Positions 1 to 64,000 of a stretch of DNA of 64,000 bases are shown in pieces. The DNA is from Mercenaria mercenaria (taxonomy: Eukaryota). How positions within the stretch are numbered: position 1 is the first letter of the stretch; every line of letters begins with the position of its first letter. Location of the stretch: assembly GCF_021730395.1 (NCBI RefSeq), contig NC_069369.1, positions 29,805,250 to 29,869,249 on the forward strand. The letters are read 5' to 3'. A program made the position numbers and the translations under genes. Under the pieces are notes generated by a model. That model ran no database searches and was not told the DNA's origin. It worked only from the letters and a program-made list of their open reading frames with translations.

Positions 1-222
1 CCAACATCGTGACTTTGTGACCAGCATGGATCCAGACCAGCCTGTGCATCCGCGCAGTCTGGTCAGGATTCATGCTGTTCGCTTTCAAAGCCTATTGTAA
101 TTAGAGAAACTGTTAGCGAACAGCATTGATCCTGACCAGACTGCGCGAATGCACAGGCTGGTCTGGATCCATGCTGGTCGCAAAGTCACTATTTGGTTTT
201 CTCATGGCGCGGCTCAGATAAT
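1..222. mobile_element. Palindromic MITE family A copy (begins at or before the window edge)
   Basis: Near-perfect hairpin gaccagcatggatccagaccagcctg...caggctggtctggatccatgctggtc with terminal ...ttttctcatggcgcggctca. Same element as 17068, 22026, 33757, 51600 and 56208. Confidence 0.75.
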
Positions 223-2884
223 AACTTTGCTAAGATGTTGATACATTTTATTTGGGACCGAGAACACCTATTCCAAGTTGAGTTGTATCCAGTGTTAGTT
301 TGGAGTTCTTGAAGCAGTTAGATAAATTTTGTCTGGTGATATTTTGGAGTTTGAAAAATTGCTGACTATAAAAGCTTAGTGACATGGTTTGTTGGCAGTC
401 ATATAAAGGATAAATGCTGTCAGTAAAACCCATACTAAGCAAAGCAAAACTTGAGTCTGATATCGGTTTCCGAGACAGTGTGTATCCCTTACCCAGTCAT
501 CAACAAGCCATGTAACAATTTTATTTTGCTGACTACCCTTAACTTTAGAATTTGGTGAATTTATCAGGACTGGATATTACGTACAAAACCACAAATTCCA
601 TATTGGTGGATTAATAACACAGGAAGGAAAAGTTAGCATATGACGTCTTTGACCAATAGAAATGCTTGAAACTTGTAGGTGGCAGGATAATTGAGAAGGA
701 AGAAATTTTGAGAAACTTTTTGTGTTATAACTTATAAAGGAAGTTTATATAAATATTAGCAAGTTCTTCAAAAAAATAAAAGTTGTGTTCATTGATATAC
801 TTTTTTAATTTTTATATGATTATGTATATATGAAATAATGAGCTCTTCCAATCATGTGATGCTTCTGTACAGAATATTTGGGTATTTTTCTTGACAGACA
901 TACTTGAACATATTTTCATGTTACTGCGAATGGTTTAAAGAGGTATGCTTCCAGATTTTATGTCAAAATCTGTAAAGTTCTTTAATTAGTAATATTGGTT
1001 TTCTATGCTGTATTTATTTGTTGAAATTTCAGTGAAGATAGAAGAAAGGTGTATTTTATATCACACTCTTATCAACTGTAATACTTGTATGTGATTGTTG
1101 ATAGTTTTTTAGAAGTCGCTATTTTTATGAAAAATATCACATGATGCAAATCTGTGGAGGTATGCCTCTTTAAGTTGTATTTGCTACATCTTAAATTAGC
1201 TTTAAGGTGCTTTTCATCAAATACAATTACGAAGAATTCCGTCATTTTAGAAAACTCGAACATTTATAAGCTTTTGTGTAATGTACTGTTGAACAGTTAA
1301 TTCGGAATATCATATGAAACACTTGTATTTTTAATGACACTTAATTGTTTCCTTAAATATCCTGCTTTTTTTTTCCAGTAACATATTTAAAATTACTACC
1401 GGGCTTTTGCATCAGCTAGTGTCTCGGCATTCTGCAGATGTTGTAACACAAAACTGTCTTAGCATGTAAGGCATTTTAAATGCTAAAAAATGAATATCAA
1501 ACATCAGCATCATTAGGTGTTCATGGAATGCTTGAGAATGCCAACCTTGTTTGACCATGTTCATGTCGTTTCTTTCTGAATTTTCCATTATCGGGCCGCA
1601 TTATGTTTATGCTTTATCACTGAATGCCCATGCATACATGTTTGTAAAAAAATATTTTCTAATGACATTTGCTACTGCATGAAGCTATATAATATGCATA
1701 CATGTATTTTGTTCTCAAAAGATGTACTTGCATTAAAGTAAAATGTCAAGTAGATCTTTTCCAGCTGAAAGTGTAAAAATTTAAGTGTTAGTTGTAAGTT
1801 ATTGTATATGTGTCTACTTTAAAACATTAGACAAAGAGATAGAGGAAAACTACAGCTGACCCTGCTTCAACAGCCACCTGTATTAAACAGCCACTTGCTT
1901 TAGGCAGCCAGTCTGCTTACCTTACAAGCCTATGTTTTATTATTATTTCAACCTGTCTTAAGCAGCCGCCTGTATTTAAACTGCCACCTTGTGTTACATC
2001 TTTGACTGGCTGCTTCATAAAGGTTCGACTGTATATTCACATTTATGTAGACATGTAAACAATTCTTCTGATGCATATAAACGTATTCATGTATATGTAC
2101 ACATTTGTGTATCATCATATTTGATAACTACCTCAGTAGTAGAGTAGGAATGTTAGTATATATCAAAGTCACACTGAAGTGTTCTCTACATGTTGCAATT
2201 TAATAAACACACAATTTAGTTTACACCAGTTCATTTAATTACACTTTATATGTACAAGCAAATGTGCAACATGCGAACGTTTTTAACATCCTAAGAAGAA
2301 AATTATACTGATGTTACTATCATGATGAAGGGAAAACTGGTTGTCTGTCCACAGTTGATGAAAAAGTGAATATAAATACTCCAGTGTGACTGTGGTTTAT
2401 ATTAGCTCTAGTTAATATAGGATCTGATTGTAAGTTCATGACCGTTTCAGTGTACACATTTACAATATGTATCAGCTGTGTATTCCATTTTCCTGAAAGG
2501 CCATACTATTTAACTTTTTGGTTCATTCTTCAGTGCAGAACTAATTTTGTTAAGAAAAAGGTTCACCAAAAGAAACACCAATATTTTTTTTTACATAAAT
2601 TTGGTTGAAAGTGTTATATTTTTTCACATTGAATGCACTTTACTGCTACACAGTTTTTGCTTCGATTGCCCATGCTCAGTTTTAATGCCAATATTTCTGA
2701 GACAAGTGAGCTTGCATGTACTATTGTATGATATATAAGGTTCCAAAGGCATTCTTTGAGTGTCTAGACACGCATATTGTGTGCCATTGTCTCTATTTAT
2801 CATATATCAGTACATTGCAGATGTCTCCATTTTTAGCTCATCTGATGTTTTTTTAAAAAATGATTAGTTATTGTCATCACCTGA

Positions 2885-3250
2885 TCGGTGTTTGCGCCGG
2901 CGTCGACATTGCCTGGTTAAGTTTTATGTTTAGGTCATCTTTTCTCCTAAACTATCATAGCTATTGCTTTAGAACTTGCAACACTTGTTCACCATCAATA
3001 GCTGACCCTGTACATCAAGAAACATAACTCCATCCTGCTTTTTGCAAGAATTATGGCCCTTTGTGGACTCAGAAAATATCAGATTTCTTGGTTAAGTTTT
3101 ATGTTTAGGTCAACTTTTCTCCTAAACTATCAAAGCTATTGCTTTAAAACTTGCAACACTTGTTTACCATCATAATCTGACTCTGTACAGCAAGAAACAT
3201 AACTCCATCCAGCTTTTTGCAAGAATTATTGCCCCTTTTGGACTTAGAAA
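2885..3250. repeat. Tandem duplication, 2 x ~185 bp
   Basis: ggttaagttttatgtttaggtca.cttttctcctaaactatca.agctattgcttta.aacttgcaacacttgtt.accatca... occurs twice in tandem. Confidence 0.6.
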
Positions 3251-3707
3251 ATACCATAAAAACACACATGTAGGACAATATTTCTTACAGAGACAAAAAA
3301 ATCAGATGAGTGTCTGCACCCATGAGGCAGTGCTCATGTTAATCAAAAATTCACTTCTTTCTTCAGTTTTTTATAACATGTTTATATAGAAACCCATCAT
3401 GTTGCTTAACATACTAAGAAGTTAAAAGTATGGCCTTATCATATTATAAGCATGAAAATAGAATTAAAGTTAAGAGATTCATTTGGGCAGTATTATCTGT
3501 GTTGATTTTAGAAAAGTTTACTTATTTTAAGATGTATTGTTCAGTTTTCATGTGTCATAATCTTCTGTTGTATAATATTTTCAAAGGAATTATAGCATAT
3601 AAGTGCTGGCAGAAAGTACTTGTTTGTGTGTGTATGGCCCAGAAATGTTAGAGTCAGTCAGTTCTGACTAAAAACTTGTAATGTGATCAGTATATTTTTC
3701 AATTACA

Positions 3708-3925
3708 AATACTGTGAAATCATTTAATTTCGTGGGCATGAAATTTCGTGGTTTTGGTCAAAACGGCAATTTCGTGGGGATGTAAATTCGTGGATTTCAA
3801 CTTCTGGCCATAAAATGACTTGGAATTTTACGTGTTCGTTGGGGTTAAATTTTGTTAATTAATTCAACCACGAAATCCACGAAAATTAGTCCACCACGAA
3901 CATTAATGATTTCACAGTAGTTTTT
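3708..3925. mobile_element. MITE-like element with ~25-bp terminal inverted repeats
   Basis: Left end actgtgaaatcatttaatttcgtgg; right end ccacgaacattaatgatttcacagtag. Internal (a)atttcgtgg subrepeats. Confidence 0.5.
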
Positions 3926-5779
3926 TCTCCATAGGAATTTGTGTTGAAAGACTAGAATGACCACACATTAATGATTTTGGAAAATAAATCAGCTTAAGAT
4001 GTTGACATTTTTGCATTTTCCGCTCTTCTTTTTCATGGTCTAAATAATGTTACTTTAATAATTGTCTTTTTTTTTTTTCAACATTTTTTGGGGGTAATCA
4101 GTTTAAATACCATGGTGAAAATGATCCTCACTCACTTTCAGAGTGAACTTACGTTACGAGAAAGCTCTCATTATACTGACTTCTCTCTGAGAGAAGAAAA
4201 TAACTTTTGAAAAGATTTTAGAATATCAAATAATGCAAGTGTCCTTTTCAAACTTCCCGTAATTTTTTTCTTAGATGAATTTGCAGCTAGTGTACCATAA
4301 AAATTTGAATGTATTACGCATATTTTTTACTTTTTTTTTCGTTTTCACAAAGGGGTGCGTTTGATACACCAAAGTAGAGCTTTATACATTTTTTTCCGGT
4401 ATTGAACTTTTTTATTTATGATTTTCTATATACTGTTTATACTGCAAGGCATGTCAGTTAGGTGCATAACATTATTTTTGTTTAAGATGACCTGAGCTAA
4501 AAGCTGTGTAAATTTGTTTTGTTTCTTGTTTGCTTGATGTAAGTTGATTGTAAGGCAATATGGAGGGCATAACTGGAAACTTGTATAATGTAGCTTGTTG
4601 TTCTTTTATAGCTTCTCATTGACAGAATCCATGAAAAAATTAAATTTCTTCATTTGCTTAAAAATTGCTATAGAATATGTCTGACGTTTTGAAATAAAAA
4701 GACAATGTGGGCAAGGTTTTTCAAATGTTTGTAAAAACCCATGTATGTTGTGTTGTATTGTTCAACATTTCAAATGTGTAGATATTTCATTTGTTTTTAA
4801 CCAATGTCTTTTTGTACTTAAGAAGGCATCTAACAATACAAAATACATGTTTGACACATTTGAAAGAACTCTTTTTAGTCCAAAATGTGGGACTCTTAAT
4901 GCAGTGAGTTACATTTCCATGTTTAGCCCTCTATAAAGATTGTCGTTTAAACTTTTTCTTAAATTGACCTCATCTGCTCGCATAATGTGAACAGACTAAA
5001 GATTTGATGGAATCTTTTCTCTGATACAATCTTTACATACAAGTATGATCCTTTATTTTATTAATCAAAGTATTGAGGGTCAGTTTAGGAAGAATGTATA
5101 ATCGTTTTTCTATGTATTTTGCTTGTGATAACTAATAAAAGTTAAGAAATTTGGGCTTTCTATTTGAACCTTTAATTTTTATCCACTCTGGTAACGAGAA
5201 TCAAGGATTGTTAAAGCAAATGTCACTTGAAGTATCTTTAAAAGGCATATACAGGCAGATGCAACTTTCATATTGTCTGACCATCCATCCATTATTCAGT
5301 CCATATCTTCTAAACTGCTTGAGGATATTAGAAAATTCTTTTAAGGTGATGTGCAGTATCCATGGTGTACTTTGAATGTTCTGCCTTTGCTACAATTGTA
5401 GCTGTTCAGGTTAACATATTACTTCCATGCATAATTAGTCAGCCAATGAAAGCTGTTGATTCAAGTTACTGGTCCTGCTGCTTTTCCGTAAGTATAGACA
5501 GGACAAGGAACTCTGGTCTGACTGCACCTTCAGTCAGTGTTGAATGCACAGTAACACAACTTGACCATCACACACATTTCAACTGTTACAATTGTCAACG
5601 GCTTAAATCTCACCACAATCTTTCAACGGTGCCAGTCAAAGGTCAATGTCATATCTGAATGTCAAATGCCAGAACCATTGATTCATGCACAGTCTGTATC
5701 TTGTAAACAAGAGGGCCAAAATGGCCCTAGGTCACTCACCTGTGTAACACACCATAACAGTGTAAACATGTTTTACCTT

Positions 5780-7325
5780 GTGATTACATGAAGACAAATA
5801 TTCTGACAAATTTTCATTAAGATTTGACCAAAAAACATGGCATCTTGAGTGTAAACAAGCATTTTCTTTGATTTGACCTAGTGACCTAGTTTTTTACCAC
5901 ACATGACCCAGATTCGAACTTGTCCAAGACTTCATGATAAAAAACACTGACCAAAATTTATGAAGATAAAATAAAAAATGTGCCCCCTATGGTGTAAACA
6001 AACTAATTCTTTTGTTTGACCTGGTGACCTAGTTTTTGACCCCACATGACACAGATAAAAATTCATACCATATTTCATGCAGACAAACATTCTGACCAAA
6101 TTTCATGTACATCAAATGAAAAAGCGCATTAACACACTTTTCCTTTGATCTGACTGGGTGACCTAGTTTTTGACCCTATATGACCCAGTTTCAGACTTGG
6201 CCTAGGAACCATCGCGATAAACATTCTGACCAAGTTTTATGAAGATAGGATCATAAATGGGGCCTCTAGGTTGTTAAAAAGCTTTTCTTTTGATTCGACC
6301 TGATCACCTAGTTTTTGACCCGACATGACGTAGTTTCGATCCAGGCCTAGAGATTATCAAGATAATTATTCTGTGCAGGTTTGTATCAAATCAAAGTATA
6401 AATGAAACCTCTACATGGCTAAAATGGCCAAAATAGAAAATTTTGTCCCTTTCAGGAGCAGTTATTCTAGAATCCATGATGGAATCTAGCCGGTCTTCGA
6501 AAGGAACCAATATCTTATTGTAACTTAAGTTGTGTGAAAGTGTGGTTAAAATCAAATGTAAAATGTCACTTCTATTGTGTTCACAAGGTAAAAAAAATAC
6601 CTTTAATAATAAATTTTGGCTCTTTTAGAGGTCAATTAGGGGCCATAACTCCGGAACCTAAGATTGGATCTGACAGATTCATCATGGAATCAAAGATTTA
6701 TTGTTGTTGAAGACATTTTGCAAGTTTGTATCAAACCATAAATGAAGTCTCTATATGGCTGCGAAAGCCAAAATAGCAAATTTTGGCTATTTAAGGGGCA
6801 ATAACTCTGGGACCCATGATGGGATCTGGCCAGTTTTCGAAAAGAACCAAGATATTATGCCAATACAAGTTGTATGCAAATTTGATTAAAGTGGGTTGCA
6901 AAATGTGGTCTCTATCGTGTTCACAAGCCAAAAATAGCAAAATTTGGCCCTTTAAGGGGCCATAACTCTGGAACCCATGATGGAATCTGGCCAGTTTTCG
7001 AAAGGAGCCGAGATATAATGCCAGTGCAAGTTGTATGTAAGTTTTATTAAAGTTGATTGCAAAATGTGGTCTCTATCGTGTTCACAAGCCAAAAATGGCA
7101 AATTTTGACTAAGGCGCCATAACTCTGGAACCCATGATGGGATCTGGCCAGTTTACGAAAGGAACCGAGATATTATGCCCATACAAGTTGTGTGCAAGTT
7201 TGATTAAAATCAAATACAAAATGTGATCTCTATCGTGTTCACAGGGAAATTGTGGATGGACGGACGTGCGGACGGACGTATACGATCACAAAAGCTCGCC
7301 CTGTCAATACGTGACAGGTGAGCCA
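5780..7325 (+). mobile_element. Helentron-like satDNA carrier: two adjacent ~170-bp satellite arrays, (GGACG)n microsatellite and terminal hairpin
   Basis: Array 1 (5780-6410) has units ...tgacctagtttttgacc...; array 2 (6410-7250) has units ...ggccataactctggaacccatgatggaatctggcc.... Then ggacggacgtgcggacggacg and the palindrome gctcgccctgtcaatacgtgacaggtgagc (7255-7320). Same architecture as 52760-54520. Confidence 0.55.
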
Positions 7326-7859
7326 AAAACAAGGATAAATATCACTCTTAACCTGTAAATGATATGAAAATTAAGTTGAAATGCTATTCTACTTATCCAG
7401 ACCCAGTACAGAAGCTATGTTCGATTGTGTTTGAGACCTAGGAAATGATGGACCTATTTGGTAAATACAAATTCCTTAGTGGATATTTGCTTGCTTAATA
7501 TGCTTGATGCGCTTAAAAAGGGATAATACATGGTATATTTCTCACTGGATACTTTATCTAGGTGTATTTTCGAGATAATAAAATGCAACAGCATTCTATT
7601 ATTTGGTGAAAATAACAACAATAGAGAGCAATAGAACTGTCACACTGATGAATTAGAGAAGGCAACCAATTTCACAGTTTACACCGAACCCTGCTTATGA
7701 TCGGTTTCATAATCTATACAAATCGGGATATGACCAGTTAAGGTCCGCCAAAGTTAGACTAACTTGTACCATAATCGGCAAGGGTCACTGTCTACAATAC
7801 TTAACAAAAATACAAACTTGTAGTCATTACTTAGTTAGTTATTTGGGCTCAGATAAAAA

Positions 7860-9250
7860 AAAAGGGTGTGCCCCAGGGCTCTATATTAGGTCCCCTACTA
7901 TTCAATGTCTTCATCAACGACATTTTTAATTTCATTGATAGATATACACTGTACAATTATGCTGACGACAATACACTTTCTTTTAGCACCCCCAACTTTG
8001 ATCAGCTGATTCAGGTCCTGCAAAATGAAAGCAGAATACTTTTGTTCTCATCTAACTGTATGAAGGCTAACCCTGACAAGTTTCAGGCTGTGGCTGTTGG
8101 TAAGAAGACTCACAGTAGAAATCCAGATTTAGTATTGATAATTCACAGATTAGCTGTGATGACGTGATTAAGCTATTATGGGTTGATATTGATTTTAACT
8201 TGAGTTTTAATACCCATATACAAAATATATGCAAAAAGGCAGGCCAGCAGCTTAACATTCTGAAAAGAATAGGCAGAAATTTATGTAGACTCAATAGGCT
8301 AACCATTTTTCATTCTTTTGTTTTGTGTAATTTTAAATTATGTCCGTTAGCATGGCATTTTTGCACCAAAAAAAAAAAACTCTACTAAGGTAGAAAAGAT
8401 TCAGGAAAGGGCTTTCCGCTCTGTAATTGAGGATTTTACAAGCACATATCAACATCTGCTTGATAAAATCAAGTTACCATCTTTACACATCCAAAGAATC
8501 AGAATCATGGCCACTGAAACCTTCAGAATCTTAAACCAGTTAGCCCCTTCAGTTTTGTATGATCTTTTATGTAAGAGAAATGATTCTTATAAATTTAGAT
8601 ATACAAATATTTTACAGGTACCACATGTTAAAACAACTAGATTTGATAAGAACAGTTTAGATATGCTGCTCCAGTTCTGTGGAACTCGCTACCAGAGGAA
8701 TTTAAACTAACTAATAATTTCAATCAGTTTAAAAGATGATTTCTTTCTGGAATGGTAAAAACTGTAACTGTGTTGCATGCAACTTTGGGTAGTTAGCTCT
8801 GCAGATCTGGAAAGGCATGAATCTTTTTTTTTAGTCAATGCTATCCCTAGTTTTTCCACTTATATGCTTATAACTAATTTGCCTCTTGCTTTTGCTTTTG
8901 CTTAGTTTTTTATTCTTATGTGCTGTTTTTATTTGCTTACTATGCTTGTGTCTTAGTTATTGTTGTTTGCTTTGCTTTGTGAATGTGTTTTCCTTAGTTT
9001 TATCACCATGTGAGCTTTTAATTTTGTTTACTTTGCTAGCATCTTAGTTCTTGTGCTTTGATTAATTGTTTTATAGTTAATGATTATATTCTTAACTTGA
9101 TTATATGTCTTCCTTTGTAGCTGTCTTTATTCTGTTGCTTATGTACAGTGTGTTATTTGTAGTCGGTTAAAAAGATCTTATGAGCTTATGTTGTATTGTT
9201 GTAACCCCATGTCGACTTTAAATAAAGCTTACTTACTTACATACATACTA
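7860..9250 (+). mobile_element. 5'-truncated non-LTR retrotransposon (LINE): RT domain to ORF2 C-terminus plus 3' UTR
   Basis: Translation GVPQGSILGPLLFNVFINDI...YADDNTL (RT blocks) then LGVDIDFNLSFNTHIQNICKKAGQQLN. C-terminal block KVEKIQERAFRSVIED...LLDKIKLPSLHIQRIRIMATETFRILN is typical of invertebrate LINE ORF2 tails. The 3' end carries a (ttac)n/(atac)n tail near 9230-9250. Confidence 0.7.
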
Positions 9251-9719
9251 ATTACTACAGGGGCTCAGGCATTTTCAACCAAAGAAAGTTTGATACTGGC
9301 TCCTGTGATTCTATGTGCCGGGACATATTTTAAGGTCAGAGGTTGTAATTGAAAAAACGGCTTTGGATTGCTTAAAAACGTGTAAGGACCAATGAGACAT
9401 AAGATGATTGGATAAAAGGTAATGTTTACAATCATAAAATTTGTGTATATTGTTTCTTTTTCTTCCAGATAACTTCATGCCTCAAGACAAAGAGCTATAA
9501 AAATATTTTATACTTCTTTGCTCAAGACGAGTATTCTCAAAGTTCTTATTTTGTTTGAAATTTGGAAGATCAAGCTAGTGTTTGACTGAATGCATAACTT
9601 TTTAATGGTCTCTATAGAACAATAAGTGTCAGTGGGCATTTTGCCTCAAAATGTCATTTTACAAAGGAGACACCCTGGGTTTGTTTGAAGAAAAAAAGAT
9701 GTTAGAAATTGGATTGGAT

Positions 9720-10117
9720 AAGCCTTTAAGTGCTGTGTGGCGGCCGTAAAAAGTCGCCCCGACTTCATCTCAGTGTTGTTATATTTTCTGGTCCTTCGGG
9801 ATCATTGATTTCAACTCATTTAAATTTGAAGATTGAATACTGCTTAAGCCGGTGCTAGGGGGCGTGGGCAGTGTTGCGTTTTCCATTACTGCCCATGAAC
9901 AGACTCAATCAAACCGAGTCTGCAATTTTCACTAATTGTCTTGTTCTCGGTGCTTCCGAGGGATTTACTTTCCAGATTTTATTTATATAATTAGTATTTT
10001 TGTGTCTCAGGTGCTGTCTTTTGGGGAACGTGACAGGGTCATTTCTTAATGGAAGACAATGATAAAAACAATAGCAGTGCCTGCCCGAAAAGGAACGCAA
10101 ATACAACAACAACAAAC
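9720..10117 (+). promoter_or_regulatory. SMYD5: Candidate SMYD5 promoter / 5' UTR (CpG-rich island in an AT-rich background)
   Basis: Local CpG/GC enrichment (gtggcggccgtaaaaagtcgccccgac...gccggtgctagggggcgtgggcagtgttgcg) immediately upstream of the exon 1 ATG at 10118. Confidence 0.35.
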
Positions 10118-10171
10118 ATGGCTGCGCCCATGTGTTTCGACGTGGAAATCAAAACAACGGATGCTAAGAAG
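10118..10171 (+). CDS. SMYD5: SMYD5 exon 1 (coding part)
   Basis: ATG...MAAPMCFDVEIKTTDAKK, donor AAG|GTTAAG, phase 0. Joins in frame to GRGLFA... at 16224, giving the SMYD N-terminus VEIKTTDAKKGRGLFA (compare SMYD1 VEVFTAEGKGRGLKA). Confidence 0.7.
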
Positions 10172-11699
10172 GTTAAGAACCTGTATCCTAATCTTTTGTT
10201 TCATCTAAAGTTTTTTTGTTATGTTATTTTATAGATCTGTGATGTTTATTGGGAGTGACATCGTTTACTTAAGAGGATATTTAAATGTAATATGAATTCG
10301 CGATAATTATTAAGTTATACTTTAGTGTAGATTTTTATTGAGAAATGTTTGCTTATTGTTTGACTGTAATATGCAGATGAAACCAGGAAATTGCCGAAAA
10401 TATGATGAATGTGCTGCCTTTCCTCTGGAAAAAAAAGCTGGTATTGACTTAGTCTAAATAATGAGACCTCGGGCAGACCGATTTTACATTTTGATATTTT
10501 ACGTTGTCTACCTAGAGGTCTCAACCAGAAACAATCAAAACTGTGGTGGAAACTGTGGTCAATTTAAATTACGATTTATCAGTAGTCACGATTTTTCTTT
10601 AGCCCTAACTGCTTACCTGTTGTTCTAAATCATAAATAGTAACTAAAAAACATAAGAACAGGACATATTTATCAAGAATTTCTGTTGTAAAAAATTTAAA
10701 CCTCTAACGTTTCAATCGTCTTCATGTAATGGCGGTCGGAGGCGTGACCAATGAAAACGCTTCGTGTAGTAATGTGTTTACCGGTGATCGGCCATTTTCC
10801 AATATGTAGTACACTCGTGTTAAACCTTGGCATTTTTTTAACTGCCATAGTTTGAATTTTTCTCAAGAAATCTCGGTAATATATACATCATTGAAAAGGA
10901 AAAATTACAGGCTTTCTATGTATGTATTTCTTTTTCTTATCCATTGCATTATTGTAACATAATTCCCGCCCAACGGATTCCATTGGGTGTTACTTACGCA
11001 AAGAAGAGGACAGTGCTACCACATTCTTTACCTTTTCTGGTTTGTACTCGGAGGCGGATATCGACAAGTCAAAATAATATAACGATATTCAACTCTTGAG
11101 TACAATTATTTGGACTAGTATTGACTATGTCTCTGCCTCTCTTGGAAAGGGGTTCTTTTTTTTGTGTTTAATAGTGGAAGTGGCTTAACGACTGGTAACA
11201 GGACAGCAAGCCTGCATTGTAGCTGTCCTTGACCAGGATGCCTGGCCAATCCTATAAGGGTTTTCTAGGCATTCTTAAATAATTTTAGCTGTTGTATCTT
11301 TAGCTAAAGGGCTATGGAGTGTCCCCGGAAGACAAAAGGTACTCTAGTACTACCTAGACAAAAGGTAGGTAGTATCTTACTGTCGTGCTCAGACTTTACG
11401 TATGACTTCAGTTGAATTATGGTTCCTGTCTCCGAGAATTAATAGCAACCCTCTCATTGGGAAAATTCAGATGATGGTAGGGGTAATTCAGACAAGTAAA
11501 AAGCTATGTAAGAAAAATTTGGACAGCTGTTGGTTTTATGTAATACTGACAAAATTAAGTATACTCTATTAACTGATATTATTTAAAGATTTAATCAGAT
11601 CACTTTTAATGCGTCAATTCACTATAAGACTTGTGCCTTCAAAATCTTTAAATAGGTTAATTTATATCTAGTCATTTCAACATGTATCAAGTTTGAATT

Positions 11700-12320
11700 G
11701 AAATGTTTTAAATCTGTGCCTCCGAGGTATGGTCGCCCCACAACCAAACTCAAATTGACCAAATTGAAAGCGTCCAAAGGAGAGCCGCCCGTTGGATCAA
11801 AACTGACTACGGCCGTACTTCCAGTGTAACAGATATGCTACACTCCCTAAACCTTCATCGACTGGATTTAAGGCGTATAGATTCTAGGTTATCACTCTTC
11901 TATAAGATTCATCATGATCTGGTTGCTATGCCAATCGTAGATTACCTTACCCCAATGAGCCAATGTGTCCGCTATGGCCATTCCCTAAGTTATAGGTTAA
12001 TTACTGCAATCACTGACTATTACAAGTTTTCTTATTTTCTGAGAACAGTGTACTTTTGGAACCAACTTCCCCCCAGTGTCGCCCACCTCCCTACCCTAGA
12101 GCAGTTCAGTGCTGCAGTTTGCAGCCTTGAACACGCCTTGCCCTAGTTATCCTGCAAACTCAAGTTTTAACATTTTTATATCACCAAAGTTATTTTTTAG
12201 TTTCTTCCACTCTAAATTTTTATCACTATATTCTTTCTCTTTTTGATTTTGACGCGCAAAATGTCTACATTCCCGCAAGGGGTTTGACGTCTACGGAAGA
12301 TAGATAGATAGATAGATAGA
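11700..12320 (+). mobile_element. LINE ORF2 C-terminal fragment plus 3' UTR with (GATA)n tail
   Basis: IESVQRRAARWIKTDYGRTSSVTDMLHSLNLHRLDLRRIDSRLSLFYKIHHDLV, the same conserved LINE tail block as at 8400-8700. (gata)6 at 12296-12320. Confidence 0.6.
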
Positions 12321-12397
12321 TAGTTTATTGGAGCTTTATTGGTTTATTAGTATTTTTCTACTACTTTGATATTTTCCATTTCATCATTCCATATTAT

Positions 12398-13440
12398 TGT
12401 TGTACCCCCCGACAACAAAGTTGTAAGTGGGGGTATACTGGTTTCAGGTTGTCTGTCTGTCCGTCTGTCTGTCTGTCCGTCTGGCCGTCTGTCCGTAGAC
12501 GCAATCTTGTGCGCACCATCTCTCCTTATCCCCTTGACAGAATTTAATGAAACTTCACACAAGTGATCAGTACCAACAGTAGTTGTGCATGGGGCATGTT
12601 AGGTTCTTTTAGAAAAAAAATTGCAGAGTTATGGGACTTTGTTGTTTTGTTACTATACTATATACATAGACACAATCTTGTGCGCACCATCTCTCCTCAT
12701 CCCCTTGACACAATTTAATGAAACTTCACACAAGTGATCAGTACCAACAGTAGTTGTGCATGGGGCATGTTAGGTTCTTTTAGAAAAAAAATTTGCAGAG
12801 TTATGGGACTTTGTTTTTTTTGTTACTATACTATATACATAGACACAATCTTGTGCGCACCATCTCTCCTCATCCTCTTGACACAATTTAATGAAACTTC
12901 ACACAAGTGATCAGTAACAACAGTAGTTGTGCATGGGGCATGTTAGGTTCTTTCAGAAAAAAAATTGCAGAGTTATGGGACTTTGTTTTTTGTTACTGTA
13001 CTATATACATAGACACAATCTTGTGCGCACCATCTGTCCTCATCCCCTTGACACAATTTAATGAAACTTCACACAAGTGATCAGTAACAACAGTAGTTGT
13101 GCATGGGGCATGTTAGGTTCTTTCAGCGACAAAAATTGCAGAGTTATGGGACTTTGTTTCTTGTTAACATACTATGTACATACAGTCTGCATATGCAATA
13201 TTGTGCGTGCCTAATCTACCAAACCCTTACACACAATTTAATGAAACTTCACACAAGTGATCAGTACCAACCCTAGTTGTGCATGGTGCATGTTACATTC
13301 TTTTAGATAAATATTCTGCATAGTTATGGGACTTTGTTTTTTGTTACTATACTGTATACATACAGTCTATATACATACAGTCCACACAATTATGCAATCT
13401 TGTGTGCGTCAAATTGCAATGTACTGTGTCAGTGCATGCG
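12398..13440 (-). mobile_element. Helentron-like satDNA carrier in reverse orientation: hairpin, (GTCT/GTCC)n, ~170-bp satellite array
   Basis: gtacccccc gacaacaaagttgtaagtgggggtatac hairpin, then (gtctgtcc)n, then about 5 units ...acacaatcttgtgcgcaccatctctcctcatccccttgacacaatttaatgaaacttcacacaagtgatcag.... The reverse complement is the same family as 52200-52760. Confidence 0.55.
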
Positions 13441-14301
13441 GGGGGTACATTCATCACCTTTAGTGATAGCTCTAGTTGTTTTTCATGTTTGATCATTTTT
13501 ACCTGAAGATTTTAGTGCATTTTTATTTTCTCTTTTCTGTTCATTTTGTTACTTTTTCAGGTCATTTTAGAGTCTTTTTCCTTTATTTTAATCTTCTCAT
13601 TAATGATATCCTCACTTGTCAATAACTCATATGTTGTCACTGATTTTCACAGTTTGTTTATTTGTTTAGATTCATCCAAACATTTCTTCAATTTCATTGT
13701 TAACATTTTGCGGTTGAGCTAAGGGCTTGACAAGGTTGCACCCATTTTAGTCAATTAAAGGTTGACAGAGTTATTCGCCACTCTCTATTAGACTAAAGAG
13801 CTGTTCTGGATAGCTAATATCAAGAACAGAACGTGTCAAAGAAAGGCAGCTGTCTTGCGACACCACTGGCTCAAGTATTTCAGTGTCAGGCAAACCTTCA
13901 ACAATATATGTGACATCAGCGCATCAGATTATAATCAGGGTCCAAATTTAGACTAGCATACAAGCTAAATGCTAGTGGAATTTGAGAATAGCTAGTGGAC
14001 TTGGAATGTACTAGCTTATTTCAGCTAGTCAATAATGAACCAAGCAAATGTCTTCAAAGCTTGAATAAAGTTTGTTCTGCAGGTATACATTTTTCTGCAT
14101 GAAAGGAATGTTATCATTTATGTTTATAAATGATATTTCATTGTTCAACAAAACCCTGATATCAATGCATGATTGCAGCTTGCATCAAGTTAACATGGAA
14201 GTATTTGACTTCAGCTTGTAAGTGGATAAAAATGGCACTAGCTATTGCTTAAGCTAATAGATTTTTTTTGTGACTGGCTACTTAAAGAGTTAAGGTTTAG
14301 C

Positions 14302-15348
14302 AGTATATCACCAAAAGCAGTCCTTTTCCGGAATTCAATGTTTATATCAGTATACAGACACACGTTTTGTAGTTTTTGTAATGATAGGGTGTACAGTCGA
14401 AACTCGGTATCTCAAACTCGCTTACCTCGAAATTCCGCTTAAGTTGAAGAAATTTTCAAGTCCCGTCAAATTTCCTTCTTTATATATATGTAATTCAACT
14501 CCGGTTACGTCAAAATTTGACTTACAGACACTCCGGATGTGTCGAAAGGGATTTTCAGTCCCGTCAATAAAATTCAAGTGCATTGTGAACTTGGTAAGTT
14601 GAAGTGAGAAAAATATGCGATAAAATTTCACACATGTCATTGTGAATGTGGTTGGTTTCTAACACATGTCCATGTTTATTGCCTAACCAGAAAGCCGTGA
14701 TGCCGACATATCAAAGGTGCGGCGATTATCAAAGTGAGATGATGCCATACTTGTTTGCACGTACCATAATGATAATTTTTTTATGTAAACAGTAGATTTC
14801 TTTAATCAGCAGTCATTTGTTTTTGAGACGTTATGAAAATTGCTTTTAATTTAAACTAATGAATTAATTAGTTTGAACAGTTGGGATCTTTAATAAGGAT
14901 TAATTAGAGGTAATCGCGATGAGACTGAAAAAAAATTAACTTCTTGGGGGAAAGCATCATTCGTTCAAAATGTCAGATCGAATGTCAATCCCCCGGGAGA
15001 GAAACGTGGTAAAAAAAGGACATTTGATTCAAAAACATTTGAGGTTAGTATCATTTTTATTCTTCAAAAACCTGAAAACACAAACTGTACGGAATCGTGT
15101 ATGCGTAAAGTGCCGACAGCGTATACATGGCATCAAGGAAACAGTTTTTTTTTGTATTAAATGTTTTCCTATTGTGTACTTATTTCGTCCATATACGTCC
15201 CTCCTCATAACTTGAATTTCGGTTATCTCGAAATAAAAAAGCACGGTCCCTTAAAATTCGAGATACAGAGTTTCAACTGTACATTACTCTACAAAACAAG
15301 TGTCAGTATACTGATATAAACACTGAATTTGGGAAAAGGACTGCCTAA
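14302..15348. mobile_element. Non-autonomous DNA transposon with ~110-bp terminal inverted repeats
   Basis: Left end gcagtccttttccggaattcaatgtttatatcagtatacagacac...tgtacagtcgaaactcggtatctc. Right end gagatacagagtttcaactgtaca...gtgtcagtatactgatataaacactgaatttgggaaaaggactgc, its imperfect reverse complement. Confidence 0.55.
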
Positions 15349-15654
15349 AGGGGCCCCACTTCCGGACAGTCAAACACCTTTAAAATCTCACCATTTTCAA
15401 GGAACTGTTACACATGTTTGTTTTGATGCATTTGCAATAGCGTGCACGTGTTGAAATTTCACATAACTAGGTGGAACACAGTTTTCAGCAATTGTTTATT
15501 TTTTATTTCTTTACAAATGGCATTCATTTTCAGAGGGGGACAACTTTTTCAGAATATCTTAAGTACGGGACAGTACGGCATATTGCTTATATATTGAACT
15601 TGAAAACCTAAATGAGACAGAAAAGAAATGATAACACGACTATTTATTTCCAGT

Positions 15655-16190
15655 AGGTTTACTGGACCATCGATAACTGCCAGAATGTTTCCACCTTGCA
15701 AAGAATCGTGTAAGGGGACTTCTGCTTCTGGTATGGGAACATTGGTAGGTTCACTTGGTTCAAAAGCTTAATCGGGGATTGCATTATGGTTGAAGGGGAA
15801 AATGCCACAAGCACAGAATCGGCTCTTAATGTTCGCTTGAACCACTGCACTGTCCCAAGCCACTTTAAACAGAGACGGAAAAGACCATTTTGTTTATCTT
15901 GTGTAAAGCATTTTATTGCAGAAAAGATGAGCATGCTCTGTTATATTCCCTGTTTAGGGGACCAAACACGTCCTGGTCAAGCAGTTGTAGGTATTGCGTA
16001 GTATAGGGTGGTAGTGCTAGCAAGTGGATGTTCTCTTCCATAGCACATTGCAAGATGGCAAGAGTTTCATGATTTGAGTGCCCATCAGGGATAAGAAGTT
16101 GTGGCTTGTCTGGGCCACAACAGTTCAATAAATTGTCAAGAAACCAGTGCTCTCCAATCTGGTCATCCAATCAGCCGTTTTTTGCTCACC
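15655..16190 (-). mobile_element. pogo/Tigger-like DDE transposase remnant (frameshifted)
   Basis: Minus-strand translation LLIPDGHSNHETLAILQCAMEENIHLLALPPYTTQYLQLLDQDVFGPLNREYNRAC matches the DDE_1 consensus (LLxDxxxxH...LPPxTTxxLQPLDQxV). The upstream frame is shifted (FRLCLKWLGTVQWFKR). Confidence 0.6.
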
Positions 16191-16223
16191 TGAGCACAAA
16201 TTTTAGTTCTTATTATTTTCCAG

Positions 16224-16472
16224 GGAAGAGGACTTTTTGCAAAGAAACAGTTTAAAGAAGGAGATGTGATTTTGGAGGAAACCCCACTAGTCAGTTGCCA
16301 ATTTGCCTGGAATGAGTTATACAAGTACAAAGCATGTGAATACTGTTTACGGTCCTTGGAGACTGCGGAGGCAATGTCACGGCGACTGACTGAAAATCCT
16401 AGTGTTGTTTTACCACATCCAGAATGCTGTGAAGTTCGACAAGATCAAATTGTGACATGTCAGCAGTGTGGA
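16224..16472 (+). CDS. SMYD5: SMYD5 exon 2 (N-SET plus first half of MYND with long insert)
   Basis: Acceptor ttattttccag|GGA. GRGLFAKKQFKEGDVILEETPLVSCQFAWNELYKYKACEYCLRSLETAEAMSRRLTENPSVVLPHPECCEVRQDQIVTCQQCG. Donor GGA|GTAAGT. Phase 0 to 0. Confidence 0.85.
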
Positions 16473-16500
16473 GTAAGTACTTTGATGCTTCTGAATTATT

Positions 16501-16745
16501 AGGGGTCTCCGTGGCTGAGTGGTTAAGGTTACTGACTTCAAATTACTTGCCCCTCATTGATGTGGGTTCAAGCCTCACTCGAGGTGTTGAATTCTTCATG
16601 TGTGGAAGCCATCCAGCTGGCTTAAGGAAGGTCGGTTGTTTTACCCAGGTGCCCGCTCGTGATGAAATAATAAACGAAGGGGCATCTTGGGTCTTCCTCC
16701 ACCATCAAAGCTGGGAAGTCGCCATATGACACTATAATAGTGTCA
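16501..16745 (+). mobile_element. tRNA-derived SINE (intronic)
   Basis: tRNA-like head ggggtctccgtggctgagtggttaagg...gggttcaagcctcactcgagg. An inverted copy of the same family lies at 55560-55845. Confidence 0.65.
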
Positions 16746-17067
16746 GTGCGACGTTAAACCCAACAAAATAACTAAATAAATTTGTATTATTAGGTAATGG
16801 TGCTTGCTATTGTACTTTTTATCTGAAACCGTTCTTATAGATTTTGATGAATTTAGTGTTTTCAAGCATTACCATGTGTGAGAAGAAAATGAATGCATCT
16901 ATGTGTATATCTTTAGAGGTTATTATGGTGCAGTTCATATAGTATTCCAGATTCCACACCAATCAAGTTAAAACTGGTTTTGTTGATCATTTTATGTTGT
17001 ATTCGTGATCATACTTTACAGTGGAGCTAACTACAATTTGCTTCTTTCTTTTAAAGCATGACTATTT

Positions 17068-17292
17068 GAGCCGTGCCACGAGAAAACCAACATAGAGGCT
17101 TTGCGACCAGCATGAATCCAGACCAGCCTGCACATCTGCGCAGTCTGGCCAGGATCCATGCTGTTTGCTTTCAAAGCCTATTGCAATAAAAGAAACCGTT
17201 AGCGAACAGCATGGATCCTGAATCCGCACAGGCTGGTCTGGATCCATGCTGGTCGCAAAGCCACTATGTTGGTTTTCCCATGGTGCGGCTCA
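17068..17292. mobile_element. Palindromic MITE family A copy
   Basis: gagccgtgccacgagaaaaccaacatagaggctttgcgaccagcatgaatccagaccagcctg...caggctggtctggatccatgctggtcgcaaagccactatgttggttttcccatggtgcggctca. Confidence 0.8.
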
Positions 17293-17718
17293 TTTCATTC
17301 TTCGAGAAAATGTAGTTCTATAATAAAATGGACACTTCTTTGTAGATGTCAATTGTTTTAGTGGTCAGTATCACCACGTAAGATATCAACTTCAAACATA
17401 TAATTCAACGTGACACATACCAATACAACAACTGAATTACATTATATTCTGTATATATATTTACTTGATCTGTTTTATGCTTTTTTACTGCATCTGCTCA
17501 ACGTCAAGTTGACTTAGATCAAATGTCTTAGCATTGCATTCTACAAAATTATCTTTCTTCTGACTCTGGCTTTTATAATTTGTATTTACTACCAGAGTAA
17601 AATTCCTAACCTAATACAATTATTTTTACTGATTTGATAAGATATTAACATAATGCAGTAGCAAGATTAATATATAGAAGTTGAAAACTTTCATGCCAGT
17701 CATAGATTCTGTTTGCAG

Positions 17719-17910
17719 GTTATATATTGTAGTGAGGAATGTAGAGAAGAGGCTTGGAATAGCTATCATAAATGTTTGTGTCTTGGTCCAGCAAGAGAGG
17801 ATCCAGACCATCCAGTGAACAAACTGATGGAGGTGTGGCGGAACATGCACTATCCCCCTGAGACAGCCAGTATCATGCTCCTTCTTAAAATGATTGCCAT
17901 GGTTAAACAG
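17719..17910 (+). CDS. SMYD5: SMYD5 exon 3 (second half of MYND)
   Basis: Acceptor tgtttgcag|GTT. VIYCSEECREEAWNSYHKCLCLGPAREDPDHPVNKLMEVWRNMHYPPETASIMLLLKMIAMVKQ. Donor CAG|GTAGGG. The YCSxxCxxxxWxxHKxxC MYND motif and HYPPETASIML are shared with vertebrate SMYD5 (recalled from memory). Confidence 0.85.
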
Positions 17911-20610
17911 GTAGGGATAGATAAGCACTGATTGTCATGGTTAAACAGGTAGGGATAGATGCAGCACTGATTGTCATGGTTAAACAGGTAGGGATAGATA
18001 CAGCACTGATTGCCATGGTTAAACAGGTAGGGATAGATACAGCATTGATTGCCATGGTTAAACAGGTAGGGTTAGATACAGCACTGATTGTCATGGTTAA
18101 ACAGGTAGGGATAGATACAGCACTGATTGTCATGGTTAAACAGGTAGGGATAGATACAGCACTGATCGCCATGGTTAAACAGGTAGGGATAGATACAGCA
18201 CTGATTGTCAAGGTTAAACAGGTAGGGTTAGATACAGCAGTAGGGATAGATACAGCAGTGATTGTCATGGTTAAACAGGTAGGGATAGATACAGCACTGA
18301 TCGCCATGGTTAAAAAGGTAGGGATAGATACAGCAGTGATTGTCATGGTTAAACAGGTAGGGATAGATACAGCGGTAGGGATAGATACAGCACTGATTGT
18401 CATGGTTAAACAGATAGGGAAAGATTCTGCACTGATTGCCATGGTTTAAAAGGTAGGAACAGATACAGCAATGATTGCCATGTTTGAACAGGTAGGGTTA
18501 GATACAGCAGTAGGGATAGATACAGCACTGATTGTCATGGTTAAACAGGTAGGGATAGATACAGCACTGATCACCATGGTTAAAAAGGTAGGGATAGATA
18601 CAGCACTGATTGTCATGGTTTAACAGGTAGGGATAGATACAGCAGTAGGGATAGATACAGCACTGATTGTCATGGTTAAACAGGTAGGGATAGATACAGC
18701 ACTGATCGCCATGGTTAAAAAGGTAGGGATAGATACAGCACTGATTGTCGTGGTTTAACAAGTAGGGATAGATACAGCAGTAGGGATAGATACAGCACTG
18801 ATTGTCATGGTTAAACAGATAGGGAATGATTCTGCACTGATTGCCATGGTTTAAAAGGTAGGAACAGATACAGCAATGATTGCCATAGTTTAAAAGGTAG
18901 AAACAGATACAGCAATGATTGCCATGGTTTAACAGGTAGGGATAGATACTGCACTGATTGCCATGGCAGGTAGTGATAGGTACTGCACTGATTGCCATGG
19001 TTAAACAGGAAGTGATAGGTACAGCAATGATTGCCATGGTTTAACAGGTAGTGATAGGTACAGCAATGATTGCTGCGGATAGGTAAAACAGTGATTGCCT
19101 TGGTTAAACAGGTACCGGTAGGTAGGGGCCTCTTTGGGAAAGGTCACTGACTTCGAAACACTTACCCCTTATTGATTTAGATTTAAAACCTTGCTATGGA
19201 TGTAAAATTCTTTATTTGAAGAAGCCATGCAGTCGGTTTACAGAAGATCGGTGGTTCTACCGCTTGCCCACCAATGCATTAAATGGCTTGAACTAAAAAG
19301 CTTGAAAAAGTTGCCATATGACCTAAATTATGTCAGTGAAACTCTAAACTCGACAATAACGGCATCGTCACTGAAAAAAGCTGCAGTGGTTACAATGATT
19401 AAACATATAGGGATAAGTACAACAATTATTGCCACGGTTTAACAGGTAGTGATAGGTACCACACTGATTGCCATGGTTTAACAGGTAGTGATAGGTACAG
19501 CAATGATAGTCATGGTTTAACAGGTAGTGATAGGTACCGCAATGATGGCCATGGTTTAACAGGTAGTGATAGGTACAGCAATGATAGCCATGGTTTAACA
19601 GGTAGTGATAGGTACCGCAGTAATTGCCATGGTTTAACAGGTAGTGATAGGTACAGCAATGATAGCCATGGTTTAACAGGTAGTGATAGGTACAGCAATG
19701 ATGGCCATGGTTTAACATCAATAATTGCCATGGTTGAACAGGTAGTGATAGGTACCGCAATAATTGCCATGGTTTAACAGGTAGTGATAGGTACAGCAAT
19801 GATAGCCATGGTTTAACAGGTAGTGATAGGTACAGCAATGATTGCCATGGTTTAACAGGTAGTGATAGGTACATGTACAGCAATGATTGCCATGGTTTAA
19901 TAGGTAGTGACAGGTACCGCAATGATGGCCATGGTTTAACAGGTAGTGATAGATACAGCAATGATTGCCATATTTTAACAGGTAGTGATAGGTACAGCAA
20001 TGATTGCCATGGTTTAACAGGTAGTGATAGGTACATGTACAGCAATGATTGCCATGGTTTAATAGGTAGTGATAGGTACCGCAATGATGGCCATGGTTTA
20101 ACAGGTAGTGATAGATACAGCAATGATTGCCATAGTTTAACAGGTAGTGATAGGTACCGCAATGATGGCCATGGTTTAACATCAATAATTGCCATGGTTT
20201 AACAGGTAGTGATAGGTACTGCAATGATGGCCATGGTTAAACAGGTAGTGATAGATACAGCAATGATTGCCATAGTTTAACAGGTAGTGATAGGTACCAC
20301 AATGATGGCCATGGTTTAACATCAATAATTGCCATGGTTTAACAGGTGGTGATAGGTACCGCAGTGATGGCCATGGTTTAACAGGTAGTGATAGATACAG
20401 CAATGATTGCCATAGTTTAACAGGTAGTGATAGGTACAGCAATGATGGCCATGGTTTAACATCAATAACTGCCATGGTTTAACATCAATAATTGCCATGG
20501 TTTAACAGGTAGTGATAGGTACCGCAATGATGGCCATTGTTTAACAGGTAGTGATAGATACAGCAATGATTGCCATGGTTTAACAGGTGGTGATAGGCAC
20601 AGGTGTATGT
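17911..20610. repeat. 39-40-bp minisatellite, about 68 units, starting at the first intron base of SMYD5 exon 3's donor
   Basis: Unit gtagggatagatacagcactgattg(c/t)catggttaaacag. It reiterates the last 19 nt of exon 3 plus the GTAGGG donor. Downstream variant gtagtgataggtacagcaatgattgccatggtttaacag. The track's long ORFs here (179, 275 aa and others) are periodic artefacts. Confidence 0.9.
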
Positions 20611-20963
20611 TCTCCCTGAAAGTCATTTGCTCTCTATAAATTTGTTATGATGAATAAGCTAGAACTTAGATGAAACCAAAGACCACTCTAGTCTCAAAAA
20701 TTTAGTTTATGAAATTGAAATATGAGATAATGGTGATGTGTATACTAGATTGAACAAGTAAAATATTCACAATTTGTCATACAAATATATAAGTGTAAAT
20801 TTTATTACTAAGACTTGACAAGCTATTTTATTTTGATATAGATAATTCTTCCTATAACTCTGTTTTTAACTAGGATATCATAGGAGACATTTGTCCAGAC
20901 TGTTAAATTTCTGTGACAAGATTTTAACTTGCGTCTGTCTCAGAAGGTTTTTTTTTATGTCAG

Positions 20964-21068
20964 GCAGAAGATCCGAGTACAGTGCTGAGTGACTTCAGTC
21001 AGTTTGTACAGGTTACTGTGAATGAGGAGGAGCATGCTGTCCATAAACTGTTAGGAAAACAATTCCAG
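20964..21068 (+). CDS. SMYD5: SMYD5 exon 4
   Basis: Acceptor ttttatgtcag|GCA. AEDPSTVLSDFSQFVQVTVNEEEHAVHKLLGKQFQ. Donor CAG|GTAACC. Phase 0. Confidence 0.8.
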
Positions 21069-21761
21069 GTAACCAGTATAGTGACTACTGCTTGTTCTGC
21101 CTTTTCCATAACAAGATTCTTTAAAGATTAAACAATACAATTCATATTATAGATTATTCTGTTAAAAGAACTGTTAAGGTGGTGGTAGGAACTTTTTCAA
21201 TTTTATAAATATCTTTATTAGCTTTAAATTTACTGTTGAGAAATGATTTTATTAGGTATTTTCCATTGTAAATTTCAGCCATTTTTGACTCCATTTAAAA
21301 AAAAAATCAATTTTGACTTTATTTATGAATGGATTGTTGTTTCAAGATATCTTAGTTAGCATAAAATCAACATTTCCATGCAAAAAATTTGTGTAATTCG
21401 TCATTTTGCCTGATTTTTACAGTGGGGAAAAATTGCGATAGAATTGACATTGTTAAAGATGTTTTAAAATTCAATGATTTTTCTATCACCCTAGGTATCT
21501 ATAGTTTATATTCAAGTCTTGCACTATTAATCTTTATATTATGAAAAAACACTGATACAGATTAGGTGGATCAAACAGTGTTTGACAAATTTACATGTAT
21601 TGATAATGACATTTAAACATGGAAAAGTATAAATTTATTTATTTAAGTAGTTACATTTTCAATAAATGAAAGTCTTTGTAATCTTTAACCAAGCGGTCAT
21701 TTAAAATTTTCATGTCGCATCATTTTGGTGTTACTAGATGTTAGGTGATTATTTATTTCAG

Positions 21762-21824
21762 GAACAACTTGAACTTATTCGAAGTATGGTTGCAGAACTT
21801 TTTTACGATGACAGAATTCAACAG
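21762..21824 (+). CDS. SMYD5: SMYD5 exon 5
   Basis: Acceptor tttatttcag|GAA. EQLELIRSMVAELFYDDRIQQ. Donor CAG|GTATAC. Confidence 0.8.
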
Positions 21825-22025
21825 GTATACAAATGATACATGAGTTAATTTAGACCACACATTTGGTCACAGAATAGATACGGTTATTTAAAAGAAATGA
21901 TGGTCTTTAGTCGTGTCCTATTTATAAAGCATAGTCTTACTATTGTGTTAGAAAAAAATGCTCATTGTGAAGCTGGCTTGTGCTTTGAATCCATTTTTAA
22001 AAGTTTTTGAAACTGTTACAAATAT

Positions 22026-22212
22026 GAGCCGCGCCATGAGAAAACCAACGCAGTCTGGTCAGGATCCATGCTGCTCGCTAACAGTTTCTCTAATTCCAAT
22101 AGGCTTTGAAAGCGAACAGCATGGATCCTGACCAGACTGCGTGGATGCGCAGGCTGGTCTGGATCCATGCTGGTCGCAAACCCACTATGTTGGCTTTCTC
22201 ATGGCGCGGCTC
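22026..22212. mobile_element. Palindromic MITE family A copy (shorter, internal deletion)
   Basis: gagccgcgccatgagaaaaccaacgcagtctggtcaggatccatgctgctcgctaacagtttctctaattccaataggctttgaaagcgaacagcatggatcctgaccagactgcgtggatgcgcaggctggtctggatccatgctggtcgcaaacccactatgttggctttctcatggcgcggctca. Confidence 0.8.
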
Positions 22213-22348
22213 AATTATGTTTTAGTCACTTGGATAATAGTGGAATTCTAAAGATGTTAGACAATTTCAAACACTTAACTAAGCTCTATGTAGACCAGCA
22301 GAATTGAAAGAGTTTCTTTAAATTTAGTAAGTTTCTGTATAATTACAG

Positions 22349-22419
22349 TGGCTGACAGGAGATGGTTTCCGGTCTGTGTTTGCTTTAATGGGAACCAATC
22401 AGCAAGGCATTGGCTCCAG
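22349..22419 (+). CDS. SMYD5: SMYD5 exon 6
   Basis: Acceptor aattacag|TGG. WLTGDGFRSVFALMGTNQQGIGS. Donor CAG|GTACCA. Ends in phase 2. Confidence 0.8.
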
Positions 22420-23009
22420 GTACCATTTTAATCATATCACTGTTGTTTTAGTAATTAGGAAATGTAAGAAAATGTTTATCATATCGCTAGATGGTGTTTT
22501 CTATTCAATGAACAATGTTCTGTCACTTACTGTATGCCTGTATATAGGTGGTCTCTTCTGCTGCTGTTGTTTGGTTTGTTGACTTTAAGTCTGTATTGTT
22601 TTATATGGAAGCTTTTATGCAAAAATTGTAGTTTTATGTTGACTGAAATGTTTGGAGTGCCACCTGGGGTCTTCATTGTTAAAGCTGGAAAGAAACAATC
22701 TGACAATTTTATGTGTGTTTGTTACTCAGAACTGAAAATGCCTTTGTGTAAAATGACAATCTTACTAAAATGGTTTATGCTTTTAAGCAAAGTAATCTTT
22801 AATCTAGGGAGCACTGACAGCCATTTAAATTTGAACGATTAAACTTATCAACATGGCAGCCATTTAAGTTTGAATGATTAAAATTGTTAACGTTACAGCA
22901 TTTAAGTGACTGTTAACTGTTACAGAGTTTGGGAGATACTATGTAAAATATTGTACAACATTTAACTGGAATAAACCTATTCATTTTGGTACTGTTTATA
23001 CTTCTGTAG

Positions 23010-23116
23010 CTCTATCAGTGTATGGGCAAAGAACTGTGATGATTTAGAGTTACCAGAAGATGAGAAAGTTGTGCTAGATAAGTTTATAGACCAGCTATAC
23101 GATGATTTAGATCGAG
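23010..23116 (+). CDS. SMYD5: SMYD5 exon 7
   Basis: Acceptor cttctgtag|C. SISVWAKNCDDLELPEDEKVVLDKFIDQLYDDLDR. Donor CGAG|GTAAAG. Phase 2 to 1. Confidence 0.8.
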
Positions 23117-23509
23117 GTAAAGAACAACACCGTTCTTGTTCTCAATACTTGTAATTGATAATTCTCTGAATACATACCCATATCAATTAATGCTGTTTTG
23201 CCAATATAGATATTCTGTGTATTAGTAGAGGGCATAATTAAGAGAACAAGGAAATTGTTTATAAGATAATAAACATATTACACAGTAAACATGTATGAGA
23301 ATTAATAGAATCACATTGTCTTAAAGTTTTTTGTTCACATTTACAAATATAAGACATTTTAGAAGTATTTTTATCAAAATTCTGGTTGTTTTGTCAGAGA
23401 CACGAATGAAGTAAAGGCGGGAAAGACTGTATGAATGATTTATTCAGTGCTCTTTTAGTGAATATAAATCAAACACCTATTTACTTACATTTTTTGTGTT
23501 ATATTTTAG

Positions 23510-23566
23510 TGTCGGACACATTTTTGAACTGTGAAGGTGCTGGCTTGTACAAGCTACAGAGTGCTT
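23510..23566 (+). CDS. SMYD5: SMYD5 exon 8
   Basis: Acceptor tattttag|TG. [19 protein letters not shown](C). Donor CTT|GTAAGT. Phase 1 to 1. Confidence 0.8.
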
Positions 23567-24649
23567 GTAAGTATTTTATTGCCGTGCAATACATTTCTTT
23601 TCCTATTTTTTAAACTGGGTCTAGTTATTTTTGTGATTATCAGCCTTAAATATTTCTCAGGAACCATTGGCTAGAATTCATTCAAACTTCACAGGAAGCT
23701 TTACTATCAGGAAGACCTGCAAATATCTTTAGCCTGTACCAGTTGGATGTAGTATTATAGAGTTATAGCCCTTTCATGGTAATTATAAAAAGAAATGTTA
23801 AGATTACTACTCCTAGTCTATTGGTCGGATTTGAATGAAACTTCATATGAGTGGTTGGTATGAAACCTTGTTGCATATATTTTATGAACTTTTCGTTGGA
23901 ACGATTTTTCATGGAGTTATGTTCCTTTAATATTTAGTGTTCCAAAAAAAAAAAGACTAGAAACACATCAATTTTAACGCGTGCTGCTTATTGTAGTACC
24001 GCTTATATCAGAAACAATTAGAAAATCACACCACACCTGTGTGCAAACTTTAAAGTTAGCGGTACATCATAAAGAATGTATCATTTATAATTTAAAAAGT
24101 AAACCAGTCCAATTTTATGCCGACTTCACAGTTTGCTCCAGAAGTTCAGCTTAGCGTTTTATTAGTCGCCAATATATAGAGTAATTACGCTATTTAACAT
24201 GCAGGTTTTTTAAAGAAATCTCATGAAAAGCTTCACTACTAACAGATGTGCGTATTTATCAGGCTGTTCCAGCTTGATGATTTTTCACAGAGTTTTGGCC
24301 CTTTGGTTTTGCTAATTTTGTGTACTGTTGCACCATAGAGTACTGAAGGGATTTCATTGCAGTCTATATAAATGAGGCAACTGGAATTTTAAATGACTGC
24401 TTGGCTTAGTGCATGGCACAGAAACTATATTTTTTATCACAAGGTCTTGCAAAATGAAATCCCAATTGGTACATCACATTTATGCATATATTAAGCACTG
24501 TTGGGGAATATCCATTGGTTTCACCAATCCCTTGGTTGAAAATTAAATAATGCCTTTATCATTTCTTCAGATAAAATCATTTTTAATGCAACAACGTAAG
24601 TATACAGAGTAGTACATTTTAACTTGCATTGACTCGAATTTATCTGCAG

Positions 24650-24744
24650 GCAATCACAGTTGCTCACCAAATGCTGAGATAGCATTTACCAAACAGAACC
24701 ATACACTGTCATTGGTAGCATTAGAAGATATAGCCCCAGAACAG
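24650..24744 (+). CDS. SMYD5: SMYD5 exon 9 (core SET with NHSCSPN)
   Basis: Acceptor tatctgcag|GC. (C)[31 protein letters not shown]. Donor CAG|GTAAAA. Confidence 0.85.
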
Positions 24745-24896
24745 GTAAAACGGATTACAACTTTCTAGATGAAAACCAACTTTATGTCACATTTCTGTGT
24801 AATTTAGTAGAAAGTTTAAAACTCTTGTCTGTAACTATGGGTCATGACCTTTGAAATGAAAATAAGAATAAAAAAAGAAGCATAACTATTCTATAA

Positions 24897-25420
24897 ATGT
24901 TCTTTTATTTGTTTAAGGGATGTACAATATTTAGCACAGAAAAAGTAACACAGGTGTTGTGTCATGTCTTGGGCTCGTTCTCTCCGATATCAAGATGTAA
25001 AATTGTACTATTCTGTTTGTCAAGCCCGCTTGCGGGGAGCTCGATATGGTTGTCACTTTTGGTGGGTCGTACTTGTGTGCAATTTTGTCCAGACCATAAC
25101 TTTGACATTTATGGACCAATCTTGTTCATATTTGGCATGAATGTTTACCTCAGTGAGATGGAATGTCAAGCACAAACCCCATGTTCCTATCTCAAAGGTC
25201 AAGGTCACAGTTTGATGTCAAAGATCAAATTGAAGTTTGTCCGGACCATAACTTTGACATGCATGGACTAATCTTGTTTATATTTGGCATGAATGTTAAC
25301 CTCGATAAGAGGGAGTGTCATGCGCAAACCCCATGTTCCTATCTCAAAAGTCAAGGTCTCAGTTGGAGGTCAAAGGTCAAGTTGAAGTTTGTCTGGAGCA
25401 TTTCTTCTTCATGCATGGTG
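24897..25420. repeat. ~165-bp satellite-like repeat, about 2.5 units, intronic
   Basis: gtccagaccataactttgacat.tatggacc(a)atcttgtt.atatttggcatgaatgtt.acctc...caagcacaaaccccatgttcctatctcaaaggtcaaggtc repeated. The track ORFs 24897-25516 lie inside it. Confidence 0.6.
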
Positions 25421-25530
25421 GTATTAGAGGACCAAGGTGCTGGTGGGTTCGACATTCTGCCTGTGGGCATGCAGAATGTATTTCTAGTTATACTTTGCTA
25501 CAAGTGTTATAAATAGAGTTTGTATTTCAG

Positions 25531-25601
25531 GAGATTTGTATAAGCTATCTAGATGGCTGTGATAAAGAGAGGAGCAGACATAGCAGACAGAAGTTATTGA
25601 G
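25531..25601 (+). CDS. SMYD5: SMYD5 exon 10 (SET C-terminal)
   Basis: Acceptor gtatttcag|[26 protein letters not shown](R). Donor GAG|GTAATA. Compare vertebrate SMYD5 [19 protein letters not shown]. Confidence 0.85.
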
Positions 25602-26210
25602 GTAATAAGTAAATAATGGTGCAGTTAGCTGGTAACTTGTAAATAATGGTGCAGTTAGCTGGTAACTAGTAAATAATGGTGCAGTTAGCTGGTAACTTGT
25701 AAATAATGGTGCAGTTAGCTGGTGACTAGTAAATAATGGTGCAGTTAGCTGATAACTAGTAAATAATGGTGCAGTTAGCTGGTGACTAGTAAATAATGGC
25801 GCAGTTAGCTGGTGACTAGTAAATAATGGCGCAGTTAGCAGGTGACTAGTAAATAATGGCGCAGTTAGCTGGTGACTAGTAAATAAGGACGCAGTTAGCT
25901 GGTGACTAGTAAATAATGGCGCAGTTAGCTGGTGACTAGTAAATAATGGCGCAGTTAGCTGGTGACTAGTAAATAATGGCGCAGTTAACTGGTGACTAGT
26001 AAATAATGGCGCAGTTAGCTGGTGACTAGTAAATAATGGCGCAGTTAGCTGGTGACTAGTAAATAATGGCGCAGTTAGCTGGTGACTAGTAAATAAGGGC
26101 GCAGTTAGCTGGTGACTAGTAAATAATGGCGCAGTTAGCTGGTGACTAGTAAATAAGGGCGCAGTTAGCTGGTGACTAGTAAATAAGGGCGCAGTTAGCT
26201 GGTGACTAGT
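25602..26210. repeat. ~30-bp minisatellite, about 20 units, starting exactly at SMYD5 exon 10's donor
   Basis: Unit gtaa(c/t)tagtaaataatgg(t/c)gcagttagctg. The first unit begins with the donor GTAATAAGTAAAT. It continues after a 1-kb interruption at 27230-28850. Confidence 0.85.
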
Positions 26211-26235
26211 ATCCCCACATCACTTATTACCAGTG

Positions 26236-27019
26236 GTTACCTATTACCGGTGCAATCCGAAAATCTCGAATATTTACTTCCTGAAGAGCACTTCCGGAAT
26301 CCTTTGTTTACAAAATTACACGACTATTCGTCAAGTGTATCTTCCGTGAAATATGTCCTTTCTAAGGGTAAGTTACTTATTTATTCTATATGAATTGATA
26401 GAAAATATGTTTTTCCAGTGTACTTTACTGATAAACTTCAGTAACACTCGATGAATTATGAATAATTCCCCAGAAAATAAGTGACAGAAGGAGTTTCCTC
26501 TTGCAAATGACGTCATCAAGCACTGCCTCACACATGCGCTTTTTGGCGCCCTTTTTGATGAACAATACTACTGGACTAAACTTCCGACTTTCATTGTTAA
26601 GAACTGAGAAATCAAATTTCATTCAATATATTGTGTGCATGTTATGCATGTGGTAAGGTTTTTTGTTTATTTCATTACAGTTACAAGCTAAAGAGTGATA
26701 AGTGTGGTCATTGGACACACCTGAAATACTGCCGTGCTGTGAAGTTTTTAAGGAGTCATGATGAGTTCTTTAAATCACCACTGAATGTGATAATTCTGGT
26801 TTACCTGTGATTTTGACAAAAATGTGACAAAGTGCTGTTTGTGATATTATTCATTTATTTTATTCATGTTATATGTTATAATATACTGTTCTTCTCCACA
26901 GCAGATTAAATAATCCAGTAGCCAGAACATTAAGCTGTGTTTACTTGTTATTTTTGTGTTTCTGGATGGAAGTTTAATGCAGTAGCATTATTTCCCACAA
27001 TTCCACCGGTAATAGGTAA
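26236..27019. mobile_element. Candidate insertion interrupting the minisatellite, bounded by a 17-bp perfect inverted repeat
   Basis: gttacctattaccggtg at 26236-26252 and its reverse complement caccggtaataggtaac at 27003-27019. The interior is unique and non-repetitive. A further caccggtaattgg lies near 27209. Confidence 0.35.
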
Positions 27020-27229
27020 CTGTAAACATCCAAGATGGCGACCATGGTAGGTCAAAACATGACCTATTATTGACGATAATTCTGTTCCCAGGTGAATAAA
27101 ATTAACTTTTATTGAAAAGAAAATACTTTTTTCTTGAAAATGAGTTTAATTTTAGTAAGCATATGAATCAAATGTCATGTATTGTGGAATATCAATCATT
27201 AATACACCGGTAATTGGTACATCCAGGAT

Positions 27230-28850
27230 AAATAAGGGCGCAGTTAGCTGGTCACTAGAAGATAATGGTGCAGTTAGCTGGTCACTAGTAAATAATTGTG
27301 CAGTTAGCAGGTAACTAGTAAATAATGGTGCATTTAGCTGGTAACTAGTAAATAATGGTGCATTTAGCTGGTAACTAGTAAATAATGGTGCAGTTAGCTG
27401 GTAACTAGTAAATAATGGTGCAGTTAGCTGGTAACTAGTAAATAATGGTGCAGTTAGCTGGTAACTAGTAAATAATGGCGCAGTTAGCTGGTAACTAGTA
27501 AATAATGGCGCAGTTAGCTGGTAACTAGTAAATAATGGCGCAGTTAGCAGGTGACTAGTAAATAATGGCGCAGTTAGCTGGTGACTAGTAAATAATGGCG
27601 CAGTTAGCTGGTGACTAGTAAATAATGGCGCAGTTAGCTGGTAACTAGTAAATAATGGCGCAGTTAGCTGGTAACTAGTAAATAATGGTGCATGCTGGTA
27701 ACTAGTAAATAATGGTGCAGTTAGCTGGTAACTAGTAAATAATGGTGCAGTTAGCTAGTAAATAATGGTGCAGTTAGCTGGTAGCTAGTAAAAAATGTTG
27801 TGCCTTGGTGGTTAACTAGTAAATAATGTTGTGGCTAGCTGGTGACTAGTAAATAATAGTGCAGTTAGCTGGTATCTAGTAAATAATGTTGTGGCCAGCT
27901 GGTAACTACCGGTAGTAAATAATGTAGCGGCTGGCTGGTAACTCGTAAATAATATAGTGGCTGGCTGGTTACTAGTAAATAATGGTGTAGTTAGCTAATA
28001 ACTAGTAAATAATGTTGTGCCTTGCTGGTAACTAGTAAATAATGAAGCGGCAGGCAGGTAACTTGTAAATAACATAGTGACTGACTGGTAACCTGTAAAT
28101 AATATAGCAGCAGGCTGGTAACTAGTAAATGATGTTGTGGCCAGCTGGTAGCAGCTGGCTGGTAACAGGTAAATAATGTAGCGGCTGGCTGGTAACTTGT
28201 AAATAATGTAACAGCTGGCTGGTAACTGGTAAATAAAGCAGCGGCTGGCTGGTAACTAAAGTAGCGGCTGGCTGGCAACTGGTAAAGAACGTAGCGGCAG
28301 GCTGGCAACTTGTAAATAACGTAGTGGTTGGCTGGCAACTGGTAAATAATGTAGCGGCTGGCTGGTAACTGGTAAATAATGTAGTGGTTTGCTGGCAACT
28401 GGTAAATAATGTAGTGGCTGGCTGGTAACTGAGAAATAACGTAGCAGCTGGCTAATGTTGTGCCTTGCTGGCAACAAGTAAATAATGTCGCAGCTGGCTG
28501 GTAACTAGTAAATAATGTAGCAGCTGGCTGGTAACTAGTAAATAATGTAGCAGCTGGCTGGTAACTAGTAAATAATGTCGCAGCTGGCTGGTAACTAGTT
28601 AATAATGTTGTGCCTTGTGGCCAACAAATAAATAATGTTGTGCCTTGTTGGTAACTAGTAAATAATGTCGCAGCTGGCTGGTAACAAGTTAATAATGTTG
28701 TGCCTTGCTGGTAACAAGTAAATAATGTTGTGCCTTGCTGGTAACAAGTTAATAATGTTGTGCCTTGCTGGTAACAAGTTAATAATGTTGTGCCTTGCTG
28801 GTAACAAGTAAATAATGTTGTGCCTTTTTGGTAACAACTGAAAGTTGTGC
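27230..28850. repeat. Continuation of the ~30-bp minisatellite, about 50 units, degenerating toward the 3' side
   Basis: ggtaactagtaaataatgg(t/c)gcagttagct, drifting to ggtaacaagt(t/a)aataatgttgtgccttgct. The track ORFs 27991-28837 are artefacts. Confidence 0.85.
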
Positions 28851-28917
28851 CTTGCTATTTAATGCTGTTGGAAATAAGCCGATTGCCTAATTAGTTGAGA
28901 TTTTGTATTTATTTCAG

Positions 28918-29035
28918 AGATAATTACTTGTTCACCTGTGCATGTCCAAAGTGTTTATCACAAGCTGATGATGAAGATGTCACGTCTGAAGATGATGATG
29001 ATGAGGAAGAGGATGAAAATATGGATAATGATTAA
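28918..29035 (+). CDS. SMYD5: SMYD5 terminal exon (post-SET plus acidic tail, TAA stop)
   Basis: Acceptor tatttatttcag|A. (R)[38 protein letters not shown]. Compare vertebrate SMYD5 [30 protein letters not shown]. Confidence 0.85.
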
Positions 29036-32000
29036 AGAACTTCGTTACTGTAGTGTTGTTTCTGCTTTGTGATATTAAAAGTATACCCTATACAGGCTTA
29101 TATGTTTCAGTACAGTGTGAATTGGTTTGTAGTTACAGAGGTGCAAACACATGGAGCACAGTTTTGAAATATTGACCAGACTAGATAACACTAATGGACT
29201 GGTCTTAAAAACCGACTTTAATAATCTTGCAACCTGTATCCAGTTTTCTTTATTTTTCCAAGTTAAAACAGCTATAGGTTTCGTTTACACATTAAAATCG
29301 GAAAAGGTAGCTGATGCAAACTATGACGAACAATGTATCTTCTGTTGAAGAGCATTTCCTTTTAGGTTTCAGAACACTAAATGTTTTACCATCAACTTCA
29401 CTAGCAAACTTGGTAAATTGATTTAAATTGGATTATCAAATATGAAATTTGGATAATTGCAACTTACAACAGAAAAGAAACAATAAACAAAATTGTATTC
29501 ATATTTTATTACTGAATCGTGTAACAAAAATATATGTATAAATAATGGTATCAAAAGTTTAAATATTGCACTATTAATGCATACAAACCAAATTACTGGG
29601 AGAATAAAAACTCTAGCTTTGATCTACAAAGACTGCCGTTTTTCATTCTGTACATATCTAAATTGTAATACATACCCCAGTAAAGGAATTATTTCTTAGT
29701 AAATATAAGGTCTGTACTTCACAGTTAGATAATTGGAAAGTAGAAAAAAAAAATGGAAATCAAAAATAAAATTTAAATAAAACTCAATCACAGACTTTGT
29801 GCAACAAAAACTGGATAAACAATTACTATCACCAACATATTTGTTATTTTGTTTTGGTAAAAAAGGAGTAAATCTAAATTTGAAATTAAACCATTCTACT
29901 GCATTTCGATTTTGTTTTAAAGAGGCACACCTCCGGAATTATGTCATATTTCTCAAAATTTAGAAAAGACAGTAATTTCATTTGTTAGAAATTGTGAAAA
30001 TAATTTTAATGAGTTCAGCAGTATTCATTTATTAAAACACAGTGTCTGTAAAATATCTATAAATCACACGAGTGTTGGTCATGCAGTAAAAACATGTACC
30101 GGTAATCTAGCTGTGTAACATACGTTATAGTGTTTATCTGGGTTGGTTATCAGTATATTCTGGTGTTTATCCGGAGGTGGGTCTCTTTTAAGAGTTATAA
30201 CATCGAACTCCAAGAACAAAACTATCCACCTATTCTGTTATTATATGCAACATACAAATTAATATTTGGAAAAATGATTTCTGAAGCAACATCAGTTCCT
30301 ACTGTTGGCCAAATGTGTATAACACAGAACTGCTTTAGTAGTGCTTCTCAGATCTAAAAATACTATCCAAAAAGTTTTAATTTTCTCTGCAAAAACATTG
30401 CTTAAATCAAAAATATATTTCACTGAAGTGGAGTTTTCTAACAACTTCACAACTTGCAATCATGAGGGTGTTATGCCACTCACAACTCCCAATCAGATGC
30501 CTGCTATGCCCCTCACAAACTATCATGTCTACTATGCCATTCTTCCCTCAATCACATGCCTGATATACCATTCACAACTTGCAGTTACATGCTTGCTATG
30601 TTGTCACATCACTCAGCCACTCAAATGCCTGCATGCACACATACATACATACATTGCTATGTTGACCACATCACTAAGCCATTCATAACTCAATTGCCTA
30701 CATACATACATACATATGAATTTGACACATTAATCATATGAAAGAAACTTTAGGTATGTGAAAAAGTACATAAGAAAAGACAAGAAAATTGAAATTGATA
30801 CCTGACAAAAATATAAAATACCCAATGAAAGCATATAATATTATATAAATTTCACAAACATAAAAAGATTGGTGTGTTATATACAAGACAAGAAATATCA
30901 CATACTTATGTACAATTATCACATACTTATGTACAATGTGGCAGTGAATATTTTTTCCTTTCCATTAGGAAATATTTTATGTTTTTTTTTCATTTAACAA
31001 CCAATATAAGTATAAAACATTAATAAATAACTATGTACCTATATCACTCCAACAAAAAACATTTAAAACAAAGTAACACAGTTGCATCTTTCTTCAATTA
31101 CTCTAGCAACAATATAAGTATCATACCAAGAAAAAGTGGTACTGTATCTCCAATAACTACATTTGGCAACAATGATACATGACTCACTCTTACCCTCTTA
31201 AACTATAAACAGTACAGGACTACACTCTTGCACACTCGTATCTCCCATACTACAATAAACAGAACATGATGCATTCGAGTCTTGTACCACTACTTTTTTA
31301 ACCTCTCGTACAAATCTAGAAATAACCAAACATTTTATAACTTTAACACTCTCGTTACAACTATAACCCTTATACTACAACAGTAACAGGCAGAATACAG
31401 TACTTCTTTCTACCCTACAGAACCAACAAAACAACACATTCATAACAAAAATATAATGCATAAATCTATATACACATATGATAAAGCAATAATTTATAAA
31501 GGAAAGAAACACAAGAGAAAAGCCATGTATATCAGACCTGTTTTATCACTTGTACTGGATTATCTTCCAATCACCTGTACTTTTGATCAAGGTCACGTAA
31601 CCTATTTACACCAATGAAAATTTTTCATTCTAATTTACATAAAAGTCAAGCAGCATCTTGTTGATATGTTATATGATTTCATTTGCAGTTCATAGTTACA
31701 AATATGGCAATAAAAAATCTCATTCACACTTGCATTTAAACCGGCTAAAACTCTTTGAAAATACTGAATGTTCAAAATATATACCGGGGTATCACAGATT
31801 ACTACTCGTACGATCATTTTTATACTATGTACAAGACGTCTATGGAAACATAGCAAAATGAAGTATATTAAAGTCACAGCACTATTTAGTGTATCGTTTA
31901 GCACATCCAGTATTTAGTTGCCTAGCAACAATTCCATGTTAGGAAATTGACAAATCCAAGTTCGTCACCATATACGATTGGTACCTGTCGTGATGTAGAG

Positions 32001-32439
32001 TTGCCTACTGCCATCATGGATGTAACAGGTGAAGTACAGAAAAACTGACCAACCTGAAATGTATGCATACATGCTTTGATATTGTGACAGTTTAGCAAGA
32101 AACAATATATTTGATTCAACAATTAAAAGGAAAAAATGTGTCCACTTGAAAATATTGGTCTCATAAAAACAACTCTGTTACAATAGCCATTTTTATAGCA
32201 AAAGGACTTCTGCAACTCATAAAATTCCATTTAAAAGGGGAGATAGGGTCTGGTAGTTAAGGTGTCAAAACAGGAAGTTGTGGCTTCTGGTCTCAATAAG
32301 GTCATGACCATGCCTTCTCATATGACTCCGGTACTGTTTTTTCTTTCTTTCAAGAAACAGATTCCAGAGTGATTCAAAAAAGCTGAAAGCTTTCATTGCA
32401 ATTGAGTTCAAATAAATTAGTGTTAACTAAACATCCCAT

Positions 32440-32653
32440 TTAACCCTCATCATGCTGGACATGACTGATTTTGCCTTTGCGACCAGTGCAGAAAATGATC
32501 AGCCTGCACATCCGTGCAGTCTGATCATGATCTGCACTGGTCGCCATTCAGTCAGTATCTTTTTGGTTGGGATCCCTTTTAACAGTTAATGGTACTGTCC
32601 AAACTGGAAAGATGGACAAGTTCATTATAGAAATTTAGCAGGGTAAGGGTTAA
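32440..32653. mobile_element. MITE family B copy (ttaaccc...gggttaa ends), reverse orientation
   Basis: ttaaccctcatcatgctggacatgactg...gaccagtgcagaaaatgatcagcctgcacatccgtgcagtctgatcatgatctgcactggtcgc...ctggaaagatggacaagttcattatagaaatttagcagggtaagggttaa. Confidence 0.7.
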
Positions 32654-33049
32654 ACAATGAGATATTCTTGCTGTTATACAACACCAGATAACATGGTTCC
32701 TTGACTTGTGTAGCACATGTGTGCTGGCATAGAGAAGTATACCTGGTTCATGTCTTTGTCCCAGATTTTAATAGTTTTATCTTTGGATCCTGTAAAGGTA
32801 AATCCCTGATCCCTCTCAACACAGGTTATCTCAGCCGCATGCACCTATTGTGGAATATAAAACAGTCTATTACATGTTTTTCAATGAATTACTGAAATAT
32901 TACAATGAAAATATATTTGGTTATTTCAATGATCAAAACCACTAAAAATATGAAATATAATAAAAATAATTATGTTTGTTTTACTTGCAAAATGAAAATA
33001 TCTTTCATAAACACAAGATGTTACATTTTCGCTTTTTGCAATGCTTATT

Positions 33050-33345
33050 GAGCCCGCCCGCTTAGCTCAATAGGGAGAGCGCAGATCTACAGATCTCGGG
33101 GGTCATGAGTTCGAGCCCTGGGCGAGGCGTATGGACTCCATGACGATTTGATAAAAGACATTGTGTCTGAAATCATTCGTCCTCCACCTCTGATTCATGT
33201 GGGGAAGTTGGCAGTTACTTGCGGATAACAGGTTTGTACTGGTACAGAATCCAGGAACACTGGTTAGGTTAACTGCCTGCCGTTACGTAACTGAAATACT
33301 GTTGAAAAACAGTGTTAAACCCAAAACAAAAAAAACAAACAATGC
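33050..33345 (+). mobile_element. tRNA-derived SINE with A-rich tail (tRNA-like head, not a functional tRNA)
   Basis: gcccgcttagctcaatagggagagcg...gggggtcatgagttcgagccctgggcg has D-arm-like and T-arm-like boxes, but the anticodon stem folds with a 4-nt loop only. Body ends aaacccaaaacaaaaaaaacaaacaa. Confidence 0.5.
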
Positions 33346-33508
33346 TAATTGTGAAAATAGTGAACCTGGTATTCACTCAGAAAAAGCTACTTTGATCTTA
33401 CTTCTATTATCTTATCACAGTGTACAGAGGGCAATTAAATATTCAGAATGACAAAAAAAATGAACAGCTATTTCGGAATCCATGAAAAGGCTAAATCAAA
33501 CTGCCATA

Positions 33509-33727
33509 TCAACTAACCTTAACACTCTTTTCACTTCCTGTGTGCTTGTCCGTGTAGTTGACTTGTCCCCTCGAATCTACAATGATATTTGACCCACCAG
33601 CATTGACAATGTCCGTTATCCAATTTGGTTGCACCTTGTGAGCTGGAATGTCTGTTGGTGCTGATTCAGCATTCTGAACCCTAACCCTTGTAGTCTGACC
33701 TACAGTCACCTTACCCTTGACCTCTGT
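33509..33727 (-). CDS. NACHT-WD40 gene terminal exon (TGA stop at 33509-33511)
   Basis: Acceptor tctgtcatatag|ACA. TEVKGKVTVGQTTRVRVQNAESAPTDIPAHKVQPNWITDIVNAGGSNIIVDSRGQVNYTDKHTGSEKSVKVS*. Phase 0, consistent with the upstream exon. Confidence 0.75.
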   Translation of the reverse strand, partial: TEVKGKVTVGQTTRVRVQNAESAPTDIPAHKVQPNWITDIVNAGGSNIIVDSRGQVNYTDKHTGSEKSVKVS

Positions 33728-33756
33728 CTATATGACAGAAATAAATTAAAATATAT

Positions 33757-33995
33757 GAGCCGTGCCATGGGAAAACCAACATAGTGGCTTTGCGACCAGC
33801 ATGGATCCAGCCTGCGCATCCGCGCATCCGCGCAGTCTGGTCAGGATCCATGCTGTTCGCTAACAGTTTCTCCAATTCCAATAGGCTTTAAAAGCGAACA
33901 GCATGGAGCCTGACCAGACTGCGCGGATGCGCAGGCTGGTCTGGATCCATGCTGGTCGCACACCCACTATGTTGGTTTTCTCATGGCACGGCTCA
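33757..33995. mobile_element. Palindromic MITE family A copy, 29 nt from the last-intron acceptor of the NACHT-WD gene
   Basis: gagccgtgccatgggaaaaccaacatagtggctttgcgaccagcatggatccagcctgcgcatccgcgca...caggctggtctggatccatgctggtcgcacacccactatgttggttttctcatggcacggctca. Confidence 0.8.
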
Positions 33996-34204
33996 TATAT
34001 TAAGATGTGAGCTTTATTAAGAAACTAACATCTAAAAATTTGATCCACTTCAAAAAGTTATGGAAAAATCCAAATTTAAACAAAGACCTACACCCAATAA
34101 GAGTGGAAATTTATAGCTATTGCTGTGCAATGACTGGTTTAAATTCACGGCAACACCCATAAAGTATTAGTCAACAATTGGTAATATAATTAATAATATA
34201 TTAC

Positions 34205-34295
34205 CAGATTCACTAACATCACATTGCCATCCATTGTTGTCACCGAAAGTCTGCCACTAATATCACTTTTGATCTTCAATAACCATGACGAATGA
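34205..34295 (-). CDS. NACHT-WD40 exon
   Basis: Acceptor cttttcag|T. (D)HSSWLLKIKSDISGRLSVTTMDGNVMLVNL. Donor CTG|GTAATA. Phase 2 to 0. Confidence 0.75.
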
Positions 34296-35040
34296 CTGAA
34301 AAGAAAAAGATAAAATAGTTTCTTATTTCTTTCATGTGAAAAATTGTCACCCTGATTACTTCTCTGATTGTTCATGTTTCAACTGCCTAAGAACCTGAAT
34401 TTCTTACATACCTGACAGGATTTCCTCGTGTTAAAAGGTGCTGATGGAAATATCTGGCTTCAGCAAGGTAACTGTATAAGATGTAACGAGGCTCTGCAGA
34501 GTAACTGTAAAACAGTTACTCAAGAGCCACATATTTCCATCAGCACCTACAGCTAAAGACAGATTCTTTTTCTTGCACGCCATATTCTTTTATTTATAGA
34601 AGAAATAAAGTGACGCAAAATTAATGCTTTCTTTTAAGCACTATTTTATTACAGTAGCATGTCCAACATGCAAGAATAAAACTGTCTACCTACAAAGACA
34701 ATACCTGCAGTTGCAGGGAGGTGCATGCTATTTGGGCATGTTGCTAACAGAGACTACTGTAAATACACATTTATTAGTGCGAGTCGTTTTTCACACTTTT
34801 ATATACTTGTTCAATCAAGATTATACTAATGTTTATACATATTAAAGAATACTTTTCTGTTGTTGGTAAACTTTTTAGCCTTATTACATATATGTAACTT
34901 AAATTACAAATACATTTGGCTCTGTAACTTCAGTTCAGATAAAAAGTGGAAAACATTTTTCAGGAATCATAGGAAGAGGCCCTGCTCCTAAGGTTAAGGT
35001 ATGATATAAATGTGTTAAAAACTGCTCATAAAATGTACTC

Positions 35041-35198
35041 ACTCATAATCTGTTTGTTTAGATGCTATCAGTTTTGTATCCCACACTTTGATAGCTCCTG
35101 ACCACTCTGTGGTATAAATATAGTTGTCAGTGGGGTCATTTCTTGTGTTCAAGCTGAGAACTGGTGAATCGGTCTTCATTGTGTTTGTCCTTCTTGCA
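35041..35198 (-). CDS. NACHT-WD40 exon (WD repeat)
   Basis: Acceptor ttttaatttcag|T. (S)ARRTNTMKTDSPVLSLNTRNDPTDNYIYTTEWSGAIKVWDTKLIASKQTDY. Donor TGA|GTGAGT. Confidence 0.8.
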
Positions 35199-35326
35199 CT
35201 GAAATTAAAACAAGCCATGTCAAGCACATGGTATTAAAGTATCAACAAGCATCAAGAGAAAGGACAAGTGGTTTTCATACATACAGGATGAAGATTAATG
35301 ACTGAGTATTCACTGAAATAAAGTAC

Positions 35327-35445
35327 CTGACTAATTTTCCATTGATTTCAATAAGATTCCAGGTGGAGATGTACTCGTCATCAGACCCAGTCACAAATGT
35401 TGATGTATTCAACCAACTACCACAGGTTACAGCCTTTGTATGAGC
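35327..35445 (-). CDS. NACHT-WD40 exon (WD repeat)
   Basis: Acceptor ggttgttttcag|GCT. AHTKAVTCGSWLNTSTFVTGSDDEYISTWNLIEINGKLV. Donor CAG|GTACTT. Confidence 0.8.
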
Positions 35446-35741
35446 CTGAAAACAACCAATAAACAGCAGTTACTGTACAAATTCTCCTGGAGAAAAATTA
35501 ATTCTGTAATATTTCAAAAATGGCCCTAAACCGAGGATTTGAATAAACTGACCCTTGTGGGTGGTTGAGCAAAGACAGTTGTACAAACTTCCCTAGAGAT
35601 GAAAACCAAATCCCAAGTTTTTGGAATTTTCTTTATCTATTTCTAGCTATGGTGACCCTTATGTGCAGTAAAGTAAAACCACTTCAAGAAACATAAGAGG
35701 TCTGCAAAATGGTGGTCAAGAGGTAATCAGAACAAAGTTAT

Positions 35742-35933
35742 TTAACCTTTACCCTGATTAATTTCTATAATGATACAGTACCATTAACTGTTAAAAGGTA
35801 TGCTTACTAAAAATGATACTGACTGAATAGCAAACAGTGCAAATCATGATCAGACTACACTGATGTGCAGGCTGATCATGATCTATACTGGTCGCAAAGA
35901 CAGAACCAACTGTGTCAAGCATGGAAGGGGTTA
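35742..35933. mobile_element. MITE family B copy
   Basis: ttaacctttaccctgattaatttctataatgatacagtaccattaactgttaaaagg...caaacagtgcaaatcatgatcagactacactgatgtgcaggctgatcatgatctatactggtcgcaaag...ggggttaa. Confidence 0.7.
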
Positions 35934-36077
35934 AAGAAAAAAACGATGATACTGAATGACTGAAAACAGAAGAAATCACTGACAATAATAGCTCTGTTTC
36001 AGAATACTGTAAATATAGATCCTTCAGTGTTATGACTGCATATATTGATCAGCTGTTATATATTCATAGAATCTTAC

Positions 36078-36147
36078 CTTCAAAGTGGCCACACAGATGT
36101 ATTTTGATTGACTGTTTGTTGATGTCCATAACTTAACTACACCATCT
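36078..36147 (-). CDS. NACHT-WD40 exon
   Basis: Acceptor tttcttttttcag|A. (R)DGVVKLWTSTNSQSKYICVATLK. Donor AAG|GTAAGA. Confidence 0.8.
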
Positions 36148-36868
36148 CTGAAAAAAGAAACACAAATGAATGAATGAAGACAAACATTTGTAATTTGGTA
36201 ATTTTACTTGCATTAATTTTGCGGGCTTAAAATTACCAGTTCTCAGGGTGGGAGTGGGAATGAATTTGATTTGATTTCATATTTTAAAGATAAAATAGCA
36301 TAAATGAAAATTTACTTATTCTTTGGAATTAAATACTGTGGACAGATGCAAAATGAAAATTCAACTTCAGTTCCCCCACAAATATTGATGATTTCCAAAG
36401 TACATGTATCTGGTGCTGACCTGTTGAAATGTGCCAGATATTGAATTAACAGTCTGGCATGAAAGACAAATAAAAAGTATATGGGGGGAAAAACTACCTT
36501 TATTTCTGGAATTAAAGGGACATGCCTCCAGATCAACATTAAAGTTTCAGCGTTTTTGTTTTGTTTTGTTTTAAGCGTTTTTTTTTTGCTTTTTTTTTTA
36601 AAAAACAGATATTGAAACGAACAAACAAGTATTGTTTAAGTGGATGTTTTGTGTATAAACAACATACAGCTAAAATTCATATATTGTATATAAAAATTTA
36701 CCACCATCTTCATAAACATGTACACAATACAGAGTTGTAAATGTATTCTGTCTGATAATGAACGAGTAGTCTGACACACAAGGTTTCCAGACATACAATC
36801 AAAAGCAAACCTACATTACATTACCCTAACCCATCCCCAACCCCATATTAAGTGTCACAAAAGTTTAC

Positions 36869-37086
36869 CTGCTTCCTGTTAGTATAACTGGACTATCTCC
36901 GTTAAAGTTGCTGCACACAAAGGTCACTGGTGCATCATGTCCACCAATCACAGTCTGCGATTCCTGATCACATGACCACAACTTGATACTCTTGTCCAAT
37001 GAGGTGGTACACAGACGACCTTGGTTGTCAGAGGCAACTGAGAGCACCTTGTCAGAATGACCAGTCAAGCAGGAAAGTTCATTCGC
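36869..37086 (-). CDS. NACHT-WD40 exon (two WD repeats)
   Basis: Acceptor atcttaaatag|GCG. ANELSCLTGHSDKVLSVASDNQGRLCTTSLDKSIKLWSCDQESQTVIGGHDAPVTFVCSNFNGDSPVILTGS. Donor CAG|GTAAAC. Confidence 0.85.
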
Positions 37087-37601
37087 CTATTTAAGATATA
37101 CATTTCTACACTTTACTCTCTATTACTAGAATTAGAAAATCCAATCACAAAGATCTAAATAATAACCAATCACCAATAATTTTATACTGAATTCTCATTA
37201 CATCAAGGTATATAGAAAAGACTGAATGACCTTGATGTATGCATCTACATTTTTGCAACCAAATATCAAATGATCCTGTTCAATAATACCCTTTATACTT
37301 AGCAATCTTCAATGTCAAAACCTTTACTATTGACCATCTCTTAGATGTCACCATTTCATCTTCGATTTTACCTTTAAGTCTGTGCTAAATATAAATCCAA
37401 TAACTTACATATAAATACCTGATTAAAAATTGAAAAATTTCCCCCAGATTTCATCATTACAACGACGCACATGTATTTTGTTCTTCAAAACAAAACTGTT
37501 CCACTTAAATGTAATCAATCTACAAATGTAACTGATAACCAAGATATTTTCTAGGATAATAAACAATCAGTATGTTTGCTATACAAGGATGCATTGTGTA
37601 C

Positions 37602-37726
37602 CTGAAGAGGGTACCAGAGTCTGGCCGTTCCATCATCCCCACAGGTTGCAACCATAACATTATCTAGTTTGGGTTGTAACATCTTGTCTGGTTTCTCCTC
37701 ATCTTGACCCCAGTCTCCATCCATAT
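37602..37726 (-). CDS. NACHT-WD40 exon
   Basis: Acceptor ttcttttgaag|AT. (D)MDGDWGQDEEKPDKMLQPKLDNVMVATCGDDGTARLWYPLQ. Donor CAG|GTACAC. Confidence 0.8.
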
Positions 37727-38284
37727 CTTCAAAAGAATTGAATACAAACTTTATTCACATATAAATTGACGCTGCATTTATCAGTACATTGAATACAAAA
37801 TCTCTTTCTTCAGTTAAAAAATTGGCCAGCAAACCTCGTTCATCTATTGACCGCAGGCATTGATATTCTGATCCCTGAAACAACAATCTTCATTGACTGA
37901 CCACTGGCAATCATACTATCAAGTTTGGAACTCATAAGCCTGAGCCTTTTGTTCTTAATAATTGAAAATTGTTTTCAGTTTCGAGGTCACTTTGACCTTC
38001 AGGTTTCAAAAACAACTGAGTTTTCATCTAATGACACTGCAGTCAGCCACACTGCAAACCAAAATGTCTTCCAGGAATTGATCAGAAACCAAAGTGACTA
38101 CCAACTGACCAATAGACAGACTATTTTATATGGACTGACTAGCAGACAGAGCATCTTACATAAACAGAACAATATACTCCAATTTCTTTGAAGGGAAACA
38201 AGAAGTTTCATATATCTCTCTGCACCAATATAGACACAGGGTGAATATCTGCAAGGAAAAAATTGATGCAGTAGATAAATTTAC

Positions 38285-38429
38285 CTTGCAGACTTTCATC
38301 AAGAAGTTTGACAGATATATCACAGCCGTTTGCCCTCTGTGTATGTCCGTACAGTGTAGTGATTTCTACACCTTTATGAGACCACATCTTTACTGACCCA
38401 TCAGCACATGTTGATACAACACATCCATA
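38285..38429 (-). CDS. NACHT-WD40 exon (WD repeat)
   Basis: Acceptor tcattccaacag|TAT. YGCVVSTCADGSVKMWSHKGVEITTLYGHTQRANGCDISVKLLDESLQ. Donor CAAG|GTAAAT. Confidence 0.8.
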
Positions 38430-38559
38430 CTGTTGGAATGATAAAAAACACCAGTTATAACAGTGACAATAGAGAGGCTATGACTTTAAACTTGTACCAG
38501 TACGAGTATACATACACGTTACATTTCCTTTTTGTCTGATGAGTCAACAGTCGGAGTAG

Positions 38560-39070
38560 GTTTTCACAAAATGCAGTCTAACAATGTCATGACCTAGATT
38601 TTTGACCTCAGATGACACAGTTACAAAACTAACTTAGAAGTCATTGAAATAAATGTTCTTATCCTGTTTTATGAAGGTAAAGTAGAAAATGTGACCTCTG
38701 AAGTGTTACTATAGTTTTTCATTGATTTGCAGTGACCAAGATTTGGCCTTAGATGACCCGGATTCAATCTTGAAAAACTTTTCATAAAGGCAATTTTTTT
38801 TATCAAATTTCATGAAAATCTGGTAGTAAATCAATGTTTCCTAATATTTAACATAATGGCCTTGTTTTAAACCCAAGATGACCTGGTTACAAACTTGAGT
38901 TGAATTGTAATGTTTCATCACAGGGATCAGGTGGCCTCTGGTATGTCAAACAAGTTTTTTCTATAACCTAACCTAGTTTCTATGCTAAGCTGACTAAATT
39001 TCAACCATGACTTAGATATCATAATGGCATACATTCTCACCAGGTTTCATGAAGATCAGGAACAAATGAG
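38560..39070. repeat. ~170-bp satellite array, about 3 units, same family as 5780-6410 and 52900-54400
   Basis: Units ...tgacctagatttttgacctcagatgacacagtt...; ...tgaccaagatttggccttagatgacccggatt...; ...acctggttacaaacttgag.... Confidence 0.5.
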
Positions 39071-39075
39071 GCTTC

Positions 39076-39238
39076 TTAACCTTAAGCACTTATTATTCAA
39101 AGGGGTGTTCACTGTAAATTTACTAACTGAATAGCGAACAGTGCAGACCATGATCAGACTGCATGGATGTGCAGGCTGATCTTGGTCTGCACTAGTCGCA
39201 AGGCAGATTCACTTGCTACTAGTAGGCTAAAGGTTAAG
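39076..39238. mobile_element. MITE family B copy (subfamily 2)
   Basis: cttaaccttaagcacttattattcaaaggggtgttcactgtaaatttactaactgaatagcgaacagtgcagaccatgatcagactgcatggatgtgcaggctgatcttggtctgcactagtcgcaaggcagattcacttgctactagtaggctaaaggttaag. Confidence 0.7.
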
Positions 39239-39779
39239 TATTAACAAGGTTTTTCTAATATTATTTATTTATTTATTTGGGTTTTATGGCGCACCAACAA
39301 AGTAAAGGTTATATGGCGCCAAACAGGACTACAAATTTTGGTTCCACATCTTATTTACATCGAAATAAAAACATGAGGTATGGAATCAAAATTTGCATAC
39401 CTGCTGGAATCACAGAGTTACAGCAAAACCAAGTGTTAAGAACCTATAAGTCGCCTCTTACGATCATGCAAGGGTAAGGCAGTTGTTTCAGACCCAGATG
39501 ACCCATTACCTGTCTTGTTCAAGATTTTATTAAGGTAAATATTCTGACCAAGTTTCATGAAGATGGGGCAGATTTATGACCTGTAATTGTAAAATTGTTG
39601 ATGACACATACCAGACAAAGCAAAACTTACGACAATGGACAGGTGTTTCACAAAGCCAAATTTGTGCACTTTGTACTAAGGCATCAGAGCTTAAAATCTG
39701 TGTCAGATTCAAAAGAAATGCATGTTAAAATGTCATAAACACTTTTTAAACAAGAGCTGTCACCATAGGATGACACATG

Positions 39780-40345
39780 CCCCCGATGGCACTTTGAATG
39801 AATAGTTATGGCCGATGTTAGAGTTTAGGACCTTTGACCTACGGACCTGGGTCTTGCACGCGACAAGTCGTCTTACTGTGGTACACATTCATGCCAAGTT
39901 ATTTGAAAATCCATCCATGGATGACAAAGATATGGACCGGACACGCCCAACTATCATGAAAAATGACCTTTAACGTCTAAGTGTGACCTTGACCTTTGAG
40001 CTACGGACCTGGGTCTTGTGCGTGACACGTCGTCTTACTGTGGTACATATTCTTGCCAAGTTATTTGAAAATCCATCCATGGATGACAAAGATATGGACC
40101 GGACACGCCCAACTATCATGAAAAATGACCTTTAATGTCTAAGTGTGACCTTGACCTTTGAGCTACGGACCTGGGTCTTGCGCGCGACATGTCGTCTTAC
40201 TGTGGTACACATTCTTGCCAAGTTATTTGAAAATCCATCCATCGATGACAAAGATATGGACCGGACACAAAAACTGCGGACAGACTGACAGACTGTTCAA
40301 AAACTATATGCCTCCCTTCGGGGGCATAAAAAACCCAGCTGAGGT
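39780..40345 (+). mobile_element. Helentron-like satDNA carrier: 3 x ~183-bp units, (GACA/GACT)n and terminal hairpin
   Basis: Units gacctttgacctacggacctgggtcttgcacgcgacaagtcgtcttactgtggtacac.... Then ggacacaaaaactgcggacagactgacagactg and the hairpin atgcctccc ttcg ggggcat followed by aaaaaacc (40262-40345). Confidence 0.6.
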
Positions 40346-40375
40346 GTTTAGCTAGTCTGTAATAAATGCACTTAC

Positions 40376-40503
40376 ACTATAGCCTATATGGTTGATAGAG
40401 GCCATGTGTCCCTTCATACTGTACTTCACTTTACATGCACCATCTCCTGTGGACTCTTTTGTTGTTTCACCTGGTACATTGCCAATCTTTGATACATCCC
40501 AAA
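40376..40503 (-). CDS. NACHT-WD40 exon
   Basis: Acceptor aatgcttgcag|TT. (V)WDVSKIGNVPGETTKESTGDGACKVKYSMKGHMASINHIGYS. Donor AGT|GTAAGT. Completes ...SSDFNLKVWD from the previous exon. Confidence 0.8.
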
Positions 40504-41346
40504 CTGCAAGCATTTCAATTCTTCTAAGTACATGTATAGTACTGGTTTGCATTATTTCAATTTAATTCTTAGTCTTAAATTTTATTTGCCTGCTGTTCAC
40601 ATCATCACTCTCTGTGACATAACAAACAAAATATACGCCTGAAGGGTTATATCAGAGGAGGATGGGAGCAAAATTTAAAGAACTTCACAGTTGAAGCCCA
40701 AAGGACAGGAACAACAAAGGGAAGAAATTCTAAAAAAATTTCAAAGTCCACAGAAAACAAATCCTTTTCAGGTTCAGATATGTCAAAATACACCTAAAAA
40801 TTGAAGGTACATGTACCATCCATGTTGTACCCCAGAAAAATGGTCTTGGTTTTTCTTTTGGCTAATAATATAAAAGTTACAAAACAAGCTATTTTCATGC
40901 ATCAGCTCTATTCTGAAGATCTAACACCTCAGTGCAAGAAACTTTAGTGCAGAGTGGCAGTGTAACCTCCAGTCTAGAAATAGAGTGGATAAAGGGCGTC
41001 TAACTTCTGGGCAGGATATCCAAGTTGGGAAGTAAACCCTAGGCAAGATATCTGAATGGTGTGTGGTAGTCTAGCAGTAAAGATGTCACTCACTCAACTA
41101 GAAGATCAATGGTTCCAGTCTTGCTTGGGCCACAATGACATATCAACCATCAGAACCATTTTTTCTCCAGATAAAATGTATCTAATTACCTAGCAATGGT
41201 AATCTTATTTTGCAAATATACTGTCTCTGCAAATTCTGCTAACATAAAAGCTGCAGAATCTCTTCTTTCTACAGTAAGTGATTTGGAGCCAGGAACTTTT
41301 AACCAATAAACCACTGTTGAAGAATCCTGGACAAACATACACATAC

Positions 41347-41506
41347 CTTTGAGATTGAAATCACTGGAAGCTGTGATGATGAAGTCTGCAGTGTTTGACC
41401 ATCTACAATCTGTGACCCAGTCATCATGTGCATTATGTATGGTATGTAAGGGTGTAGGATTCTGCTCGTCAAATGTACAGGCAATAATGTCCCATATTCT
41501 CACACT
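41347..41506 (-). CDS. NACHT-WD40 exon (WD repeat)
   Basis: Acceptor ttgttctttgtacag|AGT. SVRIWDIIACTFDEQNPTPLHTIHNAHDDWVTDCRWSNTADFIITASSDFNLK. Donor AAAG|GTATGT. Confidence 0.85.
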
Positions 41507-42261
41507 CTGTACAAAGAACAATTGATAATTAGAAATACAGGTGTACGAAAATGTTTATTTCAAAGTAAGTTTGGATGTTTTGCTGAGACCCACCAACAAT
41601 TTAATTTATGAACTACGTTGGTGAGAACACATTTTTCCAATACATGTGTTATCATGGCCCTTGTCAGTGAACCTAGAGCAACTCAATGCCTGGCTCTGAT
41701 CTTATATATGTGGCTTATCTAAAGTTTACTGATAATATTTCAAACAAATATATTTAATGTAGACTGGATTATAGATATTTGTCACCAATTTGTAAACAAT
41801 GCCACCTGTGATTCCAAAATATCTGTAACAAGTCTATCAACCTGCATCATGTGTTTAAGCACTTACACTCAAATTTCAAAAACATGAACACTGATTATAA
41901 GACTGCTAAGAATAAAAATCTCTAAATATCTATCTGTAGTAACTAATGAAAAAGGTACACATGTACTTGGTATCTTGTCAGTCTATTTCCAAGACTTAAA
42001 AACTTTAATCTTAAATAACTTGTCAGTCTATTTCCAAGACTTAAAAACTTTAATCTTAAATAAAAACACAGATCATAAGGTTTCCTATAAAGAATAGTCT
42101 CTAGAAGATTTTTGTGTACTGTTTCATGCAAGCAAATAGTGCTGTATCTTTTCCAGTCCTCATGATAAGAGGCTCTAGATACATTTCTTTAATAGAGAAA
42201 TAATCCTTTTGGGCTAAAAACATTTTTATGTAGTATACGGTAATTAAATGCATTATAATTT

Positions 42262-42417
42262 GTATATCAAAGAGCAGGTTACAGAAGACTATGTTACAAT
42301 TTTTACATCAAAGAGCAGTTACAGTAGACTATGTTACAATTTTTACATCAAAGAGCAGTTACAGTAGACTATGTTACAATTTTTACATCAAAGAGCAGTT
42401 ACAATAGACTATGTTAC
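42262..42417. repeat. 40-bp minisatellite, about 3.7 units, starting at the first intron base of the NACHT-WD exon 42418-42535 donor
   Basis: Transcript-sense unit GTAACATAGTCTACTGTAACTGCTCTTTGATGTAAAAATT. The first unit is the donor itself (GAGATATG|GTAACATAG). Confidence 0.85.
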
Positions 42418-42535
42418 CATATCTCTGCTGCCTGTAGCAATCCTGTTTCCATTTTGATTGAAGGCACAACTTGTCACAGGTCCAGTGTGTGTTCCCATAA
42501 CACAAATTCTAGTTGGTACACTCTTCAAGATAGTC
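42418..42535 (-). CDS. NACHT-WD40 exon (WD repeat), paralogue of exon 43498-43652
   Basis: Acceptor ttggtttttgttacag|G. (R)TILKSVPTRICVMGTHTGPVTSCAFNQNGNRIATGSRDM. Donor ATG|GTAACA. Phase 2 to 0. Confidence 0.8.
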
Positions 42536-42879
42536 CTGTAACAAAAACCAAAAACGGAAGGTTTTTTTAACATTTTATTTAAGGATATGCAATTCATATA
42601 AAATTCATATGTTCTCTGGCCATTTCCCCCACATATTCTCCGTTTGGATCACTTCAAACCCTGGATAACTTGAATATAGCCTAAATTGAATGATGGACCA
42701 GTCCATTTTAGAAATTAAGCAGGATAAAGGTTAAAAGTTGAAATCCATGAATTTACATCCCCTTGAAATGTCCACTCAGGCTAAAGCCACAAAACTGCAT
42801 GGTCATAAATATAAAGGATTTGGCAGATTTTCTTGATTTGAACTTACATTCGAAAAATATTCCATTAAAACATTTTTGT

Positions 42880-43440
42880 ACACAGAAAATATGCTGTCTA
42901 CTCAGTAATTTTGGCAAACATCTGCATTTACATTTCATTTGAACAGTGTTTCAATATTTCATGGACATTCAACTGAGATGGCAGGAAAGTAATTTTAGCT
43001 TACTTATGTCTAACTGTATTTTTTTGAATTGATTTTTCATACACAGAACAGGTACAGTCCACTCATGTAATAGCAAAGTAATTCTGGTATAAATCTGCTC
43101 TCACTTTCCATCTGAACGGTGTTCTATGTTTGCCATGGTGAAATGAAACTACAGTAAAAGTTAAGTGCTGTTTCTTTTTGTTAGAGCGAAAATACCACAC
43201 ATGGTCGGATTTAGGTTGTAAATTTCCAGCATGGTTTCCTGCTGGCGTCTTTCAAAATTAGAGATCATGCCTGGGATTTAGTAAGAAATTTGAAACTTAA
43301 ATGGTATGCTTTTATATCATTTATGCTGAAAGAAAGTGTGAGGCATTAAACAAATGAGTTGGGACTTGTATGTGAACAATACTGGACAGAAAACTTAAGT
43401 GGTCGGAAACTGGTTGTGCCGGGATACTTCAATTGATTCT
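42880..43440 (-). pseudogene. Decayed tandem copies of the exon 43498-43652 segment (pseudo-exons)
   Basis: 43040-43140 reverse complement ...CCAGAATTACTTTGCTAT.ACATGAGTGGACTGTAC.TGTTCTGTGTATGA matches the exon 43498-43652 coding sequence with frameshifts. 42890-42960 reverse complement matches that exon's 3' end plus donor (...TTCAAATGAAATGTAAATGCAGATGTTTGCCAAAATTAC). Confidence 0.5.
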
Positions 43441-43497
43441 CATGCACATATTAACATGTGCAGTCTTTTTGTAATTTTGGCATACATCTGCACTTAC

Positions 43498-43652
43498 CTT
43501 TCATTTGAACTGTATTTCAATGGATTTTCATACACAGAACATGTACAGTCCACCGAAGTGATAGCAAAGTAATTCTGGCATATGTCTGCACTAAGAACTG
43601 GTTGTGTTAGAGTTGTGACTACACACGAATTCCTCAAGTTAACCTTCAGTAT
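43498..43652 (-). CDS. NACHT-WD40 exon (degenerate WD repeat), tandem paralogue of exon 42418-42535
   Basis: Acceptor ggttgttggttttttttacag|ATA. ILKVNLRNSCVVTTLTQPVLSADICQNYFAITSVDCTCSVYENPLKYSSNE. Donor AAAG|GTAAGT. Phase 0 to 2, which feeds the phase-2 start of the next exon. Confidence 0.65.
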
Positions 43653-43780
43653 CTGTAAAAAAAACCAACAACCAGTGTGCAAAACAAAGGGCACTTAAAA
43701 AAGCAAATCAGCCAGCGAATATTTTGATTTCAGCGCTTAACAACAAATTTACAGTCCCTTCAAACAAAATTAATGTACAA

Positions 43781-43984
43781 ACTCTAAGAAATTTCTATAA
43801 TGAACTTGTCCATCTTTCAATTTGGACAGTACTATAACTGTTAAAAGGGGTGCTTACCAAAAAGATACTGACTGAATGACGAACAGTGCAGATCATGATC
43901 AGACTGCACAGATGTGCAGGCTGATCGTGTTCTACATGGTCGCAAAGGCAGACTCAATCTTGTCCAGCATTATAAGGGGTTAAA
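43781..43984. mobile_element. MITE family B copy
   Basis: ...aaatttctataatgaacttgtccatctttcaatttggacagtactataactgttaaaaggggtgcttaccaaaaagatactgactgaatgacgaacagtgcagatcatgatcagactgcacagatgtgcaggctgatcgtgttctacatggtcgcaaaggcagactcaatcttgtccagcattataaggggttaa. Confidence 0.7.
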
Positions 43985-44041
43985 TGCATTTATTCTGAAT
44001 GTACTCCGTATTTTTCAAAAAAAGAAAGAAAATCATTGTAC

Positions 44042-44145
44042 CTTTGCTGAACAGTCATCTGACCCTGACAGTAAGAAAGCAGACGACATAAACTTCAGAC
44101 ATCTTACAGAAGCTGTATGCACCTGACTAGAATATAACTCAGTAC
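44042..44145 (-). CDS. NACHT-WD40 exon (WD repeat)
   Basis: Acceptor tgtgttattttgcag|GT. (G)TELYSSQVHTASVRCLKFMSSAFLLSGSDDCSAK. Donor AAG|GTACAA. Confidence 0.8.
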
Positions 44146-44399
44146 CTGCAAAATAACACATACAATCAGCACGAGATCTTTTATTCAAAACAAGTACAGG
44201 TAATTCAACCTTAAAATTCAGTGGTTAAGGATGACCCCAGGATCAATAATTTGTAGGTTTAACTAGTACCACTATGTGACATGAACTAAGCACTACATAG
44301 CTATACCATAGGATAACACAGGCTGCTTGTAAAACATGTATGACCACCCTGAATGCATGCTGGAGGTAAATAAGTGAGTAATATTGACAGCTATAACCC

Positions 44400-44950
44400 A
44401 AAATCTTCACCACTTATTGACTGAAAACTGTTTTCAGTCTTGAGGTCAATGTATATTGACCTTTGATCTACTGACTGCCAAACTAAAAGGGATCATGTTC
44501 TGACCCCAGGCTATCAATCTACAAAGTTTGACAGGATACTTCTGCTGTTATAGAACAAAACCAATTTTCAGTCTGAAGGTCAATGTGACCTTGACCTTTG
44601 ACACACTAATCCCAAAAACAATAGTGATCTCTTGATGACCACAGACAATCATCCTATGAAGTTCGATTATTGCGGGTCCAAGCCTTCTACAGTTATTGAG
44701 CAGAAACCTTTTTCAGTCCAAAGGTCAATGTAACCTTGACCTTGGATCTACTGACCCCCAAAACAATTGGGGCCATCTGATCACTACATACAATCATCAT
44801 ATGAAGTCTGACCAATGTTGGTCCGAGCCTTCTTCAGTTACTGAGCAGACACTGATTACATCTGAACTGAATGTAACTGTGACCTTGACCCCCAATATGT
44901 TTATCAAAGGCAATCATAGTATGGACATTGGCCATTTTTATAAGCTAAAG
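44400..44950. repeat. ~150-bp satellite array, about 3.5 units, no terminus recognised
   Basis: Units ...cagtct(t/g)(g/a)aggtcaatgt..gaccttgacctttga.c.actga.c.ccaaa.... Confidence 0.5.
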
Positions 44951-45274
44951 TGTTCTTGAGTTAAATTTTTTTATCAAAGTAACTATGACACTTCTGCTCT
45001 GACTTGCAATTAGCCTGACATTCTTTGTAAACCACAGACATTCTTTCTTCCAACATCACCTTAAGTGATGTAAAAAAAGACCTCCTACAAATATGCACCC
45101 ACAGTAATTACTCTGCTGAAATTGTGAATAGTGTGCCAGTGATTAGGGATCAACATTTTCGTAGGGTTTAAATCAACTACAATAAGGGTCAAATGACTTT
45201 AATCTATGGGCTGACAAATTAACCAGTCCTTAAGAATATACTAATTTTCTAAACATAACTTTTTGATCACTTAC

Positions 45275-45422
45275 CAGACAGTACATCGTGCACTTTGATT
45301 ACACCTGAATGGTATCCAATAGCAACCAAATCCTGTTGTGGTGATATAGCAATGGAAACTGCTGGGCCTAGTTGTTCTGTGCCAACAGTTATGATTGGTT
45401 TTCCAAGATGACCTGACCACAC
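45275..45422 (-). CDS. NACHT-WD40 exon
   Basis: Acceptor attatataacag|GTG. VWSGHLGKPIITVGTEQLGPAVSIAISPQQDLVAIGYHSGVIKVHDVLS. Donor TCTG|GTAAGT. Confidence 0.8.
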
Positions 45423-45863
45423 CTGTTATATAATAGTTGACATGAGCAGATCAAACAGTATATAATTAGAAAGGAATGGATGTTGTCATGTTGTCTCTAA
45501 AGTTTAAAATAAACAAAAATTTATTTATTTTGAAATGCTTTTATCATGTTAAATCCTTTTATTTTTAGTGACAAAAAAATGGCATAAGGGATTTCCCTTT
45601 TTAATAACTGACCATTATACACAGGTTTGACCTACCGGTTTACTGTAGGGGTGAACTGACTTTAATCTGTATTTAAATCAAAGCTTCATAAGCAACAATT
45701 TTTTTTTTCTTATTTCTTTTTAATACAACCTGCGTGCGAATCTACTCAAATTTTATTTCATGTCCTAGCAAGTCTGAACTTGGAATTTAAAAAGACTTAT
45801 AAGATGGACTGTACACATAGGTCACTGGTGAGTTGAATAATCGAACATGAAGTATGACCCTAC

Positions 45864-45962
45864 CTTGACCTTGTGATCATCGCTAACTGTAATGAGTTCC
45901 TTGCCAGTTGGTGAAAACGTCAACTTATTTATTGGTAACGCATGTCCCTCAATGTTACCAAC
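45864..45962 (-). CDS. NACHT-WD40 exon (WD repeat)
   Basis: Acceptor tatgaactttcag|GTT. VGNIEGHALPINKLTFSPTGKELITVSDDHKVK. Donor AAG|GTAGGG. Confidence 0.8.
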
Positions 45963-46168
45963 CTGAAAGTTCATAAGAATAGTACAATATAATAACACAA
46001 TGGACTTTTTTTTGGGTAAAATGGTAAATACACTTGAGATCTAATGGAATCAATTATCTGCCTTTGTCAGGGGGTAAATTTATAAGATTTTTCTTACAAA
46101 AATATCTAAAAGATAGGTCCATATTTAAAACTGTCTATATGTAAAGTAAATGAAGTAAATTTCAATAC

Positions 46169-46288
46169 TTGTGAGCCAGTATCTGCTGCCCATAGTTTAA
46201 CATCTCCGTCTAGAGCTGCTGAGGCAATATGACGTCCTGACGGTGAGTAGGCCACATCTCGTACTGACGACTGGTGACCTCGCAATAC
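46169..46288 (-). CDS. NACHT-WD40 exon (WD repeat)
   Basis: Acceptor ttgttgacattacag|GTA. VLRGHQSSVRDVAYSPSGRHIASAALDGDVKLWAADTGSQ. Donor CAA|GTATTG. Confidence 0.85.
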
Positions 46289-46779
46289 CTGTAATGTCAA
46301 CAATTAACTAATTATCTTTCAACAGCAAAACATACCATAACATGGAGAAGCTACAGCTATATGGATATTTAGTATTTCAACTTGATGTGTCTCCACAGGA
46401 CACTGGTGCCCCCCAATTCCTGTGACTGTATGCATATTTCTGACTAAGTCAATGGCCATAACTTGAATGGTCTGGCTGTGTGAAAATCCAATGAAAACAC
46501 CAGGTGTACATCCTCATATGCTGAATAATAATCCTGTAAGGTCTGATGACTCTAGGTCAAATACTTTTTAAGATATGTACAACACAAATTCCGATTAATG
46601 AAAATACAGACAAGGGCAACTCTAAGTGCAACCACAAAAATTTGGGGTGGGGGTGGGGGGCACATAAACATCCTAAAATACTTAGGTTTTCATCTGTCAG
46701 GTAAGTCAAATGGCAGAACATAACATTAACTAGAAATGTGTCCATGGGACACAGATGCCCCCACTACATGACAAAGGAC

Positions 46780-48262
46780 ACAGATCAACTTTGTGAAAAC
46801 AATATGTACAAAGTCAGGGGCCATAACTCCTACATAACTGAATGAATCTGGACGCGAAACCCCAGGTGCACAACTACACATGCTGACCAACATTCCTGTA
46901 AAGTTTTGTGACTCTACATCAAATACTTTTGGAGCTAGGCATGACACATTCTTGGAAGGACAAGGGCAAATACTTTTGGAGCTACGCGCGACACAACATT
47001 AAAATGACCAAGTTTTAACTAAGTCAGGGGCCATAACTCCTACATAACTGAATGAATCCGGACGCGAAACCCCAGGTGCACAACTGCACATACTGACCAA
47101 CATTCCTGTAAACTTTGGTGACTCTAGGTCAAATACTTTTGGAGCTACGCGCGACACAACATTAAAATGACCAAGTTTTAACTAAGTCAGGGGCCATAAC
47201 TCCTACATGACTGAATGAATCCGGACGCAAAACCCCAGGTGCACAACTGCACATGCTGACCAACATTCCTGTAAACTTTGGTGACTCTAGGTCAAATACT
47301 TTTGGAGCTACGCGCGACACAACATTAAAATGACCAATTTTTTACTAAATCAGGGGCCATAACTCCTACACGACTGAATGAATCTGGATGCAAAACCCCA
47401 GTTGCACAACTACACATGCTGACCAACATTCCTGTAAAGTTTTGTGACTCTACGTCAAATACTTTTGGAGCTAGGCATGACAAATTCTCGGAAGGACGGA
47501 CGGACAAGGGCAAATACTTTTGGAGCTACGCGCGACACAACATTAAAATGACCAAGTTTTAACTATTAAAGTCAGGGGCCATAACTCCTACACACCTGAA
47601 TGAATCCGGACGCGAAACCCCAGGTGCACAACTGCACATGCTGACCAACATTCCTGTAAACTTTGGTGACTCTAGGTCAAATACTTTTGGAGCTACACGC
47701 GACACAACATTAAAATGACCAATTTTTAACTAAGTCAGGGGCCATAACTCCTACACGACTGAATGAATCTGGACGCGAAACCCCAGATGCACAACTGCAC
47801 ATGCTGACCAACATTCCTCTAAACTTTGGTGACTCTAGGTCAAATACTTTTGGAGCTACGCGCGACACAACATTAAAATGACCAATTTTTTACTAAATCA
47901 GGGGCCATAACTCCTACACGACTGAATGAATCTGGATGCAAAACCCCAGGTGCACAACTACACATGCTGACCAACATTCCTGTAAAGTTTTGTGACTCTA
48001 CGTCAAATACTTTTGGAGCTAGGCGCGATACAACACTAAAATGACCAATTTTTACAAAGTCAGGGGCCATAACTCCTACAAGACTGAATGAATCTTGACG
48101 CGAAACCCCAGGTGCACAACTACACATGCTGACCAACATTCCTGTAAAGTTTTGTGACTCTACGTCAAATACTTTTGGAGCTAGGCGCGACACATTCTCG
48201 GAAGGACAGACGGATGGATGGACAGACGGACAATGGCAAATCTATATGCTCCCCCAAAGTGG
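46780..48262 (+). mobile_element. Helentron-like satDNA carrier: about 8 units (150-205 bp), (GGAC/GATG)n and terminal hairpin
   Basis: Units ...aagtcaggggccataactcctaca..actgaatgaatc.ggacgc.aaaccccaggtgcacaact.cacatgctgaccaacattcctgtaaa.ttt.gtgactcta.gtcaaatacttttggagcta.gcgcgacac.... Terminus ggaaggacagacggatggatggacagacggac... then hairpin atgctccccc aaagt gggggcat followed by aaaaaac (48190-48262). Confidence 0.6.
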
Positions 48263-48717
48263 GGGCATAAAAAACAAGAGGCCACAGGTTTGACTCCCTA
48301 ACCTGGCAAATATTCTCCGTGATGTTCTAACAGATTTCAATAATCAGAAATTAATGTTATTTAATGTTATAAAATCCTAAAAATAATTAGTACTTTGTTG
48401 CTGTTTTCTATGCTTTTACAGTTTCACATCTTTTTATGAAAAACACTTTCATCTATAAGGTCAGTGTAGTCACAAGCACTAGGTAAGAAGTGCATATTGG
48501 TAAAAGAACAGCTTTACAAATGACAGTTTCATTGTTCCCATCTACAAAGTTACTGACCAATTACAGCCTTGGCCCTAACATTAAGTACGATGGCTTTTAC
48601 CCAGCTTATTCTGCATGACCATTACAAGCTGGGAACGAATTAACCCTGTCTAGAAGCAGGGTAAGCTGAGACAAGCTCTTCAGTGAGAAAGGTATGGAAA
48701 GTTGCAGTTTATTGAGT

Positions 48718-49150
48718 TAAACGGTGGGCCAGTGGTCTAGTGGTAACACGCTTGACTTTCAATCCAGAGGTCCGGGATTCGAATCCCGGTCCAGGCACTG
48801 GAAATTTCTGAGATGCTCTTGAGTGTCTCCCACCTAACTAGAAGCCTGTATTGGTTCTTCCCAGGAAAGACGGCTTAGCGTGTTTCGATGCTATACACCG
48901 GGCACGTTAAAGAACCAGACTGTCTATTCGCAAAGAGCTAGGCTAAGTTCGCCGGACAGGCCTGTATTTACAAAGGATTTCTCTCTATCTGTTCTGGGGG
49001 CTTTATCTCACTCTGTCCCTCTGGTCAGATAGCTCTGTGTCATCCTCTAGTAGAGGATGAATTTTGCGCCCTGTGTGGCTGCGTTTGCTATATGTAAAGC
49101 GCCTTTGAACATGTTTATCATGAAAAGGGCACTATATAAATCTGGTATAA
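48718..49150 (+). mobile_element. tRNA-derived SINE (second family)
   Basis: tRNA-like head ggtgggccagtggtctagtggtaacacgcttgactttcaatccagaggtccgggattcgaatcccgg, a long body, and a tail ...tataataataaccc. Confidence 0.6.
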
Positions 49151-49254
49151 TAATAACCCTAAAATGTCAACTGAAAGTGTCCATAATAAACATGCATAAA
49201 ATAGTGGTTTGGGAATATGTCACTCATACTTCAAACATATGAGAGGCTACTTAC

Positions 49255-49360
49255 TGCTTTCTTTGTTTTATGGAAAATGTCCCAGATTTTGATTGTACTG
49301 TCCCACTGTCCTGACACTATCTTCTGACCTTCGGGATGGAAACTCACACAATTCACTGGG
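49255..49360 (-). CDS. NACHT-WD40 exon (WD repeat)
   Basis: Acceptor gtttctataattag|C. (S)PVNCVSFHPEGQKIVSGQWDSTIKIWDIFHKTKKA. Donor GCA|GTAAGT. Confidence 0.8.
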
Positions 49361-49649
49361 CTAATTATAGAAACATGGACTGTGTCAAAATAATGAAGGA
49401 AAACATGTAGCACCAGCAGCTGATTTATCTGTTCATAAAGTCATTGAAACGTTTTGGTGTTTCAAATCAAATAAAGCATTTGGCAAAAATTTAAGATAAA
49501 AGCAGTATATCTATAGGTAAAATACAAAATCTACCTTAAGTGCCAAAGTGTAGGACCCTGTTTTTGTAAAAAGTACCACAAATCAAGAAAAACTAGAGAT
49601 GCTTTTGAGAAAAGCGCATGTCTCCCACAACTGCCCCTATGGTTTAGAC

Positions 49650-50420
49650 GAGTAGATCCAATTAGATGGTCTGGACAAGTGGATCCAATCAGTAATTCAA
49701 GGGCCATAAATCAAAAGTGCCTGGGCGGATTTGGCTAGTTATCGAACTTGGCTAAGGTCTTATGGCCAAATACATTTTGTTTAAGTTTGGTGAAGATTGG
49801 ATGAGAAATGTTCGACTGAGAGAGCAGACAAGAGTAAAAAGGCCGATTTTTTTATAATTCAAGGGCCGTAACTCCAAAATGCCTAGACCGACTTAGCTAG
49901 TTATCGAACTTGGCCGAGGTCTCACGGTCAAACACATTTTGTTCAAGTTTGGTGAAGATTGGATGAGAAATGTTCGACTTAAGAGTGCGGACAAGAGTAA
50001 AAAGGAGGATTTTTCGGTAATTCAAGGGCCATAACTCCAAAATGCCTGGACCGATTTGGCTAGTTATCGAGCTTGTCTGAGGTCTCATGGTCAAACACAT
50101 TTTGTTCAAGTTTGGTGAAGATCGGATGAGAAATGTTCGACTTAAGAGTGCGGACAACATTAAAAAGGCTGATTTTTGGTAATTCAAGGGCCATAACTCC
50201 AATACGCCTGGACCGATTTGGCTAGGTATCGAACTTGGCCGAGGTCTTATGGTCAAACACATTTTGTTTAAGTTTGGTGAAAATCAGATGAGAAATGTTC
50301 AACTTAGAGTGCGGACAAGCTTTGTGACAGACAGACAGACACACAGACGGACAGACAGACAGACACACAGACTGGAGTAAATCAATATGTCTCCCACACC
50401 ACTATGTGGTGGGAGACATA
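49650..50420 (+). mobile_element. Helentron-like satDNA carrier: about 4.5 x ~150-bp units, (GACA)n and terminal hairpin
   Basis: Units ...aattcaagggcc(a/g)taactccaaaatgcctgg.ccga.ttggctagttatcgaacttggc..aggtct.a.ggtcaaacacattttgttcaagtttggtgaagat.ggatgagaaatgttcgact.aagag.gcggacaag.... Then gtgacagacagacagacacacagacggacagacagacagacacacagac and hairpin atgtctcccacaccactatgtggtgggagacat. Confidence 0.6.
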
Positions 50421-50499
50421 ATTTTATCAACAGAACATTAATTTTACTAATGTAGACATCCTCATTTCTGTTCTTATGTAAAACATCATTTCAGTAACA

Positions 50500-50990
50500 G
50501 CAGGTGTGCAAGAAATACATCTTAAAACTAGAGCTGCTTTTGAGAAAAGCGCATGTCTCCCACAACTGCCTAATCATCTGAAAAGTAATATAAGATTGGA
50601 TGAGAAATGTTCGAGCGTAAAGCCTACTCCCTATATATTCTTAATTCCAAATCAGACTTCCAGTGCCTTGATTATCAAAACCAACCCAATCAGACCTTTC
50701 AGTGCTCTGATACAACCCAATCAGACTTTCAGTGCTTTGATTATCAAAAAAACAATATTTCAAGGACCATAATTCTGAAGTGACTGGGCCGATTTGGCTA
50801 GTTATCAAACTTGGCTGAGGACTTATTGGCAAACACATTTTGTTAAAAGTTTGGTGAAGATCGGATGAGAAATGTTCGACTTAGGAGTGCGGACAAGATT
50901 TGTGACAGACGGAGGGATGGACGGACAGACAGACAGGAGTAAATCAATATGTCTCACACCACACAGTGGTGTGGGAGACATAACTGGTAA
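50500..50990 (+). mobile_element. Second, shorter copy of the same satDNA carrier with its own (GACN)n and hairpin terminus
   Basis: ...gtgacagacggagggatggacggacagacagacaggagtaaatcaatatgtctcacaccacacagtggtgtgggagacat (50880-50985). Confidence 0.55.
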
Positions 50991-51087
50991 TGTAATCTTT
51001 AAAGCCATAGATTAAACAAAAAGCAAAATTCATTAATTACATAAAAAAAAATTAAACCTGAAGGTATTTTTTTTCTTCTGTACTTAC

Positions 51088-51237
51088 GATCCAACTTTGA
51101 ATTCACATATCATACTGCCTTTCTTCATGTCCCAGATTTTAATTGTACAATCCCAGGATGCTGTTGCCAGAACATTTCCTGATTTATCTGAAGAACAGGA
51201 ATTCACCCGTCTCTGGTGACCTTTCAGGGAAAACAGT
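51088..51237 (-). CDS. NACHT-WD40 exon (WD repeat)
   Basis: Acceptor cataatttcag|A. (R)LFSLKGHQRRVNSCSSDKSGNVLATASWDCTIKIWDMKKGSMICEFKVG. Donor ATC|GTAAGT. Confidence 0.85.
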
Positions 51238-51599
51238 CTGAAATTATGATGAATATAAAACAGGCAAATTAGTATGGCATTATTGAAAAGGAAGCAGACA
51301 AGGAAATTATTCTTTCAAATATTTCTCTGTTGTTAATCAATTATCCATGCTGTCTGATGTTCAGAACAAAAACCTATTTTTGTTGCATTAAAACATTGCT
51401 CAGTAATATTCAGTTATGTAATATGGAAAGCATTTCAATGACTTCTGACTAGATCCACGCTGAGCTGACTTGCTCTCAGCCAGTAAATGACAACTTTCCC
51501 ACAAAAACAAAGGAAAGAAAAAAGGTGGTAGATGAATACCTGTCAACACCATGTCTACAGTCAAATGTTCTCAAACTAAACTGCATATTAAGTATAATT

Positions 51600-51827
51600 G
51601 AGCCGCGCCATGAGAAAACCAACATAGTGGCTTTGCGACCAGCATGGACCCAGACCAACCTGTGCAGTCTGGTCAGGATCCATGCTGTTCGCTTTCAAAC
51701 TCTATTGCAATTAGAGAAACTGTTAGCGAACAGTATGGATCCTGACCAGACTGCGCGGATGCGCAGGCGGGTCTGGATCCATGCTGGTCGAAAAGCCACT
51801 ATGTTGGTTTTCTCATGGTGTGGCTCA
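51600..51827. mobile_element. Palindromic MITE family A copy, 88 nt downstream of the exon 51916 donor
   Basis: gagccgcgccatgagaaaaccaacatagtggctttgcgaccagcatggacccagaccaacctgtgcagtctggtcaggatccatgctgttcgc...caggcgggtctggatccatgctggtcgaaaagccactatgttggttttctcatggtgtggctca. Confidence 0.8.
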
Positions 51828-51915
51828 TATAATTAAACCCAGAACTCTTCCAAAGGCAATCAGAGTATCTCCAAACTGATATACATGACAATGCAGTGAA
51901 AACATGTAAACATAC

Positions 51916-52040
51916 CTATGACCTTCACTGACGTCCCACACACTGACTGAAGCATCGGAAGATACACTACATAGTTTGTTACTACCAACAAAACATACAT
52001 CTGTTATTTTATCGGCATGTCCTCTGAAACTTCTTATCTC
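51916..52040 (-). CDS. NACHT-WD40 exon (WD repeat)
   Basis: Acceptor ctttattgtttacag|GAG. EIRSFRGHADKITDVCFVGSNKLCSVSSDASVSVWDVSEGH. Donor CATAG|GTATGT. Directly continues ...HLYDLSTGK from exon 54965-55060. Confidence 0.85.
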
Positions 52041-52199
52041 CTGTAAACAATAAAGTTGCAAAAATTAAAATACATTAACAACTTAAACTTTGTTACGATA
52101 AGAAACAGATGTGTAAATTCCTTGAAATTTTATATAAAAGATTTTCAAACGGGCTTTCAACAGAGCAAACAAAAAACAAAGTCCCATAACTATGCAGAA

Positions 52200-52760
52200 T
52201 ATTTATCTAAAAGAACGTAACATGCACCATGCACAACTAGGGTTGGTACTGATCACTTGTGTGAAGTTTCATTAAATTGTGTGCAAGGTTTCGGAAGATT
52301 AGGCGCGCACAAGATTGCATATGCAGACTGTATGTACATAGTATGTTAACAAAAAACAAAGTCCCATAACTCTGCAATTTTTGTTGTTGACAGAACCTAA
52401 CATGCCCTATGCACATCTAATGTTGTTAATGATCACTTGTGTGAAGTTTCATTAAATTGTGTCAAGGGGATGAGGAGAGATGGCGCGCACAAGATTGTGT
52501 CTATGTATATAGTAAAGTAACAAAAAACAAAGTCCCGTAACTGCAATTTTTTTTTCTGAAAGAACCTAACATGCCCCATGCACAACTACTGAATCAGATG
52601 TTACTGATCACCTGTGTGAAGTTTCATTAAACTGTGTCAAGGGGATGAGGAGAGATGGTGCGCACAAGATTGTGTCTACGGACAGACAGACGGACGGATG
52701 GACAGACAGACAACCTGAAACCGGTATAGCCCCCCATTACAACTTTGTTGTCGGGGGGTA
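52200..52760 (+). mobile_element. Helentron-like satDNA carrier (same family as 12398-13440, opposite orientation) with (GGAC/GACA)n and hairpin terminus
   Basis: Units ...cacttgtgtgaagtttcattaaattgtgtcaagggg.tgaggagagatgg.gcgcacaagattgtgtcta.g.... Then ggacagacagacggacggatggacagacagac and the hairpin ccccccattacaactttgttgtcgggggg. Confidence 0.6.
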
Positions 52761-54830
52761 CAATTACGACAGTTAACAGGTGTGTTAAGCATCAATCCCT
52801 TCTCACTAGTAGTTAATGCGATACAAGCTTACATACAAAAAGCTTAACCAGAAATTGCTAAGTCTAACAAGGGGTACAACTTCATAACAAGAGGACCATG
52901 ATGGTCCTGAATCGCTCACCTCTTTCCACATGACCCAGTTTTGAGTATGACGTCGTTTTTTCTATTATTTGACATAGTGACCTAGTTTTTGAGCTCATTT
53001 GACCCAGTTTTGAACTTGACCTAGATATTATCAAGATAAAAATTCTGACCAATTTTCATGAAGATCCATTGAAAAATATGGTCTCTAGAGGTCAAAAGAT
53101 TTTAATAATTTTAGACCTACTGACCTAGTTTTTGACCGCAGTTGACCCAGTTTCAAACCTGACCTAGATATCATCAAGATGAACATTCAGACCAAATTTC
53201 ATACAGATCCCATGAAAAGTATGGCCTCTAGAGAGGTCACAAGGTTTTTTTTATTATTTGACCTACTGACCTAGTTTTTTATGGAACGTGACCCAGATTC
53301 AAACTTGACCTAGATATCATCAAGGTGAACATTCTGACCAATTTTTATGGAGATCCATTTGCAAGTATGGTCTCTAGAGAGGTCACAAGGTTTTTCTATT
53401 TTTAGACCTAATGACCTAGTTTTTGACCGCACATGACCCTGTTTAGAACTTGACCTAGATATCATCAAGATGAACATTCAGATCAATTTTCATACAGATC
53501 CCATGAAAAATATGGCCTTTAGAGAGGTCACAAGGTTTTTCTATTATTTGACCTACTGACCTAGTTTTTGATGGCACCTGACCCACTTTCAAATCTGACC
53601 TAGATATCATCAAGATAAACATTCAGACCAATTTTCATACAGATCCCATGAAAAATATGGCCTCTAGAGAGGTCACAAGGTTTTTCTATTATTTGACCTA
53701 CTGACCTAGTTTTTGACTGCACGTGACCCACTTTCGAACTTGACCTAGATATCATCAAGGTGAACATTCTGACTAATTTTCATGAAGATCTCATGAAATA
53801 TATGGCCTCTAGAGAGGTCACAAGGTTTTTCTATTTTTAGACCTACTGACCTAGTTTTTGACCGCACATGATCCAGTTTCGAACTTGACCTAGATATCGT
53901 CAAGATGAACATTCAGACCAACTTTCATACAGATCCCATGAAAAATATGGCCTCTAGAGAGGTCACAAGGTTTTTCTATTATTTGACCTACTGACCTAGT
54001 TTTTGAAGGCACGTGACCCAGTTTCGAACTTGACCTAGATATTATCAAGATGAACAATCTGACCAATTTTCATGAAGATCTTGTGAAATATATGGCCTCT
54101 AGAGAGGTCACAAGGTTTTTCTATTTTTAGACCTACTGACCTAGTTTTTGAAGGCACGTGACCCAGTTTCAAACTTGACCTAGATATCATCAAGGTGAAC
54201 ATTCTGACCAAGTTTCATGAAGATCTTGTGAAATATATGGCCTCTAGAGAGGTCACAAGGTTTTTCTATTTTTAGACCTACTGACCTAGTTTTTGATGGC
54301 ACATGACCCAGTTTCGAACTTGACCTAGATATCATCAAGATGAACATTCTGACCAACTTTCATAAAGATCCCATGAAAAATGTGACCTCTAGAGTGGTCA
54401 CAAGCAAAAGTTTACGGACGGACGCACGGACGACGGACGACGGACACCGCGCGATCACAAAAGCTCACCTCGTCACTTTGTGACAGGTGAGCTAAAAAAT
54501 GGAAAATAAAGTTATGGAACCTGTGCATAGCAGGTCAGATTATCAGAGTAAAGAGGTGCATTAAGTGTTAATCTATTCTCCCTAGTAGTTACTGAGATAC
54601 AAAGTTACATATAAAAGCTTTGTCAGACATTGCAGTCAAAAAAGGAACATAACAAAGAAAACAGAATTATGGAGTCTGTACACTCCCTGTCAGATAATTA
54701 TAGTGAACAAGTGTGTGAAGTTTCAATCCATTCCTTCAAGTTGATACTGAAGGTAAAGCTTACATACAACATTAAACAAATCCAGACATTGAGGCTGATG
54801 AACAGGTGAGTGCAATAGCTCTACCTTGCC
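52760..54830 (+). mobile_element. Helentron-like satDNA carrier: about 9.5 x ~167-bp units, (GGACG)n and hairpin terminus at 54410-54520, followed by two ~140-bp flank units
   Basis: Units ...ttgacctactgacctagtttttga..gcac.tgacccagtttcgaacttgacctagatatcatcaagatgaacattc.gaccaa.tttcat..agatc.catgaaaaatatggcctctagagaggtcacaaggtttttctatt.... Terminus acggacggacgcacggacgacggacgacggac...gatcacaaaagctcacctcgtcactttgtgacaggtgagc. The flank units (54520-54830) also follow the terminus at 52760-52900. Confidence 0.6.
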
Positions 54831-54964
54831 TTTGAATAGTTCAGCTAATAAGTCACTTGACCCATAATGATCTTGACAGGGGATTACAATAGTGCTTCTA
54901 CCAAAACGCAGGCCATACAAAGATACTACATTTATATACCAGTCTATAATTCATATACTCGTAC

Positions 54965-55060
54965 CTTTCCAGTACTGAGATCATACAGATGTACAAGACA
55001 GTCCAGTCCACCGCAAGCAAACTGTCTGTTATCATGGGATATACTAACACATGTCATTGG
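54965..55060 (-). CDS. NACHT-WD40 exon (WD repeat)
   Basis: Acceptor ttttattttatattccag|CCA. PMTCVSISHDNRQFACGGLDCLVHLYDLSTGK. Donor AAG|GTACGA. Confidence 0.85.
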
Positions 55061-55340
55061 CTGGAATATAAAATAAAATGTATTTTTATCATGCACATAA
55101 ACTCCTATTCATTTATGAGTTAAATTTGGTATAAATATAGCAAATATCAATAATCTTATCACTAGGGAAACTCCATTAAAAAAGACGCACATTAATTTTC
55201 TCTTTTTAAACTTATCTCTTGACAATAATGTTGCTTACACTAGTTCTGACACAAAAATCAAATTGAAAAATGCAATACACAACATATTCTTTTCTACCAA
55301 GTAAAATTAACTATAAACTAAATCAAAATGTATATAATAC

Positions 55341-55521
55341 CTCGGGTAAGTTGGATATAGTGAGGTAGCATGGGTCAATGTTGACTGGTTTACTATTCCA
55401 CTCAATCAAAGATTTCTGACTTCTGGGAATGGTGTCAGAATTGAGTACAGTCTGTACATCTCTTGCAGGTTGGGAGGTAGAGTTTTCATTGTAAGCTTGC
55501 TGCCAGGTCAATGCTGGATGA
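55341..55521 (-). CDS. NACHT-WD40 exon (linker region)
   Basis: Acceptor cacttcag|T. (S)HPALTWQQAYNENSTSQPARDVQTVLNSDTIPRSQKSLIEWNSKPVNIDPCYLTISNLPE. Donor GAG|GTATTA. Confidence 0.75.
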
Positions 55522-55559
55522 CTGAAGTGTAATAATACAGTTACTAAGATTAAAGAAAT

Positions 55560-55845
55560 TATTCATTTTGTTGGGTCTAACGTCGCACCGACACAATTAT
55601 AGGTCATATGGCGACTTTCCAGCTTTGATGGTGGAGGAAGACCCCAGGTGTCCCCCGTGCATTATTTCATCATGAGCGGGAACGTGGGTAAAACCACCGA
55701 CTTTCCGTAAGCCAGCTAGATGCCTTCCTCACAGGAAGAATTCAAAGCCCCGAGTGAGGCTCGAACCCACATCGATGAGGGGCAAGTGATTTGAAGTTAG
55801 CGACCTTCACCACTTGGCCACGGAGGCCCCAAGATTGAAGAAAGT
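55560..55845 (-). mobile_element. tRNA-derived SINE, inverted copy of the 16501-16745 family, 38 nt upstream of an acceptor
   Basis: Reverse complement: ggggcctccgtggccaagtggtgaaggtcgctaacttcaaatcacttgcccctcatcgatgtgggttcgagcctcactcgggg.... Confidence 0.65.
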
Positions 55846-56207
55846 AGTAGTGGTTCACCAGTATGCACAAATGTTTGCACTAAGGTTCATGAGAGGGGAT
55901 CTCTGTAAATCCTACCAAAAATGCCTTTCCAAACTTTATATGCAAATTTTATAGTCAGCCAAGTAGTACATTGAAATGGATGTAAATTGTCAAAAGTACT
56001 GAAATTGAGTTCTATATAATCATTGTAACAGTTTTTATGACTACTGAGCTTGTCCAGGCATGATGAAGGTAGCAGCAGACAGTTTTGTCTTCTTTTAAAA
56101 GTGGTACCCCTGTGTCAAAAGTCAGTAGTAAAATACTTGAAGCAAAGCAGACCATCACAATTTAAGGCTCAAGACAAATGTAATACATTGATAATATGAG
56201 CCGTGCC

Positions 56208-56385
56208 ATGAGAAAACCATCCGCGCAGTCTGGTCAGGATCCATGCTGTTCGCTAACAGTTTCTCTAATTGCAGGCTTTAAAAGCGTACAGCATGGATCC
56301 TGACCAGACTGCGCGGATGCGCAGGCTGGTCTGGATCCATGCTGGTCGCAAAGCCACTATGTTGGTTTTCCCACGGCACGGCTCA
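56208..56385. mobile_element. Palindromic MITE family A copy (short), 22 nt downstream of the exon 56408 donor
   Basis: gagccgtgccatgagaaaaccatccgcgcagtctggtcaggatccatgctgttcgctaacagtttctctaattgcaggctttaaaagcgtacagcatggatcctgaccagactgcgcggatgcgcaggctggtctggatccatgctggtcgcaaagccactatgttggttttcccacggcacggctca. Confidence 0.8.
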
Positions 56386-56407
56386 AATGTATCCAGTGTG
56401 AACATAC

Positions 56408-56513
56408 CTTGAGAGTATATGTAAACTCCTGGAGACAAAGGATTTATATTCCTTCACAGCAGGTTTCTCAAAAAATTTCATCTGTTCACGCTCTTGTGTC
56501 TTGTTGCTTGTTT
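56408..56513 (-). CDS. NACHT-WD40 exon
   Basis: Acceptor cttttttttctgtag|AA. (E)TSNKTQEREQMKFFEKPAVKEYKSFVSRSLHILS. Donor CAAG|GTATGT. Confidence 0.75.
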
Positions 56514-56976
56514 CTACAGAAAAAAAAGTGTTTTTAAAAGCATTAGTTATCAGAAACTGGCTACCAAAGAAATGGTAGAAGGTAAAAAAAAAATAATTTC
56601 TTTTAATTTGCTAAGGATCTGTTTGTTTTTGGTTTAGCTTAACATCATTTTTTTCAGCAGTATTTCAGTTATTAATAGCAGTACATAAATCAGAGGTGGA
56701 GAATCAATGACTTCAGACATAATGTCTTCAGTCACATTCATCATACACCTCAAAATGTTTTGAACCCTACAATCTTCTGACTAGAAATCTACTGTAAGTA
56801 AGTTTTTGGCTATCTGGGTGGGCTCAGTCAAATGAAGACCCATTCAGTCATTACAGGTACTTAGAGGCACTTGATACTGAGGTAGATATAAAAAATAACT
56901 GTATCTATACTGAAACATTCACTTTTTCTAAAACAATAAACGTGTTGATGGTATTTATATTGACTGCATGTTTTAC

Positions 56977-57091
56977 CTAACGGTTGGTAGTCATCTATGA
57001 GTTCAGCTGTCAATCCCAGCATGCACTTGTTGTAAATGAACTTAAGGTTGCAGACGACATCTTCCAGGTCAGCAAAACTACCAGACTTGTT
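56977..57091 (-). CDS. NACHT-WD40 exon
   Basis: Acceptor cttcatgtag|AAC. NKSGSFADLEDVVCNLKFIYNKCMLGLTAELIDDYQPL. Donor TTAG|GTAAAA. Confidence 0.75.
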
Positions 57092-57688
57092 CTACATGAA
57101 GACAGAAATACATTTCTGTAACTTGTTACAAACGATGCAATAATCCAGTTTCATAAAACATGTTTTCACATATAGTGTAACAAAATTCTACGTTTACCAT
57201 TCTGTACTTGAGTCTAAATAATGGACTGAGGGGACTACTGTTAAACTTCCACTTACACTGGGATTTAAACCAATATTGCAAAATAACTGGTTTTGCAGGG
57301 TTCAATTTTTTAAGGTTTCATGGTTGAATCAGACTATGAACTAAAGTGATTAAAATACCAACCAATAAGTAAAGTTTCCTATTCAACTTATGTTCAAAAT
57401 TTGAAATCCACAAATCCATATTACCATAAAATTCCAGTTTTGCAAAAAACCATGACATTTCATGCTCATGACATTAAATGATTCTACCCTAGGTTTAATG
57501 TCAACCTCTTAATTCCAACATCACTTGTTCCATTCTGCTACTCAGAATACAAATTTTCTTGGAACATATAAATGTTGTATTCGCAGGTTTAATCAACGTA
57601 AATAAATTCATCTTAGATGACATTCTAGCAAAAATAATGTTTTAGTAGCAAAATGAACAACACAAGAACTGGTAATACTTTTTCTTAC

Positions 57689-57777
57689 CAAATGATATGG
57701 CAGTTCCCGGAATGCACGTATAGACTTTCCACTAAATGTACCATCTCTCTCTGGATCTGCCAGACTGTAGAAATATC
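57689..57777 (-). CDS. NACHT-WD40 exon
   Basis: Acceptor gttgcattttcag|GA. GYFYSLADPERDGTFSGKSIRAFRELPYHL. Donor TTG|GTAAGA. The frame differs from the six-frame track ORF but is the only one consistent in phase with both neighbouring exons. Confidence 0.7.
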
Positions 57778-58197
57778 CTGAAAATGCAACACAATTGATA
57801 TATCAAAATAATTTATGAATGTCACCAATGTGTTGAGTTTTGTACCATTTGTTTTAGCAGTACACTTCTTCAAACTATTGTAAACAGAAACCTTAACAAG
57901 TTCCTAGGTTACTGACAAAACTTTTTAGCAGTATACTTCTACTGTAATCAGAAAACCTTAACCAGTTCCTAGGTTAATGACAAAACTTAGTCTCCCCTAT
58001 GGAAGTATGAAGAGCATTTGTAAAATACACATGTAAGCTGTATCAATGAAAATTTTTAAAACATTTGACAACACAGATCCTTTTTGGAGGGATAATATTC
58101 TTATATTAACCTCAAAACCAAGAATCAGTCAGGCAAGTCCAGTTTTTGCCAGTGTAATGGTGAAAGCGTAAAATGTATACTTGATATCTAAACTCAC

Positions 58198-58310
58198 CAG
58201 CAATCAGACGGTGAAGATGTAGTTCTGTTTCCATGGCACCAGCAGACTTCAAGTACCTCTGTCTCACTGCCTGTATTATATCTACATGGGACAGACTTAA
58301 TCTGCTACTC
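58198..58310 (-). CDS. NACHT-WD40 exon
   Basis: Acceptor gttttatgttatag|G. (W)SSRLSLSHVDIIQAVRQRYLKSAGAMETELHLHRLIA. Donor GCTG|GTGAGT. Confidence 0.75.
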
Positions 58311-58629
58311 CTATAACATAAAACAGTACCTTGTAACTCAAGCACATACTCTTGATAAATCAAGAAATTTCTGTACCATAAAAAATAACACATTCTTAGT
58401 ATATGAACTGCATAATTAGTTTTACTTATTATTTCCATGTCATCTGTCTTTGCAATAAATGTTTGTCATGTACTATGTAGTAATGGTTTTCACTTTGAGG
58501 TCCTTATAACTTCACAATTGAGAAGTAAATGTAGTTATTTTTTGTAGAATGTTGACCTTCCAAATCACTAAGACACACCCTTATAATAAACCTGAGACTA
58601 TTAGATATACAGAAAATGGTAAAACCTAC

Positions 58630-58810
58630 CATGAGTCAAGTGGATCATTGAGAAATCCCTGTAAGGCTCTCTGTAACTGGGCAAAAACAGCAGACGGCAC
58701 ACATTCCTCTGGACTCGGTTTCATGTTCATTATCTCTTTGACCTTTGGTTTTTCACCTCCCAGAATTCCAAACAAACTCAAGAGGTCATGTAGTTCAACT
58801 TGCTCAAGAC
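58630..58810 (-). CDS. NACHT-WD40 exon
   Basis: Acceptor acttacacatttccag|GT. GLEQVELHDLLSLFGILGGEKPKVKEIMNMKPSPEECVPSAVFAQLQRALQGFLNDPLDS. Donor CATG|GTAGGT. Confidence 0.8.
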
Positions 58811-59163
58811 CTGGAAATGTGTAAGTTAAGTGAGTGTCACTTCTGTTAAAAGTTTTGTAACAAAATTCCAGCATATATCCACAGAAATATTTCATAATAT
58901 TTTCTAGGATGTCAGATTTCTTACAAATACAGGCATATATGTAAAACTTCAATTATATTTGTTAGAACATAATACATACAAAAACTAACACTTCTCAACC
59001 TAGTGCACTAAAAACTTCCTACCAGCTGATCATGAACTTAAATTCCGCTCTTACTTTTCACTATTATTCAGCCGAGTTAATATCACAAAAATATGAAAAC
59101 AATCCAAATATCATATTTTTGTGGAAGTTAAAAAAAAAACTAATATAATGTAAATTGGCTTAC

Positions 59164-59296
59164 CATCTCTGGCACAAACAAGAAGGGACAATGCTGTTGC
59201 TATGGTATCTTTCCCAAGGTCAGTCTCCATTCGTGACATTACTTCCTGTAGAAGTGTGGGAACTGTCTGAGGTAATGCCTTCAGCTTGGATGTCAT
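59164..59296 (-). CDS. NACHT-WD40 exon
   Basis: Acceptor tctcttcttcag|ATG. MTSKLKALPQTVPTLLQEVMSRMETDLGKDTIATALSLLVCARD. Donor GATG|GTAAGC. Confidence 0.8.
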
Positions 59297-59313
59297 CTGA
59301 AGAAGAGAGACGA

Positions 59314-59485
59314 TTAACCTTTAGCCTGCTAAATTTCTAAAATGGACTAATCCATCATTCAATTTGGACAGTGCCATTTACTATCTGAAGGGGTGTTCAA
59401 TGAAAATTTACTGACTGATCATGAATAGCGAAGGCTGATCTTGGTCTGCACTGGTCCCAAAGGCAGTATCACTTGCCAACAACAG
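59314..59485. mobile_element. MITE family B copy (subfamily 2)
   Basis: ttaacctttagcctgctaaatttctaaaatggactaatccatcattcaatttggacagtgccatttactatctgaaggggtgttcaatgaaaatttactgactgatcatgaatagcgaaggctgatcttggtctgcactggtcccaaaggcagtatcacttgccaacaacaggctaaatattaa. Confidence 0.7.
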
Positions 59486-60035
59486 GCTAAATATTAAAAA
59501 ATTGTGTCAACTTTCAATTTTGTCAAGTTCCATCTGCATAATACTTTTGTGATTTCACACAAACTGAATGCATGATTTTAAAATTTTAGACAAATGAAAT
59601 AAAATTATAAATGGACAATTAAAGTGTTTGTTTGGATTTCATTTCTAAAGATAATGTAAACAAAATATCTTTGGAAGTTTGTCCGTCAATGTTTATAATT
59701 ATTTCACAGTATTCAGTACAGACATCTATAATTAGCAGATTTTCTGTTTTCAGTTATCCCTCACCCTAAGTGAATGTATTATTTTCAAATGTGTATGCAA
59801 AGCTAAGGTGCTTCAGGCTTTCAACTGGGTGACATTTGATTGAAATAAGAAGGTAGAACAATGTTCTCCAATATATTGGATTCATGCAGGGGTCAGTTAA
59901 CTTCTTGAAACTGACTGCATCTGTGCAAATGCCTACCTGCTTCCAGCTGACTACCATTTCATAGCTGATATTCTGTTGAAAAAATTGCATTAAATCAGTA
60001 TTTACAGAATGGACAAAAATTGAAAGACTGATCAC

Positions 60036-60128
60036 CTTTTCAAAGAGACCATATACTCTCAGTTCCTCACAAGCAAGACTTAGGTACAAGGGAACATTTG
60101 CTTCCTTCTTGGACACCAACAGTTTCAT
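60036..60128 (-). CDS. NACHT-WD40 exon
   Basis: Acceptor tttttgtttcag|ATG. MKLLVSKKEANVPLYLSLACEELRVYGLFEK. Donor AAG|GTGATC. Confidence 0.8.
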
Positions 60129-60562
60129 CTGAAACAAAAATCAGTATTTTTCTACACAAATCATGGCAGCATTCTTGCTGATGTAAAATGAAGCTAAAAT
60201 CTTCACTCATTAAAATAACAACTACCATTAAAAGTTTATTTAAAGCATATCATACTGGCTAAAAGCTGGTAATATCTTTTAGAACCAACCTAATAAATTT
60301 TAACTAGCATTTAAAGTAACCTTCATATGACAAACTTCAAAGAGCATGCGAGTTATTGCAGTAAGTTAAGCTAGATGGCTGTACGTCATTTCAGAACTTT
60401 ATAAAGCATGCATAGGGAGCACTGCCTTACTGAATATTTATAATATGATACTGAATATTTATAATCTGACAGCAATGTATACCTGGTTATTGAATATTTA
60501 TAATATTACATGTGAATGTATATCTGGTTATTAAATATTTATAGCATGATATGCATATATAC

Positions 60563-60739
60563 CTGGTTATTAAATGGTGACTCATCTAAAGCCTTGCTAT
60601 GTACAGCTAGATGACTCTTTACAACCTCGGCCTTGTCCCACATGTCCAGACCTTCTACAGTGACCTCTGTGACCTTTCGTCTCCGTAGCGACTGGTGGAA
60701 TTTGCCTTGTGTCAGGCAGGTTATAACAAATATCACATT
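60563..60739 (-). CDS. NACHT-WD40 exon (NACHT region)
   Basis: Acceptor ctatttcttttgcag|AAT. NVIFVITCLTQGKFHQSLRRRKVTEVTVEGLDMWDKAEVVKSHLAVHSKALDESPFNNQ. Donor CAG|GTATAT. Confidence 0.8.
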
Positions 60740-60784
60740 CTGCAAAAGAAATAGAGGATATTTGTTTGTTTTGAGTGAATATGG

Positions 60785-61270
60785 AATATATCTCACTGAG
60801 AAGTGAGAAAATTTCAAATATTTTCACGAGCGCGTAGCGCGAGTGAAAATGTGAAAATTTTCTCACTTCAAGGTGAGATATATTCAACATTCACGAAAAA
60901 CAAACAAATTTTCTTTTTATTTTATGCTCAATTACGTTGAGATGTGCATTTTGCAACTATTTTAATCTCAGCGCGGGAAACATACGCGTGTAAACAGACA
61001 TGACGTCAGACGTGCTGTGACGTTATAAAGACGCATGCAACATAAAGTTCCATTTTGTTTTATTTTTTCCAGCATAACGGTATGAAATTCTCTTTAAGTA
61101 AAATAATTTGAATCGAGAACTATACTATAAAGAACAAAGTGCGGCTACAATTTTCATCCTGTTTTAAGCAAATAATTTAAAATTCATACACAATGTAATG
61201 AGGGGGCGAAGCTATATCTCTCACAGTGTGAAAATATAGATTTCATATTTTCACAGTGTGAGTGATGAGA
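60785..61270. mobile_element. Foldback / MITE-like element whose left arm is itself a ~40-bp perfect palindrome
   Basis: Palindrome cactgagaagtgagaaaatttcaaatattttcacgagcgcg|tagcgcgagtgaaaatgtgaaaattttctcacttc at 60790-60880. Right end tcacagtgtgaaaatatagatttcatattttcacagtgtgagtg is an imperfect inverted match to the left end. Confidence 0.4.
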
Positions 61271-61794
61271 TATGAAAATATTTAACTGATAGAATACAGT
61301 ATTTCATTAGTTAGCATAAAATAAATATTGTTATTTAGACTAAAGCAATATTTTATACAATTACATTGTACTGCCTTTTAGAGAGGTTGATATTTAGAGG
61401 GTTTTTGTTACTATATATAGTAACATATGTATTAATAGGATTTATTATATACCTATATAAATTCTGTCAAAAGTACAGCTTGCATTTTACAGGGAAATAC
61501 GAACAGGCTGAAAAAAGTCCCGTATTGTACCTTCTTAAATCCCATATAATTGTACATTCTGTATTGTATGTTGCCGGACTACTGTCATTAATATGCATGA
61601 GCTGACACAGCTATATAAATAGCACACACGAAAACATAACTCATTTCATTTTAACATCAACAAACACTTAACAAATAAACAAACAAACATATAACAAATA
61701 AAAAAAAAAAAAAAATGGAGGTATATAATAAAAGGGTCATTACAACAGTAGCTAGATTTGGGATTTTGTATTCGGCCCTCATGGATTTTGCAAG

Positions 61795-62140
61795 GACGGA
61801 TCACACTTGTCGCATGTGCGCCTCATGAGATCCAATCTGGCAAAATCCACTCAAGCCAAATACAGCATCCCAGATCGAGCTACTGCTATTTTATCGACCT
61901 GGTGAAAGTAACTTGAGTTTCAGGTAAACAGAAGGTCGTATGTAACTGAAGCAATGAAAAATGCACACTTGTCGCATGTGTGCCTCATGAGATCCAATCT
62001 GGCAAAATCCACTCAAGCCGAATACAGCATCCCAGATCGAGCTACTGCTATTTTATCGACCTGGTGAAAGTAACTTGAGTATCGGGTTAACAGAAGGTCG
62101 TATGTAACTGAAGCAATGAAAAATGCCAGGAGTCATTAAA
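61795..62140. repeat. Tandem duplication, 2 x ~175 bp, intronic
   Basis: cacacttgtcgcatgtg(c/t)gcctcatgagatccaatctggcaaaatccactcaagcc(a/g)aatacagcatcccagatcgagctactgctattttatcgacctggtgaaagtaacttgagt.tc.gg.taa.cagaaggtcgtatgtaactgaagcaatgaaaaatg occurs twice. Confidence 0.7.
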
Positions 62141-62356
62141 AAGAATTTGTTCATTATCTTTGGGGCAACCTCTGGTACCTGGTCAAAAATCTGTGGGAGA
62201 TGTGCATCTAACATGTTAAACCATCAATACTGACTACAACTGGGGAACCATAACTTACATTTGGGACCTCTCATACCAGTCTTTATTGTGGAAGATGAGC
62301 TGGTTCCATGTTATCTAAACCATCCATAAACAATTTAAGAAAGAACCACAGCTTAC

Positions 62357-62504
62357 CTTTGGGACAACCTCTGGTAACCAGTCTAGATTGTGTGGAAGAT
62401 GTGCTGGTTCCATGTTGTCTAAACCATCAATAAACACTACAAGAGGGGAACCACAGTAGGTTGCAGACTCCTGTAACATCTCTTCAAACTTAGCAACCAA
62501 GTTC
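62357..62504 (-). CDS. NACHT-WD40 exon (Walker B)
   Basis: Acceptor ctatttgcag|G. (K)NLVAKFEEMLQESATYCGSPLVVFIDGLDNMEPAHLPHNLDWLPEVVPK. Donor AAG|GTAAGC. The hhhhDGLD NACHT Walker B motif. Confidence 0.85.
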
Positions 62505-62556
62505 CTGCAAATAGTCAATGACAATTTTTATAGCACTAGCCTCTTAACAATATTAT

Positions 62557-62768
62557 TAACCTTTAGCCGCTAAATTTTTAAAATGGACTCATCCATCATT
62601 GAATTTGGGCAATACCATTTATTATTTAAAGGGGTGTTTACTGAAAATTTACTGACTGAATAGTGAGCAGGGCAGACCATGATCAAACTGCATGGATGTA
62701 CTGGCTGATCTTGGTCTGCACTGATCGCAAAGGCAGAATCACTTGCCGTCAACAGGCTAAGGTTTAAT
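62557..62768. mobile_element. MITE family B copy (subfamily 2)
   Basis: ttaacctttagccgctaaatttttaaaatggactcatccatcattgaatttgggcaataccatttattatttaaaggggtgtttactgaaaatttactgactgaatagtgagcagggcagaccatgatcaaactgcatggatgtactggctgatcttggtctgcactgatcgcaaaggcagaatcacttgccgtcaacaggctaaggtttaa. Confidence 0.7.
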
Positions 62769-63026
62769 TTATATATAATACTGTTTGTATCTGAAGTAAG
62801 TCTTTTTCCCCCAACAATTGCTTCAGTTGCACTTGCAAGACTATGTAAATATATACCATGCAGATTTTACTGGAGCTGGCAATGGGTCTGAACCCTTCCC
62901 TTCTGGATCCTCCAATGAATGCTAATAATACACTGGGACCAAAATTAGAACACTATTCTTTATCATGTCATTGAAATCAATTTAAGAAACATATGGTAAA
63001 CTTTTTTTAATAAGAAAGTAACATAC

Positions 63027-63202
63027 TTCATGTCTTCTGGTATTTCCAAATTGAGGCTGAATCTAGTGTTCAGTTCATGGCACAGTCGTTTCAGAGTTGC
63101 TACGATGTTTGTGGAGCCTGGCGCAGCACCAACAAAATGTGTAAGTATTGACAGACCACTGTCACACTTGGATGCTTGCTGGTAATCTGTTATCAAACTT
63201 GC
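63027..63202 (-). CDS. NACHT-WD40 exon (NACHT region)
   Basis: Acceptor ctacattgtag|GCA. ASLITDYQQASKCDSGLSILTHFVGAAPGSTNIVATLKRLCHELNTRFSLNLEIPEDMK. Donor GAA|GTATGT. Confidence 0.8.
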
Positions 63203-63378
63203 CTACAATGTAGATAACTCATACGTAGTTACCTTGTACTATTAAAGTAAAAATAGCATTAAAGCTTTTGAGCATTTCATAACATTGTACAAATTTAACA
63301 AATCATGTTTATGAAACTTTGACTTGTTTGGCAAATTACTGGAGACTGGGTATGTCTGGTTTCAGTTTTATTTCATGA

Positions 63379-63592
63379 TTTAACCCTTACCCTGCTAAAT
63401 TTCTATAATGAACTTGTCCATCTTTCAATTTGGACAGTACTATTTACTGTTAAAAGGGATGCATACCAAAAAGATACTGACTGAATGGCAAACAGTGCAG
63501 ATTTTTATTAGACTGCACAGATGCGCAGGCTGATCAAGATCTACACTGGTCGCAAAGGCAGAATCTATCGTGTCCAGCATGATAAGCGTTAA
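63379..63592. mobile_element. MITE family B copy
   Basis: ttaacccttaccctgctaaatttctataatgaacttgtccatctttcaatttggacagtactatttactgttaaaagggatgcataccaaaaagatactgactgaatggcaaacagtgcagatttttattagactgcacagatgcgcaggctgatcaagatctacactggtcgcaaaggcagaatctatcgtgtccagcatgataagcgttaa. Confidence 0.7.
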
Positions 63593-63882
63593 TCAATAAT
63601 TATATCTTTTTAAATAAAACTAATAGTTATAATCTCAAATTCACAACTTGCACTGTATTTGAAGATCTGTAGAGTGATTAGCAACACGAAAGTCATAATC
63701 TCAAAATTTTATTTGATTTTCAGTAAAATATATGGGTAAGCATTTGAGAAGGATTTCATATGTCAGCGTCATTAAATTTCAATACACATATACTTGCAAA
63801 ATTAAGTGCTAGCTACAAATCATTATTAACAGTAAAGCATTGAAATCAGAAAATTATGTTTAGTAAACACTATCTCTCTTAC

Positions 63883-64000
63883 CAGCAGAGCTGACTTTCC
63901 AGTGCCCGGTTTTCCAGCAAGGGCAATAACTCCTGATGACATGTCTGACATCATTTTCACACATTCCTTTCTCAGTTTGGAACGTCCAACAAAAACTTTC
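63883..64000 (-). CDS. NACHT-WD40 exon (Walker A / P-loop); the gene continues upstream beyond the window
   Basis: Minus-strand translation ...FVGRSKLRKECVKMMSDMSSGVIALAGKPGTGKSALL. Donor CTG|GTAAGA. The GxPGxGKS P-loop of a STAND/NACHT NTPase. Confidence 0.8.

Follow-up and report, generated by a model that had tools for sequence, protein, structure and literature searches.

Elements of the HINE type have been described with a left flank made up of a 5' subTIR, an IR and a (GTCY)n microsatellite, and a right flank made up of a 3' subTIR and a palindrome (PMC7492417). Their subTIRs measure about 11-15 bp, the 5' copy lying a few nt from the 5' end and the 3' copy tens of nt inside the element, and the insertion target is T-rich or TT (PMC4067079; PMC7492417). 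According to the Helentron convention, the side with the 5' subTIR, the complementary IR and (GTCY)n is the 5' end (PMC4067079; PMC7492417). In general terms, the following systems are the closest to the locus described here: (i) Cg_HINE of Crassostrea gigas, with satellite-like central repeats of 140-180 bp, usually 2-5 in number, and T-rich/TT insertion (Vojvoda Zeljko et al., 2020; PMC7492417); (ii) the DINE-1/HINEs of Drosophila, mite and mosquito, with subTIRs of 12-15 bp (Thomas et al., 2014; PMC4067079); and (iii) the bivalve elements pearl (CvA/CvE/CvG), DTC84 and MgE, known as 'tandem-repeat-containing MITEs' (PMC3879986). For the latter, the source gives the layout L flank, core repeats, (ACGG/ACAG)n and R flank, with AA at the termini, and reports MgE in HSP70 introns (PMC3879986).

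The window, i.e. the whole stretch of 64,000 nucleotides of Mercenaria mercenaria that was analysed (NC_069369.1, positions 29,805,250 to 29,869,249), very probably carries at least ten (about ten) non-autonomous Helentron-type HINEs of some six families, of the DINE-1/pearl/Cg_HINE type. This identity follows from the fit of subTIRs, IR, (GTCY)n, palindrome and T-rich/TT insertion to the published definitions (PMC7492417; PMC4067079), and all the HINE structural features open to testing in the window are present. The original prediction of non-autonomous Helentron-type carriers of satellite-like arrays is, in this respect, supported. The elements, in window positions, are as follows:

5707-7329, minus strand: E1, complete HINE with two consecutive arrays; 5' subTIR 7312-7323, IR 7294-7306, microsatellite 7259-7277; arrays of 161 bp, 6765-7243 (degenerate to about 6373), and 145 bp, 5787-6373; 3' subTIR 5735-5743, palindrome 5713-5727, TCTTGT 5707-5712
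12397-13476, plus strand: E2, complete HINE, the only plus-strand element among the eight originally listed; 5' subTIR 12401-12416, IR 12420-12435, (GTCY)n 12450-12493; 171-bp array, 5 monomers, 12496-13362; 3' subTIR 13439-13449, palindrome 13453-13467, CTCTAGT 13470-13476
39750-40333, minus strand: E3, complete HINE, 5' end about 25 bp from a WD40 exon (40361-40510); 5' subTIR 40315-40327, IR 40308-40316, microsatellite 40259-40293; 162-bp array, 2.7 monomers, 39829-40268; 3' subTIR 39777-39789, palindrome 39758-39775, CTCTTGT 39750-39756
46729-48274, minus strand: E4, complete HINE; 5' subTIR 48258-48268, IR 48246-48255, microsatellite 48205-48231; 163-bp array in two blocks, 47507-48194 and 46963-47473, split by a duplicated spacer-microsatellite junction, 47479-47505; 3' subTIR 46755-46765, palindrome 46737-46753, TTTCTAGT 46729-46736
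49592-50422, minus strand: E5, complete HINE; 5' subTIR 50406-50419, IR 50387-50402, microsatellite 50326-50372; 162-bp array, 3.9 monomers, 49692-50319; 3' subTIR 49618-49631, palindrome 49601-49615, CTCTAGT 49592-49598
50527-50984, minus strand: E6, E5 family, its interior formed by about one monomer and some 140 bp of unrelated sequence; 5' subTIR 50966-50981, IR 50949-50962, microsatellite 50892-50934; 3' subTIR 50553-50564, palindrome 50536-50550, CTCTAGT 50527-50533
52168-52763, minus strand: E7, E2 family, 3'-truncated, without 3' subTIR or palindrome; 5' subTIR 52747-52762, IR 52730-52743, microsatellite 52681-52711; 180-bp array, 2.9 monomers, 52168-52678
52887-54498, minus strand: E8, complete HINE, both boundaries confirmed by independent copies (L001 and L002); 5' subTIR 54480-54492, IR 54463-54476, microsatellite 54417-54445; 145-bp array, 10 monomers, 52957-54404; 3' subTIR 52914-52921, palindrome 52893-52907, TCTTGT 52887-52892
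48274-48305, minus strand: E9, isolated motif resembling a 3' end, with the palindrome CAGGTT...AACCTG and then CTCTTGT
2835-3339, plus strand: X1, HINE-like, missing from the original list, without microsatellite; 5' subTIR CTCATCTGATGTTTTT 2837-2852; 175-bp array, 1.9 monomers, 2914-3253; 3' subTIR copy 3295-3310 (15/16 match), terminal CTCATGT 3333-3339
25020-25488, plus strand: X2, HINE, missing from the original list, left boundary uncertain (about 25020); 5' end degenerate, its hairpin (near 25026-25050) imperfect and its microsatellite eroded; 152-bp array 25084-25401, related to the E3 satellite in inverted orientation; palindrome with 9-bp stem 25452-25479, TTTCTAGT 25481-25488

Only a T-run separates E9 from the 5' end of E4. 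Since about three such motifs are expected per window, E9 may either have been left behind by another element or be due to chance.

At all eight coordinates originally indicated, TRF and direct reading recovered the succession that had been claimed, namely the end of an array of 145-180 bp repeats, (GACA/GACG/GGAC)n, a spacer, a hairpin and an A-run, with only about one monomer in E6. At these sites, the microsatellite is 20-50 bp long and the spacer before the hairpin 10-25 nt. A loose scan of the window for GAC-period microsatellites returned the eight sites, the internal copy at 47479-47505 and a few dissimilar matches, where first-order Markov simulations predict about 1.4 matches. As single-stranded DNA, the 5' hairpins of the eight elements fold at -6.5 to -13.2 kcal/mol; for five of them no shuffle out of 200 folds as well, and for E2, E3 and E4 between 2 and 6 do. 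The four hairpin sequence families agree with the earlier description; the stems, described as perfect, are so in some elements, whereas those of E1, E2, E3, E4 and E7 contain bulges or mismatches.

The microsatellite/hairpin side is indeed an element end. Nevertheless, it is not the Helitron-like 3' terminus originally proposed but the 5' end, in the Helentron convention, on the opposite strand, and the A-run beyond the hairpin is the T-rich target or terminal T-run on the other strand. The orientation used in the original prediction is that of the older pearl/DTC84 papers (PMC3879986). In the eight listed elements, the 5' subTIR is followed by its complementary IR, with loops of 3-5 nt, and the 5' subTIR starts 0-2 nt from the 5' boundary in E1-E6, E8 and X1.

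A search for the other end and for an insertion signature, suggested as a check, yielded TT-type flanks and, beyond the far side of the array, the missing 3' end in seven of the eight elements (all but E7). In this end, the outer arm of the hairpin recurs in inverted form (the 3' subTIR) and is followed by a short palindrome and CTCT(A/T)GT; on the strand originally read, the end appears in the same seven as an A-rich stretch, AC[A/T]AGAG, the palindrome and the inverted outer hairpin arm. The subTIRs of E1-E6 and E8 are 9-14 nt long, with 9/9 to 13/14 matches, those of E1 (9 nt) and E8 (8-nt perfect core) being below the published length range. From the end of the 3' subTIR to the 3' boundary there is a constant 26-28 nt in E1-E6 and E8, and 29 nt in X1. 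The 3' palindromes of E1-E6, E8 and X2 have stems of 5-9 bp, alike in position and family-specific in sequence; taken singly, they are no more stable than shuffles. Within a family, 5' subTIR, IR and 3' subTIR match each other, and this three-way match differs between families; the CTCT[A/T]GT tail is common to families with unrelated subTIRs. A (GTCY)n microsatellite by the 5' module and central repeats are found in the eight elements, with a single monomer or so in E6; X1 has repeats and no microsatellite. Within each family, the array always faces the same way with respect to the ends.

Every complete copy, as well as L001 and L002, has a T or T-run directly 5' and a T directly 3'; no flanking repeat longer than TT occurs at any copy. 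Since TT is present on both sides of all copies, a TT target-site duplication is possible, and this, together with inverted repeats at both ends, would suit MITEs of the cut-and-paste type, bounded by terminal inverted repeats, duplicating a 2-bp AA/TT target and moved by a DDE transposase. Actually, pearl and DTC84 were read in this way before 2014, and the older literature describes an 'AA' duplication (PMC3879986). But the inverted repeats lack symmetry, the 5' copy being terminal and the 3' copy lying at its constant distance inside the end, and a separate palindrome and the conserved CTCT[A/T]GT tail stand beyond the 3' copy; these features are a Helentron signature and not a pair of terminal inverted repeats. 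Empty-site analyses of equivalent published elements gave no target-site duplication (PMC7492417; PMC4067079). Such MITEs are considered a very improbable explanation.

The original prediction also applied the label Helitron-N, under which the microsatellite-side hairpin would be the 3' terminator hairpin. Canonical Helitrons and Helitron-N elements resemble the window elements in that mobilisation is presumably by rolling circle, a hairpin stands close to the 3' end and a target-site duplication is, in the window elements probably, lacking. A short tail following a hairpin near one end fits this label, and so does, on the other strand, the CTAG|T 3' end (CTRR + T) of E2, E4, E5, E6 and X2, half of the window copies. 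The differences are the following: (i) a 5' TC is absent, the 5' ends beginning with ATG, AGC, GGC or TGT after a T-run; (ii) the 5' flank is T, not A, and insertion is T|T, not A|T; (iii) the other half of the 3' ends (E1, E3, E8, E9 and the L002 copy) depart from CTRR, reading CTTG; (iv) the palindrome lies 0-2 nt, and not about 11 nt, before the terminal CTCT[A/T]GT; and (v) subTIRs are present here and absent from canonical Helitrons (PMC4067079). Since the canonical combination of 5' TC, 3' CTRR, A|T target and hairpin distance is not found, the label is rejected in either orientation, and its being correct is highly unlikely.

As Helentron-type HINEs, the window elements have the same module order as Cg_HINE, with which they also share elements with two consecutive arrays (E1 resembles Cg_HINE_10_13 and 11_12), copies in gene introns and a fixed array orientation with respect to the flanks (PMC7492417). 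By contrast, X1 lacks the microsatellite, and the HINEs occupy about 9.3 kb or 14.5% of this single window, a figure which is not a genome estimate, versus 0.85% of the C. gigas assembly (CL1-13; PMC7492417). The families are probably other than those of Cg_HINE, because the window subTIR strings have no match in the searched part of the PMC7492417 supplementary text and the CL1 monomer, the single one compared, looks different. In structure, DINE-1/HINEs are alike in subTIR length, an IR a few nt from the 5' subTIR, a microsatellite, central repeats, a short 3' stem-loop, TT insertion, T-runs at the boundaries and no coding capacity (PMC4067079). However, in mite families the 3' subTIR lies about 38-60 nt from the terminus (PMC4067079) versus 26-28 here (29 in X1), and the CTCT[A/T]GT tail shared across families is a further difference. 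Pearl, DTC84 and MgE, on the strand originally read, have the structure seen here, a likeness of layout, but they were interpreted as MITEs with an AA target-site duplication (PMC3879986).

The satellites, originally taken to be all unrelated, form three families by similarity: (i) 5787-6373 and 52957-54404; (ii) 12496-13362 and 52168-52678; and (iii) 39829-40268 and 25084-25401. Weaker but significant mutual similarity links the arrays of E1b (within E1), E5 and E8; the E4 array is linked to E1b and, more weakly, to E5, and a GGCCATAACTC box is common to the E1b, E4 and E5 arrays. One family does occur in both orientations, as had been noticed, in the inverted pair 12400-13368 / 52763-52168 (E2/E7; 82-94% identity). 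Monomer number varies within families (E5 3.9 vs. E6 about 1; E2 5 vs. E7 2.9; E8 10 vs. L002 13.3), and so does microsatellite length between copies of one family. L001 and L002, two E8-family copies, come from one metagenome contig and one contaminant contig of a bacterial MAG. L001 and E8 are nearly identical, their differences being a handful of substitutions and a 7-nt microsatellite indel, and the 3' ends of L002 and E8 are 92% identical.

Six of the elements (E3-E8), and not seven as originally stated, lie in introns of a single gene, all in sense orientation. The best named protein match, from Solemya velum (60% identity), supports a bivalve host indirectly. The gene and its exon candidates are:

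32677-63993, minus strand: TEP1-like NACHT + WD40-propeller host gene, running past the right window edge
63889-63993, 63026-63283 (only partly open), 62357-62506 and 60509-60757: exon candidates, right part
59973-60140, 59066-59320, about 51880-52046 and about 49255-49365: exon candidates, middle
About 46.2, 45.9, 45.3, 44.1, 42.5, 41.35-41.52 and 40.36-40.51 kb: exon candidates, left
About 38.3, 37.6, 37.0, 36.1, 35.4, 35.1 and 32.8 kb: exon candidates, far left

E7 ends about 120 bp upstream of a splice acceptor (exon at about 52046). Five elements are crowded within 7.8 kb, with gaps of 105 bp between E5 and E6 and of 123 bp between E7 and E8. This tight clustering, a 115-bp direct repeat on both sides of E8 and the duplication inside E4 would be expected if satellite arrays had been made locally and multiplied by segmental duplications, with no transposition. 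Nevertheless, E2 and E7, of one family, are 40 kb apart in opposite orientation, and L001 and L002 were met in other samples, in contigs that have no relation to the window and in which the ends are sharp and identical and the flanks unrelated: homology among E8-family copies stops exactly at T-run|AGCTCACC and CTCTTGT|T. The same-family pairs E2/E7, E5/E6 and E1/E8 likewise have their ends in common and unrelated flanks. A purely local origin is the least probable of the explanations considered and extremely unlikely. The window, L001 and L002 yielded no empty (pre-insertion) site, and mobility of the HINEs is inferred from the sharp homology boundaries of independent copies.

In its true orientation, a complete copy comprises, on its 5' side, a T-run, 5' subTIR, 3-5 nt loop and IR (i.e. 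a strong hairpin), a short spacer and (GTCY)n, and then 1-10 monomers of 145-180 bp, the 3' subTIR, a palindrome with a 5-7 bp stem, CTCT(A/T)GT and T. By analogy with Helitron/Helentron biology, a Rep/helicase(-endonuclease) from an autonomous Helentron elsewhere would nick the 5' end and peel off one strand, on which terminal hairpins and subTIR pairing would mark start and stop; the excised strand would then enter a T-rich (TT) site. The internal array would be passive cargo that later grows or shrinks by slippage or unequal exchange, and the outcome would be the spread of short satellite-like arrays into euchromatin, here mainly into introns of the TEP1-like gene. No Rep/helicase ORF is found among the listed window ORFs of at least 70 aa and, hence, the window does not display an autonomous partner with matching termini. 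To our knowledge, the roles of subTIRs and hairpins have been tested biochemically in no Helentron.

More speculatively, and with rather low probability, the same-polarity clustering is not passive, and what the transposase recognises is strand pairing and geometry, not the sequence of the subTIRs. The latter idea comes from family-specific subTIR/IR matches beside a shared CTCT[A/T]GT tail and fixed spacing; if true, one autonomous Helentron could serve many HINE families. T-runs at HINE boundaries may be preferred landing sites for further HINEs of the same polarity, giving head-to-tail chains, and chains that lose internal ends may become composite multi-array elements such as E1 or Cg_HINE_10_13.

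Since HINEs of this kind have already been described in bivalves, the locus is a clean but ordinary example, with families that are probably new. No new principle is added, and the practical value is in annotation: (i) masking should treat the arrays as correctly oriented HINEs, and not as satellites or Helitron-N; and (ii) the TEP1-like gene model merits a check near elements lying 25-120 bp from splice sites. About ten Helentron derivatives that carry satellites are completely dissected here at the level of coordinates, seven of them with both ends placed to the nucleotide, and the window illustrates known ideas: that short satellite-like arrays, as cargo of transposons, come to occupy euchromatic, intronic sites, that their copy number shifts after insertion, and that composite two-array elements and internal microsatellite duplications arise.

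The layout claimed for eight termini in the window was borne out by direct reading at every one of them: the last repeat of a tandem array is followed by a microsatellite, (GACA/GACG/GGAC)n, of 20-50 bp, a short spacer, a hairpin and an A-run. When the window was scanned loosely for GAC-period microsatellites, the eight termini were recovered together with one internal copy (47479-47505) and a small number of dissimilar matches; the expectation from Markov simulations was approximately 1.4 matches. As single-stranded DNA, the hairpins have folding energies of -6.5 to -13.2 kcal/mol and, at five of the eight termini, none of 200 shuffles equalled the native fold. Since the layout, the scan set against its expectation and the hairpin folding agree, the eight-terminus observation is real. 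Some details require correction: (i) the stems, described as perfect, are bulged in several cases; (ii) the site at 50880-50990, to which an array had been attributed, is preceded by about one monomer; and (iii) the satellites, presented as mutually unrelated, include some related arrays. Tandem arrays of 145-180 bp are, in general, numerous across the window (TRF).

In the Cg_HINE elements of C. gigas, the left (5') flank consists of a 5' subterminal inverted repeat (subTIR), an inverted repeat complementary to it (IR) and a GTCY-type microsatellite, while the right flank contains a 3' subTIR and a palindrome (PMC7492417); the primary definition of Helentrons and HINEs (non-autonomous Helentrons, here carrying satellite-like arrays) agrees with this arrangement (PMC4067079). 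Since (GACR)n is the reverse complement of (GTCY)n, it was predicted that (i) each terminus is a 5' end on the opposite strand; and (ii) a second module lies on the far side of each array. The far-side module is present in seven of the eight elements where, in the orientation of the original prediction, it reads A-rich flank, AC(A/T)AGAG, short palindrome and inverted copy of the outer arm of the hairpin. By the Helentron convention, what had been called the terminus is hence the 5' end, on the opposite strand; the former orientation is that of the older pearl/DTC84 literature, in which the flanking AA was taken as a TSD (PMC3879986).

Elements in the window, in true orientation, and one solitary motif
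7329-5707, minus strand: E1, two consecutive arrays, of 161 bp and then 145 bp
12397-13476, plus strand: E2
40333-39750, minus strand: E3
48274-46729, minus strand: E4, array interrupted at 47479-47505 by a duplicated spacer-microsatellite junction
50422-49592, minus strand: E5
50984-50527, minus strand: E6, of the E5 family (3' ends 98% identical over 47 bp), with about one monomer
52763-about 52168, minus strand: E7, of the E2 family, 3'-truncated
54498-52887, minus strand: E8
2835-3339, plus strand: X1, missed by the original prediction, with a 15/16 subTIR pair and lacking a microsatellite
about 25020-25488, plus strand: X2, likewise missed, with a satellite related to that of E3 and a clear 3' end
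48274-48305: E9, a solitary 3'-end-like motif separated from the 5' end of E4 only by a T-run

Complete elements consist, in true orientation, of a 5' subTIR immediately after a T-run, a loop, the IR, a spacer, (GTCY)n, the array, the 3' subTIR, a palindrome and CTCT(A/T)GT, with a T following the boundary. In the seven elements with both ends, the subTIR measures 9-14 nt and starts 0-2 nt from the 5' boundary, and the distance from the end of the 3' subTIR to the 3' boundary is a constant 26-28 nt; in X1, where the subTIR match is 15/16, this distance is 29 nt. Although the sequence of the 3' palindrome varies among families, its position is conserved and its stem measures 5-9 bp. No E2-like 3' module lies in the stretch from the array of E7 (52168) to the splice acceptor of the exon (about 52046) and, in consequence, this element is regarded as 3'-truncated. 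The 5' end of X2 shows only an imperfect hairpin, with no matching 3' subTIR, and its left boundary is uncertain. Together, the elements span approximately 9.3 kb, that is, 14.5% of the window.

All the structural features of HINEs that were examined are present, which upholds the non-autonomous Helentron-type identity originally proposed. The features of canonical Helitrons (a 5' TC, a 3' CTRR, an A|T target and, about 11 nt from the end, a hairpin) are absent, despite an end in CTAG followed by T in five copies. The two-array build of E1 resembles Cg_HINE_10_13. None of the subTIR strings occurs in the accessible portion of the supplement text of PMC7492417, and a full-text literature search with six diagnostic sequence strings returned chance matches to short ones only. 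The kind of element is already known and the families are probably new; the original recognition of a known phenomenon was correct, and the elements are now fully dissected and re-oriented.

Other candidates were considered. For X3 (44539-44849), a hairpin with an A-run was seen at about 45060-45085 but the far side offers no convincing module; X4 (61802-62126) has no HINE ends, and neither candidate is counted as a HINE. For E9, neither a body nor a 5' end was found; about three such motifs are expected per window, and E9 may be a chance match. Within E4, where TRF also detects a higher-order period of 385 bp, the internal spacer-microsatellite junction at 47479-47505 lacks a hairpin and shows that the microsatellite-array junction can undergo duplication inside an element.

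Regarding mobility, the same-family pairs E2/E7, E5/E6 and E1/E8 have common ends and unrelated flanks, E2 and E7 lying 40 kb apart and inverted. A pattern derived from the 5' end of E1 and E8 led to two copies of the E8 family outside the window: (i) L001, a metagenome contig; and (ii) L002, an ORF-poor contig of 7.5 kb binned into a Leptonemataceae MAG, where it is evidently host contamination. L001 is near-identical to E8 from the junction of the T-run with AGCTCACC inward, its upstream flank is unrelated and its microsatellite is 7 nt shorter. L002 contains a 5' end, 13.3 monomers, approximately 1.5 kb of extra interior and an E8-type 3' end, and its homology to E8 ends at CTCTTGT, before the following T. 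Both boundaries of the E8 family are confirmed, since these independent insertions lose homology precisely there; array and microsatellite lengths differ among the copies. The extra sequence of L002 (2022-3564), between array and 3' end, includes an apparent second 5'-end motif (T-run and hairpin) near 2455; it may derive from a HINE nested within the copy or from sequence capture. A search with joined flanks found no empty sites in the window, L001 or L002, and a scan of viral contigs gave 0 matches to the E2/E7 terminus. Every copy has TT on both sides, which fits TT insertion without duplication and TT duplication alike; the empty sites published for equivalent elements favour insertion without duplication (PMC7492417, PMC4067079).

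A series of minus-strand exon candidates extends from 63993 to about 32.7 kb; their products include a P-loop NACHT region and numerous WD40 blades and match TEP1 beta-propeller families. Six elements (E3-E8), not seven as stated originally, are intronic in this TEP1-like gene; E1 and E2 are not in this gene and are found close to a LINE reverse-transcriptase fragment and upstream of plus-strand MYND-finger exons. A splice donor is located about 25 bp from the 5' end of E3, and a splice acceptor about 120 bp from the truncated end of E7. All six intronic copies are in gene-sense orientation. Given that, of the T-runs of 4 nt or more, 58% are on the gene-sense strand, six out of six has p ~0.04; the T-run bias explains the orientation only partly and, as this value is too weak, neither selection nor targeting is claimed, the sense bias being suggestive at best. 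Protein searches gave no match from the same species; the best matches have 55-69% identity, the best named one being from the bivalve Solemya velum (60%), which makes a bivalve or molluscan source likely. At L003, the orthologue locus of another organism, the gene copy is intron-less and no HINE-like arrays were found. The E7-E8 spacer (52765-52886, about 120 bp), which adjoins E8 on its left, is 76% similar over about 115 bp, in the same orientation, to 54533-54650, which begins about 35 bp beyond the right (5') end of E8, giving the order R'-E8-R-E7 in true orientation. This repeat pair may have arisen through a local duplication in which the elements took part, or it may represent a small dispersed repeat that serves as a favoured target.

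The window also contains other repeats. A 39-bp minisatellite (17713-20600, about 2.7 kb, higher-order periods of 96 and 135 bp) starts within the 3' end of a MYND-finger exon that ends in KMIAMVKQVGID; its unit encodes MVKQVGIDTALIA, and open reading frames of 170-275 aa run through the array. This array may have expanded as a coding repeat, or it may be intronic and have been seeded at the edge of the exon. Another minisatellite (unit of 30 bp; 25608-28837) extends over more than 3 kb in two blocks 90% similar to one another and begins downstream of X2, about 120 bp from its 3' end. Two dispersed families occur in both orientations: (i) a palindromic MITE-like family of about 230 bp (1-227, 17063-17293, 22049-22214, 33752-34003, 51590-51836 and 56218-56388; 79-95% identity), with a pseudo-tRNA at 56221-56315 in the last copy (ARAGORN); and (ii) a family of about 200 bp (32437-32664, 35775-35935, 39087-39216, 43789-43986, 59313-59418, 62555-62746 and 63369-63592; 77-89% identity), every copy of which lies in the TEP1-like gene region. 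A tRNA-like sequence at 48726-48793 (plus strand; Rfam RF00005 at 31.2 bits, marginally over the threshold of 29 bits) sits in the intron, within a SINE-like stretch that lies between E4 and the exon at 49255-49365. The LINE reverse-transcriptase fragment (RVT_1; 7868-8388, plus strand) and a pogo/Tigger-type DDE_1 transposase fragment (15913-16170, minus strand) are unrelated to the HINEs.

The anatomy, sharp boundaries, T-rich flanks and variable cargo of these elements were directly observed, and the steps of their movement can be proposed by analogy with established Helitron and Helentron biology. The Rep/helicase of an autonomous Helentron elsewhere would nick the 5' end and displace one strand, on which the terminal hairpins and the pairing of 5' and 3' subTIRs would define the unit; the displaced strand would then integrate at a TT site with the array as cargo, whose length could change afterwards by slippage or unequal exchange. 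The CTCT[A/T]GT tail that the elements have in common, at a fixed spacing, suggests that their cleavage context is shared. Furthermore, the agreement of 5' subTIR, IR and 3' subTIR within each family, together with their divergence between families, is consistent with selection for pairing and not for sequence.

Follow-up and report, generated by a model that had tools for sequence, protein, structure and literature searches.

Minisatellites inside two genes of a 64-kb Mercenaria mercenaria window are tandem copies of segments that carry the gene's own splice donor

The window analysed here (64,000 nucleotides of Mercenaria mercenaria contig NC_069369.1, positions 29,805,250 to 29,869,249) contains exons of SMYD5 and of a TEP1-like NACHT-WD gene. 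Each of the four gene-internal minisatellites of the window repeats, in tandem, a short segment that includes a splice donor of the gene in which it lies. Arrays 1 and 2 are found in SMYD5:

17719..17910, + strand: SMYD5 coding exon (VIYCSEEC...KMIAMVKQ), from tblastn with SMYD5; acceptor and donor read in the sequence
17911..20963, + strand: SMYD5 intron with array 1 (total length 3053 nt, array sequence 2358 nt)
17891..20602, + strand: array 1, 39-bp minisatellite of ~61 units (TRF, lag analysis, unit tiling, per-position profile)
19115..19395, unstranded: non-repeat insert of ~280 bp within array 1, read in the sequence; lag-39 identity drops to 0.28-0.49
25531..25601, + strand: SMYD5 coding exon (23 protein letters followed by AG), from tblastn with SMYD5 and sequence reading
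25602..26212, + strand: proximal block of array 2, 30-bp units (GTAACTAGTAAATAATGGTGCAGTTAGCTG), from TRF (25608-26211), lag analysis and sequence reading
26213..27228, unstranded: 1016-bp insertion that splits array 2, unrelated to the array, read in the sequence
27229..28850, + strand: distal block of array 2, with the 30-bp unit of the proximal block (TRF, 27229-28837)

The unit of array 1, TGATTGCCATGGTTAAACAG|GTAGGGATAGATACAGCAC, combines 20 nt of exon, which are the last 20 nt of exon 17719..17910, and 19 nt of intron. Lag analysis places the beginning of the periodicity 20 nt within the exon (TGATTGCCATGGTTAAACAG|GTAGGG); hence, the array spans the exon-intron boundary and does not start at 17911. 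Units fall into a proximal subfamily with GTAGGG and a distal one with GTAGTG, and sub-periods of 18, 23, 57 and 135 bp are detected. The GT is kept at 52 of 61 sites, while the authentic 9-mer CAG|GTAGGG is found at 16 of 61, the authentic donor counted. In the per-position profile of the unit, GT is 98% conserved, similar to most other unit positions. A unique tail of 361 nt lies ahead of the acceptor (cag|GCAGAAGAT).

Array 2 has a 30-bp unit and ~75 units, arranged in two blocks parted by ~1 kb. A previous description of this DNA, made without database searches (the sequence-only reading), had presented it as an array interrupted and then continued. The interval 26213-27228 is an unrelated insertion inside one array; it is flanked by TA on either side and is probably a transposable element. 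Periodicity starts at intron base +1 (25602, + strand), to within 1 nt. Adjacent units of the proximal block are 92-99% identical, and the distal block degenerates progressively toward its 3' end, the array ending 67 nt short of the acceptor tatttcag|AGATAATTAC (28917/28918). GT is kept at 60 of 77 sites; the pseudo-donor reads CTG|GTAACT, compared with GAG|GTAATA for the authentic donor of exon 25531..25601. Both array-bearing SMYD5 introns are enlarged (3.1 kb for array 1, 3.3 kb for array 2).

Arrays 3 and 4 lie in the NACHT-WD gene:

42418..42535, - strand: WD40 exon (TILKSVPTRICVMGTHTGPVTSCAFNQNGNRIATGSRDM), read in the sequence, donor ATG|GTAACA
42253..42417, - strand: array 3, 40 bp x4 (GTAACATAGTCTACTGTAACTGCTCTTTGATGTAAAAATT), from TRF, sequence reading and lag analysis
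60563..60739, - strand: NACHT-domain exon (NVIFVITC...ALDESPFNNQ), covered by a Pfam NACHT match
60452..60575, - strand: array 4, 39-41 bp x3, from TRF and sequence reading

Array 3 occupies the 5' end of an intron that runs from 42417 to 41507 (911 nt), and it is periodic from intron base +1 (42417, - strand), to within 1 nt. Array 4 extends across the NACHT exon's donor into an intron of 434 nt (60562-60129), and its unit, ATTTAATAACCAG|GTATATATGCATATCATGCTATAAAT (ATTTAATAACCAG|GTATAT...), is made of the last 13 nt of that exon (...SPFNNQ|) plus the donor.

The exon ends at all four arrays were set by protein homology, and no gap appears at any junction. Nine SMYD5 homologues read through MVKQ|AEDPS without interruption, as Solemya velum and homologue P0036 do for NNQ|MKLLVSKK; GSRDM|SVRIWD matches a contiguous ASRDRSVKIWD in homologue P0030. 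The Pfam domain Beta-prop_TEP1_2nd is present in a homologue of the NACHT-WD gene. Furthermore, three of the four junctions are introns in other species too: Ruditapes has the KLLR|DNYLF intron at an identical codon position, this junction was also mapped in other fetched SMYD5 loci, and Solemya has an intron at the position matching the donor of the NACHT exon.

With exon ends fixed by homology and periodicity at or across the junctions, the anchoring of arrays at donors claimed in the sequence-only reading is upheld, as is the independence of the arrays from one another. That reading had counted three of four short-unit arrays as anchored; the three stand, but the fourth (60452-60575, - strand) spans a donor as well, so that the authentic 5' splice site lies within the first unit in 4 of the 4 locus-specific short-unit arrays of the window. 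An exact start at the donor holds for arrays 2 and 3 and not for array 1. The reiteration of a donor-like GT in each unit, in sense orientation, was correctly described for the anchored arrays.

The suspicion that the phenomenon is a wider one was borne out by five further donor-spanning arrays among the mollusc loci fetched. In the oyster Saccostrea, SMYD5 carries a 38-bp x32 array at the VKQ| junction, the same as that of array 1, and a 90-bp x3.9 array at a second donor, and TMEM129 carries a 51-bp array spanning a donor. Locus L002 has a 170-bp x8 array and locus L004 a 73-bp x24 array, both donor-spanning; these loci are 90-94% identical, and each is devoid of the other's array. No array was found at the orthologous SMYD5 junctions of Ruditapes, L005 and L006. 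The arrays are lineage-specific, and those of Saccostrea, L002 and L004 provide independent cases in support of local duplication. A single acceptor-spanning array was detected in L003, a locus from a close relative. As a separate observation, one SMYD5 junction bears an array in two bivalves that are only very distantly related, which could also mean function.

The arrays are of local origin and are anchored at authentic donors; we infer the mode of duplication, the splicing at the first donor and the neutrality. A probable explanation, and the one we favour, is that they are local tandem duplications of the donor segment that remain silent because the first donor wins. A 30-40-bp segment with the gene's own 5' splice site would have been tandemly duplicated by replication slippage or by unequal exchange between sisters or homologues, a seeding already proposed in the sequence-only reading and still the most economical origin. 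Amplification and partial homogenisation would have followed, as in any minisatellite. The copies supply a donor but neither a branch point nor an acceptor, and if the most upstream donor is used all later copies would leave as intron; silence would thus stem both from the precedence of the first donor and from the missing acceptor. Read-through past each authentic donor meets an in-frame stop within the first unit, and these stops, together with protein homology, suggest that the first donor is used in the window genes. Use of a later copy would place a stop codon in the mRNA, and nonsense-mediated decay would then probably eliminate the transcript. As the pseudo-donors match the authentic site in quality, position and not strength must decide, as shown for human F7 (PMC1557585). 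Nearly neutral arrays, finally, would be free to reach kilobases.

In other respects the arrays follow ordinary minisatellite dynamics: they show subfamilies, higher-order periods, a homogeneous proximal and a degenerate distal part, and foreign insertions. The hypervariable minisatellites MS32 and MS31A, studied by Jeffreys and colleagues, reportedly undergo polar mutation beside a recombination hotspot. The window arrays resemble them in having units of tens of bp, subfamilies, higher-order structure, one homogeneous and one degenerate end, and rapid turnover between lineages. However, MS32 and MS31A are said to be GC-rich, mostly subtelomeric and without any tie to splice sites, and polarity in the window arrays is suggested by identity profiles alone.

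The placement of arrays at donors is non-random and far denser here than chance allows. With ~46 donors spread over ~48 kb of genic sequence, chance alone would anchor 4 of 4 arrays with a probability of ~2e-6, or ~6e-6 once duplications expected to be lethal are removed. One might still argue that the nearness of the arrays to exon ends is coincidental, that the first GT of a repeat was taken for the exon end, or that we are dealing with dispersed transposon-derived satellites or assembly errors: the exon ends of the sequence-only reading were placed without transcript evidence, tandem repeats abound in the window (81 TRF rows) and the window was singled out because of the anchoring pattern. 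We regard this possibility as very remote, and largely refuted, as homologous proteins and conserved intron positions in other species set the exon ends independently, and other molluscs show this pattern in independent assemblies (excess of donor-bearing arrays outside the window, p ~1.5e-3). The units of arrays 1 and 4 hold their own exon sequence (20 and 13 nt), so they are not dispersed elements. In the window, neither the many 140-180-bp satellites detected by TRF nor the two-copy repeats (e.g. 41974-42063, 36545-36598, 50682-50741) overlap any mapped exon end.

Tolerance alone would place a donor in only ~5% of tolerated genic tandem duplications. The actual figure over all loci examined is 9 donor-bearing arrays of ~22 (p ~5e-7), an over-representation that goes beyond tolerance, and some extra bias, mutational or selective, must therefore lie behind the enrichment. 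The mutational option, which we consider unlikely, is that the 5' splice site region is a preferred DNA breakpoint or stalling site where tandem duplications start, e.g. because Pol II pauses there with U1 engaged, because R-loops form or because transcription and replication collide, each extra donor raising the duplication rate in turn. Beyond the excess itself, a unit boundary lies at most 7 nt from the exon-intron junction in 5 of 9 donor-bearing arrays (+1, +1, +3, +6, +7), and a looser edge test yields 6 of 9 (p ~0.03), although the boundary test was devised post hoc. Homogeneity is highest among proximal units, as expected of polar growth from the donor end; in the region of arrays 1 and 2 the sense strand shows strongly positive GC skew; and the acceptor-spanning array of L003 suggests that exon boundaries in general may be involved. 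This evidence is, however, purely correlative and comes from a small sample, and we know of no established mechanism of donor-specific DNA breakage. The two-copy duplications of the window lie off donors, which argues against a bias at birth; they hint instead that amplification may depend on the donor, a dependence not foreseen by the neutral model. A selective filter would fit their failure to amplify, as well as the fact that every array of at least 1 kb in any locus examined is donor-bearing while small ones are mixed. Under such a filter, a putative U1 snRNP site per unit would favour or retain donor-bearing repeats, and these alone could reach kilobase size; the arrays might prevent premature cleavage and polyadenylation, or cryptic splicing, in an AT-rich intron as it grows, or might tune splicing or intron retention, as suggested in the sequence-only reading. 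Most units of arrays 1 and 2 do keep an intact GT, and the VKQ| junction of SMYD5 carries an array in both the window species and Saccostrea. Nevertheless, we find this option somewhat harder still to accept, and function via repeated U1 binding is not favoured: arrays are missing at the orthologous junctions of Ruditapes, L005 and L006, their presence differs between genomes that are 90-94% identical, distal units decay, foreign insertions are tolerated, and there is no sign of selection on the pseudo-donors of array 1, whose GT is conserved no better than the rest of the unit.

The sequence-only reading knew of no described case, but the architecture itself has already been described in human genes. 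Borensztajn et al. 2006 (PMC1557585) report minisatellites in 'several genes' whose first monomer lies across an exon-intron boundary and whose donor is reiterated in the intron; the human examples are F7 IVS7, IFI6 (6-16), CBS IVS13, LMNB2 and PDGF intron 4, and the window arrays share their architecture. The 37-bp VNTR of F7 intron 7 is close in unit size (30-40 bp here) and shares a boundary-spanning first monomer (4 exonic and 33 intronic nt), an authentic donor followed by identical pseudo-donors in sense orientation, and a single downstream acceptor (PMC1557585). In F7 the choice of the most upstream donor was shown experimentally, competent pseudo-sites staying silent (PMC1557585), whereas in the window it is deduced. 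F7 has 5-9 copies (PMC1557585), in contrast with the ~61 and ~75 units of arrays 1 and 2, which fill the greater part of their introns; in arrays 2 and 3 the exon contributes 0-1 nt; and F7 is one locus, compared with four such arrays in 64 kb. According to that paper, the minisatellites of IFI6 exon 2/intron 2, CBS intron 13, LMNB2 and PDGF intron 4 likewise span a boundary and reiterate the donor. There, LMNB2 and PDGF, with units of 81-100 bp that differ from those of the window, use the authentic site alone, while IFI6 and CBS also use the first two pseudo-sites and produce alternative mRNAs; in the window arrays, any use of a pseudo-site would lead to a stop codon. A further parallel is the reported creation or sliding of introns when a segment containing AGGT is duplicated in tandem (the Rogers model; Hellsten et al. 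2011, PMC3265369; Lehmann et al. 2010, PMC2891723), in which a splice signal is copied, the duplicate is spliced out and the coding sequence is unchanged. In those accounts a new intron arises from a single duplication within an exon, whereas the introns of the window pre-existed and the duplication was amplified to an array that lengthens them.

The window, which represents a single haplotype, is AT-rich eukaryotic DNA (GC 0.32-0.41), and most of the 81 rows obtained with TRF correspond to satellites with units of 140-180 bp. Only four short-unit arrays with at least three copies are detected, and all four hold an authentic donor (5' splice site) in their first unit. Arrays 1 and 2 belong to SMYD5, a gene whose nearest proteins are bivalve (Ruditapes philippinarum, 83-84%; Mya arenaria, 67-72%). 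Arrays 3 and 4 belong to a large gene with NACHT and WD40 regions, which we call TEP1-like because its homologues carry Pfam Beta-prop_TEP1_2nd. The features of the window are the following:

about 16.2-29.0 kb, + strand: SMYD5 gene, located by tblastn
about 31.9 kb to the end of the window, - strand: large NACHT and WD40 gene, TEP1-like, located by homology and a Pfam NACHT match
17891-20602, + strand: array 1, 39 bp, about 61 copies (TRF)
25608-26211 with 27229-28837, + strand: array 2, 30 bp, about 75 copies (TRF)
42253-42417, - strand: array 3, 40 bp, 4 copies (TRF)
60452-60575, - strand: array 4, 39-41 bp, 3 copies (TRF)
2914-3253, 6765-7243, 12496-13362, 39829-40268, 46963-48194, 49692-50319, 52168-54404 and 61802-62126: 140-180-bp satellite arrays, in introns and intergenic DNA

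Each of the four short-unit arrays is confined to one intron, in which only one acceptor follows it. Sequence reading and self-comparison at the repeat lag show that array 1 is periodic from 20 nt inside the SMYD5 exon. Its unit, TGATTGCCATGGTTAAACAG|GTAGGGATAGATACAGCAC (the bar marks the exon-intron junction), comprises the exon end (20 nt), the donor and 19 intron bases. Periodicity begins at intron base +1 in array 2 (25602) and in array 3 (42417, - strand), with 0-1 exon nt included, and in neither does the lag comparison extend the similarity more than one base upstream of +1. Array 4 has three copies of a unit that reads ATTTAATAACCAG|GTATATATGCATATCATGCTATAAAT on the - strand and includes 13 nt of its exon, a 177-nt exon (60739-60563) that ends ...ALDESPFNNQ|GTATAT within the Pfam NACHT match. 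The sequence-only reading had proposed that three of the four arrays begin exactly at donors. An exact start is found in arrays 2 and 3 and has to be given up for array 1; the anchoring of the three holds, while the array set aside as an exception, array 4, turns out to span the donor of a NACHT exon as well.

Arrays 1 and 2 make up most of their introns. The SMYD5 intron that holds array 1 measures 3053 nt, of which 2358 nt are array and 361 nt are a unique tail that ends at the acceptor (20963/20964). Two subfamilies plus sub-periods are found in this array, which is interrupted at about 19115-19395 by foreign sequence of about 280 bp. [quoted passage not shown] What is a single array 2 is split by an unrelated 1016-bp insertion (26213-27228), which is flanked by TA on either side and resembles a transposable element. 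Neighbouring units are 92-99% identical over the donor-proximal two thirds of array 2, and the distal third is degenerate. The presence of unrelated sequence in arrays 1 and 2 indicates that they are old enough to have been struck by insertions. On the - strand, the next exon downstream starts at 41506 for array 3 and at 60128 for array 4. The + (sense) strand has a strongly positive GC skew (0.13-0.30) at 18001-30000, a region that coincides with arrays 1 and 2.

The exon ends were set by protein homology and not by the first GT of the repeat. At the array 1 junction, MVKQ|AEDPS is gap-free in nine SMYD5 proteins. At the array 2 junction (...KLLR|DNYLF), Ruditapes has an intron at the identical codon (AAAATATTGAG|GTATTA), and the junction also maps in four other loci fetched for comparison (L005, L008, L009 and L010). 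For the array 3 junction, GSRDM|SVRIWD, another mollusc-like genome has the counterpart ASRDRSVKIWD, encoded without a break in the frame (protein record P0030). Solemya velum and one other homologue carry the array 4 junction, NNQ|MKLLVSKK, with no gap, and the Solemya intron position matches that of the window. Homologue alignments and conserved intron positions thus rule out that exon ends were misplaced onto the repeat. The intron positions VKQ|, LLR| and NNQ| are common to other species. The intron after ...GSRDM (42535-41506 in the window) is missing in two TEP1-like loci, L002 (10001-10561) and L004, which have one open frame there; hence the SRDM| position is not universal. Intron gain by tandem duplication, as in the Rogers model, was rejected because three of the four introns occur in other species.

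In all four arrays, later monomers repeat the donor in sense orientation, and the matches of these pseudo-donors to the consensus are similar to that of the authentic site. Counting the authentic site in each case, GT is retained at 52/61 sites in array 1, where 16/61, the authentic donor among them, carry the authentic 9-mer CAG|GTAGGG. In array 2, 60 of the 77 sites retain GT, mainly as CTG|GTAACT or CTG|GTGACT vs the authentic GAG|GTAATA. All four sites do so in array 3 (the three pseudo-sites read ATT|GTAACA), and two of four anchor matches in array 4, where one pseudo-site is intact and one is mutated. The GT of array 1 is conserved at 98%, which is not above most unit positions in a profile of 55 tiled units whose power is limited by homogenisation; selection on pseudo-donors was rejected on the lack of extra GT conservation in this profile. 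When recursive splicing was considered, array 1 units were found to read ...CTGATTGTCATGGTTAAACAG|GTAGGG, that is AG|GT, with a branch-point-like CTGAT, although the pyrimidine tract is poor. In arrays 2 and 3 the GT is not preceded by AG. No conservation is seen.

In each of the four arrays, the reading frame of the exon meets a stop before the first unit ends, which rules out coding or translated repeats. Use of any later donor would accordingly yield a premature stop. We infer that the most upstream donor is the one mainly used in vivo, since homologous proteins require it and later ones give stops. Occasional mis-spliced products would be expected to enter nonsense-mediated decay through the stops that follow the authentic donors.

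Could such a placement arise by chance? If the genic part, about 48 kb, is taken to contain about 46 donors (from an approximate count of exons), a random 30-40-bp tandem unit contains or abuts a donor with a probability of about 0.03-0.04. The probability that four of four arrays do so is about 2e-6, or about 6e-6 if duplications lying inside exons are excluded. About 9% of the donors in the window carry an array. None of the two-copy repeats of the window (41974-42063, 36545-36598 and 50682-50741) is at a donor. The intron of array 3 also contains the repeat at 41974-42063, a perfect 45-bp duplication situated about 190 nt farther downstream; it is off splice sites and unamplified. When all loci are pooled, a donor is present in 9 of the short-unit arrays, which number about 22 (about 40% vs about 5% expected; p about 5e-7). 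Outside the window, 5 arrays out of about 18 bear one (p about 1.5e-3). The denominators are approximate because flanking genes are unannotated. Chance placement is therefore ruled out by both the simple placement model and the pooled counts. The proposal that arrays are anchored at donors is thus borne out as real and non-random by homology-fixed exon ends and the placement model, and the pattern is stronger than first proposed.

The four units are distinct from one another and from the 140-180-bp families. The starts of the latter do not coincide with mapped exon ends in the window, and several of these satellite arrays have motifs in common (for instance, GGGGCCATAACTC). A dispersed or transposon-associated satellite was also discarded as the source of the short-unit arrays, as arrays 1 and 4 include their own exon end in the unit.

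Arrays at exon ends are also found in other mollusc loci:

L007 (SMYD5 of the oyster Saccostrea cucullata), 24538-25759: 38 bp, 32 copies, at the same VKQ| junction as array 1 of the window; unit with 32 nt taken from the exon it adjoins, followed by GTAAGA
L007, 23271-23618: second SMYD5 array, 90 bp, 3.9 copies, at another donor; unit with 65 nt of exon and 25 nt of intron
L007, 7447-7682, 1744-1919 and 1-337, - strand: array of the neighbouring gene TMEM129, 51 bp, in-frame; unit with the last 48 exon nt plus GTA
L002 (TEP1-like), 15433-16760: 170 bp, 8 copies; unit with most of a WD40 exon plus the donor
L004 (TEP1-like), 10860-12614: 73 bp, 24 copies; unit with 66 exon nt plus GTAGGTG
L003 (contig of a species closely related to that of the window, 91% aa), 128-256: 30 bp, 3.6 copies, spanning an acceptor, ttttgttacag|TATGGTTGTGTAGTATCAA

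Insertions divide the TMEM129 array into three blocks, and one of these insertions has inverted CAGAGAATGACTCT ends. The window site orthologous to the L003 array (about 38420) is single-copy. Loci L002 and L004, both from a single ENA sample, have a nucleotide identity of 90-94%, and each lacks the array of the other; such arrays therefore arise quickly. Lineage specificity is also seen at SMYD5. The orthologous introns of Ruditapes (L001) measure about 1.6 kb and lack such arrays. No array is found at the VKQ| junction of the L005 and L006 SMYD5 loci, nor at that of Lingula, where no short-unit arrays are detected. An ancient, conserved array at VKQ| was discarded on two grounds: the units differ (20+19 nt in the window vs 32+6 nt in Saccostrea), and the junction is bare in L005, L006, Lingula and apparently Ruditapes, whose exon before the intron orthologous to that of array 1 is garbled in the assembly. 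Arrays away from recognisable exon ends do occur: two in intron 2 of Saccostrea SMYD5, several in L001, L004, L005, L009 and L010, and one in Solemya, at 60 nt downstream of a donor. A protein-based metagenome scan for further loci gave no match.

Minisatellites whose first monomer lies across an exon-intron boundary have been described in 'several genes', namely F7, IFI6 (6-16), CBS, LMNB2 and PDGF (PMC1557585). In the intron 7 VNTR of human F7, experiments showed that pseudo-sites are competent but silent, and that selection proceeds 5' to 3', the first site being taken even against strengthened later sites (Borensztajn et al., PMC1557585). In human F7, this layout has already been used to model how a 5' splice site is chosen. 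The arrays of the window share every sequence-level trait of the F7 IVS7 type: monomers of tens of bp, a donor in the first one, reiteration in sense orientation and a single acceptor. Each is therefore a further mollusc example of a layout already described, and individually ordinary. The notable part is their density, with four in 64 kb and five more in a few other mollusc loci. In the open-access papers searched, we found no genome-wide or mollusc description of donor-anchored minisatellites.

The most likely explanation is that a short donor-containing segment is duplicated in tandem and then amplified via slippage or unequal exchange. The copies would carry a donor without an acceptor and, with the most upstream donor in use, all of them would become intron. 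Lineage specificity, decay of distal units, insertions and the lack of extra GT conservation are in line with arrays that are non-functional and nearly neutral. The excess is, however, larger than tolerance accounts for, because purely intronic duplications are equally tolerated and offer a far larger target. The excess admits more than one explanation. One is a selective filter: repeats could grow large without harm to the transcript only if each unit contains a U1 site, and every array of at least 1 kb observed is donor-bearing. Another is a mutational bias, in which breakage or stalling could take place at the donor itself; one unit boundary lies no more than 7 nt from the junction in 5/9 arrays, and a looser, post-hoc edge test picks 6/9 arrays (p about 0.03). 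Either donor breakage or stalling or U1-dependent tolerance, if true, would tie the splicing machinery to repeat instability.

A broader speculation, which we regard as possible and still rather doubtful, is that in at least some bivalve lineages the donor preferentially seeds or drives minisatellite amplification, so that 'donor stutter' would be a common, ongoing route of intron growth. It draws on the fraction of window donors with an array (about 9%), the donor-bearing share of arrays (about 40% vs about 5%) and the appearance of new arrays within a few per cent divergence. Confirmation genome-wide would mean that introns of these genomes lengthen largely through amplification of their own donor ends, and would provide dozens to thousands of natural experiments with identical competing donors for studies of splice-site choice.

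Gene predictors may also be misled by perfect pseudo-donor ladders and kilobase repeats. Around these exons, every one of the public models of SMYD5, from Saccostrea (P0003), Mya (P0004) and Ruditapes (P0006), is truncated or mis-joined. In Ruditapes the exon that ends in VKQ is missing from the model, in Mya VKQ is joined directly to an exon farther on, and in Saccostrea the model stops one exon later. Large repeat-filled introns, as seen in Saccostrea, could underlie these faulty models.

A minor observation concerns the first intron bases at array 2 (GTAACTAGTAAAT), at array 3 (GTAACATAGTCTA) and at the array of L002, from 15548 (GTAACTATTAAAT), which are more alike than expected of unrelated donors; the likeness could be due to chance in AT-rich sequence.

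Follow-up and report, generated by a model that had tools for sequence, protein, structure and literature searches.

The 64,000-nucleotide stretch of Mercenaria mercenaria DNA analysed here (the window) carries on its minus strand a large gene that leaves the window at its 5' end, and the question it raises is to which family of STAND NTPases the encoded protein belongs, since the first-pass annotation had left open NWD1 and TEP1 and had set aside APAF-1. The evidence points, with a probability of roughly 90%, to a bivalve orthologue of TEP1 (telomerase protein component 1), of which the window contains the 3' two-thirds, from 64000 to 31922. TEP1 is a large TROVE-NACHT-WD40 protein that occurs in vault particles and in telomerase. 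The gene is an ordinary mollusc copy; metazoan TEP1 is already well annotated, and what is new here is the species.

A first gene model was obtained with a dynamic programme combining splice sites and codon usage, and was then corrected by tblastn of two bivalve homologues and by direct reading of the sequence. At and above position 33509 this independent model reproduces the 32 phase-consistent GT-AG exons described earlier, among them those at 63883-64000 and 62357-62504, with 1424 codons compared with the 1425 amino acids previously counted; all are bounded by AG/GT, their phases are consistent and no internal stop is found from 64000 to 33518. With two further exons, the predicted model comprises 34 exons and 1501 codons within 32 kb of the window and is homology-supported. 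From the N- to the C-terminus the spliced protein displays a NACHT-type P-loop NTPase, an NWD1-like winged helix, a helical domain and approximately 21 WD blades that include both TEP1-specific propeller modules, which bears out the earlier description of a NACHT-then-WD40 STAND NTPase with its N-terminus outside the window. The motifs quoted in that description were all located by motif search on the minus strand, at the positions given for them.

All exons that follow lie on the minus strand. Exon 1 (63883-64000, aa 1-39), whose 5' end is cut by the window edge and whose frame starts at 63999, encodes the Walker A motif GKPGTGKS (63892-63915), ends in the donor CTG/GTAAGA and is matched in tblastn by P0003 (Mizuhopecten yessoensis XP_021378535.1) and P0004 (Mya arenaria WAR22045.1). 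Exon 2 (63027-63202, aa 40-98) is bounded by AG/GT and encodes the NACHT core (HFVGAAPGSTNI…) with 60-65% identity to bivalve TEP1, and exon 3 (62357-62504, aa 98-147) contains the Walker B motif LVVFIDGLDN (62414-62443) and was recovered by motif search, dynamic programme and tblastn. The NTPase domain ends in exon 4 (60563-60739, aa 148-206, LDMWDKAEVV…ESPFNNQ), which is collinear with P0003 and with the closest fragment, P0001; exon 5 (60036-60128, aa 207-237, MKLLVSKKEANVPLYLSLACEELRVYGLFEK) was placed by tblastn. The winged-helix (HTH_NWD1) region begins in exon 6 (59164-59296, aa 238-281) and continues in exon 7 (58630-58810, aa 282-342), both on Pfam and tblastn evidence. The helical domain is formed by exons 8 (58198-58310, aa 342-379) and 9 (57689-57777, aa 380-409, …RELPYHL), each identified by tblastn, exon 10 (56977-57091, aa 410-447, CNLKFIYNKCMLGL), on which dynamic programme, tblastn and alignment agree, and exon 11 (56408-56513, aa 448-483, YKSFVSRSLHILS), found by sequence reading and tblastn. 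Exon 12 (55341-55521, aa 483-543), a linker (HPALTWQQAYNE…), was absent from the first dynamic-programming run and was added by tblastn and reading.

The first WD blade is encoded by exon 13 (54965-55060, aa 544-575) and is followed by single repeats in exon 14 (51916-52040, aa 576-617), exon 15 (51088-51237, aa 617-667, with ASWDCTIKIWD at 51129-51161), exon 16 (49255-49360, aa 667-702, 89% identical to P0004), exon 17 (46169-46288, aa 703-742) and exon 18 (45864-45962, aa 743-775), all matched by the repeat HMM and by tblastn. Exon 19 (45275-45422, aa 776-824) is a degenerate blade supported by tblastn and the multiple alignment, and exon 20 (44042-44145, aa 825-859), a WD blade wrongly shortened to 23 nt in the dynamic-programme draft, is supported by sequence reading and by the P0004 match at 44146-44039. 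Exon 21 (43498-43652, aa 860-911; tblastn, Pfam) lies inside Beta-prop_TEP1_2nd. Exon 22 (42418-42535, aa 911-950, …ATGSRDM; tblastn, Pfam, repeat HMM) is joined to exon 23 (41347-41506, aa 951-1003, SVRIWD…SSDFNLK), which has the donor AAAG/GTATGT and had been extended to 317 nt by read-through in the draft; the motif GSRDM/SVRIWD is present only after splicing, from 42418 to 41506, and thus supports the exon 22/23 junction of the first-pass annotation. A 17-aa insertion distinguishes exon 24 (40376-40503, aa 1004-1046; tblastn, alignment) and is also found in the Mya arenaria protein. Exon 25 (38285-38429, aa 1046-1094) is a WD blade with 89% tblastn identity to P0004, exon 26 (37602-37726, aa 1095-1136; tblastn, multiple alignment) an acidic loop and blade, and exon 27 (36869-37086, aa 1136-1209; tblastn, repeat HMM) a pair of repeats with GHSDKVLSVA at 37033-37062 and DKSIKLW at 36976-36996. 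Exon 28 (36078-36147, aa 1209-1232) was given by the dynamic programme and multiple alignment, exon 29 (35327-35445, aa 1233-1272), a WD repeat, by tblastn and the repeat HMM, exon 30 (35043-35198, aa 1272-1324), a degenerate blade, by these two and the multiple alignment, and exon 31 (34205-34295, aa 1324-1354) by sequence reading, and it aligns with the orthologues. Exon 32 (33518-33727, aa 1355-1424; donor AAG/GTTAGT) was the last exon placed previously. Beyond it lie exon 33 (32743-32844, aa 1425-1458), with which the C-terminal propeller domain of TEP1 is half encoded, and the terminal coding exon 34 (31922-32053, aa 1459-1501 and stop), which ends in GDELGFVNFLTWNCC and the stop codon TAG at 31924-31922; both were found by sequence reading and tblastn and agree with the multiple alignment.

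Profile searches of the spliced protein gave a WD40 match in Pfam at E=2.9e-102, Beta-prop_TEP1_2nd at 231 bits (cut-off 89) and Beta-prop_TEP1_C at 139.5 bits (cut-off 32), the last covering profile positions 1-73 of 73. The NACHT model itself stayed below its cut-off on the draft protein (18.8 vs 26.7), although sister P-loop STAND models passed. In the draft, HTH_NWD1 scored 34.8 (cut-off 27), NPHP3_N 30.5 (24.8) and nSTAND1 30.8 (27.1). An HMM made from the protein's own repeats found 15 WD repeats, so that the earlier count of about 14 is fair for recognisable units, and the repeat region of 958 aa has space for approximately 21 blades.

An exhaustive phmmer search with P0001 as query ranked highest a set of proteins 2300-2750 aa long, whose NACHT domain lies near residues 830-1240; three of them have TROVE and TEP1 propellers, and in the closest homologues TROVE is located upstream of NACHT. 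Their source names read telomerase protein component 1(-like), from scallop, Mya, Priapulus, sea urchin, crinoid, amphioxus, lungfish and paddlefish. TEP1/TROVE proteins were matched by the full model along its entire length (100% query coverage) at E=0, and the agreement of the exon model with profiles and databases (WD40 E=2.9e-102; E=0 over the whole query) is far beyond chance. Identity was highest, at 60%, to Mya arenaria in the databases searched; it was 46-49% to other molluscs and 37-39% to sea urchin (about 37%) and amphioxus. When aligned together, the sequences stay collinear between FVGR (P0003 residue 1213) and their shared C-terminus, apart from a single gap of 6 aa and the 17-aa insertion, which sits at model aa 1009 within a blade and is present in Mya too. 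Domain order between P-loop and C-terminus is the same in P0004, whose database entry is incomplete or wrongly joined close to the C-terminus (81% coverage), whereas the model here reaches the conserved C-terminus, and also, collinearly, in Tegillarca granosa KUTeg_005153 (P0159; 49-52% identity) and in P0003 (about 50%). Lungfish XP_043914013.1 and paddlefish XP_041095472.1 stood in for vertebrate TEP1 (telomerase-associated protein 1/vault protein p240), to which identity is about 30% over 1420 aligned residues; NACHT, helical domain and WD region match, ending in a GD.LG..YF..W C-terminal blade, and both TEP1-specific Pfam modules are shared.

It is improbable that the gene is a TEP1 paralogue particular to this lineage, or a duplicate that is decaying or has lost its 5' part, instead of a functional single-copy orthologue, although the gene is seen in part, repeats are abundant in the window and extra short "TEP1-like" genes exist in echinoderms; the 3' end of exon 3 is locally triplicated, so duplication activity has happened here. 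Set against this, each of the 34 exons is open, keeps phase and is bounded by AG/GT, with 4.5 kb of coding sequence free of frameshifts and stops, conservation is even over the full length, catalytic motifs included, and identity declines with taxonomic distance, as expected of an orthologue. As the databases searched do not include the species' own protein, it is from best hits (60% identity at most) and collinearity that a one-to-one orthologue, and not a lineage paralogue, is proposed.

An NWD1/NWD2-type gene, DUF4062-NACHT-WD40 without TROVE, shares the STAND architecture, in which DUF4062 adjoins NACHT and is followed by WD40 (bioRxiv 10.64898/2026.05.01.722283), and would accommodate the HTH_NWD1 match, the approximately 1460 aa after the P-loop and an N-terminus outside the window. 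We regard it as very unlikely, however, since NWD1/NWD2 lack TROVE and the TEP1-specific propellers, both of whose models score well over their cut-offs here, and HTH_NWD1 is recorded in TEP1 proteins too (Pfam lists of matches). None of 108 matches at E<=1e-30 is named NWD1; the named full-coverage ones are telomerase protein component 1 or TROVE-domain proteins, the rest an uninformative "hypothetical protein". Below the TEP1 group, the few matches whose source was checked are archaeal, bacterial or protist DUF4062-NACHT proteins, again none named NWD1. The NACHT region is next most similar, after TEP1, to prokaryotic DUF4062-NACHT-WD40/TPR proteins (for example Candidatus Methanoperedens MCX9011172.1; Avs-type defence NLRs), which match 49% of the model at 31% identity, but these are far shorter, have neither TROVE nor TEP1 propeller modules and serve in anti-phage defence. 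The choice between NWD1 and TEP1 comes down on the side of TEP1. APAF-1 was rejected, as before, since the Pfam search of the draft protein gave no NB-ARC match and the Walker motifs differ.

That the gene ends at 33509, as first annotated, with the downstream WD-like exons belonging to another transcript or being relics, is the least credible alternative: an in-frame TGA (33511-33509) does follow exon 32 after two read-through codons, and the exon 32/33 junction is a predicted one, but the donor at 33518 is near consensus, the two downstream exons have good acceptors, keep the phase (0/0) and together encode the entire "TEP-1 C-terminal beta-propeller" (PF25048, aa 1426-1498), and seven of eight aligned orthologues possess this module, most stopping at the same place.

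The part beyond 64000, about 700-1200 aa in orthologues, should bear TROVE, vWA and DUF4062, and by orthology the upstream effector is likely to consist of these, with DUF4062 as a TIR-like NADase, and not of a CARD or death domain; the vertebrate comparison accordingly covers NACHT to the C-terminus, the N-terminal TEP1 repeats and these three domains lying outside the window. In mammals the TEP1 domain order and its 21 WD repeats are documented, and TEP1-null mice lose vault RNA (PMC7916137). DUF4062 adjoining NACHT in human TEP1 is a TIR-like NADase (bioRxiv 10.64898/2026.05.01.722283, 10.64898/2026.09.04.749371), and NADase activity was seen with TEP1 but not with purified human NWD1 or NWD2 (bioRxiv 10.64898/2026.05.01.722283). 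Transferring these functions (vaults, vault RNA, NADase) from mammals to the bivalve gene, we suggest that TROVE, an RNA-binding ring, and vWA would bind small vault-type RNAs and tether them within vault particles, that the NACHT NTPase may act as a nucleotide-driven oligomerisation switch, and that the WD40 propellers may offer a docking or sensing surface and keep the switch off pending a signal. APAF-1 has a comparable order, an effector domain, a STAND NTPase and WD40 propellers thought to keep the switch off, but it has NB-ARC instead of a NACHT-type domain, its effector is a CARD and its propellers number only two. The Walker A motif is canonical here (GKPGTGKS), whereas that of lungfish TEP1 is degenerate (GGPSEGKT).

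The minus-strand gene that enters the window at 64000 is predicted to be a bivalve orthologue of telomerase protein component 1 (TEP1), because its domain matches, its top TEP1/TROVE hits and a collinear alignment with known TEP1 proteins all point to this family. The exon model was built independently of the exon list of the first-pass annotation, by a dynamic programme that combined AG/GT sites with codon-usage log-odds learned from the clearly coding segments, and was amended by tblastn with two bivalve homologues and by inspection of the junction sequence. In the window the model has 34 exons, numbered from 64000 downward, and encodes 1501 aa, with AG acceptors and GT donors throughout, consistent phases and no internal stops. 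At or above 33509 it comprises 32 exons and 1424 codons, which reproduces the 32 exons and 1425 aa of the first-pass annotation, and both ranges quoted there, 63883-64000 and 62357-62504, are identical in the two models. Translation of the minus strand also placed the motifs where they had been reported: Walker A, GKPGTGKS, at 63892-63915, Walker B, LVVFIDGLDN, at 62414-62443, ASWDCTIKIWD at 51129-51161, GHSDKVLSVA at 37033-37062 and DKSIKLW at 36976-36996. To obtain GSRDMSVRIWD the sequence must be spliced at 42418|41506, so the splicing proposed at that junction was right. The signal is far above chance, with a Pfam WD40 E-value of 2.9e-102 on the spliced product and database matches at E=0.

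Homology and sequence reading overruled the dynamic programme at exon 23, where the donor had been read through to give 317 nt, and at exon 20, given as 23 nt, and recovered exon 12, which was absent from its output. Micro-exons that it drew from a 145-bp tandem repeat at 54491-53433 under a low intron penalty were rejected for lack of a counterpart in the orthologue alignment, and the pieces at 59972-59937, 56341-56305, 49044-49012, 34471-34412, 31601-31575 and 28985-28924 were discarded as spurious on the same ground.

The full spliced model has TROVE-containing TEP1 proteins as its best matches, at 100% query coverage. A first word-index protein search with roughly concatenated NACHT exons had returned two matches, and the bivalve TEP1 proteins were found later by the full model. 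The Mya arenaria match has 60% identity at 81% coverage; Tegillarca follows with 49%, Patella with 46%, Batillaria with 45%, Capitella and amphioxus with 39% each and Strongylocentrotus with 37%. By sequence, the protein seems closer to Mya than to the scallops or the ark clams. The source species' own protein was absent from the databases searched. An exhaustive phmmer search took the closest database fragment (P0001, 42% identical) as a proxy for the spliced model, and its best ranks were proteins of 2300-2750 aa whose NACHT domain lies near residue 830-1240, three of the top-ranked proteins carrying TROVE, Beta-prop_TEP1_2nd and Beta-prop_TEP1_C. The top-ranked proteins are named telomerase protein component 1 or telomerase protein component 1-like in their sources, which are scallop, Mya arenaria, Priapulus, sea urchin, crinoid, amphioxus, lungfish and paddlefish. 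In a MAFFT alignment the model and the orthologues stay collinear between FVGR (scallop residue 1213) and the C-terminus, the sole departures being a 17-aa insertion that Mya shares and one 6-aa gap. There is a slender chance that the locus is a paralogue or a 5'-truncated duplicate.

Walker A and Walker B line up with the motifs of the orthologues, and the region is a predicted NACHT-type P-loop NTPase with both motifs intact. With the draft NTPase region, NPHP3_N, nSTAND1 and AAA_22 scored above their cut-offs, whereas the Pfam NACHT model itself fell below (18.8 vs 26.7). A search of PDB sequences with the NACHT-helical part returned nothing at E<=0.01. The winged helix was recognized by HTH_NWD1 (34.8 bits vs a cut-off of 27), and the winged-helix/helical region is collinear with the orthologues through FVSRSLHILS and LTWQQA.NE. 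In the WD region of 958 aa, long enough for about 21 blades, TEP1 being expected to have roughly 21 WD repeats, Pfam WD40 was significant in 9 stretches and a self-trained repeat HMM found 15 units, the degenerate blades not being individually resolved. The TEP1-specific second beta-propeller (PF25047, Beta-prop_TEP1_2nd) scored 231.3 bits (cut-off 89) over aa 838-1082.

The first-pass annotation had left the family as NWD1 or TEP1 in preference to APAF-1. APAF-1 is excluded, since a scan of the NTPase region for NB-ARC found nothing at E<=0.1, which places the protein outside the APAF-1/NB-ARC STAND group. Between the two families that were left, the data favour TEP1: both TEP1-specific propellers pass their cut-offs and the top matches are TEP1/TROVE proteins. 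An NWD-type gene is highly improbable, as both TEP1-specific modules are present and none of the 108 matches at E<=1e-30 is NWD-named; NWD1/NWD2 identity was therefore rejected. Among matches ranked below the TEP1 group, the few checked by name proved to be DUF4062-NACHT proteins from archaea, bacteria or protists.

The C-terminal one of the two TEP1-specific modules lies outside the span first annotated, and the 3' end had to be revised. The gene end formerly given, 33509, coincides with the third base of a TGA two read-through codons past the near-consensus exon 32 donor AAG|GTTAGT at 33518. Two additional exons with good acceptors, both in phase 0, follow on the minus strand at 32844-32743 (exon 33, encoding VHAAEITCVERDQGFTFTGSKDKTIKIWDKDMNQ) and 32053-31922 (exon 34, encoding VGQFFCTSPVTSMMAVGNSTSRQVPIVYGDELGFVNFLTWNCC and a stop), the stop codon being the TAG at 31924-31922. 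Together they encode, at the extreme C-terminus, the TEP-1 C-terminal beta-propeller module PF25048 (Beta-prop_TEP1_C; 139.5 bits vs a cut-off of 32), with aa 1426-1498 aligned to profile positions 1-73 of 73. This module is present in 7 of 8 aligned orthologues, most of which stop at the same point (scallop ends in GDQLGNIHFLTWHQ). That the gene truly ends at 33509 is scarcely credible in view of the near-consensus donor and of two in-phase exons that match all 73 PF25048 positions.

As to the other end of the gene, the first-pass annotation had asked which effector domain lies upstream, and TROVE, vWA and DUF4062 are to be expected. From the orthologue range we infer that the exons beyond 64000 would encode roughly 700-1200 residues with these three domains, all of which are seen in bivalve homologues. 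TROVE followed by vWA is present in the Mizuhopecten yessoensis protein (P0003, XP_021378535.1), the Mya arenaria protein (P0004, WAR22045.1) and a further homologue, P0006, the corresponding region here being off-window. DUF4062 would be expected immediately N-terminal to NACHT; PF13271 (DUF4062) matches residues 892-976 of the Mya protein, and the motif S(V/I)TE(L/M)E, which may hold the equivalent of the catalytic Glu of human TEP1, is visible in P0003, P0004 and the homologues P0045 and P0046.

Mammalian TEP1 relies on TROVE/vWA to bind vault RNAs, and a few copies reside inside the vault caps; vault or telomerase RNA binding and residence in vault particles are known for mammals only (PMC7916137). 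Two 2026 preprints showed the human TEP1 DUF4062 to be a TIR-like NADase that is active inside vaults and whose specific activity climbs with concentration, and the authors proposed, by analogy with APAF-1, that the WD40 region senses a signal, upon which NACHT oligomerises and the NADase is turned on (bioRxiv 10.64898/2026.05.01.722283, 10.64898/2026.09.04.749371). This NADase is related to bacterial anti-phage effectors. On this scheme, the part of the gene in the window would be the switch (NACHT) and sensor/docking (WD40) half, with the effector and RNA-binding half off-window. If the protein acted as a sensor, its WD40 propellers, including the lineage-specific 17-aa surface insertion common to Mya, might detect a pathogen or damage signal, and oligomerisation of NACHT would then activate the upstream TIR-like NADase. 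It is very unlikely that TEP1 in this bivalve is mainly an NLR-like innate-immune sensor rather than a passive vault/telomerase scaffold, or that its N-terminus has a layout other than TROVE-vWA-DUF4062. Annotated TEP1 genes already exist throughout the metazoans, several bivalves included, and the present locus is an ordinary gene, an additional species copy; what is new is the predicted, homology-checked exon model from NACHT to the C-terminus with its corrected 3' end. Its wider relevance is limited to the recent link of TEP1 with NAD+-depleting immune effectors. Invertebrate copies whose Walker A is canonical, this one included, could be comparison points on NACHT-WD40 control of the NADase.

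The window is AT-rich (33-41% GC) and rich in tandem and dispersed repeats, its coding segments being short open frames with long non-coding stretches between them, as is typical of the genome of an invertebrate animal. Intron 3 of TEP1 holds, at 62158-62351 (-), directly after the exon 3 donor, two decayed tandem copies of the last 97 nt or so of exon 3 (81% and 76% identity) with stop codons inside (FMDGLDNMEPAHLPQ and a stop); these pseudo-exon fragments could supply cryptic splice sites. Several introns contain 145-180-bp units in arrays, dispersed repeats of MITE type and pieces of a reverse transcriptase and a DDE transposase. The arrays, tandem and of 2-10 copies with 82-96% matches, lie at 52957-54404, 46963-48194, 49692-50319, 39829-40268, 61802-62126, 52168-52678, 12496-13362 and 6765-7243; most are inside TEP1 introns, and open frames within them led to errors in the first gene-model run. 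They look satellite- or MITE-derived, and such arrays are common in bivalve genomes. A dispersed repeat of about 170 bp at 56150-56480, with copies at 1-219, 17064-17292, 22021-22214, 33753-33998 and 51598-51830 (75-93% identity), gives self-matches in both orientations at every site and is thus hairpin- or MITE-like, and a second dispersed family occurs at 43780-43990, 63397-63586, 32437-32636, 35775-35935, 62572-62741 and 39096-39211. An ARAGORN 'tRNA-Stop' call at 56221-56315 (-), in an intron and inside a copy of the 170-bp repeat, was treated as repeat-derived, and an Rfam tRNA match at 48726-48793 (+) in a TEP1 intron (31.2 vs a gathering score of 29 bits, with no ARAGORN call) is probably no gene but a repeat of tRNA origin. 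A reverse transcriptase fragment (RVT_1, E=1.1e-11) was found at 7835-8164 (+), LINE-like open frames at 8119-8707 and 11712-12143, and a DDE_1 transposase fragment (E=3.4e-11) at 15916-16170 (-).

Downstream of TEP1 and convergent with it, open frames at 16194-17928 (+) encode a SET and MYND (SMYD-like) protein that presumably resembles SMYD5, with a SET-domain start GRGLFAKKQFKEGDVILEE (Pfam SET E=0.003), a MYND zinc finger (E=5.6e-5) and then HYPPETASIMLLLKMIAMVKQ. Between the two genes, at 25608-28837, lie arrays of the 30-nt unit AGTAAATAATGGCGCAGTTAGCTGGTGACT, with up to about 35 copies per block and 72-96% matches, whose minus strand has an open frame of 'SHQLTAPLFT' repeats. At 17891-20602 (+) there is a minisatellite with a 39-nt unit, about 60 copies and higher-order periods of 96-140 nt. 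Its unit joins the last 20 nt or so of a SMYD-like exon (TGATTGCCATGGTTAAACAG) to some 19 nt from the start of the intron (GTAGGGATAGATACAGCAC), so that the CAG|GTAGGG donor recurs in every copy and the frame is kept (13 codons, 'ALIVMVKQVGIDT'). The minisatellite is an amplified 5' splice-site region of one SMYD-like exon and explains why GC skew is strongly positive at 18-20 kb.

Follow-up and report, generated by a model that had tools for sequence, protein, structure and literature searches.

Two conserved exons of a TEP1-like gene of Mercenaria mercenaria and the decayed copies of an exon end in the intron between them

On the minus strand of the 64,000-nt stretch of Mercenaria mercenaria DNA analysed here (the window), exon A (43498-43652) and exon B (42418-42535) of a WD-repeat gene are neighbours, and fragments resembling the end of exon A recur in the intron between them. 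A sequence-only reading had taken the two exons for recognisable paralogues and the fragments for traces of repeated local duplication as a way of adding WD blades. The question that this locus raises is whether a blade was gained here at all, and what the fragments are. Genome analysis led to a long gene with open frames from 63999 down to about 32000, in an AT-rich window (GC 0.32-0.41); plus-strand ORFs over the exon A/B region are short and none is notable. Along the minus-strand frames lie a P-loop (GKPGTGKS, near 63900), an exon of Walker-B type (PLVVFIDGLDNMEP...) and helical exons, after which WD repeats follow in a long series. Searched against Pfam, the 5' exons gave HTH_NWD1 (42.7 bits, cut-off 27), NPHP3_N (37.9 bits, cut-off 24.8) and AAA_16 (36.9 bits, cut-off 32.6), while NACHT, from a hand-spliced partial query, fell just below its cut-off (25.2 bits, cut-off 26.7); a NACHT/STAND P-loop NTPase with a winged-helix/helical domain is present. 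The WD region matched propellers specific to TEP1, namely Beta-prop_TEP1_2nd (PF25047; 100.1 and 111.3 bits, cut-off 89), which covers the exon A/B region, and Beta-prop_TEP1_C (PF25048; 38.2 and 36.0 bits, cut-off 32). Orthology with annotated TEP1 proteins is collinear, the TEP1-like protein of Mya arenaria (WAR22045.1) giving 29 collinear tblastn matches between 63996 and 32746, which cover about 27 coding blocks. An exhaustive HMMER search returned three full-length relatives, named TEP1-like in M. arenaria and telomerase protein component 1-like in the scallop Mizuhopecten yessoensis (XP_021378535.1) and in Priapulus caudatus (XP_014669734.1). Identity over the WD region is 64% with Mya, 51% with scallop, 40% with Priapulus and 35% with P0001, a JGI transcript-like fragment; the closest database proteins to the window's protein are 47-64% identical. 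The homologue search with the WD region found mainly generic WD40 proteins of <600 aa, P0001 being the only TEP1-type fragment, and that with the NACHT region found three weak matches, one of them named telomerase protein component 1 (Apostichopus). The gene is a bivalve TEP1-like gene (telomerase/vault protein component 1) on the minus strand, encoding a NACHT STAND ATPase with three WD propellers. The window begins inside the NACHT domain, and the TROVE and DUF4062 (TIR-like) parts, which are present in the N-terminal parts of the orthologues, would fall upstream of its 64000 end.

Both exons were found on the minus strand exactly with the translations and coordinates first assigned to them. 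Exon A (155 nt, ILKVNLRNSCVVTTLTQPVLSADICQNYFAITSVDCTCSVYENPLKYSSNE(R)) encodes a degenerate WD blade, the second blade of the TEP1 second propeller, and aligns with residues 1889-1935 of the Mya TEP1-like protein (42.6% identity, E-value = 5e-8, tblastn). The exon upstream of it (44041-44146, minus strand), where the PF25047 match begins, contributes strands A and B of the propeller's first blade and the beginning of strand C; it ends with ...LLSGSDDCSAK in phase 0 and has a tblastn match with Mya residues 1848-1883. Exon B (118 nt, (R)TILKSVPTRICVMGTHTGPVTSCAFNQNGNRIATGSRDM) matches Mya residues 1938-1973 (56.8% identity), and its WD blade is completed by the downstream exon (41348-41506, minus strand), which starts with SVRIWDI in phase 0 and matches Mya residues 1974-2025 (66.7% identity, both by tblastn). 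Splice junctions were read by eye against the orthologues and are marked here by a slash. The splice sites had been called strong for both exons, which is true of exon A, where they are near-consensus (acceptor T8-ACAG, with TTTTTTTTACAG flanking the exon, and a perfect donor, AAG/GTAAGT), but not of exon B, flanked by TTTTTGTTACAG upstream and by GTAACA downstream, whose donor (ATG/GTAACA) is a moderate one with a 6/9 match to MAG/GTRAGT, without +5G and +6T. Concerning the phases, exon A starts in phase 0 and ends with two spare bases, and the first base of exon B completes the codon (AG/G = R), bearing out the interlocking that had been noticed; together the two exons make 273 nt, or 91 codons. 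If exon A alone were skipped, exon B would read DYLEECTN and run into a stop after 8 codons, and the two exons must therefore be included together. Both are moreover collinear with the orthologous protein. From frame and orthology we infer that exons A and B are spliced as constitutive neighbouring exons, as had been proposed, and not as mutually exclusive ones.

A blade of the exon A type was identified in all four orthologues (Mya, Mizuhopecten, Priapulus and P0001), collinear in each case and placed between the '..SGSDD..' and the 'GHTGPVT' blades. The aligned segments are TLTQPVLSADICQNYFAITSVDCTCSVYE in this window, THTQPVLCVSAAKNYIATGSEDCQCCVFP in scallop, GHTKGIMGMDICWDMFALSSEDCTVSLYE in Mya and GHKGAVVAVAAADSYIVTASEDFTAYVYP in Priapulus; the TQPVL motif is common to the window and scallop, and DCT.S.YENP.KY to the window and Mya. 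The blade also has its counterpart in the Pfam profile of the TEP1 second propeller. With exon A, PF25047 matches residues 14-258 over profile positions 1-222 (111.3 bits), and deletion of the 52 residues of exon A lowers the score to 91.7 bits and costs the match profile positions 1-49, so that it begins at position 50. Alignment of orthologues had been suggested as a means of finding when an extra blade arose; it shows a blade that was already there in Mya, scallop, Priapulus and P0001 and contradicts the view of exon A as an addition. The VYE of exon A, previously explained as an LWD whose WD dipeptide was lost after duplication, has LYE, VFP, VYP and VYL at the same site in the orthologues, with Y or F replacing W; since WD is absent from every orthologue, VYE is ancestral and that explanation falls. 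The window's blade is somewhat more degenerate than those of its relatives, with TLTQ for THTQ (loss of the His of the GH motif) and TSVD for GSED. The aligned sequences indicate that the degenerate blade of exon A has belonged to the TEP1 second beta-propeller since before the divergence of bivalves and priapulids, and the blade count of TEP1 propellers appears stable from priapulids to bivalves.

A sequence search detected no TEP1 structure in the PDB. An AlphaFold2 model was obtained for the corresponding segment of the scallop orthologue (51% identical) from a four-sequence alignment (mean pLDDT 76.7, pTM 0.65). In it, the strands of the homologous blade at 179-184, 188-193 and 198-202 have a pLDDT of 92-95, and the fourth strand follows a long, less confident loop. 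By homology to this model, the blade of exon A is predicted to fold regularly. Foldseek matched the scallop model only to generic propellers in the PDB, and the best single-domain matches were eight-bladed, namely Tako8 (target-normalised TM-score 0.91) and ODA16. Structure modelling had been proposed as a way of counting the blades; carried out on the scallop orthologue, it does provide the blade with regular strands, but the eight-bladed best matches do not fix exactly how many blades each ring has.

It had further been proposed that one of exons A and B is a tandem copy of the other, made by a recent local duplication which added a WD blade and after which the upstream copy degenerated. The two peptides do align above shuffled sequences (Smith-Waterman score of 39 vs 20.2 +/- 3.9, a score of 39 being reached by 0.25% of the shuffles), but the likeness stays at the generic level of WD blades: with four other blades of the protein, exon B's blade reaches scores of 76, 73, 68 and 64, against 37 with the blade of exon A, and the latter scores 40 with another (third) blade. 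Their acceptor tracts agree at 18 of 20 nt, a match of a polypyrimidine tract (E-value = 0.46) beyond which blastn of 43400-43760 against the whole window found no DNA likeness between the two exons. Adjacent as they are, exons A and B are not closer to each other than to other exons, either in DNA or in protein. Their interlocking phases speak for the duplication, while the phases themselves differ (0 to 2 in exon A vs 2 to 0 in exon B), as do the lengths (155 vs 118 nt) and the boundaries. Nor do they have the same WD-blade layout, as had been stated. Judged by homology with the scallop model, one blade has the last part of its strand C and its strand D in exon A, which continues with strands A, B and C of the next; that next blade gets its strand D from exon B, where strands A and B of the following, canonical WD blade come after it. 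The ILK with which both exons begin was also offered as a sign of paralogy, although it occupies non-equivalent positions: in exon A it takes the C-strand place that (I/L)W(D) fills in canonical repeats, and in exon B it belongs to the long C-D loop. Neither tripeptide is conserved, the orthologues having VVN, TIL, KVN or KIL at the exon A site and ELK, a gap or ELA at the exon B site. When the blade's presence in the outgroup orthologues and in the Pfam TEP1 profile, and the absence of WD from all of them, are added, such a duplication becomes very improbable. The comparisons indicate instead that nothing but the distant paralogy common to all WD blades relates exons A and B, and that their shared ILK start is a coincidence.

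What has been duplicated lies in the intron. An array of five units of about 84-98 bp runs from 43589 to 42836 on the minus strand and comprises the 3' half of exon A and four intronic units, for which the register was anchored on the motifs GCAGAyrTATGCCArAATTAC and GTTCAAATGAAAGGTAAGT. The first unit, U1 (43492-43589), consists of the last 92 nt of exon A and the donor GTAAGT; it is the founder and still coding (ADICQNYFAITSVDCTCSVYENPLKYSSNER). U2 (43405-43491) follows directly after the donor, starts with GCAGATGTATGCCAAAATTAC and shows 71% identity to U1; in-frame stops interrupt it, the reading in the exon frame being ADVCQNYKKTAHVNMCMRIN and then a stop. It is followed by about 260 nt found only once in the window and then by a unit tail (43099-43145, ..GTTCAGATGGAAAGTGAGA, with a decayed donor), possibly the displaced end of U2. 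U3 (43003-43098) is the best-preserved pseudo-copy, with 85% identity to U1 and a donor-like end (GTAAGC), and reads ADLYQNYFAIT, a stop and VDCTCSVYEKSIQKNTVRHK in the exon frame. U4 (42926-43009) is 79% identical to U1, has several stops and ends with AAT/GTAAAT. Finally, U5 (42836-42925) is 74% identical to U1, ends with AAT/GTAAGT and reads ADVCQNY, a stop and VDSIFSVYKNVL... in the exon frame; at 42735-42830 the end of the array adjoins a fragment of a dispersed repeat. The units are significant head-to-tail direct copies of the exon end and its donor. Against a database of the 64-kb window, blastn aligned 43494-43592 with 42995-43101 (78.5% over 107 nt, E-value = 8e-18) and 43453-43615 with 42886-43031 (68% over 164 nt, E-value = 1e-15), a further pair being 43513-43592 with 43425-43494 (U1 with U2), and no copy of the units was found elsewhere in the window. 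The copied segment begins 63 nt inside exon A, so that no acceptor was copied, and stops interrupt the homologous frame in all four intronic units (4/4), which are non-coding. Two frame-broken copies of the 3' half of exon A plus its donor had been recorded between the exons; they are real and backed by blastn, but there are four. Both blastn and the aligned units confirm them as decayed local duplicates of the exon end. That local duplication was here a way of adding WD blades is not upheld, since every intronic copy carries stops and no blade was gained. U1 is 71-85% identical to each of the intronic units, and these are 62-73% identical to one another; this star-like set of identities fits the pattern expected if U1 were under selection and the other units were drifting independently.

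We consider it highly probable that exons A and B are conserved constitutive exons of the TEP1-like gene, and that the array between them is recent, straddles a donor, is spliced out, is neutral and has added no blade. A segment of about 100 bp across the 5' splice site of exon A, made up of the last 92 nt of the exon, its donor and the bases that open the intron, would have been duplicated in tandem repeatedly, presumably by slippage or unequal exchange. The first copy would have stayed joined to the acceptor and 5' half of exon A, and splicing from this first, exon-attached donor to the next acceptor would remove the downstream units with the intron. The extra units, probably selectively neutral, would be tolerated and would then decay, gaining stops, indels, the unrelated stretch of about 260 nt and adjoining repeat fragments. 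It is because the downstream copies are removed with the intron that donor-straddling duplications can be tolerated, whereas an acceptor-straddling one would set a truncated copy before the real exon, and selection should act against it. Donor-like sites do occur downstream, AAT/GTAAGT in U5 and GTAAGC in U3, and frame and orthology suggest that they are not used. The unit, at about 98 nt, is not divisible by three, and a downstream donor, if used, would cause a frameshift.

Similar arrays exist elsewhere in the gene. At 62154-62456 (minus strand) the 3' part of the NACHT exon occurs with its donor (..FIDGLDNMEPAHLPHNLDWLPEVVPK/gtaagc) in about three copies, at a period near 104 nt: the last 85 nt or so of this exon, whose end is at 62324, recur together with the donor into the downstream intron. 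TRF reports 1.9 copies with a period of 104 at 62245-62436, and blastn supports the repeats at 80.7% (E-value = 5e-20) and 76% (E-value = 2e-13). The intron after exon B opens, at its very first base, with a minisatellite of 40 bp (42253-42417, minus strand; 4.1 copies, 95% matches), every unit of which starts with the donor hexamer GTAACA. In the intron upstream of exon A there is also a dispersed SINE-like repeat (43789-43986), which has many copies in the window. Altogether TRF detected 13 tandem arrays in the 32-kb span of the gene, covering about 18% of it; 3 of about 30 donors and no acceptor are touched by an array, and this difference is not significant (binomial p about 0.125). Given 13 arrays over about 18% of the span and about 30 donors, a few contacts with donors are expected, and we do not take them as an enrichment. 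We regard it as very unlikely that donor-anchored tandem arrays are a recurrent feature of this gene, whether as a mutational hotspot at the junctions or as decoy donors and pseudo-exons that modulate the splicing of a long STAND gene of immune type.

The intronic units of exon A could be explained in three other ways. Should they be functional, acting as decoy 5' splice sites, as a poison pseudo-exon tuning splicing or intron removal, or as a regulatory RNA structure, then the donor-like ends kept in several of them (U3 and U5) would make sense, and the exon-end-plus-donor array at 62154-62456 and the donor-bearing minisatellite that starts at exon B's donor could be cited as parallels. The units have however decayed in a star-like manner, with stops and indels, and no core is conserved in them beyond what was inherited from the exon. 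Rfam, searched over 40000-46500, returned only a sub-threshold match to a miRNA family, which lies inside the dispersed SINE-like repeat, and the 13 arrays of the gene make no more contacts with donors than chance and purifying selection would leave. A function of the units is accordingly improbable, though somewhat less so than the remaining two explanations. One of these reverses the direction, a pre-existing intronic minisatellite or transposon fragment having been exonised as the 3' half of exon A. That half is indeed one unit of an array that is unbroken across the donor, but FAITSVDCTCSVYENPLKY is homologous to FALSSEDCTVSLYENPFKY of Mya and to the blade of scallop and Priapulus, so that the coding sequence predates the array, and the unit is absent from the rest of the window. 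Since U1 encodes residues with homology to the blades of Mya and scallop, the copying went from exon to intron, and the reverse is extremely improbable. Equally hard to credit is an artefact of assembly, with the units arising from haplotypes that were mis-assembled or from reads that were collapsed or expanded. That bivalve genomes are heterozygous and rich in repeats is no specific support for such an artefact, and the units differ from one another by 15-38%, with indels and the unrelated 260-nt stretch, and are thus unlike allelic duplicates. A tandem, donor-straddling duplication of the end of exon A remains the reading that we prefer.

For annotation, exon A, its poor WD signature notwithstanding, should be kept as a constitutive coding exon of the TEP1-like gene, and gene finders should not take the look-alike fragments at 42836-43491 for exons. 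The locus is also a clean example of how donor-straddling duplications can survive, since the gene stays whole through its first copy and splicing removes the others; such duplications alone do not grow a repeat protein. Beyond annotation its importance is little.

Compared with known systems, the locus is a routine case of known phenomena. TEP1 has been described as TROVE, the TIR-like DUF4062 and NACHT followed by WD40 repeats, with the WD40 domains speculated to be a signal-sensing module as in APAF-1 (bioRxiv 10.64898/2026.05.01.722283). The architecture of the window is as described there for human TEP1 (bioRxiv 10.64898/2026.05.01.722283), and it differs from its relatives in an exon A blade that is slightly more degenerate, the GH histidine being gone. 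With the degenerate-blade propellers of APAF-1 and other STAND ATPases there is no notable difference: in the exon A blade the pattern of strands is preserved, as is the structural Asp (TSVD / GSED), with Y or F in place of W-D, and the blade of an orthologue is modelled as regular with high confidence. Tandem duplication of exons, with some copies lying unannotated in the introns beside them, is said to have been surveyed by Letunic, Copley and Bork in 2002 (Hum Mol Genet). As in such cases, a local direct duplication has here copied sequence of exon A into the intron next to it, and similarity to the exon makes the copies recognisable. The present locus differs in that the array copies only the 3' 92 nt of exon A and the donor, with no acceptor; in that the unit of about 98 nt, not divisible by 3, is reiterated in the manner of a minisatellite and all its copies are dead; and in that exons A and B lack the properties of a duplicated pair. 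The intronic minisatellites and tandem arrays typical of bivalve genomes share the period of about 84-98 nt, the degenerate units and the occurrence of many arrays in the same introns. What distinguishes the array of exon A from them is that its founder is a coding sequence that appears to be under selection, hence the star-like identities among its units.

The downstream boundary of exon B (42418-42535, minus strand), the coding exon that follows the degenerate WD-blade exon A, is also the onset of a 40-bp minisatellite (42253-42417; 4.1 copies, 95% matches), which begins exactly at intron base +1. The donor hexamer GTAACA opens each unit, placing a donor-like site every 40 nt, and read-through from exon B into the repeat encounters a stop at the third codon. 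Tandem repeats make up ~18% of the gene span. Among them are large intronic arrays of 145-163-bp units at 52957-54404, 46963-48194, 49692-50319 and 39829-40268 (up to 10 copies, 87-95% matches), which look transposon- or satellite-derived. Past the 3' end of the gene lie two very long minisatellites, of 39 bp (17891-20602) and 30 bp (25608-28837), whose periodicity yields long open frames (e.g., repeated LTAPLFTSHQ). The 18-30 kb interval in which they fall has a strongly positive GC skew (0.13-0.30). A dispersed SINE-like repeat of ~190-200 bp, represented at 43789-43986, is also found in numerous copies across the introns in both orientations with 78-90% identity (63397-63586, 32437-32636, 35775-35935, 62572-62741, 39096-39211 and others). 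It contains a hairpin that produces a sub-threshold Rfam match to MIR1033, scoring 30 bits where the gathering score is 70.

Concerning the encoded propellers, the AF2 model of the scallop (Mizuhopecten yessoensis) orthologue, corresponding to window exons 44146-35000, has eight-bladed rather than seven-bladed propellers as its top single-domain Foldseek matches, including Tako8 (target-normalised TM-score 0.91) and ODA16 (0.73). Two WD blades, at 36868-37086 (ANELSCLTGHSDKVLSVASDNQGRLCTTSLDKSIKLW..) and about 36060-36203 (..GHDAPVTFV..LTGSRDGVVKLW), are found in the scallop and Priapulus caudatus proteins and are absent from the 'partial' Mya arenaria model. Their absence from the latter record is probably an annotation gap.

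A further array lies at the end of the NACHT exon (62154-62456, minus strand): roughly three tandem repeats of the exon's 3' ~85 nt (..FIDGLDNMEPAHLPHNLDWLPEVVPK) together with the GTAAGC donor, with a period of ~104 nt, run into the downstream intron. The copies share 76-81% identity and contain stops. This array is of the same type as the one seeded by the 3' half and donor of exon A (43498-43652), both being exon-end arrays.
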